Positions 1-64,000 of a stretch of DNA of 64,000 nt are shown here, piece by piece. Made by a program: the position numbers and the translations under genes. Below the pieces are notes generated by a model that saw nothing but the letters and a program-made list of their open reading frames with translations, was not told where the DNA came from and did no database searches. The stretch is from positions 1-64,000 of the forward strand of contig JAAOMT010000459.1 in NCBI GenBank assembly GCA_016748015.1. The letters are read 5' to 3'. The stretch is from Geosiphon pyriformis uo1. Its lineage: Eukaryota > Fungi > Glomeromycota. The first letter of the stretch is position 1; the number at the start of each line of letters is the position of its first letter.

Positions 1-1608
1 AACAACATAATCAATTGCTTGTTTTATGTTTAATTTATTTCTAAAAAATAAATTAATATTAGATAAAATTATATAATATATAATGATAATAATACTGTAT
101 ATATTATATTACTTAACTGTTCAATATTAATTTTTTGTTCAAATTGATGTAAAATATGTTGACAATATAAGTGCTTATATTTGCCTTTGAAAGATTTGAT
201 AATGCCAGCATCCATTGGTTGAAGATGTGATGTAGTATTTGAAGGAAAATAGTGCAAAGTAATATTGGTTAATTGGAATGAATCTTTCCCGATTTGAGTA
301 TGATGAGAAGTTGCATTATCAACCAAAAGTAATATATGCCGATTTTGAATTCGAAACCCTTTATTTATATATTTTAGCCATGTTTTCCATATATCTGAGC
401 GCATCCATGCTTTGGAATTGAATTTGTAAATCACAGGTAGGTTGGAAGTATTAATTCCTTTAAAGCATCTTGGATTTTTTGCATGTCCAATTACTAAAGA
501 TTGGAATTTGTGAGATCCTGTTGAATTTGTAGCAAGAAGAATTGTAATCCCAAGATTTATCATATAAAAAACCCAATTAATTTAATATAACAATAATATA
601 TAACGATAACAATTGGTAAGTATAATATATATCAATTTTTTTCCTGCATTTCAACATTTTGCAATTGTTTGATTTGGTCCCATACGAAAAAATAATCCTG
701 TTTCATCAGCATTATATATGTCAGCAGGATCAAATTCGGATATAATGGTTTTTAATTTTCTTCATTCTTCTGGTAAACTTTTAGTTGATACACTTCCTGC
801 TTCATCATGAAATCGGTAAACACGTAACTGGTTTCGTTTTTTGAATTTTTGAATCCATCCATTTGAGAATTGCATTTCATTTTCATGCATACCAAGAAGT
901 TTGGCAAAATTTTTTCCTTTCTCTTTAATTAGTTGATCATTGAATTTGATAGTGGCTGCCGTTACTTGTTCTACTCAATAACTTAAAGCTTGGTCTAATA
1001 ATGAAAATTTAACGCTTTTGTGTTAAATATATCTTTCTGAGATTTCATCAATTTCAATATTCAACCACTTTGCATGCTCTTTGATTATCTTGGAGACAGT
1101 TGGACGAGAAATATGAAGTTTTGGATATTTATGATTGAAGTAAGCTACAATATCATCATGTTTCGTGCCATAGTAATTTTTGGAATATTGACAAATTTCT
1201 TTACAAAGAGCATCATTAACTGCTGCTCGTTTTTGTTTTTTGAATAAAGCCTATAATGATAATTTTAGATTTGGTTTTAGCAAGCCTGAATTGGAATACA
1301 ATAGGGGCTAAGTGGCTGTATGTGAAAACAGACAAGATCAAAAAGAGTAAATCCAATGTAAATCGAATTAAAAGTAAGTTAGGATGAAATCAATTCAATA
1401 TGTTCTAACTCTTTTCCCAATTACCAATTAATATCTAGCACGTGATATTTGTTCTTTTATAAACGTTTGATAAAATTATGTTCTTGTTCCTTTATAGATT
1501 GTTCTTATATAAAGGGAAAATTGTTAATTAATCAATTGGTTCTATAAAAAAATGTTCTTTGTAAGAGGTTGTTCTTTTATCGAGGGTTCTTTTATGGAGG
1601 TCTGACTG
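1..1608 (-). mobile_element. pogo/Tigger-family DNA transposon, left part; the other end lies outside the window
   Basis: On the minus strand the terminus reads TA|CAGTCAGACCTCCATAAAAGAAC (TA at 1609-1610), a pogo-like TIR start. Subterminal GTTCTTTTAT-like repeats lie at about 1451, 1501, 1571 and 1586. A transposase relic lies inside. Confidence 0.8.
69..1250 (-). pseudogene. pogo/CENP-B-like transposase (HTH_CENPB + DDE_1), disrupted
   Basis: Motifs FSNGWIQKFKKR, ADETGLFFRMGP, KNPRCFK, NSKAWM, LLLVDNATSH and NTTSHLQPMDAGIIKSFK. In-frame stops are present upstream. Confidence 0.85.
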
Positions 1609-1958
1609 TAGATTAAATGTAGAAAATGATATTATATATAATATGTACTTTACCGTTATGAAAAGTTAAAAAATTTTATAAATAAATCAATAATATTTTA
1701 TGAAATCATTAATCTACCCTCCTCCTTTTAATGATGAAAATATAATATAATATCAAATTAAATTGATATAAGAAATTAGATAATGATTTAATATTGATTA
1801 AAATAAATTTATTGCTTGGAAACTTTATACTCTTTAAATCAAAAAAATTTATCATATAATTTCTGAAAGATTCTTTATTGCATACATGCTCATGATTTAA
1901 TTTGTGTGACTAAAAAGAATATTTCTTTTACAGATTATGAAAGGTAAGATACGGTAGC

Positions 1959-1989
<31 letters not shown>
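1959..1989 (+). repeat. (GAT)n microsatellite
   Basis: Directly visible run. Confidence 0.95.
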
Positions 1990-2561
1990 TAAAAGATTTT
2001 TATAAATTATTGTCCATTAAAAAATTTTTGGAAAAGTATATATATGAAATTTTGAAAATTCATCCAGAAAAATTAATGGATAAATGTAATTCTTTCGGAT
2101 GATGGTCAATTAAATAGCCTCGAATGGATATATATCTAAAAATTCTTTAAAACAAACATTTGTATATATATTCTCAACCATTATTAATAGATATATATTT
2201 CACCGAAAAAAAAAGTATTAGCAAATATAAAACTGCTTTAATCCAGTGAATGACTATGAATTTTTAATAATAAAGTGAACAGTTAAGCTAGTTTTTAAGA
2301 AATCTTTTTTTACACTTTTTGATATATATAAATATATATATATATATTTTTTTTGAGGTGCCATAAGAAAATTATGCAAGAAAAGTCTGGAAGTCATTAT
2401 GAAAATATCGAAATTTAATCATTAATTTTTTATTTTTTTATTTTTATCACAAAATAAGTTTCTTTATAAAAAGTAATTCACCCTTTTTAAGTTATAAACA
2501 TTATCAAAATTATTGTTTTATTTTGAATAAATTTTTTTTTTTTTAAAAAAAAAAGAATGTT

Positions 2562-3900
2562 TTAAATCTCAATATAATTAATTATTATCCCTATTTAGGA
2601 AATTATTTAAGGCGTCTTGAGGAAGTATATGACCTTTCAAATTTTCACAATCACCCATTTTTACTCCAAAATAAGGTCCATCATGAAAAAAATCTCCTGG
2701 AACATCTTCTATTGATTGACCTGCACTGCATTCCTACAAAATTAAAATTCCATCTTTTTGAAAAAAATTTTTTTTTTTTTTTTCACAAAAAATGATTTCA
2801 CCACCACTAACCATATTCTCTTCAGTATAATCCCCATTAATCCATCTTTCTCTGTCTAAATGTTCAAGCTCATTGTTGTTACAATTCCAATATTTATGTG
2901 ACAGAGGATTCATATCCACGATGCAATCACATTCTTTCAATGGCTGAATCCATGTTTCAATACCATAATGCTTCCATACCTCTGAAGCGAGAGGAAAGTG
3001 TTGAGCAGGATCATTTCCAAAGGTGATTCGATTATGTGTGATTGATTCATTTGCAAGTTCACTAAATTTTCTGTTTCCAACCCTTGGAGCACCGAAAGTG
3101 ATAACTACTTGCCCAATTTTACTTAAATCAACCCCTTTCCAAAGGTTATTAATTTTAGCCAAATAACTTTCAAATGCCCACTTAACCCCAGCAATTGAGG
3201 CGTATGCTTTAGATTTTGAAAAGAAAATAAAAAAATTTACATTTCAGTTTTAATGTTTCTTTGATTGATTGATTTATTAATTTATTCAATTTAATCAGAC
3301 ATTAATTCAAATTTAAACAACAAAACAAATAAACAAACAAACAAAAAACTAACCTCCACCGAGACCATGACCAACAAATACCAGATCACGCACAATTATT
3401 TTGGTTTGTCTCAAATAATTCAAAATTTCTTTCTTTAGAGCTGGGAACATCAAATTCAAATCTTTCATCAATTTTTCATTAACACGGACTCCTTTAAACC
3501 TTTCAAAACCTTTAATTTCGAATGGGATTTGTACTGTGCTGCTGGAAGCCCATTGATCTTTTGTTAATTTCTAGAAAAATCATATTAATATATATATATA
3601 TGTATGAATGTATGTATGTATGTATGCATGTATGTATGCATGTATTGAAAAAGTTCATTTTTCATATCTCATAAAAGAAAAAGAAAAATGTGAAACAATC
3701 TACTTTGCTTGCGAAAAATATAATCATGGATTTATATTCCAACGACTCAATATATATTTGTAAACCGGCTAAAAAATGAAATTTAAAAGTTATTTTAAGA
3801 AATTTTTTTTTTTTTAATAAACATATATAAAATTTTGACAGATCGGAAAATCTAAATTACAATAACCTTTTGACTTGTGTGTGTTGCTACTTAAACCCAT
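2562..3900 (-). CDS. class-3 lipase-like protein, multi-exon, with the catalytic Ser replaced; 5' end uncertain
   Basis: GT-AG spliced exons give ...VFVGHGLGG|AYASIAG...VITFGAPRVGN...RITFGNDPAQHFP...WKHYGIETWI...|ECSAGQS...FHDGPYFG...stop at 2562-2564. The ATG at 3900 is tentative. Confidence 0.75.
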
Positions 3901-3997
3901 TGGGAGTTTAGTATACGATCATAATTCTATACTCTTTAGGCTCACATTTTTTAATGATTATTGTCAAAAGGTAAATTCATAACCAATAATTGTTTTC

Positions 3998-4063
<66 letters not shown>
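3998..4063 (+). repeat. (AAT)n microsatellite
   Basis: Visible run; it explains the poly-Ile ORF at 3990-4178. Confidence 0.95.
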
Positions 4064-4064
<1 letters not shown>

Positions 4065-5099
4065 GTAACATTATTATTGCTTTTGTTGTTGTCAAAATTG
4101 AATTATTCTGCTAAAATGAATAAATCATCTTATAAATCTTGTATTCATATATCCTTTATAGCAGCTTTGGGCGTTTGAAGAGTAAAATCGTTAAACCGTT
4201 AAACTTTTAACCAATCTAAATCTAGATGCTGTAAACTTTGGTATCATAACTTATTTTTCGAAAATTTATACTCATAACCCTCCTATAGAAAATGGTTGAA
4301 ATGTGAAATATTTTCAAGTAATCATACCCCTCGTTAAATTGGTCAACTTCAGATATGAAATTGGTGGTGGTAATTTACATTAATTAATGGTCAAAATAAA
4401 TATTAATTCATTTACTTTTAAAATTTATGCATTCCGAGCTGTGTGTTGGCTTGCAGTTCTAATGCTCCTCGATTTGGAAATCTAACTTTTACTAAATTAG
4501 TCAAGAAAATTTTTTCCTTTGAAATAATACTTCTGCATAATGTTGGAGAATGTTTGCAGCAAAAAAATAGATGAATCCAAATGCAGCCATACGATCAAGT
4601 ATATGTGTATTGGGAAGAAATAACGGTGAGATAGATGAAAATCAACTTTGAACTCTCTGTTACGCTTTACATATTAGCTTAAATTTGAAATTCCCCTCTT
4701 TTACAATGAGTTACTTTCGTGCTTTTTTTTGTTTCATATATTTTATCATTTTTTTATTATTCTTTTAGGAATGTAATCGATTCTGAGAATGACTTTTATG
4801 CACGCTATACTCAAGAATTCCATTAAAAATTTCCTAAAGTGAAAATGTTTTTTTTATTACCTATCCACACTACCTGCATTCGCTTGCAGTGCGGTGCAGC
4901 GCAGTGAAATGCAGTCTAGCCGAAATTTTTTTTTTTTTTTTTTACAAACAAGAACACTAGATAAAATTCTGGTAGCCCGTTCCAAAATAGGAACCGATTC
5001 ACAATGCCCTGCATCCTTTCCCTTAAAAATCTATGATAGCTTCTTTTTTTTATTTTTCTGGTATTAAGAATGGATTATGAAATCTAACTATTCTCAAAA

Positions 5100-7400
5100 G
5101 AGCGTAAAAAATAATCTCATATTAATAAAATAATTTTTTACTTTTAAATATTAATAAAATAATTTTAATAATTGAATTTTAAAGCCAAAATTTTTTTTAA
5201 TTTTTTTGATTAAAAAATATTTATATTTATATGAAATTTTTTTATTTCCAACAGAATATTTGGCAAAAAAAATAATAACTCGTGATTTATGATAAAAAAA
5301 AATTTTTTCAATTCATTTTTAAAAAAGAAATTATATATATATATATGTTTGAAAAATAACTTAATATAATAGTCAAATTTTTTTTAATTTTAATTATTAA
5401 ATGTAGATAATAAATTGTACTTGTTTTTTTTTATTGATAATAAACTATACATTATTAGAATTAATAATAATAATATTAATAATATTAATAAAGTTTATTA
5501 ATTATGTAGTATATTTTAATTTGTAAAATTATCAATAAATAATATTTATAATTAAATTTTAAATATAAAATTGATTTTTATTATTATTTATATTTATATT
5601 GTATTATTTTTATTTATTTGCATTAAAACAAAAACATTATTTTTTTTTGTATTTCATTATCCAATAAATAATTAATATGAAAAGTCAAACTTCAAAAAAA
5701 AAAGATTTTTGAAAATAATGCTTTTTTAAACTATTTTATTAAGTTTAATTTACAAAAATATTATTAATAATTTTATTGGAAAGTAAAAATTGTTTTATCT
5801 TAATTTTAAGTTTAATATAAAGAGTCTTTTGGTTTCTGATTTGTTTTTTGTAGCTAGGAAATCTGCTTAGACTGTTCGTGCGGGTTCTTCTGTTTTGTCT
5901 GTTTGATGAGTTCGGGTGGCTGGTCACATATAGCAAGTGCGTGAGCTGCGCCAAGTTTAGAGTTTTCCTTGATTCGTTATCGCATAATAAAATATATATA
6001 TGTAAATTTTCAATTGACAGATTATAAGTAAATAAATAAAATTATTTAATATATGTATTTTAAAAATAGGGTATTTCATGCTTTTATTATAATTTTTTTC
6101 AACTCTTTACAATTTTCTAAATTTGGTTTATTACATAAACAAATAAACAAATAAACAAATAAAAAAAGCTTATTTTTTTTATTATTAAATTTTATTGCAA
6201 AATAATTTTTTGTTCTTAAAATTATTCTCATGTTAAAATTTATTCTTGTTTATTTATAAATTTCAAAATAATTATTATTATTGAGATACTTAATATATAT
6301 TTGTGTAATTGTTTTTTTTTTTTTTTAAACAAAATAAATCTATTTTAACTGTTTTTTTTTTTATATTAAAATTTCACAGTATTTTTAAAAAACTAAAATA
6401 ATATTTTATTAATAATAAAGTATTATTTTAATTTTGTATTTTCAATTTATTTGGCTTTATTTCAAATTTTCTATTAACATAAAAATGTTTTTTAAAAGCT
6501 TTTGAAAAATTTTTTGAACATAAAATTGGTGTGTTTTTTTTTAGTTTTTTGTTTTTAAAATACACAAAAAAATTATTTTGAAATCTTTTTATAATCAATT
6601 TAATCATATTAATTGTAATTTTTTTTTGGTCAATCAGTTTTTATTTAATTTTTTGTATATTATATATTTAATAATAAATATTTAATATATCAATTTTATC
6701 TTAATTTAAAAAAGATATTCTTATATGACTTTTGATAATTTTTTGCCAATATTTTTAAAACAGGCTGTATTAATTATTAAAAAAATAAATTTTATTTTAT
6801 TTTATTTAATTTTATTTTATTTAATATTTATAAAAACGAATTGAAACTTTATAATTTTTTTAATTTTGCAAAGTAGGCAAAAAATTTCAATATTAATATT
6901 ATTTTAAACTAAATTACAAAAATATTATATATTTATAAGTCAAAATGAATTTATTATTTGAAATTCTATAAATAAGTAAATATTTAAAATTGAATTAAAG
7001 TATTAAATTGAAAGAATTAATCAGGTTATAAAAGTTTATAAATAATTTATTTATTTATTTAATTATATATTTTAAAAATTGGTACTGTAATTGATTGGAA
7101 TTCCTAAAAGTAAAAAATTGCAATTTTTAAATTAATAAAATGAAAATTAAACCGTCAATTCACACAATGTAAAATAATTATTAATTGAATTATTCTTTTA
7201 AAATTTTCTAAATTAATTATTCAACTTATTTCATTATTAAATTTTGATTTTAATAAAATACTTTTCAAAAGCTGTTTTTTTTTAATGTCTTATTTCAATT
7301 TTCAAAGTTTTAATTAGAATAAATTCCAATACAGAGGAATCAATAAACTTTTAAATCATAAAACCTTTTTGAGCCTCAATAAATAATCAAAAATAAAATT
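5100..7400. other. ultra AT-rich block containing a small GC-richer island at about 5825-5990
   Basis: Base composition by eye; boundaries approximate. Confidence 0.8.
5825..5995 (+). mobile_element. relic 3' end of a diverged LINE (dyad motif, then TTTAGA...AATAAA)
   Basis: GGGTGGCTGGTCACATATAGCAAGTGCGTGAGCTGCGCCAAGTTTAGA aligns without gaps to the LINE 3' UTR at 35850-35900 (reverse complement). Confidence 0.6.
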
Positions 7401-7577
7401 GCATGCATTATTTTCATGTAAATTTTTAATGGCTCACAGCTTTCACCATTGAAATATTTTTGAGCTTTGGACAAAATTCGAGCATCTTCCAAGTGACTAT
7501 TTTCACTTTCTCACACACAAAATTTTTGTAGCCTGAAATAAAAAGCTACCGATCTTATTTAGAAGTCACCTACTGAT

Positions 7578-7580
<3 letters not shown>

Positions 7581-7617
<37 letters not shown>
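7581..7617 (+). repeat. (CT)n microsatellite
   Basis: Visible run. Confidence 0.95.
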
Positions 7618-7618
<1 letters not shown>

Positions 7619-8208
7619 AAAGTTTAACTTGACAGTTAGGCTTTTCTTTGAAGTTTCTCTATCTATTAGAATGCAGGTTTAATCTAAACTTGTGATCCTG
7701 AGCTTTGATCGAAAAATAATTTAAAGCCCCCAATAATTGTTTATGCGAGCGCCAATTATTGGCACAATCCAAATAAGTCGTTGATTAAAAGAGTTTTTCA
7801 AAAAAAAAAAATAATCGTTTTTTTTTCCTGAACAATGCTAAACCCCTATTAATTTATTATTAATCTCACGAGATATCCAAATTTGGATTGAGAATATTTT
7901 TAGAAAAGGATATTTTAAAGTCAGTAAATAAAAAACTTTATTTTAAATTGCAATACCCATTTTTCGAACTTGATCTTGATAACTATCTCGGAATTGTGAA
8001 AAAAAATTAAAAAAAATTAAAAAAAGGGCTTGGAATTATTTTAATTTCCCATCTATATATCTCATTTTTATTAAAATCATAGATATTTTCCTTCAACAGC
8101 TCTAACTTAAAACTTGAAAATTAATAGCGCTTACAGGTATAGTAATAAATGAAAATTGACCATCTGATTTTCACACTATTTTTAAAATATGAGAGAATCG
8201 TGTGATTG

Positions 8209-8212
<4 letters not shown>

Positions 8213-8259
<47 letters not shown>
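8213..8259 (+). repeat. (AC)n microsatellite
   Basis: Visible run with one interruption. Confidence 0.95.
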
Positions 8260-8260
<1 letters not shown>

Positions 8261-8596
8261 AATTTAACAGCCAATTATTGTTACAATTAAAGGATTCACA
8301 GACTCGTGCTACAAAGACAAATGAAAACTGAAATTGTGTAATGCAGCACAAAAAACACATCAAACGACACACATATGTAGACTTGGATTACCAAGGAAAT
8401 TATTGAAAGGCATACAAAATTGTAACGCTATTATCTTTTATAGGTATTCGCGTTTCCCTCATTTTAACCTTTTTCAGTTATCAAATTTTGCTTATCTTAT
8501 TATAAATATATATATTCCCAGACCAATAATATTCTAATATTCCCCCACTTTTTAAAATAACTGTCACATAGCCATAGCCGCGTGTCTTTCCTTCTA

Positions 8597-8631
<35 letters not shown>

Positions 8632-9540
8632 TTAACCAATGCCTGCATTATCTTCACTTTTAGAAGAAAGTCTCCCTCACAGGATTATTCAAGTTGGATT
8701 AGCCCGGTTTCGATGCAGGAGTTAGTGTGCGTTTCTTCGGTTACAGTTCTTTAAGTACTCGATATCATCGCACAACTGCATCATCATCAAATCATCATCT
8801 TCAACTTGGTTGTTCATCACGCTTCGTCTTCTATTTAGAGGTGTTTCAGTAACACCTCTTCTTCCCTCTTCCTTTCCCAATAATAATATTTTCAAATAAT
8901 TTTTAATATACTTCCCATTTATTATTATTATTATTATTAATTATTCTCTTTACTACTACTACTATTATTATTATTTTTATTATTTTTATTATTATTTTTA
9001 TTAGTATTCGTATGATACTTTTGTGTGTGTGTGTGTGTGTATCTATTTGTTCTTCGAACAGTTACTCGAAAAGTGAACGAAATTATTAGCAATAATCTAG
9101 GCTCATATAGTTCAATTATCTCCTTTGTTATTTCCTCTTTACACCACCACTAAACAATTTTTTCTTTTTTCGCTTCCGCTTATTTTCTTGCTACCACTTT
9201 CTTTTCTCCCAGTGATCAACTGACCCAAAGCAACTAAACCCACAACCGGCTGACATACTCAACCTTTTACCTGAAACGACGAAATATGTTTACTGTTTCT
9301 CCTAAAACCGGCACCTGCAAAATATAAAAAAAGTGTGTTACTAAATACATTACTACACCTACTTTGAATAGTTAATTATTATTATTATTATTTTTTTTTT
9401 AAAAAAGTTGTTTTCGTTGATCATTATTTTTCTTTTGCGGCCGAACCTGAAAGAACGAACCAATACGAGTAACTTCCTCTTCACAACCCTCTCGCTCGAA
9501 AGTGGAACAGCTCCCCTCTTTTCCTTCTGATTTAGTCGTA

Positions 9541-9566
9541 GTGTGTGTGTGTGTGTGTGTGTGTGT
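9541..9566 (+). repeat. (GT)n microsatellite; a second run lies at about 9023-9040
   Basis: Visible run; source of several spurious ORFs. Confidence 0.95.
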
Positions 9567-10011
9567 ATATCTTGTGTTGCTTCTTTTTTTTTTAAAAATA
9601 AAACACAAAAACTTGTTCAAAAAGTGGTTGACCAATATAAACGAGTATTTGACCACCAGCCACATAACTTCAAATATCATATTCTTTTTCCGTTTCCTTT
9701 CTTTTATACACCACTGAGCTCTTTAATAGTTCTTTCTTTTCTACTTTTATTGGTTTATTCTCTCTTTTTTTCTCAATCTCTCCCTGGCTTTGGTTCTCCA
9801 AATAAGAAGAAAAGAGGCGCAACAATTCACACGTTCTTATTGTTTTGCGAGTCGACAAGAAGTTACCTTTTAAGGTTGGTGACCTGAACTCGTGGCGAAC
9901 CACCCGTTTAATTCTTATTTTTTATTTATTTTTTTTGAAAGGTAGCAATAGCTAAGGTATCCTTTGTCATCTTTAATCATTATTTTTAGTTAGAAAACCT
10001 GGAACATTACA

Positions 10012-10679
10012 ATGGGTGCACAACTCACAAAAGAACAAGCATCACTGCCCTTTGGTTATGTTTCTATAAAATCTGTAAGACGAAGTAGAATAACAGGACT
10101 AAAGCCGTCTTCAACAATAAGACCAAACGGTCACCTCTCTTCAGACACACCAGAGACTTTACTTAACGACTTTTTCGAACTTAATAGTCATTTGCAAAAT
10201 TCGTCATCTCACCTTACATCAATAATTTCGCATAACGTTGGGGAGACTGGCTCGATAAACACCACTGCAACAGATGTTATTGTACCCGAAGTTACAGTCG
10301 TGGATACTGACAAGTCCCCTGAAGAACAAGAAGACAACGAAATATACACCCCCCATATATCTCATGCTGAGGGAGATGGTCGTGTGTGCTGTCACATTGC
10401 TTCAAGTGTATTTGATGACGATCATCATCCACATCACCGCGAGACTTTGACCGGTTTAAGTGCTATACAGTTTAGTGAACTGCCAAGTTTGACGAATATT
10501 GGCTTGTGTCAACTTGGATTGGTCAAATTAAGTCCTAATATTTGCTTTCTGCTCTCTACTACATCTTTGCAAATGTAAGTATTTTTCTTTTCGATTTCCG
10601 ATTGCTTCTATTTCAATTATAAAATGGAATAAAGGAGATGTCAAAGTGGTACATTCGGATTTTTCTAGTTTAGATTTTT

Positions 10680-10710
<31 letters not shown>

Positions 10711-11888
10711 TCTCGCGTTATTTCTATCTTTGAAATGACCAGTTCTCACCATTTCAACAGTGTTTAGATTAACGAAAGGGTCTGAATTTACGTACTAATC
10801 TAATTATCTCATTAATCTTTAGATGCTGTAATGAACTGACAAATATACCACCAGAGATTGGTCACATGAAGAACCTCACAGCCCTTGACGTGTCCGAGAA
10901 TCGTCTCCAAACCATTCCGGATACAATAGGATTTTTGCACAAACTTGTGGAGCTCAAATTGTCCAAAAATCAATTGATTTCTATACCATCGTCGATTGGA
11001 TCAATGAAGAAACTTGGCACCCTTTACCTTGACCATAATAGAATTACCGAGTTGCCATCCGAGATTGGCCAAATCAAAGATCTTGTTAATTTGGATGTGT
11101 CTCATAATCCACTTACTGTTTTGCCGGCCGAAATTGGTCGGCTTCAATACCTTCGCAAGCTTCGCATCGATGACTGTCCGTTGCAACCAGGATTTGTGCA
11201 CGAACTTGCTCATTCACCACCTTCATTAATGGAACTTGCCGCTCGTACCATTGTTCGTCAACAAATTCCAATTCTCCAAGATACCACCCAAGATATTAAG
11301 AATTATCTTGCTAGTGCCAAAAAATGTAGTTTTTGTGCTGGACCTTACTTTGAGAACTTTGTCAAACGAGGCAAAATCATTGAAAAAAATGATCATCCAA
11401 TTCCTTTGGAGTATCGTTTATGTTGTCCTCATTGGAACACTGAACAAGAACGTGTCAGCCTATTGTTTTGTGCCTTGCCCGATACCGCGCCCAGTGCACA
11501 ACCTTACAAACATCCACGTCATACATCTCCGTCTAATGTTTCATCAAAATCATCACATAGAGCTAAGGCACTTGATATTAATGATACATCATCTGATCCT
11601 CATTCCAAGATGCAAAGACGTGCGTCTACACGCTCAGTTACCATTCCCATCAGCTCACTTACAAAGTCACCTTCACTACCAAATCTTCCATTGATGACGT
11701 CTCCGCAACGGACAAGTGATCGACCACAACAAGAAGAGAAAGCCCCAAACAAGAAAAACAGTACATCAAAAAGAGGTAGTTTGTCATTATGGCCTTCAAG
11801 AAAAAATAGCGCTGCTTCAGGTATTCTTGCAAAACCATCAAGAAATAGCTCAACTGTATCCAGAGTGAGTTCAAGATGGCGTGTATGA
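10012..11888 (+). CDS. leucine-rich repeat protein with BC-box and C-terminal Cys motif (LRRC58-like); exons 10012-10574 and 10823-11888
   Basis: Intron GTAAGT at 10575, branch TACTAAT near 10793, TAG ending 10822. Splicing joins the ORFs in frame (TTSLQI-CCNELTNIPPEIGHM). Canonical LxxLxLxxNxL repeats are followed by PPSLMELAARTIVR and CSFC...LEYRLCCPHW. N-terminus MGAQLT. Confidence 0.9.
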
Positions 11889-14239
11889 AGAAGACAATAA
11901 TAATGTTCTCATGCAGGGAAGATAATAAATTCTTTACCCAGTTGTTGTTGTTGTTGTTCTTCTTCAGATTCGTTGAGAAAGAAATATCTTGTTTATTTTC
12001 TTGGTCGATGGGATGGACATTTCGGAGTGAGAGCAACACAAAGTAATAATCATTGGTAGTAGTGCGCGAGAAAGTGTACATATTCTATAAACTTCCCTGA
12101 CTTCCACTTTTCTTGTCACTTGTCTCACTTTTGTTTCTCGCGTATAGTTATTGTTCCTTACCTTTCTGTAATTGCTTTTCCCCTTAATCTGTATAATGTT
12201 TTTTTTGCACCTTTTACTCAGCTTTACATTTCCTTTATATAAATACCAACCAAACAACCCAAAACCGAATGCAGCAGCAACACCATAATCGTTTTTGTCT
12301 TTGCGAGCCACCGATTAGTCCGTCTCAGATCTTTGTTGTGGTATCTTGTACGCCCCCTCAACGTCCAAAGCCCTACAAAACGCGCAGGACGCGGCTGCCA
12401 TCTCTTGCATGCTCGCATAAATACATTTATAATCCATTCGCCTTTTAATCTTTTTGGTTGCTCAAAACTTGATTTAAAAAATCATGGGAAACCGCACCGA
12501 CACATTCTTTTGAAATTTATTCCTGCCAATTGGGTTTGGCTAATAATAATATCAATTAAAAAGTCAATCGATTTAAACAATTCTCTGATGGGAATCGTTT
12601 ATAATTGACTTCATTTCTTTAATATTTTTTAAAAATACCGTTCACCCAACCTGGACAACATCTATTCGGCATTCCTCTTGTACCTTGAAGCTATATTTGC
12701 TTCGTCCACCTTCGTAAGAGCCACATTTGTCAGTAGTTCAGTTAAAACTACACTGAATCACAGTATACTTGTTTAAATACTGATGTTCAGACCTACCCAC
12801 CATTGAAAAGCCGTATACACTATTATTTATCTAATAGATTGAAACGATCATTATTATCGATTGACCTTACAAACACTATCTTTTATATTTTTTCCGTTGC
12901 TACAAGGAACACCACAAAAAACTTTATTATTTCATTAAATGTAACTCCTTCATTGTTCAACTTAATCTTTTCACTCCTTTAGATTATCTTATCAAACTTT
13001 GAATTTTTTTTATGGTAAGGATTGATTCATTAGCCTTTCTTTCGATTTTTTATCTTGCCTGTTTACTATATCTCGTTCACTTTAATGTTTAGTCGTTCCT
13101 GTCTTTTCCCTTCTTCCTTAGTACTACCACCTTATAATGAGATTTACCGAATTATTACTACTACTGGCTCTCTTTCTATTTATCCGATTTTCCACATATT
13201 TCTAAAAAAAAATTCACTTTCTCAAACAAGCCTTATTGTTTTACCCTTTTCGTACCGAGATGTGGGTGGGTGGTTGGTTGGTTGGTTGGTTTTGAGATTT
13301 CTATTAAATTATAAAAATTCTAAGTAAATATAAATAGATTAAAAAAATAATTTCTACTATCCTTTAAAAAAATCAACAAACTTCTATTTCCCGATTTTAA
13401 AACGTTCGCAAATGGTCAAATCTTTTTTTCCCGACACAAAAAAAAACTTTCTTGAATATTTTTCGCTTTGTAGAATAGCACAGTAGTAATAAATGAAAAT
13501 ATATATATCACTTATTAGGTGTGGGAAGGGAGAGGTAATAAAAATGTCGTCAAAATTTTATTTTGCGTCACTCCTTGTATTTATAGACAAGATAAAACAC
13601 AAAATCCTCCTACTCTGTGTAAAAAAAGATTAATTACTTTACCCTTATGAAAGATGTTATCTTTTTACACTCAAAATTTTCCCTATTTATTTTTTGGTCT
13701 GATTGTTAGTCTTTATTTTAAAGAAATTCTTTTCTAAAAATCACTTTTAACTTGCCCTATTCACTACGAGAAAAGGTTTCCTCCTTGTTTTTCCATCTTA
13801 CTTATGTATGTAAATCATAATCATCAAATCTACATATACATCACATTCAAATTATACTATCTATTTATAAAATAATTTAGTTAATTGCCTATCGACATTT
13901 CAAACAAGTGTTTGATGTTTATGAATGTGTCAGGTTTATGAGTGAAATGAAGTTCTGTACAAGGAATTTTGGTGATGTTCATGATTAAGAACAGGTTTAT
14001 TTGATAGGATCAACTTTACCCATATTTCGGTGAGAACGCGAATTTTCAACTTGATTAAAAAAGAGACCACTGATAATAAAGCTTTTTAGGTGAAACCTGG
14101 GCCACTTTTCTAGTTGTTTAGTAAGGGAAGCCTCTTCTCCGAATTACCATGATGCGAGGTTAATTGTTGGATCAGCCATTATTAATGATTGTCATGTGGC
14201 TGAATATAAAGATGCTAATCCATTCTTTGATTTTTTTAA

Positions 14240-16550
14240 AATATATATATAAATTAAACCAAATTAATTTCAGGTTATTTTAAAATTTACTGATTAAAAC
14301 ATAAATTTATATCTCATTTTTAAATTAATTTAATTTAATCTGTTTTTGTTTATAAAAATATTTATTATTGATTTTTATAAATAATCTGATTTTTAAAACT
14401 TCGTTATTAAACCAAAATTATTGTTAAAATATGTAATATTAAAATTAAATTAAATTATATAATTTATGTAGTTTCAATATACAACCAGTTATCTAAACCT
14501 GAGTTAATAAAATATTATTTTTTTACCAATTGTAATTTATATATAATATACATAAAATAACTTTTAATAAACTAAGTAGTACATTAAATAGTTTACTTAA
14601 AGACTTTAAGTTTATTAAAAATTTCTAATAAGTTTTAAAAACATAGTAATTAGTTTGTTTAAAATTAGCTTTTAAATTTTTTAAATAAATGTGTTTTTAT
14701 AAAAAAAATTTTAGTCTTATAAAAAAAGCATTAATATTAATAATTTTTAAATTATATAAGTAAAAAAATAGTAATCAACATATATTCTATTGGTTTAATT
14801 AAATTTATTAGAAAAATATTATTTAAGTTGTTTTTAAATTATATTTTTTTAATATATAACTTAAAAAATATTAAAATAATAATTTTTAGTGCTTAAAAAC
14901 ATATTTATAAGTGCTCTAATTTCTATTATTGTTTTAATAATAAAAAATATTTTAGAAAAACTATAAATTTTGGTTGGTATTTTAGAATATATATAAAACA
15001 TATAATTTTATAAATTGGCTGTATTTAACAATTTTAGTTTTATTAACAATTATAAAATGTATAATAGTTTTAATCAAAAGATTTTTTTAAAAAAAAAATT
15101 TTTATGATTTTTTAATATAAAATAAATTTATTATATATTATTAAAATAAATAAAATTGATAATATTTTTTATTTAATTAAAAAAAAATCAATTAAATTTT
15201 TTTCTAATTTGGTATTAGAAAAAACTGTTTTTAAAAAACAATTTTGTTACTTGGTGTTTTTAGTTTTGTAATTTATAATTTATAAATAATTTTGTGTTTA
15301 AAATATTTGTAAAACATAAAATTTAATAAATAAAAAAAATTTAAGATTTTTTAAATAAAAACAAATTAATATTAATAATTAAGTTTTTTTTTTAAACTGT
15401 AGAATTTAATTAACAAATATTAATATTAATAATAAATGTTTTTATTTATTTTTGTCTTTTGGTGTTTTTAATTTTAAGCTTATTAATATAATATTTATAA
15501 TATACAAAGTTTATTTAATATTATATTATGTTTAAATAAGTTTATAAACTTTAAATTTAAATTTTTACAAATAAATCTTTTATATATTTTGATTTATTAA
15601 ATATAAAATATAATATTATTGTCTTTTTAATATAGTAAACTTGAATATTATTATTATTATTATTTAATTTTTATTAAACTATAAATAATTATTTTAATAT
15701 TAAAATATATTTTTGTTTTTATTTTATTAATATTGTTTTTAATAACTAAGTTGTTTTATATAAATATAACTCAAATTATAATAATTAAAATTTTAAGTAT
15801 TGTAAGAAATATTGAATAAAAATCTTTAAATTTTGGATTTTATTAAGATTAAAAACTTGAATATAAAATAATTTAAAGTTAATAAACATTTAAAATTTAA
15901 AAAAACAAAATATTTCAAATTTTTTATTTTTGTAAAACATTTTGTTTTAACTGTATTTTAAATAGTAATTATTATTTTATATAATATTTAATTGAGTTTA
16001 TTAATTATATTAATTGAAAAATTTTCTGTATTGCTAAGTATATAAACAGAAATTTTGTAAGTAATATTAATTAAATTATTATTGTTATAATTTAATATCT
16101 TAATAATTTTATAGTTTTTGGTTTTAATAATATAAAAACGTTAAACTTATTATATATATAATATAAAATATTACATAAAAGACTATCTGTAATAATTAAA
16201 AAGCAACATTATAATTTTAAATATTTGAATATTTTTTGTATTTGTTTTTAATTACATAAATTATTAATGTTTTTTTAGATAATTCAAATACATTTGCAAT
16301 TTTTTTAAAATGTGTAAGAATTTTGTATTTTATATGTTGTCAAAAATTTTAAATTTTAAATCTATACTAGTAAAATATTAAGTTTTGGTAAAAATGTTAA
16401 TATAATACTATTTAAAATTGTAAATGGCTTTTGAACTGATCTTTTTAACTGTGAATTTTTTTAATTTTTTTGTAAATTTGCTTATATAATTAAAAAATAT
16501 TTATATGCTGATTAGTATTAAGTAGTAATTAAACTATACTTATTATGCAT

Positions 16551-16601
<51 letters not shown>

Positions 16602-16920
16602 TAAGTAATTTAGTTTTAAATTGGTTTTATTAAAAACCCAATTACAAAATTTGGTTTGTTTAATAGAATTTATTGTTAAATCAATTGGCTATTTAATGAT
16701 ATTAGTTATTTTGTTATTATTTATTAAAAATACTTTACTTTTAAATATAAATTAATTTTTAAAGCACAGATAAAAAGTTTTAAGTAGTTTTGTTAAGGAT
16801 TTAATTAATATTAAGAGAAAATATGAATTAATTCGCTTTAATAATAGTAAAATGAAAGATGTTAAAAATAATGTTTTTAATAAGATAATTGTGCTTTTGA
16901 AGTTATAAAGCTTTAATATT
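14240..16920. other. ultra AT-rich block, including (AAT)n at about 16552-16596
   Basis: For example, 15841-15900 has 5 G+C in 60 nt. Confidence 0.85.
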
Positions 16921-17099
16921 TAAGGCTAAGCCTAAATGGCTGGTTACGTGTTAAAACCACATGATCCATGTTTATAGTTAATACAAGCACTATAATTAAA
17001 ATAAATAGTGAAAGGAGCACACTTTGTTATAGTAATAAAAAAATAAAATAGTTAAAAAGTTACCTTCTTGAAAAAAAATTTGAGATTATGACAAATGAG

Positions 17100-17665
17100 G
17101 AGAATTAAGTATATACTATTTGGAATTTGGCAACTTCCAAACTCATAGTGTTGGGTTTATTAAAAAATCCTAGAAATCGTAAAGAAAATACGTAATTATC
17201 TCTTTAGAATTACAAAATAAAGTGTTAAAATATCGGGAGAGAATTCAGGCCGAGCGATTTTTAACTTTTTTTGTTTATGTAACTTTCTTGAGCTTTTTTT
17301 GGGCCTGTACAACATGATTGTTCGAACACTTTTGATAAAGATTGATAGCCTCAACAATATTCTGCTGCGTACCAATTACTTTCTCATAAAAGAGGCCCAA
17401 ATTAAACTGACCAATTTAGTTTCCGGCATCCGCTGCTATTGAATAGTATTCAAATGCTATTTCTGAATTTCTCGTCGTTCCTTCTCCATTAGCATAACAA
17501 AGTGCAAAATTTTATTGTGTATCTGTGTGTCCTGCCTCGGCAGCTATTGAATAGAGTTCAAATTCTTTTTCTGAATTTTTTGTCGTTCTCCATCCATTTT
17601 GCTAACAAAGTTCAAGATTGTATTGTACATGTGTATTACCCGCCTCAGCAGTTTTTGAATAGAAA
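17100..17665 (-). pseudogene. SEL1/TPR-repeat gene 3' fragment plus 3' flank; paralogue of 30033-30900
   Basis: Minus-strand repeats such as LCYANGEGTTRNSEIAFEYYSIAADAGN, with frameshifts. The flank 17100-17262 matches 30033-30190. Confidence 0.8.
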
Positions 17666-18736
17666 TTTAATAATAAACTTTTAATTTGGTAATAGATTAT
17701 GATAAAGCTTTGAATTACAAGTTTTGACTAATTAGTTGATATTTTTCTTTTACATACTTTATTAAGCAACTCAAACATCTTGTAAAATATCTTCCCTTCA
17801 TTATAAAACCTTTCAATTCTGAAAAGTTTTTTCGATCCGGTTTTCTATATTTCTCTTGACTATGGTCTACAAAAAAATTTAGGTAAGGAATTTCACTAGA
17901 ATGAATTTAAATTAGAAAGAGTATAAAAAATTTATATGATATGAATTTTATCCAAAGACTTTTTTTACATACTCTATATTGATATCAACTAATATAAAAT
18001 AATATTTTGATTCATTAGTAACTTTTAACATTATTTCAAAAGTTTTACTTTTTTTTTATTTTAATAAAACTTATAATTTTTTAGTAAATCAAATAGTTCT
18101 TAATTAAGAGGACTACTAAATTAGAATAGGTTTCTTTAAATTTTTTTTAGATTTAACCATGCTTTGATTTCGACTGCTGTAACGAAAATAATTTTCATGC
18201 ACGATTTTATCGGCTGTGAGGAGTTAACTTGTGTTGGTGGCCAGGACGATAAATTTCCGGAATCTTGCTATTATTGAATGTGTGAACATCAGTTACTGTG
18301 TGATTACAATGACTGTTGCGGCAAAAGTACTTAAGGACTTCATAGTTCAATTTTACAGTGGATAAACAAAAATGGGTGACGGTAGAGGTTTCGTGATATT
18401 GGTGTGAATAAAATAACATTTATTTATCACTCTTTTTGAAATTTAGAAACGCCACAAATTTTGAAAATACTGTTGCTGTCATTATTCTCTGCTAGGGACT
18501 ATAGTTAATGTGGAAAAATCAAAAATTATATATAAAATAAATCAATTAATTAATTTTTTAACTATGTGAATATTGAGAAACAACTTAAATAGGAACTCCT
18601 CATTTAAATTACTTATAAACTTAGTATTAATAGAAAAATTAATAGAAGCTCTTAAAAAGTTCATTTTGAATATATCCTATTAACTTTTTATTTTTTATCC
18701 GCATTTATCCTTTGTCCTTTATTCTTTATCCACATT

Positions 18737-19270
18737 ATGGAAAATAAAGTTATTAAAAGAATTCGTTCATATGCTTATTATTACAACCTGTGTTCGTCTC
18801 TCTGTCAAGAAAGCACTCAAAAACAATAAAAAAAATTTGTGTGTGGTATACAGTTCATATGTTTTGAAAAACTTTAAAAAGAACTTGATGAAATAATTAA
18901 GAATCTAATCTATATTCGACCTAATAAAAATTAGTATTATAATTATAGATTCTATAGGAGCGTTTGTAAAATATCAAGGAAATTGCTAGAGAAGGGTTCG
19001 GTATAATTTATAAAGCAACCCTAATTGATGGATTGATAAAAATACTGGATAGAATGCTCGTTTCCTAAACAAGTCGTCGGAGGTTAAAATCCTTTGATGA
19101 ATTTCTTTGAGTAAAAAGTGAAGATAAAGAGGAGGAGAGCAGTTACTATAAAATATTATGATTCAATGAAATAGAAAGGAGGAAGAACTAATTTGGTTGG
19201 AAAAAAAGGTTTATGAAGTAGTAATAAAAATTATGAAAAACAAACAGTTTAGAAGTGATTAAAAATGTCA
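18737..19270 (+). pseudogene. N-terminal relic of a TKL-type protein kinase (family expanded in AM fungi)
   Basis: NIKEIAREGFGIIYKATLIDG (Gly-rich loop) at about 18970-19035, surrounded by stops. Confidence 0.65.
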
Positions 19271-21000
19271 TCAAAGATTATTATTTACATTTATATTTAA
19301 TTCATATTTACCTATCATTTATTCACTTAATTCATCTTTTTTTACACTATTGTTAATTTAATATTCAAAAAGCTATCATAATTAATATTATTAATAAGAA
19401 CAGGATAATTAACCTAAATTAATTAATTTAATTTAACAATTAATAACCATTATTAGAAATTGAATAATTAATAAAAACCAATTACAATTTAACTTAAAAA
19501 ATTTTTGCAAATAAAAACAATATATAATTTAATAATAACCAATTTTATTATGCTTTAAAATATTATTATTAACTAATAAAAAAGATTTAAATTAAAAATT
19601 GAATAGTTTATAAAAAATAACATCTCAAATAAACAAATTCAATTAATTTTATATTAAATATATTTTACATGTTATTATTATTATTATTATTATTATATAA
19701 ATTCAAACTAGTTTTAAATTCAAAAACATAGATATTTAATACAAATTTATATTAAAATTATGAAATTCATTAAAGTAATTATTAATTTTTTTTAAAAATT
19801 TACATATTATTTTATTTTTTAATTTTCTAACTATTAAAATATATTTTATAATTACAATTATTTTTAGTTTAAAAAACCATCTAAAATAAAAATTCATAAA
19901 ACTATTTATTTTAGTTTAATATGAAATTTATAAATTTTATTAATAGTAAGCTAATACGATATATTAAAAAAAAAACAATAACAAAAAATATGTGTCTTAA
20001 AAATTACAAATTCAAATTAAATAAATTTAGCTTTATTTAAATAAAAAAATTATAATTAAAAACTTTATTATCATTATTTATCAGAATTATTTTTTTTTAT
20101 TTTTTATTTTATTAAACAATCAAATTATTAATTGTTATTTGATAAATTTTATTTTCATAATTATTTTAGCTTATTAATATTTCGTCTTATTTATTTGTTA
20201 ATATTATTTTTTATAATTTATTATATTTTTTGATTTTGAATTATTAAATAGCCAATTAATTAATTAATTTTAATTTTAATAATAATTTTTTTGCCAATAT
20301 GTAATATATGTTTTGAATTGTGGTTTTGTTATATATTTCTTGTACAATATATAAAAGTTGAGTTTGTAATATATTTATGTATAAAAACTTATTCATAATA
20401 TTTTATCAATAAATAATTTTTTTTTATTTTTACTTTGTGATGAAATTTCAATGATTTTCGAATATTATCTTATCAATAAATATTTTTTGATATTAATTAT
20501 TAAATATATATCTGTATTCATGTTTTATTATTTTAATATGCTATTTTATAAAGTATTAGCATTTTAAAAACATAATTTTTTATATTTTTTTTATATGTTC
20601 TTGTATTTGTCTTTAGGCTTCAAGTTTTGTATTAAACAAAAATTACTTACTAAAAAACTGTTTACTAATGTATAAATTGGTAATGTAATTATGATTGACA
20701 ACAAAATATCTTTCTTTATTTATTTTAAAAACTTTTTACTTGATTTTTTCTTTATACACTGTATATTCACTTTAAAAAAAAATATTTTTTTGTTTCACTT
20801 TCTATCATGTTTTACAAACAATATTTTATAAAAATATGTTTACCTAATGATTGATATTTTTTAAAAAAATAAAATTGATTATTTTAAACAAAAGTCTTCA
20901 AATAGGACATTATAAAGTTTTTAAAAGAATGCAATCTTAAACGTTTCAATAAGGTAAATCAACATATTAAATGTTTTGATAACATTTCTGGTAAGCAAAA
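19270..21000. other. ultra AT-rich block
   Basis: Base composition by eye. Confidence 0.8.
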
Positions 21001-21099
21001 AAAGACAAGATTGCTTTTTAAAAAATAAAAAATTTAACTAAAATTTTTAGATAAAAATGCAGAAAAATAGAGACCCAGGAATCAATGAAAAGATTATTC

Positions 21100-21996
21100 A
21101 ACGTTATAAATTTGGGGTTTTTCATCCATGGTTAAATACTTTGGTACTTCTCTTAATCCAAAAAATATAGTTTTTAATAGAGATACATTTGTACAAGCTA
21201 AACGAAATTGACAAAAAAAAGATTCGAGGATACATGGAAACCATAAATGTTGCTAAAATCGCAAAATGCTTGGGAAGACCACAGATTTACTGGTAAGAAA
21301 AAATGAAAAGTGCCACTCCGTGAAATTGTCAACAATTTAGGTCTTAAATACAGTCTGTCAACTACTGCAAATGTACTGTACAACTCCCGACTCACGTATC
21401 GCGGCAAAAAAAACCTTATATCCCAGAAACACATGCTTATGCTCGTTAGGCGGTGCGAGGAAAATAAAAATAAACCCGCTTAGGATTGGGTAAAAATTAT
21501 CTTCTCTGATGAGACGAGTGTGGAAATTAGGAAGCAATCACGACAACCAAGACTTTGGCGGCACACTGGAGAAATGTTTAATGCTAATTGCTTCGTGCCT
21601 AATTCAAAAGTGGACGAAAATCCATAATGGTTTTACAGGAGGATTAAAAGAACCATGAGTAATTGTGATGAATATAAAATAAATAAATGCAAATACTTAA
21701 CTTGAAATCTTAAAACCAACTTGTTTCCATTTCAGAACGCTGCACAAGATAACGTGTCGATCGAAAATAAAATTACGACTATAAACTGGCCGGCAAATTC
21801 GCCAGACCTGAATTTGATTGAAGCTATTGAAGGACAATATCCAAAAACATCAAGTCTTTCTGAAGTCTGTGGTCGAACTTAAGATTGCACTAAAGAAGGA
21901 ATGAGAGAAATTTCTATTCTCGAAAAGGTTATTGCCTCAATGCCAAGGAGGATTGAAGCACTATTAAAGTTAAATGGGGGCCGACAAAAGTATTAA
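21100..21996 (+). mobile_element. Tc1/mariner (DDE_3) transposase relic
   Basis: DWVKIIFSDETSVEI, SGRKSIMV, NWPANSPDLNLIE and MPRRIEALLKLNGGRQKY*, with stops and deletions. TIRs not identified. Confidence 0.85.
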
Positions 21997-24900
21997 TTAG
22001 ATATAATTTTTTATTTGGTTAAAAAATAAAGTAAAATCAAAAATTTTTGTGTCCAATGTTGAAATTTCTTGACTTCGTAAAATAGTTTTGAGATAAGTTT
22101 TATTAATACAACTGGCTTCCCAAATATTTTCAATGCTTACAAACTCTTTCATGACAAAGAACTTTTGCCTTTAGTCGATAATAACTATATATTGAGAAAA
22201 TCTTTTTCTTGTTTTTCGCATTATCAATTTAATTGCAATCAAATCAAACATTCAAGTGCTGAATTCTCAATAAACTTGGCAAAAAGGAAGCTTTACACTT
22301 AGAGATAATAACTGATATTAAGAATTAAATCTCCTAATATCCCTCATCACCATCAACTCTTTACAAATCAAATTCTTTGAAATCCAACTTTAACTCATTT
22401 TGTACGTAGATTGATGTACATGTATAAACTCAATTTTAGTCTTGTCATTTTTGGAGGTGTTTCTAATCAAGAAATCTTGTCAAGAATGCTTTAGAGAATT
22501 ATTGGCGAGCAAGCAAAAAGGTGAAGTAACTCGTGCCTTATCACTTCTCTTACTAGTGGATCTAATTTCTTGATCCGGAAAATTTATTTTTAAAGTCTAT
22601 TAGTTCGAGTGATAATGATGCCAGATTGAACCTAATGACATTTGGAGCGATTCGAGAGGAAAGATTTTTTGTGTCAGAATTTCGATACACTATATTGCTT
22701 TTGTGTGGTAAAGGTTAATGGCAAGTGTTTAAGCTTTCAATTTGTCATTCTTTTCGAGATCTTCATTTTTGCAGTATAGGGTATACTTTTCAAATTTTTA
22801 CCCTCGATCTTTATCAATTATCCATATATCACTAGGGATGAATTTTTTGTCTTTCGTTGTTACTGGATATTACTTGAGAAATTTTAGCATTATTGGAGAG
22901 CTAATTTGAACGAGGCAAGTTTTCAAAGTTTTTTTTAATGTGGTCACCATTGAATCAAAAAGCACAATATTTCGCGTTATAGATTATCCCAGATATCTAA
23001 TTATATTACTAATACCAGAACAGAAAGGCGGATGTCATGTAAAACATCAATATTAATTAGTACTAGGCATTGCTAAGTAAAACAACCGGGAATTCAACAT
23101 CAGCTACAAGTCTTGGATGTATAGGCCTCATTTGGATGACAACACGGACTCCCAACTACTCAGCCTTGGCAATAAGACGTTGAAGGAAACGGTAATAAGC
23201 AGAGCATTTTCCTTCCGGACAGTCTTTGGCGTAGTTTTTCTCGTCATGTCGGACACCTGAAATGGCGGGATGGTATTGCATCAAATTCGCGAGTGAAGAA
23301 TAGGATCACCTTTCTGTGGATCTCAGTCTGCGGATGCACAATACTTCGTCTTATTTGCAAGACTGCTTTGAAGTAGAGACAGTCCGTTTGTCCTTTTTCG
23401 AAATTAGGTTATCCATATACTTGTACAAGGGAACAATTCGTGTGATGATCTATTTTACTCACAAATTTAGAGGAGGAATACAAATTGAAGGGTTTACAAA
23501 GGCCAGGATTAATAGAGACTGTATGGACGGAACTATCCGCTCGGGTTTTGTAGAATTCTCTTTGCATCTCATAAAGGTCCATTCGTTGGTTTTTCGAAAA
23601 TATGTAAGTTTGCCGTTAGATTAAACTTGTGCGGATAGAGCCATTTATTTTTTTTGTCTTGGTTCAAATTTAAAGACCATAGCATAAAACCAAAAATGTA
23701 GCTCCAGAATTTTTTTCCAAGAAACTAAAATTTTGACCTTGTCAATGTCCATAATAGTGTGATACAGTGAATTACGCAATTGGAAAGAAGGATGTGTACT
23801 ACGTCTAATAATTTCTTTTCATGTTGTAACAAGAGCAACCTCGTAAAAAAAATGCCGAGACGGACAACGTTTCTGCAAAACTTTCGTCAGCTCAGATAGC
23901 TGAAGCATCATGAAAAAGAAGACGTTTTTGTTGAAACGTCATAGGCTTCAGCCATTTCTTTTCCGTAATGCCATTTTGCTTTTTTAACAACACCTTTTGT
24001 TTCACCCACTAGGTTTTAAAGGTAGAACTCGCCAACCCCATCCATCGCTTCGATAACTGCTTTTGATGGTTGCCGGGACCCAACTTCACCAGCAACCTGC
24101 GGTTGAAATTTTCTCCGGAGCGTCATCTTTTTTTGTGTGATGCTATTATCCTGATTTTCGTCTTGCACTTTTTGTATTTAGCTGCTTGCTGTCCTTGTTT
24201 TCATTGTCGAAGAGAACACGAGTTTTGCGGAATAGAAAGAGATGTATTGGAGCAGGTCAAAGGTTAAGTGCCAGAGAGGGTCGCGATAGGTAACCACACC
24301 TGAAACCACTCTGACTTGCCCGTTCTAAGTCCTGATTGTTTGAAGTTGACACCTGAGCTAAGAAAAGTTCGTAGGTTGGAAATCGAAAGAGGAAATGCTG
24401 CTTTTTTCGTCCGAGATCCCCTTTTTGCTTCGCGCTAGAGGCAGGGTGTAGATGCCTTTGGGGAAAGGAAAAAGCTTAGATAGCAAAAAAGGAGGTCTAA
24501 TTTCATTGATCATTATTTTATTGTAAAAATTTTCAGTACAACTATTTTTATTGCTCTTTCAAATTGAGACCACACGATGTCTTGTTACACTCAACCACAT
24601 GATTGAATTTAAATACTTTGTACAACTCATTGTATTGAGGTATGCGGATTTTTGGTAAAGTAAAAAGATGTAACCTCGCGAGAGGAAAATTTAAATACAA
24701 GGAACTGAAAAATACATAGTGTATCAAGAGAAAAAAGAAAATGCAAAGTCACTCGTCAAACCCTAATGCTAATCAGATCGGTGACCAAAAATGAAATTTG
24801 GTAATTAATACATACGAACCCGAAAAGTTCTCTGCCAAAACCCCCAAAAAGAGCAGTGTTGCTGAAAATTGTTCTTTGGTTGAAATTATCACCCATAAAA

Positions 24901-25100
24901 AGCTAGGATTTATCGTAAAAAGGAAAAAGAAGGCAGAGAGCAGAACTATACAGAGCGAAATGCAAAATCAAAAGGAGTGAAGGAAAAATCTCACCCACCA
25001 AGACAAATGAATTTCCTTAATACATTGGATTTGTTCAAATCTTTTCTCCAACTTCCTTTTTCGCCCTATAAAAGATAATTTCCTTAGTGTTTATCAACCA

Positions 25101-27768
25101 TCAAAACATTCCACCATAATTCTCAACTGATAATTCGTTGATCTTTTTCACCCATTCCTGAGCGGTTGCATTTGGATCTTCAAAGTAATAAGTTTTCCGC
25201 GGCTAAAAGAGAAAATAAAGATGACAAGATTAGCCTCGAAAATTTCATTGAATTCTACGTATGGCATTATTAATACAAAATTCACTTTTGTATTACATTG
25301 ATAAATAACTCTTAAAGAAAAGTGTATATTCCAATGGATTTTAAAAAGATGATGCTCAATTTGAATTATAACATACCGTATGTATGAAGAAATTCTTCTT
25401 ATTCTTCAATTCAACAACCATTCGGGAACTCCAATATATTTCACCTTTTTGCGACATTTTTTCTTGATCAACGTATATTAATCTTGGGAAATCCGTCAAT
25501 ATTAAAAGTCGTCGCTTTGAGAAGAGACCTTTGCGTTTGTTGATAGGACCGGCACGAAGGATTAATTCGGATTTAACAAGAAAGGGAATCCTTGATAGGG
25601 TTTTTTAATAGTGAGAAAGGTGATAATAGAAAATTATGACTATTGTCATAACGACACAAAAAACGTGCGAAGAAAAATTTCCTCACAAATAAAGATTCAA
25701 AGGGATATTGAAAAATACAAATTCTAAAGATTTTTTCAAAATTACCATTGCGCCGAGGTTCTCTTTTGTTCTTCAAGTTTTTGTGCTTTCACTGGATCCA
25801 GTTTGTCAAGCGCTCCTTCAGCACCACTCGCCCAACTTTCCAATCGGAATGGATCTCGCTGCTTTAGTCCCGTGGGCATTGGACTGCTAGTATTATCTCC
25901 ACTACTACTTGTAGAGAGATTTTGCAAATAAGTCGCGGAAGGGGTTCGTAGTTCTTCTTTATCATAATGTGGATTGGGTGGAAGATATGGAAGTAGACGA
26001 GGGGCAGGTTGATGCCAAATTGAATCCCACTCAATATCTTCAAAGAATGGGTGTGATTTTAATTTAGCTACCCCTGCTCGACCACCTGCACCTAGACGTT
26101 CTGCAGGTTTTAGTACCTTTGTTTATTAAAAAGAAATATGAGTTTAGATTTCAGCCTCACAAACTCATATCCCATTGTTTAACAAAATTAAAATCTTATT
26201 ACCAATAATTTTTGCACAAGATCTCTTGCGATATCGGGAAATCCTTCAGGAAAATCGTACTCTAAATTTACAATCTTTTGAAACGTCATGTATTCGTTTG
26301 ATCCCTTGAATGGTGGCCGTCCAGCAATCAACTGATATACAATGCATCCAAGAGCCCAAAAATCAGAGCTAGTAAAAAATAAGAATGAGAACAAGGTATT
26401 AAAGACAATTGGAAACTTTGATTTTTGACAACACACCTTTTACAAGCCGCCTTCTCTTTTAGTAATTCTGGACTTACATATTCTGCTGTACCGACAAAGG
26501 AATTGGCTCGATCATCTATGTCGTTGAAACCATTGTATAATTAATAGATGAGAAAGAGAGCCAATAAGCAAATTTTGGTTTAATATTGACCTTCTTCCCC
26601 ATCAGTGTTTTTTTCTAGAATCTTTGCTGTTCCAAAATCAGTGACTTTTATATGCATTTTCTCATCCAACAAAATACTAATTTGAATACAAACAGAATTC
26701 AAATCAGAATAGGATAAACTTTCAACCCCCACAATTAAACCAATATGTTAACTTACTTTTCCGGCTTTAAATCTCTATATAGCCAATATAATGAAAAGGA
26801 ATAAGCAACCAATTAGATTAAATATAAGTATTTTCTTAAAGTCTAAAAATACCTGTGAATAATCCCCTGATTATGCATATAATCAATTGCAGATAAAATT
26901 TGACCCGCATAAAATTGTGTACACACTAAATCAAAAGATCCAAGCTAAAATTGTTATTGGGAACAATAGATATTTGATAGAAGGTGTTATTGGTGGCCTA
27001 ATATCTTTATTTATTTGAGAATTGGGTAGAAGTGATTTGAAATCAATCGATATACCTTTTTAATGAAGGTCAAAAGCTCGCCATTCTTTGCATGATCTAA
27101 GACAAAATCTGTTTGTCGCATTTTACCCGTTTCAAGTTGAATAATATAATACTTGTCAGCCGTTGTAAAATGCTTTGAATAAAAAAGCAAAGGAATTGAA
27201 AGAGAGCACATACATAAGCTATCAGAATCTTGAAATGTGTAATGTAAACGAACTATTCCAGGATGGCACATTTTGTTTAGCGTATTCTTTTCAATATTGA
27301 CATATTTCACTTTTTTCTCCTTGATTATATGTTTTTTATCCAGAATCTTAATGGCATATTCTTTTCCCGAACCACGATCTCTTGCCGCTACAACCTGTGT
27401 TTAAAAATAGAGGTCTGATACTGAGATAGAAATTACTTCAAATTTTCAAAAAGCCTCAAAAATACTCCGAGCCTAAAATAGCTGAGGTGACTGGGTCACC
27501 AGTAGCTTACAGTAGAGTAGGAACCTTCGCCAAGCGTTCTTCCTAACTCGAAATCTTTTACACTCTTCTTTCGTGGCGTGGAACTGGGAGAGTTAACAAG
27601 TGGGGGTCTTGAAACGGATTGTCCATTTGTATTACTTCTAGTAGGAGTTGTTGGTGTTTGTGGGCGACTTAATTGTTCACGATGTGAAGTTGAAAAACCG
27701 TTCTCTCTTTGAGTCAAGATGTTAGTGGGAAATTGGCGAGGACCATTTGTGGTGTTTGCTGAAGCCAT
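25101..27768 (-). CDS. PDK1: 3-phosphoinositide-dependent protein kinase (PDK1/Pkh/Ksg1 family) with C-terminal PH domain, multi-exon
   Basis: Spliced product contains LGEGSYST|[28 protein letters not shown]|DLKPE|[28 protein letters not shown] and [22 protein letters not shown] domain: [16 protein letters not shown]...FFIHT|[10 protein letters not shown]...W. Stop at 25101-25103. Introns are GT-AG. Confidence 0.95.
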
Positions 27769-28029
27769 TAGGCAAGTAATATAAGGGATAATATCTTATT
27801 GAGAAAACAAACCAATTTAAGTGGGTTATTAGAATAGTTTCTGAAAGGGCTGTTCTCGTTATCGTCTGCCAACGCTATAGTGTTACTATCGATATGTTGG
27901 AAGGGAAACTTTAATCGTTAATTTAATTTTGTTAATGAAAATCGGTTACACCAGGTATTCAAAAAACCATGTGCTAGCGTCTCAAGAAGCCTAATTTGTG
28001 TAATTGTGAAATCAATTCGGATCCTGAAA

Positions 28030-28900
28030 GAGATTCTAAGATTTATAAAAAAAGAAAAAACAATACTAATTTGATAATTATATAATAACATAAATTTTAT
28101 TATAAATTTGAAATAACAATTAATTTGATTTAAAAAAAATTGAATGTAAAATAAATTATAAAATAACTTTTTATCTTTTTATATTATAAACTTTTTAAAT
28201 TAAGGATTAATTATTTTATTTTTATATTTATTAAGGTTTTTAAATTAAAAATTATATTACAAGTTTTTTATTACAAAATTAATATTATTTGAATTTAATA
28301 ATAATTTTTGCATAATAAAATTAAATTTAATATTAAATATTAATGAATATTTTAATTTTAAAATAGTATTGTTTAAATTATTGGCTATATATACAATAAT
28401 AACTAATTAATATTGAAATAAATAAAATTTTGATTTTGATTCTAATTTTTTAATATATATAAATTTCAAAATTTAAATAAAATTAAAAAAACCAATATAA
28501 TTACGTAATTATTGTTAAAATATGAATTACTATGTAAAATTTGAACATTATTATTAAAATAAATGTAATAATTTCAAATAATATAACTTATCAAATTTAA
28601 TGGTTAAATTTTTTTTAATATTAACAATTAATTAAAATATTATTTATATTAATATTTATATTCATTTTTTTATTTGTAATTATATTCTCTTTATATTTTT
28701 AAATTTTTTAAATTTTTTTTTATAATTAAAAATATTTACACATTTTTTATAATTATTATATTGGATTTTGAAATTTAACAAAAAACATATATCATTTTAA
28801 AATATAAATTATAATGAAATAATTAATTTAAAATTATTTCTTTGTAAAAAAATCAGCAATTAATTAATTTTTAATTTTAACACTTATATATATTTTTTTC
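28030..28900. other. ultra AT-rich block directly upstream of PDK1
   Basis: Base composition by eye. Confidence 0.8.
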
Positions 28901-30189
28901 TTTGTTTTATTCTCCAACACATATGATAAATCTGGATCATGCGCTTTCTACACGTGACTAGACGCCCGTTACTACTCATTAATACAAATAATTTAAAATA
29001 TAAACTGATCATTTAATCTTTATTGAATAAGAACATATTTTTTTGTTTTCAATATTGTTTGTATTAGGATTTTATCTTTAAATGCAATTATTTCTATTGT
29101 TTGCTCATTTTTTAAAGTAGTTTCTGTAAGAAAAATTAGGGAAAATAATACTAAATGCTTGCTTTTAAATATAGTGATCTCGTTATCCTTACATCCCAAT
29201 ATTTCTTCTGGTATTAAACAATCTAGTAAACCCTGTACAAATTTGGATACTTGATTCAAAGTGCAAGAGATGCCCTTAGGATTTTCGTTATTTATAACAT
29301 CATCCTTATTTGATACAAGAAAGTGTCAGATTAACTAACTCCTTGTGCTTAATATAATCTTTATAGTCCATCGAATGGACTCACAACGACAGAACACATT
29401 TATCTCAAAAATTTTAATATTGGAAATTAGCATGACGAGGAATCATTTCTTCTACCAAAATTACTGCTGACGCCAGAAATGCAGGAAACAATTTATGGTC
29501 GTATGAAAAAAATATGTAATTTTTGTGATAAGATGAAAGTTAAAACAAGACATTGCAATCCTTATATAATTGAAACTGTTCTGGGAAAAATTAGAGGAGA
29601 ATTATCATATTAATTGATTCACATGTAATCTCAAACTTAATATAGAGTAAATTGCTTACACTGAGGCGGTAAACCTAACCGGACGGTCTTGGTTTCACGA
29701 GCAGGAATATAAATAAGCGCACGATAAAAAATATACCCCCCTTGTGAGCATTTGCACAATATTTTATAAAAGTTAATAAACAATAGGGTTTCGTGAAATT
29801 ATCTCCTAAGAGTTTCCCAATGGAGGAAGTTTATTGAAAGGCTCTTGAAACATGAGGCTCATTTCTGAAGTTGGAGATGAACCAACAATGGCTTCGTTTT
29901 ATGATTTCTTTGGCTTAATGTTATCGTTGAGAGCTCTTTTGCTTGAGATAAATGAATTAGCTCCCCTGATTGTTGTTGCCTACTACATGTATAATTAATG
30001 AGGTTGTTGTTATTGAAACACTTTCAATTCGGAGAATTAGGTATATACTATTTGGGATTCAAACTCATAGGGTTGGATTAATTAAAAAATCCTAGAAATT
30101 GTAAAAGAAAATAAAAGCGGAATGATCTCTTTAGAATTGCAAAATAAAGTATTAAAATATCAGGAGAGAATTCAGGCTGAGAGATTTTT

Positions 30190-31918
30190 AAAAAAAATAA
30201 ATTTTTTTTTTGTTTCTTTAACATCTTGAGCCTCTTCTGCTTTTGAATAGAGTTCAAACGCTTTTTCGTCATTTTTCTTTGTTTCCATCCATATCGATAA
30301 CAAACACTAAGATCGTTTTGTGCACTTATATGCCCCGCCTCTACGGCTTTTAAATAGAGTACAAATGCTTTTTCCTCATTTTTCGCCGTTCCTCTTCCAT
30401 TTTGATAACAATGTGCAAGATCGCCTCTGCTGCTTTTGAATAGAGTTCAAATCCTTTTTCTGGATTTTTTGTCGTTTCCCTTCCATTTTGATAACAAAGT
30501 GCAAGATTGTATTGTGCCTTTAAATGTCCCGCCTCTGCTGCTTTTGAATAGAGTTACAATACCTTTCGTCGTTCTCCTTCCATTTCGATAACAAGTTGCA
30601 AGATTGTATTGTGTATTTGTATTGCCCACCTCTGCTGCTTTTGAATAGAGTTCAAATGCTTTTTCTAAATTTTTCGTCGTTCCTCATCCATTTCGATAAC
30701 AAACTCCAAGCTTATATTGTGCATTTGTATTACCCGCCTCTGCTGCTTTTGAAAGGAGTTCAAATGCTTTAACTTTATCTTGGTAAATGCCGATTCCATC
30801 GAAGTAACAACGACCCAGAAAAAATTGTCCGAGAGGATCCTCCATATTCGCTGCTTTCTCGAATTTTAAGAATGCTTTTGTTGATTCAACATTTGTTCCA
30901 ATTCCATGTTCTAAAGAGACGCCAAGTAAAATATAGCGGATGGAGCTCTTTACTGTGTTGTTATTTGCGCAAATAAAAAATTCTTCGGGTATTGTTTCAT
31001 TGCGCTCAAGATATTTTCTCACCGCGTCAACAACTTTTGAATAATCATTATTCGGCAAACTTTTTTTGATGACGATGAATGGTTCTTCAATTATTTCAGA
31101 CGAATTATACAATTCATCACTGAAGCTGAAAGAGTTTTCATGATTGAAATTTGGTGTGCTGAAATCCGTAACACTGAACGTTTCCTCAGATTCAATGTTT
31201 CCTTGAAAAGAAGGGCCAGATTGCCATTCAATTTCTTAAATCATATCTTCTTCTTTTTAACATATATCTTTTACTTACTAAATCTCTATGAATAATATTT
31301 TCTTGATGAAGGCAGTCGATTCCTTGGGCTAGCTCTTTTGCAAGCCGCAATTTTTCTGCACCATTCATTTGAGAGAAGTTTGATTTAAGGTATTGACGTA
31401 GGGTTCCTCCGTTTCCATATTCCAAAACAAGCACGTATTCATTTCGACCATCTATTGGGATTCGATAAACTTCCTTCAATATTTAAGAAACGATTTTTTA
31501 TTAAATGACTTAAAAATTACCTCTTCCCAAGGTTTTTGTGACACCATAAAATTTCAAAATATTTTCATGATAGGTTAGGCTTATTAAAGATTTCATCTTT
31601 ATAAAATGAAGGTTTATTTTAAGAGTTATTTTCTATGACAAATATATTTTGAAAGCGATAATAGAAATGTGAGTTTATACTTTAATAAACTCTGTCAACT
31701 CTGATATATCACTTTTCCCGGATTGTTTTAACTGTTTCAATGCAAATCGTAAATCGCTACCACCTGGCACTAAAAACCTCCCCAAATCCACCCTCTCCAA
31801 TTATCTCGATGCTATAAAATTCCTCATAGTTAAAAAGTTTAATATGCTTTTTTTGAATGGATTTTTCAAACCAATCTAGAGGGGAAAATGAGTTTTCAGT
31901 TGCTGAACTTGAGGACAT
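30190..31918 (-). pseudogene. kinase + SEL1-repeat gene, frameshifted, with the kinase C-lobe missing
   Basis: MSSSS...IGEGGFGEVF, then a frameshift, then FALKQL; LVLEYGNGGTLRQYL and IIHRDL. No DFG or APE region follows. SEL1 repeats (AQYKLGVCYRNG, QYNLATCYRNG) carry stops and frameshifts. Confidence 0.85.
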
Positions 31919-32160
31919 AATTTATAATTAACACAAAGCAAATATTTTGTGGGAAAAAAAGAACAAGAGTTTTTTTTTATAAAAAAATGGTCCTAAGAGT
32001 GATTCTAGTTAAAAGTAAAAGTTGGCTGGTTTAAACTCTAATTCTTGAAAATAACAAGAAGATAATGAAGAATATGGTCATTCGTTGCAACTCATTGTGT
32101 AAACCCTTCAAAGGGTTTATGACCACCATTTGAGTTAGAGGTTTAAGTAATGGAAAATAT

Positions 32161-32266
32161 GAATGAAATATGATTATAATTAATTTTAAAAGGGAATATT
32201 AAATTCAGTGGGAAGATCTGAATGAAATATTATTATAATTAATTTCAATAAGGGAATATTAAATTC
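32161..32266 (+). repeat. two-copy direct repeat of about 46 bp
   Basis: GAATGAAATATKATTATAATTAATTT..AAGGGAATATTAAATTC at 32161 and 32220. Confidence 0.85.
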
Positions 32267-32299
32267 GGGAGAATTATATTTTATTATTTTTACATAAAT

Positions 32300-32760
32300 T
32301 GTAAATAGCATATGGTATTTGTGGACATGGTGATGCATACTTGTCACTCGAGCAATATACTAGAATTTATGAAATTATTAGACATCTTAGATATCTTGGA
32401 TTGAGTCAATCCCCAAACTCAGAACAAGAAAAAATATATTTGGATGATTGCATACAGGCTCAACAGGAACGTCTTCCTTTCATAATTATTAACAAGAATA
32501 TTATCCTTATAATGACTAAATGATAAAGGAACTAAATCAACTTCCCCTTGATCCAACTTGTATCGCTAAGCTTATTGAAAAGTGTTGGGATCCCAACATA
32601 TTGAATCGCCCTTATATAAGATGTATGATGCAAATTTTAATAAAGCTGCGAGTCTACCGTTTAAGTAATTGGAAAAAAACCTAGAAGCGTTAAAAATTGA
32701 CGAATTAATAAATAGGTCCAGGTGCAGTATATTCAAGTCGTGTTTTTAAGTTTTCAGATA
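32300..32760 (+). pseudogene. C-terminal relic of a TKL-type kinase
   Basis: PTCIAKLIEKCWDPNILNRP (subdomain XI) and PGAVYSSRVFKF, the tail typical of this family. Confidence 0.7.
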
Positions 32761-32799
32761 AGTGAAATTTCTGATGATTTGCTTTTTTAATTTAGAACC

Positions 32800-35782
32800 A
32801 TCTTTATAGATCAATTTTTTGATTACATAATAATCTAAATATTATAATTTTACTTATCAACAGAATTAATATATATTCCCCCAAAGCTAAAAACTTTAAA
32901 TAAATTTTTATGCAAATATTTTAACCATTTATCATATTTCGATGAGGTTTAATTTAATGTAATCTTAGTAATAGTTATTTTAAATCTATAATAAATTATT
33001 AATCAGTTGGATCATTTTTCTAAATTTAATTTCGACATAAAAAATAAATTAGTAATGTTTATCATTTAATTTATTAAAAATTCCTTTTTACCAATATGTA
33101 ATAGCAAATTGAATCTAAATATAAAAAATCTTTTAGTCTTAAAATTTTATAATAAATCTTTTGAAGATTTATAAAGTCTATAAAATCTTTACTTTAATTT
33201 TGATTTTCTAAAAATTCAGCTAAATTGTTTTAAGTCAAGTTTTATTAATAAAATAAGATGCAAAAATTTTATCAACCAAGTAATTAATTCTGGAATTTTT
33301 TATTAAGCTATAACAAAAATATATCCTAATGGGATTTTTTTTAAACCAATTTTGCAATATTATTATTTTTTTATTGAATTTTTAATTTTTTAAAATCAAA
33401 AGATATTTTTATTCTATCTTAAATTCACAAATTTATAAAGTAATTTAATAAAATTAAATATTTATTATCAATATAAAGTATCAATCAGTTTATAAATTTT
33501 ATTATATTTTAGGCTTTAATAAAAGCTAAACTCTTTTTTTTTTGTATTTTTATAATTACAACTGGAGCAAAAAAGAAAAAAGTTACAACCTTTTTATTTT
33601 CTAAACTAGCTATTTTTATTAATAAAACACTTGTAGTTGTTAAGACTGCTTAATAGCATTCTGTAAAAGTGCTTTTTCTAAATAAAATAATAATAAATCA
33701 GTCTTTTGCTAATTTTAAATATTGTTTTTATTTTTGATTGAAAATTTTTTCTCTTTTAAAGTTTCTTTAAAGAAGCCTATCTGAAATAATTCTGGTATAA
33801 TTTTTGTCTTTTTTAAGAGCCTCAAAATATTTGATAAGAAGCTAATAATTAAGTTATTTTTTTATCTTTCTTTTTACTGCTATTTAAATAGCTAAAAAAA
33901 GCCAAGTTAATTAAAAAACAATTTTTTTAAATTTTTTCTATGTCTAATAACAACTTTTTTAAAGTATTAAAATTTTTTAATGTTTTTGATGCCAATTTTA
34001 ATGTCTTAAAATTAGATTTTTTTTTTGTAAAAAATAAAACTTTGGTTTTTTCTGTTTTTTTTTGCTAGTTTTACAACACCAGTACTAATAATATTACTTA
34101 ATTTTATTAGCAATTAGTTTTTTAAACAATGACAACAGAAATATATTAATTTATCATAGTTTGAATTTGTTTTTGGTTGTATTATTTAATATATTATATT
34201 TTAACTGCTTTTTATCAATTTTAAAAACTAAACAAATTATACTTTTACATATAATTTTAAATAATTAATCTATTAAATTATTTAATTTTATAAATTAAAT
34301 TAATTAAATAAAAACTTAAATACTTTTTTCATTTTTGTTTTCTAAAAATACTATTTAGTAATATTTACAAATTATTAAACATTTTTTAAGTAAATAATTA
34401 TTATTTTGATGTTTAATAAAATAATAAAAATTAAAATAATTTATATTAAGGCTATATTCTAATTTTTAAATAGTTTTTTTGATTTGAAATTAATTACTAA
34501 TAACAATATTAAGCTTTTTTATATAAATTTTATATTTTAAACATTTTTAAATATTCAAATACAAATTAAATTTGTTTACTTTTTAAAATTTTTAAGTCTT
34601 TGGTTATTTTTGAATTTATTTATTTTTCTGCTATTATTATTTTGTAAAATATTTTTAAAAGTGTTTTTAGTGTTTTTAGTAAAATTTTTAATATTAGTTA
34701 AAGTCTATTGGTTTTTGATAATATATTATAACTGTTTTTGTTTACTAATTAGTTTTGGTAAAAAAAATAATATCAGAATTTTTTTTGTGTTTAATTAAAA
34801 AAATATATAATATTTTTTAGTCAAAAACTAATTTAAATACTATTATTATTAGAATTAATATGTTAAAAAAAAGTTATATTTAATAGAAAACTTTTAAATA
34901 TTAATATTAATTTAAATATTAAAGTTTAGATTATTTGTTTTTTAATTATAAAATAGTTTTATTTATTTTATTGAAGTTTTTTTTTAGGCTTTTAAAATCT
35001 TTGAATTTCGTTTTATTAGTGCAAAATTTTATATTAAAACTGTTACTTTTTTGATCTTTTTTTGTTATTATTATAATTATTAATTTTGTAATTGGCTTTA
35101 AATTAGTTTTTTAAATCTGAATTAACCAAGTTGGTTTTGCTAATTAGATTTGTTATTTAACTTATTAATAGTTTAATTTTTTGGTTATAAAATTGAAGTT
35201 TTTTTTTAAATACAGAGATTAAAAAAAATTCTTATAATTAAAAAAATTTTAGGTATTTTTGGTAATTTTAGTAAGAATATTATTAATCTTAAAATATAAT
35301 ATAATATAATTGATAATAATTTATGTTTTTTTATTAATAAAATTTTTGCTAAAATAATAATATTTTAAAAGCTACAAACTTTTAAGATTAAATTTAATAT
35401 AAATTAAAAGTATTATATAATTAACTAATTTAAATTTTTAATAATAATAATTTGGTTGTAATTATACAAAAAATAGTGTTTTTAAATAAGTTTTTTTTGT
35501 AAATTAATATAGTTTAGTCTTATTAAACTTATGTTTGATTATATAAATATACATAAATTCTGTTTATTTTAAAATACTTAATTATTATATTATAATAAAT
35601 AATAATAAAATATTACATATTAAAAAAAAATAAAAGCTTTAAAAATTTTAAATATGTAATTTATATAAATATATTTTAAAATTTATAAAATACTAAAAAA
35701 TAATAAAATAAAAATAAAATATTAGTAAACTTTTAATTTGACAATAAATTATTTTAAAGCTTTAAATTATAAATTTAAATAA
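32800..35782. other. ultra AT-rich block
   Basis: Base composition by eye. Confidence 0.8.
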
Positions 35783-35915
35783 TTTTTTTTTTTTTACGTT
35801 TATTGAGTGAAGTCCAAACACTACCTAATACTATACATCAAATAATTGATCTAAATTAGGCGTAAATCATGTACTTTCTACACGTGACTAGCCACTCAGG
35901 CCAATCAGAACAACA

Positions 35916-38900
35916 CTATACATCTATATGAATGGAAACCATATTTAAAGCACCTGAAATAAACAAATTAAATTTATGCAAACCAAACCTAACACTCAAT
36001 GCATTGTCAATACCCAACAACTTGACAACTCCAGCTGAATACAGGGAAGACAGACCAGAAATAGTAACTGGCATAGAACTGTCTCAAAGAATCAATCCAT
36101 GTTTCTCCATAAATGCATGATGTTTGACACGGACCAACCAAACCTTATCTCTAAAAGCTAGGCAAAAATCACGGACAAAGTCCACAATTTTCGCACCAGC
36201 AAGTTTCAGATCACCAAAAACAGAAACCACCTCAAAAAACCAATCATTAAAAACAAAGCCTTTGCATAGAGCAACACGGACTGAGGTGTCAACAATACAT
36301 GAGGAAAGAGTTCGCAGCACGTGAGAAAAAGGGCAATGAAGGCCAGAAATACCTTCTCATTTAACCGCAAAATTACCAAGCAGCCAATCACAACTGGCAA
36401 AGTCAGAATCACAGGAAAAAACATGGTCCGAGACCTCTACACACTCACAATACAAGCAAACCACACTAAGGTAACTTCTATCATAAAGGCGCTTGCAAAT
36501 GGCCACAGGCAGTCTATGATGCAGAGCTTTTATAAAATACATGCACAAACCAGCAGTCCGTATACTGGTAAAGCCAGCAGCCATGTATGAATCAGGATGC
36601 CAAACAGAAAAAGACCTGTGCCAATTAATATCAGTAAGCAATTCGCCAGTGACAACTCTAGTACTCGAACCGAAACCCCAATACAAATGGTGAATGAACT
36701 GATAAATGTCACACACAAAATGTCTAAAATTACCCGAAACAGAACTACCACCAGCCAGGATGAACTGCTAATTCAGCCAGGGGAGAAGAACAAAATCAGA
36801 AAAAGCCATATGGCCAGCCTGTTCATCAGCCCGGTCATTACCTATAACACCAGAATGTCTTTTAATCTTACACCAGCTGACATCCAACCTCTTAACACGA
36901 ACAAGATTAGCAATATGACGATGCTCCACTCAACAACTATTCCGAAAGTCTGGATGTGCCAAACCCAATTCCGACTTGCAGGCATCCAATGCGGCTTGAC
37001 TATCCGAAAATAAGTAAACTTTGCTAACTGCAGGAACACACTCGAGAGCAAGTGCAATAGCTTGCAATTCCACCAAAGTAGATGACAACAAACCTGAGAC
37101 CCTAACACCCAAACCCATATTAATATCATCAAAGAAAACCACCACATCTGATTTAACACTGAGAGTACCCAAACCAGTCAAGGATCCATCAGTATAAACT
37201 GAAAGGCTATCAGCACCCCATCCCAATAAACAATTATGAACCAAATCAAAATCAGTGAATTCCAAGACATTAAGAGCAAAAGAAACGCCCACCAAACAGT
37301 TATGAACAGAAGAAAATAACTCTGCACTATCAAGATAACCAACAGAAACACTAAACCAATCAGGAATAGAGCCACGTGGATCCAGCCTTTTCCAATGCTT
37401 GAAAGTCTTCCAATCAAAAGCACCACCATTGTGATGACGCAATTGTTCTACAAAGGCAATTCTATACCACCGAAGTGAGGATAGACACTTAGAAAATTTC
37501 ACCTCACCAAGAACCAAAGACATGAGAATACTATGGGAGAATCGGAATACATTGGAGCCAAGACCACTAAAAGATAAACTGCAATTGGCAAAAATACAAA
37601 CCACACCTGCCAGAAAATTGTTTGAAGGATTCAATTTTAAATGAGCCGGGGAGACTAAAGGGTGCACAAAACGCCAGCTCAAAGTTTGTAAGTCATGAGA
37701 CCTATGGAGAAACAAACAACCCAGGATTCCAGCAGCATTGGCAAAACACACTACGGACACCAATTTACTCTCAGCCTGAATCTGTTCAAAAGTTTTTAAG
37801 CCATAAAGGGAGGAATGATGAAAAGCATTATTGGGGAAGTCTGAAGGAAGACCCACTTTGAACTTAAAGTCTTTACGAATTAAAGCATCCCATTTACAGC
37901 AAACATTAAGTGGAACAAAACTAAATTGTGTCCTATAACTAATGATGGAGTGAAGAACCACTGAAACCAAATATGAGAACTGCTTATTAGAGATGGTCTT
38001 TTTCAGGACGAGATTGGTGAAAAACCAGACATCCAAATGCGCCTTGGCCAAACTGGGCTTCGACAAACCACCCATAGACAGAAAAATGCCCAAATACCAG
38101 TAAGGTTCCCTCTTCTTGACAATAGAAATTAGTGCACCACTAATTGTCAAAAAGGGGCTCACAACCCTAGAGTTAATGGGAATTGCCACTGTTTTATCAT
38201 TGTTTATTGAAATATCATTAATTCTAAAAAATTCATTAGCAATATTGAGAATGTGTTGTATTGCAGTCTAACTGCTGCCAACCCAAATTGTATTGTCCAC
38301 AAAAGCACCAGCAGCAAAGAAAAAAGAAAAACCAGCCTGAAGTTCAACATGGCCAGTCTTAGCAACGAAATGAGAATTCAACCTATATCCATAAAATTCT
38401 TCTTGCCTCTTGACTTTACACAAAAGAAAATCATAAAATATATGCCAGAGAAGAGATGAGAACACTTTCCCTTGATTGAGATCATCATGGACTTAATAAC
38501 CATCAGTTAAGCCAAAGTCAGTCATTACTCTGTTGACTCGGTTATTGTGAATGCCACCAAAAAATTGAATGAACCTGCCACACATTTTAATCCTAATCAG
38601 ACTCTTTTTTAAATGCTCCCAGCCAACAAAATCATAGGCCTTCTTCATGTCCTGCAATACCAGCCAAAGTTCACAGTTCTTCTCCAGAGCATCCTCAACC
38701 ACAGAGCTAACAGCAAAGATAGGAGACTGTATCATTGTACTCTTCAAAACCAAAAAATTGTCCCCACAGAGAACGTTGTGAGTACTGCATGCCAAAGAAA
38801 TCCTGTCCGAGAAGATCTTTGAAAGAATTTTACAAGCAGTTTCAATCAAAGCAATGAGTCAGGTGTTCATAAAAACTCCTTCCCACTCATAAGGCTTGGG

Positions 38901-40606
38901 GATCATAGACACCCAGGCTTTCTTTCAAGGACCAAGAACTGACTCATGAAGCAAACAAGAGTTCAAGAGCACCAACAACATATTCAGAATCGATTCGTCA
39001 TAATGTTTCCAAAGCTCATTCAAAATACCAGACAAACCAGCAGCCTTATCATTAGGCAAGTCTGAAACAACACCAAGCAACTCACCAGAACTAATAGGGT
39101 CCATAATTCTCGAAAATACATCATCAAATATGTACTTCAAGGGTTGGTACTGGCAACACCAATCAGCAAAGATATCAGTGACCAACTCGCATTTTCTGGT
39201 CCAGCCTTCCATTATAACATCTACCTTAAATTTAACTAAACTAGGATCTAAAACCAGTTCATTATCAACAACCAAGTAATCCAATACCACCTTGTAAAAG
39301 GGGCACTCTAGCACACTCCTAATTGTATGACCCTTATCCACCTCAAAACTTTCTATCCTCCTACTAACTGCTGATCTAATATGAGATTCTTCAGCATGCT
39401 TCAACTCGGACAATTTAGAGGAACAATACAACTTCCTAACTCTAAACAAGACAGATCTTATAACCTCAAAATGCGACCCCAAAAAAAAAAGAGACTCCAC
39501 CACAGAAGCATTTGTAGCATCCAATGAGTTCCACATACTCAGTAATACAACAAATTCTTTAAAAGAAACCAAATGTAATGCTTTAACTAGTTTAGACACC
39601 AAAAGTTCTAGCTTGTGAAACTTAGAAGATTTCTTAGTAAACACATTATCATAACTCTTGAACCATTTCTTTTTGAAAACATTATTCACTGATAAGCACA
39701 CAATTTTGTGGATGATGTTTCACATAGCATCCAAATCCAAAAACAATAGAGCAGCATCAAACTTGCACTTAAACATTGCCACAGTGGCAGCAGAAGATTC
39801 CTTGAATACAGCCTATTTGACAGCCATAGCATTTTTAAAATTGAACTTCCAACAATCCTTATTCACCTGTTTGCGAAGGGACATCAAATTAACATTCAAA
39901 AGACCACCCAAGCCCACAGAAACAGTAACAGCCTTATGATCAGTATCAAAATATTCATCAACTCTGGTTACACTATGATCTAAAATTGTGTTAACTAAGC
40001 TTGATGACACAAACACATAATCAATAGTCTTGGTCACCTTTCAAAAATTGGTCCAAGTCGCATTCTTTTCAAACAAGCTCTCTCTCAAGGCATTGACCAA
40101 ACCCAAATCAAAACATTTCCTGAAACTAGCACACTTGTGAGAGCTATTTTCATTGAAATTGCTGCCCAATATTATGAAAAAAGACTCATTAACAGCTTTA
40201 GCAATCAAAAAATTTATCTTGTCCATTTGTGAGAAGTGTGTAGATACTGAAGCACCAGCATACAAACCCAGAATTGATACTGAAAGCTTATTTTTGAAAA
40301 ACAGTTTGACAGACAAAAGATGACCAGAAACCTCAAAAACTTTACATACATGTTTTGCCAAAGTGTTGTTCATAATGATTGCCACACCAGAACCAAGATA
40401 ACCAGATCCAAACCAAAAACAAAGACCTGAACACCATCGAATTTATTAGCAATCTAAGGCCAAACCTTATCTTTTAACTTTGTCTCAGTAATAATTGAAA
40501 CCAAATTGTTCATATCTCTGTGCCAATGTATAATGTCCTCCTGCTTTGCTGAATTGTTTATTCCCCTGACATTACACGTGGCTATTTTCTATACAAAATT
40601 ATTTAT
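35916..40606 (-). pseudogene. LINE ORF2: APE endonuclease - RT - RNase H - Cys/His finger
   Basis: IATCNVRG, TIDYVFV and TDHKAV (APE). QDMKKAYD and AGAFVDN (RT, DD mutated). VYTDGS, ELQAIALAL and FSDSQAAL (RNase H). CLYCECVEVSDHVFSC. Confidence 0.9.
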
Positions 40607-42491
40607 TGAGATACAGAAGAGACCGCAGAACCCGAGCCAGCACACATCTGATCTAACTTCCCTAATACCAAACAAACCAAAGCTTCAAGAGCCATCAACT
40701 TCGACTTCAAACAGCCCACTTTTGAAGTCAAAATTTTTGAACTACTTGAACCTGAACTTGGGGCACCAGAGGAAACCGAAGAAAGAAGAAGAACCGCAGA
40801 CTTAAGTTCATCCAAAACCATATCCAAATCAAATTCCATATTAACCAAACCAGGAACAACCAAGAGCTGAGAGGAGGAGGCAAGAGCCAAGGGCACCAAG
40901 TTTAAACTGTCAAGTTTGTTCATAATACCAGACATTTTATCCATGAGAAGTTCCAAAGAGCACTCCAAAAAAACAAGACAAGTTTCCAAAAATAAACTAA
41001 TAGGACCCGCAGGAAATAAGTGACCAACCACACCTGAGGCACCAAAAGAAGAGTCAAAACCAGGACCAGAACCAAAGTGAGGACTATTAAACAAAGATAC
41101 CAAGAAGACAATCTGGGCCCATGATTTGCTGCTGAATACAGCCAGTCTGAAAATAGGCACACTCTTTTTTGCATATAGCTTGGCCAATTGGAGGCAATTT
41201 TCATTAGAGATAACTCTTTTAAATGACTTGAAAATAGTAGGAGAGATTGAGATTTCAGTATTACACTTTAGAACAGAATGATCAAGTTTCCCACATTGTT
41301 CGCACTAAATCATGTCCAATCTAGCCCAACACAGTCTCACCCCACCAAAAATAGGCTCCATACAAAACGCAGACTCCAATTTCTTGTCATTCTCAAAACA
41401 AACCACAGCACAACGAACCCTATTACCAGTGTCTAAGGATTGATTTATAACACAAGTTTTCTCACCAGCCTCTGCCAAAAGATTGCCAAGATCATGAGCC
41501 ATTGTTCCTACTGGCAAAGTAAACAAAAGTGCCCTATACCAATCTCTAGATGCCCATGTCTTATGATCCCTCACAGGTTTGGCCACATGCACTGAATCTT
41601 TCTTGATTAAACATGACTACTTAGCTGCCAACTGATCTGCCTGACTTGATTCAGCAAACTCCACCACAGCCCAATGAGTTGCAATCAGATTGACACCACT
41701 TGACCAAACTCGGATACTGTGGCAATGATCATTTCTTTTGGCGTATCCATGAGAATTTCCTTAATAACTATGGCCCAATCTGAGCAAACTCTTTGTCTCT
41801 TAAGATCACTGTTTACTATGATGTTATTTTCCTTGGCCAATGAGACAGCTTTTTCTATGCTTGCTTCAGAGGTAAAGGTAGATCTGATGATCTCTTCAAA
41901 TTTTGAGGAGGTAGTAACCCCTTCAAAACCATTGATTTCTGAAAATAATTTTCTTATGGCATAAGTTTTGGCCATTGCCGATATCTCTTCCACAGCCGAA
42001 AGATTGATATCCAAAGCAAAAGATTTTTTTACAGCCACTTCCACCTGAGTTTTAATGATTTTAGGATCAATCTATGCCTTATCCAAAGAAAAAAACTTAC
42101 AAGAAGGAAGAAAAACCTCCTCTTCCTCCTCCATGTCGAAATTAATAAAGCCGAAAAGAGAGCCAAAAATCGCACCATTATTGAAATGCTTGGTTTGGGG
42201 TGTATTCATCTTGGAATCAGATACTCCTTCACTTTCAGAAGTCTCCCTATCAGTATCCATGCTATTAAACTGCCCGACCACTTGACCAGATCCATTACTT
42301 TTGAGAGCCACACTATTACTTGATAGCTTAGCACTATCAGAAGGATTCTTAACCTTATAACTTGAATCACTACTGACTGAACCAGAAGTTGGAATCTTAG
42401 TTGACCTTTTTTTAGCACCAGTACTACTTATGGGAGCAGTCAGATCAACAACAAAAAGATTTGTTTCTTGTAAAGTGATGGAAGACAGTAT
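40603..42491 (-). pseudogene. LINE ORF1 (RRM-like region, CCHC knuckle, coiled coil)
   Basis: CEQCGKLDHSVLKC near 41300. Fragments are homologous to ORF1 of copy 3. Confidence 0.8.
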
Positions 42492-42569
42492 GAAATAACA
42501 AAAAAAACTTTTTTCAAAATATGCTTTTTGAGGATTTTTGAAGGTAAGAGAGAAAGAAGTTTTTTTGGA

Positions 42570-44897
42570 CTTATGTTAATATTAAATAATTAATTAATAT
42601 TTTTTTTATATACTTAATTAAATTAATTATGATAAATTTTTTCAATTTATTTTTTTATGTTTTTTTAATTATGTTTTAGATAAATAGTTAATTAATTACT
42701 TTAAAAAATTTTACAAGAAATTTTTTTTTGGCTTTTTAATAAATATAAACAAAATTTTTTAATTATTTAAAAAAAAATAATAGATGAATTTTATTCAAAA
42801 ACTTTTTTTATATATTCTATATTATTTGTTTTTAATACTAATAAATAAATATTAATATTTTTAACTTTTTTATTAAATTTATAATTTATTAATAAATTAA
42901 ATAATGTTTAATTTAATTAAAACTTATATGATCTATATTTTATATTTTATATTTTTAATTATGTTTATTTTGAAAATATTTTTTAAAAAAAAATAATTAT
43001 ATTGATTAATTAATTTTTTTAATTAGTTTTAAACAATCATTTTTTATATTTAATTATTTAAATTATTAGATTTTATATTTAAATAACAGTTAAATTTTTT
43101 TTAATAAAAAATATTAAATAAAGAAATTAAATTTATAAGAATTTAATATGCAAAATTAGTTTTATAAAATATCTTAAGGAAATAAATATATATTACATTA
43201 TTATTGATTACTATAGTATCATTCTTCTCTTTTTTTTGATAAGATATACAATCAAATATTTTATAATAATGTTATTTTACATCATAATAATATGTTATTT
43301 ATGATACACAATTATAAATATATGTATTATAAATATATTGTATAATATAATTAAATTTATATAAATATAATCAAATTTATGATTGAAATTATTATAAAAA
43401 TATATTAATCTAAACATCTTAACTTATTGTATTGTCTTATTTATATAAAAATAACTACAAATTTATGTTTAATTTAATGTGTTTTTTATTTTTTGATCTA
43501 GTATGTCTTTTATTTTCTGATTTATTATGTCTTTAATATTGTATTTTTGATTTCATTTATTACTAAATTTTTCTAATATACAAGTTTTTTTAACTATACT
43601 ACAATACAACAACTTTTATATTATAAAACTTCTACAAATTAACATTAAAGATTTTGCAATTTATTTAGATATAATTATATAATAAACACAGAAAATTTAA
43701 TATACTAAAAGTTTAATTTATATATCATAAATTAAATTATATTTCTATATTCTAATTAGCTAATAAAAATCCAAAATCACATGTTATATAAAATCTTGTG
43801 AAACATAAAATTTTAAATTTCTTTTCTTTTTTTCTTTTATAATAACATGATATATATTCATTTCTTAATTGTTATTTTTTTTAAAAAAGTTGAAAATAAA
43901 AATTATTAACAAAAAATAATATTTATTATAGTTTTATAAATATTGTTTGTATTTTTAATAAATATTTATTTAATATATTTTGCAAAATTAACACAAATAA
44001 AATTAAAAAAATAATAATCAAAAAAATAAACAAATTATAATTGTTATAATTAATTAATTATTAATTTAAATTAATTTATATAAAATATTTTTTTACAGTT
44101 TTAAAAAATTTTGTTTATATATTTTTAATAATTTAATTAATAATTAAATCAATAATCAAGTTAAAAAATTACATTAATAATTAATTTTAAAAATAAAATA
44201 GTTTAAATAAATAATATTAAAATTAATATATATAATTAATAAAACTAAAAATTTAAATTAAAATATTTTTATTTAATTTAAAAATACATTAATAAATAAT
44301 ACATTTTTAAATTAAACTTATAATATGTTTTTTTATTATACTAAGTATTTGTATTATAATATTTAATAAAATAGCAAAAAAATCATAAATATTAACAAAC
44401 ACAAAATTATGAATATATAATAAATTTTTTTTCGAATATAATTCTAAATTTAAAATTTAATAACTAAATATACTTTTTATAATCTATTATTAATTAATAA
44501 ACAAAAGTAATTACTTTTAATATTATAGTTTTATATTATAAAAACAGACAAAATTTTAACAATTTAATTTTCAAACAAAATATTTTTATATATAATTATA
44601 TATATATTATTCAAAACTAAAACACCCAAGAAATATTCAAACTTAAATTAATTATAAATTGTCAAAATAAAAAATATTTATTTAATACTTTTTAATAAAT
44701 TAAGTTTATTTTATATATAAAACTGTAATCTAAAATTTTTATTTTATTATATTAAATATATTATTATAAATAAAAATTTGAATTATTAATTAACATAAAA
44801 TTATTCTTATAATTATTATTATTAATTAATATATTATTATTTAAAATTATTACTTATTAAATTACTAAATTATTAAATATTACTATCTAATTAATAA
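42570..44897. other. ultra AT-rich block between LINE copies 1 and 2
   Basis: For example, 44821-44880 has 2 G+C in 60 nt. Confidence 0.9.
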
Positions 44898-47800
44898 TTT
44901 TTTTTTTATTCTTTTAATAAGCAAAGTTCATATACTACCTAGAACTATACATCAAAGAAATGATCTAAACTAGGTGTAAATCATGCATTCTCTACACGTG
45001 ACCAGCTATTCAAACCAGTTAGGACAACACTATGTAGCTATAACAACAGAAACTGAAGAGTTTATACTTAAAAAAAATAAACAAGGTTTATAAAATCCAA
45101 AACAGACACCAAAAGCTTTAGATATCCCAAGCAATTTAATTACACCAGCTAAGAACTTCGAAGCCGAACCAGAAATTGAGACAGAAACTGAGCCATCCAT
45201 AAGGATCAGCTCACACTTCTCCATGAATATGTGATGTTTAGCATGAACCAACCAAATGTCATTTCTAAAAGTAAGACAAAGAGAGTGTGCAAAATTAGTA
45301 ATCCTAACACCAGCAATCTTGGGATCATAAAAGACAAAAACAGTTTCTGGAAACCATCCATTGAAAACAAAACTCTTAAAAAAAGCTGAGAACACTGAAA
45401 GATCTGGAGCACAGATTGACAACAATTGCAACACACATGAGAAAAAAAAAAAAGACCAGAAAGTTCCTTCCAAGAGGACATGCTGGACTTCAAAATCTGG
45501 TTACAAGCTGAGCTATTAACTGTATAAAAAAACATGTGATCTGACACTTCCACCACTTCACAATACAGACAAAAAACACTGGGATAGCATTTATTATAAA
45601 GTTGCTTTTGAACAGCCATGAAAAGCCAATGGTGCAAAGCCTTCATAAAGTAGGTATAAGAATTAGTAGTGTGTTTGCTGATAAAGCCCGTGGCCATGTG
45701 CGAATCAAGATGCCACACTTGAAAAAATTTGAACCAATTGACATCCAAAAGCAAATCACCCACCAGAAAGCCAGAACCAGAACCAACTTCCCAATGTGCA
45801 CAACAAACAGCACAGAAAACATCCTGAACAAAATGCCTAGAATTACCAAAAACTATACCACCATTGGCCAATAAAAAATGTTTATTCATGGAAGGAGGAA
45901 GAAACCAATTAGAGAAGGAGGCAGCATCAACAAAACTGTTGGCATAGTTATTTCCCAAAATGCCAAAGTGGCCTTTTATCTTGTGCCAGCTGACCTTCAA
46001 ATTCTTGTTGTAAATAATATCCCTAATGTGCTGACACTCGACCCAAAACTGATTGTGAAAGTCAGGACACACTAAACCCAACTCTGATTTGCAAGCATCC
46101 AAAGCAGCCTAACTATCTGAAAACAAGCGAACAGAACAAGATGCTGGTATACACTCTAGAGCCAAAGCAATGGCCTGCAACTCCACCAAAGTAGATGAAA
46201 CCAAACCACACACACTGATACTCAAACCCAAATTAATGTCTTTAAAAAAAGCCACAGCACCAGCTCGACAATCCAGCATGCCCAAGTTTTTCAGAGAACC
46301 ATCCATATAAACAGACAGACTACCAGAGCCAACTTAAGAGAGATAATCATTGACAGATATGAAATCATTAGACCCACAAATGTTCAGAGAGCCAACACTA
46401 ATCAAAGCCAAGAGAGATAAAGGCAAACCACTAAGAAATACAACAGAAAGCTCAAACCACTCAGAAACTGGGCCACGAGGGTCCAGTCTTTTCTACCGCT
46501 TAAAGGTGCACCAGTTGAAGATATCACCACAATGATCCTGAAGCTGATCCACAAAGACAATGCCATAATGTCAGAGAGAAGGCAAGAACTTAAAAAACAA
46601 GGGTTTGCCCAAAACAGTAGACATAGGCACTCTATCACAAAGCCAAAAAGAGCTGGCCAAAGAGCCACCCAAAGATAAATTGCATCTGAAAAAAATGCAA
46701 ACCATACTTGACAAGAAATTATTGGAAACACTAACACGAATACAAGCTGAAGAACTCAATGGATGAATGGGGTGCCAATACAGGATTTGTAAGTCATGAG
46801 ACTTGTGACTGAACAATTGACCTAGAACTCCGTAGAAGTTTGCAAAACTAATAAGTGAAGCAACCTTACTTTCAGACTGACACTGGGAAAAGGATTTCAA
46901 ACCATAAAAAGAAGGATAGTGAATCGTATCACTGGAAAAATTGAAAGAGAGACCAGATTTGAGTTTCAAACCCTTGCGAATCAGAGCATTCCACTTGTTG
47001 CACACACCAACAGGAACAAAGCTGAACTGCATTCTGTAGCTGATTATAGGATGGAGAACTGTCAACACCAGGTACAAAAACTGTTTATCTGAAACCACTC
47101 TTTTCAGAACCAAATTATTGAAGAAACAAACATCCAAATGTGCCTTAGCCAAACTAGGCTTAGAAAGACCATCAGTTGAAAAAAAAATATTAAGATACTA
47201 ATAAGATTCGCCTTTTTTGGCTATAGAAATGAGTGAACCACTGATGAAAAAAGACAGACTGTTGATCCTGCTATTGATAGAAACAGTCGTTATTAATTAA
47301 AATGTCATTAATCCGAAAAAATTCATTAGCAATATCAAGAATATGTTGAGTAGCAGCGTGACTACTGTCAATCCAAATTGTGTCATCAACAAAGGCCCCA
47401 GCAGCGAAAAAAGAAGAAAGCCCAGCCTAAGATTCAGCATGACCACTTCTAAAGATAAAATAGGAATTGAGTCTGTATCCACACACACTCTTCTGATGCT
47501 TGACTTCACACAAAAGAGGATCATAAAATATGTGCCAAAGAAGAGATGAAAAAACTTCTCCTTGGTCTAACCTATCATGCACACGATAGCTATTAGTTAA
47601 ACCAAAATCTGTTATAACCTGATTGGTCCGACTTCTATGAATATCACCAAAAAAACGTATAAACTTGCCACACATTTTGATCCTGACCAAACACTTCTTG
47701 AGATGTTCCCACCCAACAGAATTATATGCCTTGCACATGTCTTGCAACACCAGCCAGAGCTCCCGATTTTTCTCCAAAGCATCCTCAACCACCAAATTAA

Positions 47801-50370
47801 TAGCAAAAATAGGAGTTTGGGTAGTTGTACTCTTCAAAACTGAAAAATTGTCCCCATGAAGAATGTCATAAGTACTGCATACTAGTGATATCCTGTCAAA
47901 GAAAATCTTGGAGAGAATTTTGCAAGCTGTTTTAATCAAAGCTATAGATTGGGTATTCATGAGAACACCTTCTCACTCATATGGTTTAGAAATTATCGAA
48001 ACCCAAGCTTCTTTTCAAGGACCAGGCACAGACTCATGAGACAGACAAAAATTCAGAAACACCAAGAGCATATCCAGAACAGACCTATTACTATGCTTCC
48101 ACAGCTTATTTGAAATACCTGAGAGACCAGCAGTCTTGTCAGCAGGTAGATTAGAACCATGCCAAAAAATTCCAAAAACTTAATTGGTTGCATTACATCA
48201 GAAAAAGCCTCATCAAAAACGTAATCTAAAGGCTAATACTAATGATGCCACACTTCTGGAACATCAGGAACCACTCTACACTTCCGAGTTTATCCTTCCA
48301 TGATTTCATCCACCTTTGATTTCACAGGACCAGGTTCCAAAATCAGCTCATCATCTACAACCAAGTGATCCAAAACGACCTTGTAGAAAAGACACTTCAG
48401 AACACTTTAAATAGTGTAACCTTTGTTTAGCTTGAAACTTTCTATCCTTTCATTGATTGCTAATTTGATTTGAAATTCCTCTACACACTTTGATTCTGCC
48501 AGTTTGAGTGAGCAATAGGTTTTTCTGACCCTGAAAAGAGCTGACCGAACAGTATCAAAAAAAGAGCCAAAGAGAAAGAAAGATCTGACCACAAAAGCAT
48601 TATTATTATTAAGAAAACTCCAGACATCCAACAGTAAAATAAATTCATCACAACAGATCGACCAAAAAGCCCTAACTAACTTTGATATCAAAAGTTCCAA
48701 TTTATGAAATTTGGATGATTCTTTAGTGAAAACACCAACATAGTCCTTGAACTATTTTTTTTTGAACACCTTATTAGCCGAAAGAACTATTATCTTGTGA
48801 ACAATGTCCCATATTGCATCCAAATCTGAGAGTCACTGGGAAGCAACAAAATCATCAAAGAACAAGGTGGTATTAGCTGTCATAGCACTTTTGAACTTGG
48901 TCTATTTCACATCATTAGCACCCTTAAAATCAAACTTCTAATGATCTCTATTCACCTGTTTGCGAAGAAAATTCAATTGCACATCCAACAAACCACCCAA
49001 ACCCAAAGATACAGAAACAGCCTGATGGTTCATTTTAAAATGCTCACCAAAATCTGAAACCTCACGGTGTATTATTGCATTAACCAAATTTAAAAAAACC
49101 AACACATAATTAATCATTTTTTTAACACCTCTAGAGTTCTTTCAAGTAGGCATTTTCACAGCTGGGCTTCCAACCAAAGAATTTACCAGACCCAAACCAA
49201 GACATTTCTTAAAACTTGCACACTTGCGAGAACCATCTTTATTGAAATCACCACCAAGAATAGTGAAAAAAGATTCATTGACAGTTTTTGCAATGAGAGA
49301 ATTGATATTACCAGTCTGTGAGAACCAAATCACTAAAGAAGCACCAGCATAAAGCCCCAGAATTGACACTAAAAGTTTACCCTTGAAAAGTAATTTAACA
49401 GACAGAAGCCGACCAGACACCTCAGAAATTTTACATACATGACAAGCCAAAGAAATGTCCATGATAACAGCAACACCCACACCCGAGTAACCAGAGTTCA
49501 AACCAGAAATGAACACTCGGACATCATCAAACTTATTTGCAATCTATGGACAAACCTTACTTCTTAACTTTGTTTCAGTAATGACAGAGACCAAATTGTT
49601 CATTTCTTTATGTCACCTAATAATGTCCTCTTGCTTAGTGGGAACGTTCATGCCCCTAACATTACACATAACCACTTTCCAAATCAGCTTAGTCATTGAT
49701 GTGAAAAAATATTCGACCTTGACCCAAAATTGTTCACTTTGGCCATCAGGCCCATTACCAAATCAGACAGACCAGACAAAGTTTCTTTCAATTTGACAAT
49801 ATTAGGGGAAAGTAGGAGAACCTTACAAACTGCAGTCTCACTACTAGTGGCCATACCTGAACCCTTACTCATTGCTACATCCACCTCTTGATCTTGCAAT
49901 GAAAGGGTTACCAATGGCTGACATCCAGAGCATGGCTGGGAAACCATCGGTCTGAGTATGTCTAATCTCTTAGCCAGCTTGCCAATTTGTTCCATAAGAC
50001 TGGCAAGACCACGTTCAAGAACTGTGAACCTTTTATTGACCTCCAACATAACCAGTAGAGACGGCTTTATCTTCAAAGAAGAGCCCAAACTTGCTGAAAC
50101 ATTTTGACCAGAAAGAAGGGGAAAAGAAGACCGACCAGCAATTTTGGCCCAAGAAAGACCACCAAATGAAACAGGACAAGTAATTGGAGCCAAACATTTG
50201 GCATAAATTGTAGCCAGTCTGCTTTTATCATCATCTGAAAGTGTCCCACATGATGGTTTGTCCGAAAGAGCTTTCCCATCAATAGCACAGACCAATGACA
50301 TCTGACCTGACTTCCCATACTTGGCACACTTAGCTGAAACAAGATGAGACCAATGCAAATTGGTGCTCAT
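44898..50370 (-). mobile_element. LINE copy 2, 5'-truncated within ORF1; ORF2 at 45030-49696, degenerate
   Basis: Poly(A) at 44898-44907. RT AGAFVDDTIW, RNase H YMDGS/ELQAIALAL, APE LGGDFN. Homology ends abruptly at 50370. Confidence 0.92.
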
Positions 50371-50557
50371 AATTTAATTTGTATAATATACAAATATAAC
50401 TAATTATAATAATCAAATTATGCAATATTTTAAACTATATAATATTTAAAAATTTGTTAAAATATTTAGTAATTTAATAAAATATTTAAAAGTTTACTAA
50501 AATAATTAATAACTTATAGAAGTAATTTATAATTTGTTAAAATATACATATTGAATA

Positions 50558-53500
50558 AACTTCTTTCTCTTTTTTGTCCCAAATTCCTAAAAAAGAGTCA
50601 AAAGTTTTTTAAAAAAAGTTTTTTACAATTGAGTATGATAAATCTAAATCCTTTATTCTCAACTACAAGATTACTATTGGCTGTAGTATTGCTGTCATGA
50701 AGAAGACTGCCAAAGTTTCTGGTTCTAGTAATGGTTTCAGACCTGTTTTCTCAAGGAAAAAAAGGAGGGGCAGCATTTTAGAAGATGGTTCTGGTGGTAG
50801 AAATATTGGTCTTAGTGTTCAAGATAATTGCTCATGGAGTTCAGAGACTGGTGACACCACTGAGTCTGAGAGTATTGATATGAAAGAGGAGTGTCTGGTT
50901 GAGGAAACCAGTTTCAATTATGGTGAAGGTGGTGCTCTTGCTGGAGGAGATCATGATTAAACACTTACAGGCTCAAAAGTTAAAACCAAGAAGGCATTGG
51001 GTAAACCATTGGGAAAGATTAACTTCTTACCAAGCAGTGATGATGATAATGTTCTTTTGGATGTCTCTCTAGTGCTTCTATCATCTGCAAAAAATCTGGT
51101 CAATGTTTCTGTTTAGAAATTTTTTGTGTTAAATATTGGGTTGGACACAGTGGTTGGAAAATTTTCTCGTGAAAAGCTTCTGGTGGTCAGAAATTTGTTT
51201 TTAAAGATCAATGGTTTTGGGGGGGCTTCTATCCTCTTAAAATTTGCTGGGATCATCAGAGCAATGTTCACTTCTCAATTGAGTTTAATGAAAGCTACCA
51301 AATTGGCTGCTGATGCGAAGATCTTGGTGAACACTGATCTCAAAAAATCATCTGGGCGTTCAGATCAGGCTGTGGTTTTAAAGAAAATTCCTGTTGGAAT
51401 CTCAACTGAGGCTGTGTGTGCTGTGCTATCTAGTTTTGGTGTGGTGGTGTTGATCAAAATGCAGTTAGTGGGTTTGTGGCAGAAGGCTGTTGTTGAATTT
51501 AGTAAGAGTAAACAGGCTGATTTAGTTGCAGTCTGCTGGTCTATTCTAATTGGGAAAGATGCTGTGTGTGTGGTCAGAACTGATCAAGACAAGGAATCAT
51601 GAGACTCGAGAGATCAACATAGGGCTTTGCTTTATACTCTACTAATGGGAACAACTGCACATGACATCTGGAATTATATTGGCTCTGTAGGTGGAAAAAC
51701 ATGTGCAATAGATCATCATTCTGTTACATATGCTCAGGCCAGATGTGCTGTTGTTTGTTTTGATTTGGCCAATTTTTTGAATGCTGTTATGGGAACTACT
51801 CTAGTTTTAAGGAGTGTGAATATATATTGGTCTCTTTTGGGTTTTTCTAAATGTGCTAAGTGTGGAAAATTGGGTCATATATCTTTGAACTGTGCTGTGG
51901 GTGAGAATATCTCCTCTGAGAAGCATTCTCGCAGACTCTTCTCAGACTTGAATAAAAACAGGCTGGCAACCATCTATGCCAAGCGTTCAGCTCTGATCAC
52001 TCATTCTGTTGCTTTTGGTGGGGTTTCTTGGGCGAAAATTGCTGGCAGAAATGTTTTTCCTTCTTTCTCTGTGCAAAAAGTATTGGTTAATTCTGGCTCT
52101 TTTTCAGAGATAAAGCCTACCATCTATGATACAAGTAATGTTAAGAAAAGGTTTGCTGTTTTGGAAAGCAGTCTTGCCAGCCTTGCAGGACAAATTGATG
52201 AATTGGCTAAGAGATTGAACTCATTTATGCTGGCAGTTTCCCAGTCTAGCCCTGGATGTTAACTGCTGGTAATCTCCTATCACAGAATCAGGTGGGCAAT
52301 GTAGTGATGGGAGAGGGTTTGGGTGAGGCCAATAGTGGTGAGACTGTTACGACTTTGAACTTTTCTGCTTCTACTAAAGTGAAAAGATTGGAAAGCATGT
52401 TGAAAGAACTTTCTGCCTCAGTTCTAAGTCTTACAGTGAGATTTGATGGTTCAATTTTGACTGGCAGTGCATCTCCCAAATTTTTTTCTCAATGACCAGT
52501 CTAGTTTGAAAGATTGCCACATGCAATGTTAGGGGTATGAATAATCCTACAAAACAGGATGTTGTAATACGTTGGCATAAAGAGATAAACAATTTGATTT
52601 CTGTTGTTACTGAGACTAAGTTGAGGGGCAAAATTTGCCCATGGATCATAAATAAATTTGATGGTGTTCAGGTTTTCACCTCTGGTTTGAACTCTGGTCA
52701 TTTGGGTTCTGGTGTTGCAATTATCATGGACATTTTTTTGGTAAGACATATATGTAAGGTTTCCAAGATTCTTGGTCATCTCTTTTCTCTCAAATTACTC
52801 TTCAAAAATAATCTTTCTGTGTCAATTTTGGGACTCTATGCTGGTGTGTTGTTGGTGGTTCAGTTCTCTCAAGCTGGTGAAATCAACTCTCTCATTGCAA
52901 AGGCAGTAAACAAGTCCTCCTTCATTATTTTGGGTGATGACTTTAACAAAGATGGATCCCAAAAGTGTGCAAGCTTCAAAAAATGCTTTGATTTGGGTTT
53001 AGTTGATTCTCTAAAGGGAAGTTTATTTGTTAAGACACTTACGTGAACTAATTCTCGTGGTGTCACTAAAGCTCTCAACTATGTTCTTGTTTCTTTGAGT
53101 TTGGTCAATGCTGTAACAAATAGTAGTGTGGTCGATGTTGAGGAATATTTTGATACTGACCACAAAACTGTATCTGCTTCCATGGGTTTGAGTGGTTTGT
53201 TCGATGTCTGTTTAAGTTTAATACACAAGCAAGCAAATAAGGATTATTGAAAGTTTGATGTTAAAAGTGCGGATGTAGTAAAATAGGGTGAGTTTAAAGA
53301 TGCTACTGCGGCCAATGCTGCCATGTTTTTGGACAAATTTGAGGCTGTCAGGAAGTTCTCTGATTTGGATGCTATGTGGGATACTGTTTGCAAAGTGATG
53401 GTTTTTTTAGCTAATGGTGCTTTCAAAAAGAAATGGTTTAAGGGTTATGATAAAGTGTTTACCAAAGAGTCTTTTAAGTTACATAACTTGGAGGTTTTGG

Positions 53501-53676
53501 TGTCAAAAATTGTCAAGACTTCTCGCGAAGCAGACTCCAGCAGGTTTGAGTCTCTATTAAAATACTGGGTTTCTATGAATAGTGACAAAGCTTCTGTTGT
53601 TTGTGATCTTGTGAGTTCTGGTGTAAGTTTCAATCATGTCCATTCTGCTCTTTATGGCATGAGAAGGTATTATCAT
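50558..53676 (+). mobile_element. LINE copy 3, 5' half (ORF1 about 50697-52495; ORF2 APE from 52492), interrupted by a Ty3 insertion
   Basis: CAKCGKLGHISLNC knuckle; IATCNVRGMNN, TETKL and TDHK. The sequence switches to an LTR (TGTTAC) at 53677. Confidence 0.9.
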
Positions 53677-54592
53677 TGTTACAAGTGATTATTTCTACTG
53701 TTGAATTAAATAACAAACCTGTAACTTGGTGCTCGAAAACTACTTCCATTGATGATGTCCTATGAGGGTTATATCTGAAGATTTTGTATCTGAAGGTGTG
53801 GTATCTGAAGGTGTTGTATCTGAAGGTTTTGATGGAGTTCTTTGTATAACAGACAGAGATTCAATAGTGTCAATAGTAGATATATCTTTCCAAAAGTTTT
53901 CCCAATTTCTTTCTCAGCGTGATGGCCAGATTTAGTCTGGCAGTCGTGCCTTTCTAGTAAGCTATCCAATAATATATAAAATCCTACTCTTATTTCTGGG
54001 TCTTTTACCAGGCTATCCTTGACATCAATAACTCAGTGCTTAATCTCTTAATCAATTAGTATACAACAACAAAATCAAAGAAAGAAAGAAAATAAAATAA
54101 AGAAAATAAATAAGAAAATAGAGAAAATAAGCCAAGACAATTTGGTACGTTAGTATCTCATCAATAGCCATGATCAAAAGCTATTGTTCCAGTGTGGTTA
54201 AGTATCAATTACTATCAACATAAAGTGTTGATAGTGAAGAGTAATTTTGAGATATGAAATATTTATTTATTTGATGATTTGTGTTTTGGACTAAGGATTC
54301 TGTCTTATTAATTCTGTCTTTTCTGTTTCTAATACTACTGCTATATATACATAATTGAGATTCTTCAATTTCTCGATTCTTTACAACAGAAATCCTGGAA
54401 TTCCTGGAATCCTGCAATTCCTATGAGAGGAATCCTAGAATTCTAAAATCTTGTAATTTCTCGTCAGGGAATCCTGAAATTCCTGGAATCCTGCAATTCC
54501 TGAAAAGAATCCTGCAATTTCACATTTACTACATCTACTTCTGATTGGCTAATAATTATGCTAATATATTTCCTATATTTCTATGAGTAACA
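53677..54592 (-). repeat. 3' LTR of the Ty3 element (family A)
   Basis: Termini TGTTAC...GTAACA. A purine-rich tract AAAAGGTGAGAATAA precedes it on the minus strand. AGCCAATCAG (CCAAT) at 54541-54550, TATA-like sequence near 54342, and internal tandem repeats. Confidence 0.8.
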
Positions 54593-54605
54593 TTATTCTC
54601 ACCTT

Positions 54606-55265
54606 TTAATATTGAGCTTCATTAAAATTCAACTCATTTAATTCCCCCTCTTGAAGTATTTTCTGGATTTCATTTTCGAGAATTACTTGTGTTATTTGGG
54701 TCTGTAATTCTTCAAATTGAGTATTGGTGATCTTTCCCAATTGATTACTGGTAACCATATCTATTGCTTTGCTACACAATATTTCTAGTCTATTCTAAAA
54801 TGCTGTGTGTATTTGGTATATGGCTCAAGTCTGTGTGGCTAAATTGTTCTTTCCCACAAAATGTTCTAATTGTTGTAGTATTTTTTTGTTAAATAATTGC
54901 TTTGTTTTATCTGTATATAGATTCTGAATATTTATGTGTTGCCCCAAGTAAAAGTAACAATAATTTCTTAGAAATTGTTGTATTCATCAATTCTAAGTTT
55001 CTTTAGTCAGCTTTTGATATAGTGCCTCTTTTGTTGACTTTTTTATTGCTAATTTTACTTTTGCAATGATTTTGTCCACCGTATTTTCAGTTTTCTTCTT
55101 TGTTCTGAGTTGCAATGTCTTTCTAGTATCTTGATATCAAATGGTTTGTTGATTAATTGTAATCTCCATTTCCTGGTGTTGGATTAATTGAAAGAGTTGT
55201 TGTGCTAGTGAGTGAATATTGTCTGTAATTTCTATTTTTCTGATATTTCCTGTTGCGTCTACCAT
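54606..55265 (-). pseudogene. extra ORF (ORF3, about 220 codons) between integrase and the PPT; function unknown
   Basis: MVDATGNIRKIEITDNIHSLAQQLFQL...CYFYLGQH...AIYQIHTAF...QFEELQTQI...EAQY*, with a few stops and one frameshift. Confidence 0.6.
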
Positions 55266-55289
55266 GTCTTTATATATTCTTTTGCTGAA

Positions 55290-56672
55290 TTAATTTAATG
55301 TATTGTTGTTGATAATAATGATTGGTTCCAGATCTCGTGGAATTTCATCTGGTTGGACTAGTATTCTCTGTACTCCTAATTGGGAAATATTACTGGTAGA
55401 TCGTAGTGTGATGTTGTGATATGGTTTTAGTTGATCTCCATGTGCTGCTTTGGTTAAAATTTTGTTATCTAATCTTAATTTGTAAGCTCCATTTCCTAGA
55501 ATTTTTTCTATGTGAAATGGTTTGTCCTATTTGGGGTCAAATTTTCTACTCCATTGTTTTTTTGCTTTGGTACGATATAGTAATACTTTGTTTCCAATCT
55601 TGAATTCAACTGGTTTGTCTGGTAGTTGACTATTGTGTCTTTCTTTCTGTTTTTCTTGTGACTTTTAAATATTATTAACTGCTTTTCTTTGTTTGTTTTC
55701 CAATGTTTCTATTAAGTCATATGTTCTTTTCAGCAATGTTTCTTGAAAATTCTCTTTTGTTATTGGTTCAGCTGGATATGTATTAATTTCTCTCTCTATT
55801 GGTAATGTTGCTGTTCTATTATATACTAATTTAAATGGTGTTGCTTGTGTAGTATCTTGCTTCATTGTCCGATAAGCAAATAATACTGATAGTATGAACA
55901 AATCTCATTCATTCTGGTTTTCTTGGCTGAGTTTGACAATTGATTCACACAATGTTCTGTTGAATCTTTTGACTAATCCATTGGTTTGTGAATGGTATGA
56001 TGATGATAATAGTCTCTTAATTCTGAATCTTTGGCTTAATTCTGTTAATGTTCTGTTCACAAAATGAGTTTCTTGGTCTGATAATAATTCCTTTGGACAT
56101 CCATGTCAACAAATTAAATCTTGATAAACGAATTCAGCAACGGATTCTGCATCTGCTCTTTGAATTGCTTTTGCCTCTGGCCATTTAGTGAGATAGCCCA
56201 TGGCTACTGCTATATATCTGTTTCCTTTGCTGGTGATTGTTAATAGTCCAACTAAATCAATTCCAATCTGGTCAAATGGTTGTCCCACTTTGATTGGTCT
56301 TAACGGTTTACTGGATTTCATACCTCCTCTTTGCTAACAGGCATTACAATTTTGAACATATTGGATGATGTCTGGATACATTGATGACCAATAGTATCTT
56401 TTTCTGGTTTTTTTTATGGTTGCTTTTTTATGAAAATGTCCTGCTGTTGGATTTGAGTGCATGTTGAATAATATTGTCTCTTTTTCTGGCTCTGTAATTA
56501 CTCTGGTTGGTTGATCTGAATCTTTTCTATTTTTCTAATAAAGTATATTTTGGTGAGTAATAAAATATTTTGATTGTTGTTTGATACTTTTTCATTCTGT
56601 TTGAGATAAATTCTCCTTGAACTGTTGAGTGTTTATATAATGTTAAAGTTGTTGATATTTTTGTATGTTCAT
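55290..56672 (-). pseudogene. Ty3 integrase (HHCC, DDE, GPY/F-like); no chromodomain seen
   Basis: HSNPTAGH...CNAC, IGIDLVG, YLTKWPEA, SDQETHF, YHSQTNGL and GNGAYKL. Confidence 0.9.
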
Positions 56673-56749
56673 TTTTTGTTATATTTTTCGTTGGTATTGT
56701 TCTGGTTTTGTTATATTTTTGTGTTAAAATATTCTTAAATTTGTTTTAT

Positions 56750-58100
56750 TTATGACAAACCATTGGCATTTTCATTGTCTTTTCCTTTCTTATAGTGTAT
56801 AGTATAAGTATATCGTGATAGTGCCATTTTCCATTTGGACTGGTGGCCATCATCAAATTTTTGCTTTTGAAATGATGTTAACCCTTTATGATCTGTGTAT
56901 ATATCAAACTTTTGGCTCAAGTATTCATTCCACTTCATAACTGCCCAATAGATTGCTAAATGTTCTAATTCAGGTGTTCCATAGTTCTTTTTGGCTGGTG
57001 TTAGACCTCAGCTGGTATATGCTACTGGATGTTTTCTGCCGTCTGGTCTCTTCTGAGATAGTACTGCTCCCAATGCTTGGCCAGATGCATTAGTGGTAAT
57101 GATGAATGGTTTGTTGTGATCTGGGTAGATCAGTACTAGAGCATAAATGAGCTTTCTTTTCAGAATATTAAAAGCTTCTTGTTGACTTTCTGTCCATTCA
57201 TATTTGGTATTCTTGATTTGCAGATTATTGAGTGGTTGAGCTATCTTTGAAAAGTTTTTTATAAAGCGTCGATAGTAGCTTGCGAATCCCAAGAATGATT
57301 TCAATTCAGTCACATTGGTTGGTACTGGAAAGTTTTTTACTATCTCTATTTTCTCTGGATCCATTTTGATGCCATCTTTGCTGACTATATGTTCCAAGAA
57401 TTTTAGTTCTGTCTTGCCAAAGAAGCACTTTGTTGCATTTAACTTTAGTTCTGCTCTTCTCAGTCTTTTGAACACTTGTTGAAGATGAAGAAGATGATTA
57501 TCAAATGTTTTTGAGAATACATTGGTGTCATCCAAGTATATAACTACTGATTTCTACAATAAGCCAGTATAGACAATTTCCATTAGCCATTGGAAAGTGG
57601 CTGGTGCATTGATTAAACCGAATGACATTACTTCAAATTCAAAATTCCCTTCTCTCATGGTGAATGCCATTTTCTCTTTGTCAGCTGGATCCATGGCTAC
57701 TTGCCAGTAACCACTGTTCAAGTCTAATATTGAGAACCATTTGTTCCTGCCAAAAGCATCGAATAATTTTTGTATCCGTGGAATTGGATAGCTGTCTCCA
57801 CGAATTACACTATTGAGTTTCCTGTAGTTTACACTATTTTTTTTATGGACGAGTACCACTGGTGATAACCATGGGCTCATTAATGACTGAATTAACCCAT
57901 TGTCAAGCATTTGGTAGATCTCTTGATGGATGATTTCATGGCTGGCTAGTGGTACTTTGTATGCTTGCTGTTTGATAGGCATTGCATCTCTAGTATTAAT
58001 CTGATGCTGGATGATGTCAGTTTGGCCAAACTCATTTTCGCTGGCAAAGATGTTATTGAACTGGTTAAGCAACATCTTGAGTTGCATACATTGAAGTGGA
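56750..58100 (-). pseudogene. Ty3 reverse transcriptase + RNase H
   Basis: LDLNSGYWQV, FGLINAPATFQ, YLDD, NASGQALGAVLSQ and YTDHKGL. Confidence 0.93.
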
Positions 58101-58544
58101 TCTAAGTTTCCCATGTTTATTTGTTCCAATTGTTCTGGTTGGAGCAAATAACATTCACTTTGTCCATATATTGTTTGTGATGTGATATTGACATATCCAC
58201 AAAGTTGTAGAAAGTCTGGAATGAGATTTGGTGGTTGATCCTCCATTTCAGTATTCAAGTATCCAATAATAGTTCCAGCTGGTATTTCTATGACATTTTT
58301 TGTATTGTTGTAGATGGGAATTTTGATGTGGCTGTAATCTTTGGCTGGTATGTAGAGATTCATGAGTCTAACCTCTCCTGATTCACAAAGACTGGCTTCT
58401 GCTTTAAAAATTTGTGCTTGGTTTTTTCCCTTCCTTTCTATTGCTAGCATGTACTGATTATATGGTAAAATGAAAATAGCTTGACCGGTTGAGATAATTT
58501 CTCCTTGGTCAACAATTTTTTCTTCTGCCATATTAACTGGTACA

Positions 58545-58950
58545 TCTATTTTACCCGTTGATCTGAATCCCTGTATTCCTCTCACTGTTATTCCTAATTC
58601 CTCCCTCTTTCCTACTGATACTAACTGAGCTATTTTAACCAGAGACAGGAATATTGCCTGTGCTATCTTTTCATTGGGCTCTATTATATAGGCCTTTTCT
58701 GAGTTATTTTGTAGCATAGCAATAATATTTCCTACATATCCCGTGTCAATTATTCCTCCTTTTATATTAATCTCTCTTTTTGCTAAACTACTCCTGGATG
58801 CTAATTGAATTATTGTTGTTACCAGAATTTCTAGTGCTACTTTCAGATCAATGCAGGTGTGTGAATGTAGTTCCAATTTGATGGCTTTTGTTCCTGGATA
58901 TCTTAGATCAAATCTTACATCAGTATCATGCATGTGTTCTGGCATAATAC
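58545..58950 (-). CDS. dUTPase domain within the pol polyprotein
   Basis: Motifs RFDL, SRSSLA, GIIDTGYVGNI, EKIAQAI and RGIQGFRSTG (trimeric dUTPase motifs I-V). Confidence 0.9.
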
Positions 58951-59207
58951 CTTTCCCATTGTTATTATACCATTTCAACTCTTGTTCCTTGGAGAGATCT
59001 GGTAGTGCAATGTATTGTTTATAGTTTAAATCGGAGTTTGAATTTGAGTTTGAATTATCTTTGTTGTCATTGCCATTTTGAACGGAGCTGGAACCAGTGT
59101 TTTCGTCATCATCGTCAAAGTCTAGATCACAATTGATCAGCAATTCTAATTCTAATGCACAGCTGTTAATTGGTTCTTCTTCTTCAGAGATCATGTAGAT
59201 CATGCGT

Positions 59208-59932
59208 TGTTACGGGATGGTTTTCTTGTTATATTTAATTGCTGATATCCCGCTTTAATTGCAATCAGTCTTTCGTGAGTTCCTCAATTCTATTTGTGTG
59301 ATAATGTCACTGTTACACTGAAGGCTTTCTTTTTACTGTTGCGATGTAAGTTATTCTTTAATTCTTGATTGTTGTGTGTGTTTATGTACTCCTTCTCAGA
59401 GGCTGAACTGAAATCTACCCACTGTCTGGGGTCTTCTTTGAGGCTATCCTTGCAATTGCCTGATGTGTTTCTNNNNNNNNNNNNNNNNNNNNNNNNNNNN
59501 NNNNNNNNNNNNNNNNNNNNNNNNNNNNNNNNNNNNNNNNNNNNNNNNNNNNNNNNNNNNNNNNNNNNNNNNNNNNNNNNNNNNNNNNNNNNNNNNNNNN
59601 NNNNNNNNNNNNNNNNNNNNNNNNNNNNNNNNNNNNNNNNNNNNNNNNNNNNNNNNNNNNNNNNNNNNNNNNNNNNNNNNNNNNNNNNNNNNNNNNNNNN
59701 NNNNNNNNNNNNNNNNNNNNNNNNNNNNNNNNNNNNNNNNNNNNNNNNNNNNNNTGCTGCTATCACCAGTTGGTGTTGGCTGCTATTGTGAACTGGTGCT
59801 TGCCACTATCGCGAGATGGTGTTTGCTACTATGTTAATCATTACCTTTCTAAGATTATTACTGTGCTATATTATGATTGAATAGTTTGTATTATTTTTAT
59901 GATTCTTTTTGCTAAATTCTTAAACCATAACA
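59208..59932. mobile_element. nested LTR of family B (apparent solo LTR, spanning an assembly gap)
   Basis: TGTTAC...ATAACA flanked by a GCGT duplication (59204-59207 and 59933-59936). Excision restores the pol frame YNPPPRMIYM. It is the reverse complement of 63076-63950. Confidence 0.9.
59473..59754. other. assembly gap (282 N)
   Basis: Run of N. Confidence 1.
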
Positions 59933-60899
59933 GCGTGGTGGTGGATTGTAAATGAGGTCACAATCATCACAATATTCAAAGTCACTGGGAATTAAACAAT
60001 GGTAACACAGTCTTGTATTCAACTGTGCTAGCCATTGTTCTTGCTCTTCTCTAGTGGGTGCCAAGTTTTGGTAGTGTTCATAGAACTTTTCTGGTTCCAG
60101 AAAATTTATGACTGGCTTTGCGTCCTAGTCAAGCTTGATGGGTTTTGGTGGATTGTTTTTAATTGTTCTGATTTTTTCTGGTAACGCATCTTTAATTTTG
60201 GCAATTGCCATTTGCCATAATTCATCATTGTCGTATGGACAACTGTCCAATTGCTGTACAGCTCTTCTCCCAGTGGCTTCTATGGGTGTTCTTTTTTTGA
60301 CCCAGTTACTAATGAGGATTGTGTATTGACAGAACACATCACACGTTCTTCCTCTTCTCAGAATGTCATTCCACATTTCTTCATCTAGCAGAGTCTTCCC
60401 ACAAGTGAGACAAGGTTGGCTATCCCATTTTTCTTGCCTCTTTGGTCATTCAAAGTGTTCGAGTAAGCATGGATGACAGTAGAACTTTGTTGCAGTGTGG
60501 TATTCTTCATCATCGCCACAACATGCACCCATTAATAACAGTTTCTTGCTGCAATCAATGCACACAAGCCTTGATCATTGATAATTGGATTGTTGTGGAG
60601 TGTGGTAGGTGTAGGAATTATAAATAACAGTGGTTGGCAGTGTTCCTTCTTCCTTTTCTTTTCTTTTTCCTTTATCTTTGTTCTATTCCCAACTGGAGGC
60701 TTCTTCTTGTTCGTTGTCAATCCAAGTCAGATCATCAGTTTCCCAGGTAAGTTTGTTTGTCTGCTTTCTTTTTCTGTTGTCATCCCAAGAGAGTATTGGT
60801 GGTAGCTCATTGTGTTCTTTGTTAGCTCACGACACTTGGTAGGCTTCCCAGGTAGGTTTTGGTTTTTTTTCCTCAAAGTCGATTAGTGGTGCCGTGGTG

Positions 60900-61330
60900 T
60901 TGATAGCCTTGAAATGGCCACACATTGCTGGTATGCGCATGTGTCACCTGTTCTGGCTGAATTGGAGTTCTTGTGTATTCCAGTCCAGAGTGGCGTTCGT
61001 CTTGAACAGCCAGTCATTACCAACTAGAGTTTGGTATTGGGTGGCTTCCATAACAAGTACTTTGATTGGTACTATGATGCCGTTAATTTTGATTGGTAAG
61101 TCATCAATTTTACCGATTGGAGTCTTGGTTGCTCCATCAGCCATGATAATTCTGACACTAGTGGCTCGATCAACTCGGCGGCCTAATAAATCTATAAGTT
61201 GTCGTGTGATGATGCTGCTTGCTGAACCACTGTCAAGAATTAGTTTGATGTGATGGCCATCAATTTTTGCATCAGTGTACATGGCAGTAATTGGCTTTTC
61301 TTCCAGTGCGGCTCCACTAAATAATGGCAT
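60900..61330 (-). pseudogene. Ty3 aspartic protease
   Basis: IKLILDSGSASSII...LVGNDWL. Confidence 0.9.
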
Positions 61331-61899
61331 GATTGACAGTTCCTTGAGTTTGAATAGAAAAATGGCGTCCAGTGATTTGTCATTGGTGACTGTTGCTGGT
61401 GAAATATTGCTGGTACATGTTTGTTGTTTTTGAGTGGATTCCTGGTTGCTGGGTGAGGCATCTTCTGGGGTAATCAAGAGACTTAAATAGTTCTGGAAAT
61501 TTGGGTTTTGGGGATTCCTGGTGCCTGAATTCCATTGACAAGATCCTGTTTGACTGAAGGAGCTGGGGATCAGTTGATGAACTACCATTGATGATCTCCA
61601 GTTTTGCTATGTGATTCTCGGCCTTTGGACTTCACTGGCCAGTAAGTTTTATGGTGGGATCTGAATTGTTTGGGGTTAATAGATTGTTGGTGATTGTGGT
61701 TGATACATTACCTGTGGCTGTGGCTGATAAATTGGGGCCGTTGGTTGATAATTTGGAGCTTAATATACTGGTGGTTAATAAATTGATTGCTGCATCATTG
61801 GCAGGTAAGTAGTTTGATTTTGTTTTGAGTTTGATTGATAATTCGGAGTTGAAAACTGGCGATCGGAGTTTCGATATTGATTTCCCAATCATTGGTTAT

Positions 61900-63075
61900 T
61901 TAAATGCTGGCAGCAGTCAATTTGAATATGTTCTTGTTTACCACAATAGTGGCAGATATGTATTTCCTATTGCCACTGTTGATTGGTTGATAAAGATGGA
62001 CATGATTGATTTTGGGCATGATTAAAGGTTCTTTGATTATTGCGTCGTTGTGGAGGCTGATAAATGGTGTGATTGTTAGCTAAGTATCCTTCTAATCTCT
62101 TATTAATTAATTTACTAAACTTCTCCCATTTGGAATCCAATTCAGATGATCCATTCATTACTAGATTAATGGCTTGGGTGTAATTAACCTCTGACTCAGT
62201 GGATTCAAAATCTCTGACACATGTGACTGCGTCTTGAAGGATACCTGGATGCAGCAGGCATACATGTTACAAGATGCTGCTGTGCAGGCCATGGATAAAC
62301 TGATTAAGTATCTGTGGTGCTGTAAAATAGTTGGCGTCAATTGCTTGAATTTGGTGCAGATTTTGATGGAAGCGTCCCAAGTAAGTGGTGACTGCTTCAG
62401 TTTCTCCTTGTTTTATGGTGGTGAATGTATTGACTAGGCAATTGATGCTGTTATTGTTGCTGAAGTATCTTAGGAATTCTGTTTTGAAGGCATTGAAATC
62501 TTGTGGTTTATTAACCAAGCTCTGATACCATGAATTGGCGGTATCCTTGAGAAAGTAGAGAATGGCTTGCATTGCTCGGCCATCATTCCATCCATTGGCT
62601 GTAATGGCTTTTTTTACATCATTCAGCCATACTTGAGTGTCATCCTCTTTACCAGTAAAGTTGTCAAGTTTTGCGATTGGTGCATAGGCCATTGGATCTA
62701 AGTTAGGTAGTTGTGATGGCTGTTGAAGCAGTTGTTGTGGTATTGGTTGTTGGGGTGGTAGTTGAAGTGGCTGTTGTATGGGTTTGGCTATGAATTAATT
62801 GGCAGTTGATTAATGACAATTACTGGAGGTAAGTTTTGATTAATTAATTCAGGGTTTGGATTGTTCTGTCTTTGATGATTTGGAGTTTCAATTTCTGAAT
62901 TTTCTAGATTTAGATTTTGTTGAGTTTGAAAATTCGGGTCTTCTAGGATCGGGTTTTGGTAATTAAATTCCTGATCCTCATCTTTGTCTTCTTCTGATTC
63001 AGTAATTTCCTAGGGACTGATGGTTCCGAAATCTGGCTGATGAAGCGGTGATTAAAATTCTGATGGTGTTGGCGA
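61900..63075 (-). pseudogene. Ty3 Gag (capsid + CCHC knuckle)
   Basis: FTGKEDDTQVWL...IKQGETEAVTTYLGRF...QFIHGL and CHYCGKQEHIQIDC. Confidence 0.88.
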
Positions 63076-63950
63076 TGTTACGGTTTAAAAATTTAGCAAA
63101 AAGAATCATAAAAATAATACAAATTATTCAATCATAATATAGCACAGTAATAATCTTAGAAAGGTAATGATTAATATAGTAGCAAATACCATCTCGCAAT
63201 AGTGGCAAGTATCAGTTCACAATAGCAGCCAACACCAACTGGTGATAGCAGCAAACACCAGGTTGAAATATCAAAAAGAAAGTATTACAAGGTGTTTTCT
63301 CATAGAACTACAAACATGTATATATACAGTAGTTTTAATATTGGGAAAAAAAATCAAGTAATAAAAATCATAACTTATCAAGCAATAGATCCAATTTTAT
63401 CTAACAAACTCCATTTTAAATCATACTTTCAAATTAAATATCCCAAGAAACCTTTAAATCAAAAAGAAATGAAAAAAGAATATTTAAAACTGAATTATCA
63501 CAACTCAAAGTATTAAGAAACTTACTTGTATTATTTATTGAATGAAACTATCATTTATTAACTGAATTTCTTGGAAGAATAATCCTTGATCAAGATTATT
63601 CACGTTGTTACTAATTGATAAAAGCTTTATTGTAAGAATTAGAAAAAGCACTAAAGACCATTAATATTCTGTGTTTCTAGATTAGAGAAACACATCAGGC
63701 AATTGCAAGGATAGCCTCAGAAAAGACCCCAAACAGTGGGTAGATTTCAGTTCAGCCTCTGAAAAGGAGTACATAAACATACACAACAATCAAGAATTAA
63801 AGAATAATTTACATCGCAACAGTAAAAAGAAAGCCTTCAGTATAACAGTGACATTATCACACAAATAGAATTGAGGAACTTACAAAAGACTGATTGCAAT
63901 TAAAGCGGGATATCAGCAATTAAATATAACAAAAAAACCAATCCGTAACA
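63076..63950. mobile_element. complete LTR of family B (875 bp) inserted in Gag, in opposite orientation to 59208-59932
   Basis: TGTTAC...GTAACA termini and high similarity to the reverse complement of the first copy. The flanks GCGA and ATGA do not match. Confidence 0.85.
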
Positions 63951-64000
63951 ATGAGAGTGGAAAAATTTTTGGAGAAATTGGTTTTTTTTTCTTTTTACTC

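Follow-up and report, generated by a model that had tools for sequence, protein, structure and literature searches.

The recurrent 34-base motif found in this part of the AT-rich Geosiphon pyriformis genome belongs to a LINE of ~7.5 kb, a non-LTR retrotransposon with ORF1, reverse transcriptase (RT) and RNase H, which is present in this genome in hundreds to thousands of copies; within the 3′ untranslated tail of this element (~120 nt), no block is more conserved. The motif spreads as a part of the tail, in full-length, 5′-truncated and tail-only copies, and once inserted it accumulates C>T and G>A changes as fast as the element around it. Its erosion does not differ from that of its surroundings, which marks it as a tail signal of the ordinary retrotransposon type; it is no boundary element. 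Taken as a whole, the explanation that the motif is a conserved block of a LINE tail that would be recognised by RT is considered probable.

The pieces of ORF2 matched Pfam RVT_1 and RNase_H, and the solved structure closest to the RT was that of human L1 ORF2p (E 1e-14); the RRM match of ORF1 was weak and below threshold. No Pfam match to an endonuclease of the APE or REL type was obtained at E < 0.01 on the N-terminal ORF2 pieces, a weak negative result because these pieces are damaged by stops and transitions. The motif block starts ~20 nt 3′ of the ORF2 stop codon, and ends ~80 nt before poly(A). This stop is the TAG of TAGTGTTGT; GGCTGG comes 25 nt after it, and poly(A) begins ~95 nt further downstream. 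The distance from ORF1 to the downstream tail was constant, at ~4.75 kb, in 27 copies or more. Those of the top genome matches to ORF1 for which a partner was present among the tails listed were full-length elements, and ORF1 lying directly upstream of a tail, the sign of a half-LINE, was not seen among the sampled copies.

The abundance of the family was evident from several searches of the 128-Mb genome. The 23-mer core, with up to two mismatches, was found 788 times against 0 in the reversed control, and the anchors flanking the motif gave 370 matches. The model of the whole 119-nt LINE 3′ tail, designated R1, was used to score tail copies; its 150 scored matches all had E < 5e-26 and bit scores of 125–142. 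An Rfam search with the tail returned no family, the sole match being at chance level, and a metagenome scan with a 27-mer gave zero matches.

A transition-tolerant scan of the window (the whole 64-kb stretch of DNA analysed) detected exactly the five motif copies listed in the initial annotation, at 5914(+), 16934(+), 28934–28967(−), 35864–35897(−) and 44978–45011(−); they aligned without indels, as had been described, and all five matched R1. LINE copy 1 (35799..42558, − strand) is near full length with in-frame stops and could be aligned, in purine/pyrimidine code, to positions 934–7760 of the reference copy. Its 3′ tail is complete (35800..35918, −; R1 135.4 bits, E 3e-32, model positions 1–119), contains the motif at 35864–35897 and is followed by poly(A) at ~35784–35799. 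LINE copy 2 (44913..50368, −), with ~75% identity to copy 1, is 5′-truncated (reference positions 2271–7751), carries its RT domain on one ORF fragment (Pfam RVT_1 at 47427–47960) and also ends in a complete tail (44914..45032, −; R1 121.1 bits, E 1.4e-28), with the motif at 44978–45011. The 3′ part, including the tail, is missing from LINE copy 3 (50365..53686, +; reference positions ~1117–4238). The tail of a diverged LINE lineage is located at 5893..6006 (+; R1 32.3 bits, E 9e-6), with the motif at 5914–5947 and ~100 nt of LINE-like sequence upstream; it matches the tail of a second lineage at L034:360–479.

For the remaining two copies, at 16.9 and 28.9 kb, a LINE body was undetectable directly upstream, in agreement with the initial annotation, but they are not bare motifs. 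The 16.9-kb “orphan” (16914..17029, +; motif 16934–16967) matched the whole 119-nt tail with 25.4 bits (E 5e-4), retains the H2 hairpin of the predicted tail fold and has an A-rich end extending to ~17049. The 28.9-kb “orphan” (28895..28989, −; motif 28934–28967) has a perfect 23-mer core and an internal deletion in the P2/P3 region, and its match to R1 was weak, at only 18.1 bits (E 0.04). As both match the whole-tail model, they are tail-only copies. No LINE homology was found in the 800 nt upstream of the 16.9-kb tail, even in purine/pyrimidine code, and the five weak relatives detected by BLAST in the genome all begin at the tail. Upstream of the 28.9-kb tail, neither a LINE nor a ghost body was found, and BLAST of the genome revealed no relatives. 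The flanks of the 16.9-kb tail (16901–16910 and 17050–17059) match at 9/10 positions, which is chance level in DNA this AT-rich, and the search for a target-site duplication at the 28.9-kb tail gave none that was clear, a result that is uninformative in such DNA. A tRNA-like head was searched for near the orphans and was absent. A foldback at locus L015, with an inverted second copy of the 5′ half of the motif, was considered as a MITE and rejected, being unique in the genome.

LINE copies throughout the genome have a common 3′ end and variable 5′ truncation. In at least 30 copies, homology ended 28, 41, 48, 84, 107 … 1354 nt upstream of the motif, with others reaching the edge of the examined DNA, and the 5′ ends are spread continuously over the range of 28 to ~1350 nt. 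The tail-only copies fall within this continuum; the orphans are thus short 5′-truncated insertions, the simpler origin that the initial annotation had set against its own proposals. The idea that short copies escape the mutation process, considered as a reason for the good preservation of the orphans, was unsupported (decay 0.37 in short vs 0.30 in long copies, p = 0.12).

Older LINEs, worn down by this same process of mutation, lie within the AT deserts, and newer copies adjoin them. In the window, the desert at 14600..16132 (+; GC 8–12%) is a ghost LINE, which aligns colinearly with LINE ORF2 when C is equated with T and G with A: three segments scored 129–383 bits against 99 bits for the best reversed-sequence control, and 49/363 ancestral G/C are left. 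The 3′ end of another ghost LINE lies at 44330..44604 (−; the same DNA as locus L049), in the desert adjoining copy 2, and the site where its tail motif is expected (~44195–44240) retains 0/15 G/C. In the loci flanking motif copies, 43 ghost LINE segments with GC < 0.17 were detected, and the desert LINEs beside the motif have lost ~85–90% of their G/C via C>T and G>A. In this respect the deserts resemble the AT-rich isochores produced in fungi by RIP-like, transition-only erosion of repeats. Such erosion explains the surroundings and not the motif, and the ~3× faster decay of CpG than of other G/C sites also fits deamination of methylated CpG.

The presence of an ultra-AT block near every window copy of the motif was confirmed, at ~95–110 nt, and extends to the genome as a whole: the 200-nt 3′ flank had < 20% GC in 86% of 106 genome copies vs 21% of window tiles. 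This desert adjacency is a property of the insertion sites, in line with the kind of alternative that the initial annotation had set against its own reading; LINE ends sit at desert edges because the deserts contain older, erased LINEs which newer copies adjoin. The motif does not bound the deserts, since the fall in GC, from ~0.40 to 0.06, occurs at +90 nt, that is, at the poly(A) junction.

The composition and decay of the motif bear directly on the proposal that it is a DNA element, a double E-box bound by bHLH proteins and carried by LINEs, that protects itself or the DNA around it from C-to-T erosion, or that marks where deserts end. CACGTG is the canonical E-box, recognised by bHLH factors such as Cbf1, USF or MiT. 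The ancestral tail contains this hexamer, its CpG is still present in 4/5 window copies (it is already gone, as CACATA, from the copy at 5914–5947), and the 16.9-kb tail retains 44–48% of its G/C beside a ghost body that retains 13.5%. However, the decay within subfamilies equals that of the flanks, both at CpG sites (0.320 in the motif vs 0.338 and 0.346) and at non-CpG sites (0.108 vs 0.112 and 0.120). Among 71 copies picked by flanking anchors only, and hence free of bias, CACGTG was intact in 20 (28%; lost in 72%) and its CpG in 21, and the apparent keeping of a CpG in CpG-poor surroundings was a small-sample effect. Decay of the motif rises together with that of the remaining tail (Spearman 0.53), and in five near-erased ghost LINEs picked by their bodies, 13/80 G/C were kept in the motif (16%) vs 61/422 in the body (14.5%). 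The GC step, moreover, lies ~90 nt off the motif. As for the 16.9-kb tail, it was considered as the 3′ end of the 14.6–16.1 kb ghost, but the intervening 800 nt aligned to ORF2 as poorly as did the reversed control. With no LINE homology between the two, the tail is best read as a probable separate, younger insertion next to the ghost. The E-boxes of inserted copies show no sign of selection or protection at the DNA level. The sequence thus already contradicts the proposal on every ground that had been named for giving it up, namely equal decay, truncated orphans and insertion-site adjacency; we regard it as refuted on this evidence, and its truth as extremely improbable.

As RNA, the tail is predicted to fold into four helices. 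In H1, bases around the stop codon would pair with the 3′ end; in H2, a predicted hairpin, GGCTGGTCA of the motif forms the 3′ arm; H3 is a putative small hairpin (CGUGUA-GAAAG-UGCAUG) over the E-box, in a register two off the dyad described in the initial annotation; and P2/P3 is a predicted long stem-loop directly after H3. Three well-preserved copies gave an identical four-helix MFE fold (z −2.5 to −3.3), the MFE fold of the copy 1 tail likewise has four helices (z −2.46), and RNAalifold agreed with the MFE fold except for H3. Decayed copies of two other lineages did not exceed shuffles in folding stability (z −0.55 and −0.62).

Compensatory changes between lineages appear to support only P2/P3 and, in part, H1/H2. 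In P2/P3 (alignment columns 56–103), 86% of cells were paired, 11/15 pairs had changed on both sides and 0/500 shuffles reached the observed value on all five measures, with slid controls far lower, and in H1 and H2 taken together 97% were paired, with 0/500 shuffles on three measures; in these figures, transition-only decay combined with G-U tolerance inflates the share of pairs kept, and part of what supports H1 and the 5′ arms of P2/P3 is built in, columns 2–10 and 60–71 having served as selection anchors for 71/102 rows. No covariation was found in the motif block, in the register of the dyad or in the MFE register of H3, where 92.3% of cells pair; H3 alone was no more stable than shuffles (z 0.06). 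The comparison of covariation with invariance that had been suggested gave a pattern in which the stems beside the motif covary and the motif block is near-invariant.

These results allow three further views of the block to be weighed. Read literally, the proposal of an 8-bp dyad, GTCACGTG-N7-YRCATGAT, that forms an RT-recognised RNA stem-loop and mobilises unrelated sequences is unlikely. In the dyad register 80.8% of cells can pair, and tail-only copies do exist, but covariation was no better than in shuffles (63, 336, 35, 247 and 79 of 500 reached the observed values), one position is a C-A mismatch in 77/102 rows, the hairpin would include three G-U pairs as well, and the lineage-specific changes at columns 33, 47 and 54 are uncompensated. 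Both MFE and RNAalifold place GGTCA in H2, the rest pairing two off the dyad register, and the orphans carry the whole tail and not the dyad alone. What stands of the proposal is the kind of structure, a conserved 3′ UTR at the LINE end that is predicted to fold stably and in which the neighbouring stems covary; the specific dyad does not stand as a supported hairpin.

That the block is functionless, its conservation being only apparent and due to the recent descent of most copies from one master, would agree with the near-identity of many copies (125–142 bits in 150 copies). It is nevertheless very unlikely, given that three or more lineages retain the block even though the stems beside it differ and have been rewritten (e.g., L015:1737–1856 and L034:360–479; L021:629–748), that there are zero transversions at positions 28–41 and 47–53 of the 70-mer in 71 copies, with loops and flanks varying, and that A/T columns are conserved at 0.96 in the motif vs 0.73–0.79 in the flanks. 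Being nearly invariant, the block is constrained as sequence. Such constraint could also reflect another cis function in active copies (transcription, termination, a polyadenylation signal or an antisense E-box promoter) with no binding of RT, and conservation of primary sequence without covariation, together with the two palindromic hexamer-like cores of the block, is in line with this. We consider it quite unlikely, as the block lies within a structured tail with covarying neighbour stems and right after the stop codon, which is the site of the RT signal in stringent LINEs (PMC4176376).

According to the preferred explanation, the tail would be a cis signal bound by the element’s own ORF2 protein, starting target-primed reverse transcription as in the “stringent” LINEs, whose ORF2 strictly recognises the stem-loop of the cognate 3′ tail (PMC4176376, PMC1636434). 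The constraint on the tail would act only on active master copies, which would account both for the conservation of the block across lineages and for its lack of protection once inserted. As biology, a LINE 3′ tail under conservation is of an already known kind. As in the tails of eel UnaL2 and zebrafish ZfL2-1 and ZfL2-2 (PMC1636434, PMC4176376), the stretch from the ORF2 stop to the 3′ end includes a conserved structured segment, which diverged lineages retain and which no truncated copy lacks. Those elements belong to the vertebrate L2 clade and have short-repeat ends and a single stem-loop of ~20–40 nt, whereas the Geosiphon LINE is fungal, encodes RNase H, ends in poly(A) or (TAA)n and has a predicted four-helix tail of ~115 nt. 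In R2 and SART1, which are site-specific elements of animals, a structured multi-helix 3′ UTR RNA is required for reverse transcription and recognition of the template by RT. The Geosiphon tail is alike in its predicted multi-helix 3′ UTR and has no sequence or Rfam similarity to them.

A more specific role may be sketched from the predicted fold, although we regard it as unlikely. If H1 joins the ORF2 stop region to the bases that immediately precede poly(A), the ribosome, on termination, would come to lie on the very structure to which newly made ORF2 protein would have to bind, and would unwind it. The sequence-specific contact would be the invariant block, composed of H3 and the 3′ arm of H2, in a four-way-junction signal of a kind undescribed for LINEs. 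Were this true, the ribosome on the tail structure would provide a physical basis for cis-preference.

The present analysis removes an attractive but wrong idea, since sequence data by themselves rule out the LINE-borne E-boxes as boundary or anti-silencing elements, and it explains the LINE ends at desert edges by older LINEs erased through C>T and G>A changes and adjoined by newer copies. For an early-diverging, AM-related fungus, R1 provides a defined model of a 119-nt tail that includes an invariant block and whose fold can be tested. The model can serve in the annotation of LINEs, of tail-only copies and of possible non-autonomous partners, and in planning retrotransposition assays.

The five 34-mers of the window, at 5914(+), 16934(+), 28934-28967(-), 35864-35897(-) and 44978-45011(-), proved to have the positions and strands assigned to them by the initial annotation; they align without gaps, and a transition-tolerant scan of the whole window matched only these five copies. 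With at most two mismatches allowed, the 23-base core of the motif has 788 matches in the 128.3-Mb genome (792 contigs), against 0 for the control pattern, i.e., the core read backwards, so the repetition of the motif is not a matter of chance. With the exception of its claim about the CpG, discussed below, the original observation was borne out as a whole.

In 28 of 30 loci with a perfect core, fetched with their flanks, the motif is located inside one common longer sequence, which terminates ~95 nt downstream of the motif in a poly(A) or (TAA)n tract. In the longer upstream stretches there is an ORF1, whose RRM match is weak and sub-threshold, and an ORF2, which has RT and RNase H domains and is interrupted by single in-frame stops; the RT domain, present in the window's own LINE copies as well, is nearest among solved structures to human L1 ORF2p (E 1e-14). 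ORF2 terminates at the TAG of TAGTGTTGT, and GGCTGG follows 25 nt later, which places the 34-mer at about positions 22-55 of a 119-nt 3' UTR. Since the distance from the ORF1 end to this tail is constant (~4.75 kb in at least 27 copies), the element is a LINE of about 7.5 kb. R1, a covariance model of the 119-nt tail, matches all five window copies across its full length with 135, 121, 32, 25 and 18 bits (E 0.04 for the last and weakest), and in the genome, among the matches listed, all of at least 150 candidates have E below 5e-26.

Two window copies, at 16.9 and 28.9 kb, had been described as motifs lacking a recognisable LINE body. The body is indeed absent, but neither copy is a bare motif: the copy at 16914-17029 still has the tail's hairpin arm upstream, its stem downstream and its terminal box, and that at 28895-28989 still has the motif and the terminal part of the tail, with the middle deleted. 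Among 111 copies, homology to full-length elements stops 28, 41, 48, 84, 107, 118 and so on up to 1354 nt upstream of the motif; such a graded series of end-points is typical of LINE 5' truncation, with the tail-only copies at its extreme. Paralogous stretches with 108-nt (36-aa) repeats, up to 87% identical, are found at 17181-17692 and 30108-30820, each with one of the tail-only copies about 0.25-1.1 kb away; on the minus strand, the repeats have a Sel1/TPR-type-like reading.

Alignment of DNA with C merged with T and G merged with A revealed ghost LINEs, i.e., stretches now stripped of most of their G/C. Two such ghosts, at 14600-16132(+) (49/363 G/C kept) and 44330-44604(-), are colinear with LINE ORF2 in the merged coding; the window ghosts lie in AT deserts of 8-12% GC and keep about 10-18% of their ancestral G/C, and the fetched loci, roughly 330 kb in total, contain 43 ghost segments. 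Of its G/C, the 16.9-kb tail has 44-48% left, against 13.5% for the neighbouring ghost, and the 800 nt separating them gave no LINE homology, merged coding included. We read this tail as probably a separate, later insertion than the adjoining ghost; five weak relatives of the tail are listed in the genome.

Several other features were noticed. A foldback element with a perfect motif copy (L015:1314-1540, minus strand; G000:C490:645328-645461) carries an inverted copy of the 5' half of the motif about 115 nt after the motif, giving arms of about 22 nt, and its interior contains a different 7-bp hairpin and a LINE-like terminal box; this arrangement is unique in the genome. In the window, an LTR-type retroelement fragment occupies 57008-63951, with dUTPase and RT domains at 57554-59203 on the minus strand and inverted repeats (95% identical) at 59207-59472/63686-63951 and 59755-59935/63073-63253. 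A 340-aa ORF with leucine-rich repeats (10866-11888(+); Pfam LRR_8, LRR_14) lies where the window, repeats excluded, is richest in GC.

The initial annotation offered two explanations of the motif, namely, an RNA stem-loop for recognition by the reverse transcriptase and a protein-bound DNA element that resists or bounds the C-to-T erosion producing the deserts. The fate of the motif after insertion was followed in copies chosen by two anchors flanking the motif rather than by the motif itself (370 in the genome, 71 of them fetched). These copies differ almost only by C>T and G>A, and A/T positions are nearly invariant. The claim that the motif keeps a CpG in CpG-poor surroundings did not survive this sampling, since the two CpG bases of CACGTG rank with the most poorly conserved (C 0.68, G 0.56) and the E-box is intact in only 20 of the 71 copies. 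Measured against a global ancestral state, the motif seemed better preserved than its flanks, but this measure confounds lineage differences with post-insertion decay. When subfamilies were defined by transversions only and changes were counted within groups, the decayed fractions of motif and flanks were equal, both for CpG (motif 0.320, ORF2 end 0.338, rest of the tail 0.346) and for other G/C (0.108, 0.112 and 0.120, respectively), and motif decay correlated with decay elsewhere in the tail (Spearman 0.53). In five ghosts picked by their body, with the alignment continuing through the tail, the motif kept 13/80 G/C and the body 61/422, and the motif CpG was gone in all five. Taken together, the subfamily decay, the correlation and the ghost counts mean that the motif is unprotected from erosion; it decays like its flanks and like the ghost body, and the idea of a DNA element that resists or bounds erosion is refuted on the terms set by its own proposer. 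Within subfamilies (loci L041-L110), CpG sites are ~3 times more decayed than other G/C (0.32-0.35 vs 0.11-0.12), so repeat mutation depends on sequence context and may be due in part to deamination of methylated CpG.

As for the desert edges, mean GC is near 0.40 along the ORF2 end and the tail and drops to 0.06 in the bin starting +90 nt from GGCTGG, a position that coincides with the poly(A) junction and not with the motif. The 3' flank is below 20% GC in 86% of 106 copies, compared to 21% of window tiles, and the deserts hold older, eroded LINEs. This pattern is most simply read as new copies landing, or persisting, in AT-rich graveyards of their older counterparts. Several tails are arranged tail-to-tail, within about 20 nt of a second tail (L057:1321-1545 and L102, both strands; L101, G000:C555:208077-208386). 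Two such pairs are just about 18-20 nt apart, with long poly(A) absent; the close pairs suggest insertion into the A/T tract of a pre-existing tail.

The stem-loop explanation was right in kind, but the helix as drawn was wrong. The minimum-energy fold, identical for three well-preserved tails (z -2.5 to -3.3), predicts a helix (H1) between the region of the stop codon and the final bases preceding the A-rich end, a 9-bp hairpin (H2) whose 3' arm is GGCTGGTCA of the motif, a 6-bp hairpin (H3, CGUGUA-GAAAG-UGCAUG) and a long, interrupted stem-loop (P2/P3). From 102 tails, in which two stretches had served as selection anchors for 71 rows, RNAalifold recovered H1, H2, P2 and P3 but not H3, leaving the E-box region unpaired. 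With the proportion of kept pairs inflated by transition-only decay and G-U tolerance, 80.8% of cells were paired for the proposed dyad (a C-A mismatch at one position in 77/102 rows), 92.3% for the H3 register, 86.2% for P2/P3 and 96.9% for H1+H2. Covariation, which rests on few independent lineages, was not above 500 shuffles for either the dyad or the H3 register; for P2/P3, where both sides changed in 11 of 15 pairs, 0/500 shuffles reached the observed value on all five measures, as was the case on three measures for H1+H2. Some of the P2/P3 changes go beyond C>T decay, e.g., a second lineage has GCCA/UGGC in place of AUCA/UGAU. Among lineages with rewritten neighbouring stems, the motif block hardly varies and is therefore constrained as sequence.

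In "stringent" LINEs, recognition of the 3' stem-loop by the cognate ORF2 protein is strict (PMC4176376, PMC1636434). The tail described here resembles theirs in being conserved and structured, in lying directly after the stop codon and in being present in every truncated copy, and by this analogy the ORF2 protein of the element would recognise the 3' tail. The feature is of a known type, probably a 3' tail signal of a LINE, here from an early-diverging fungus.
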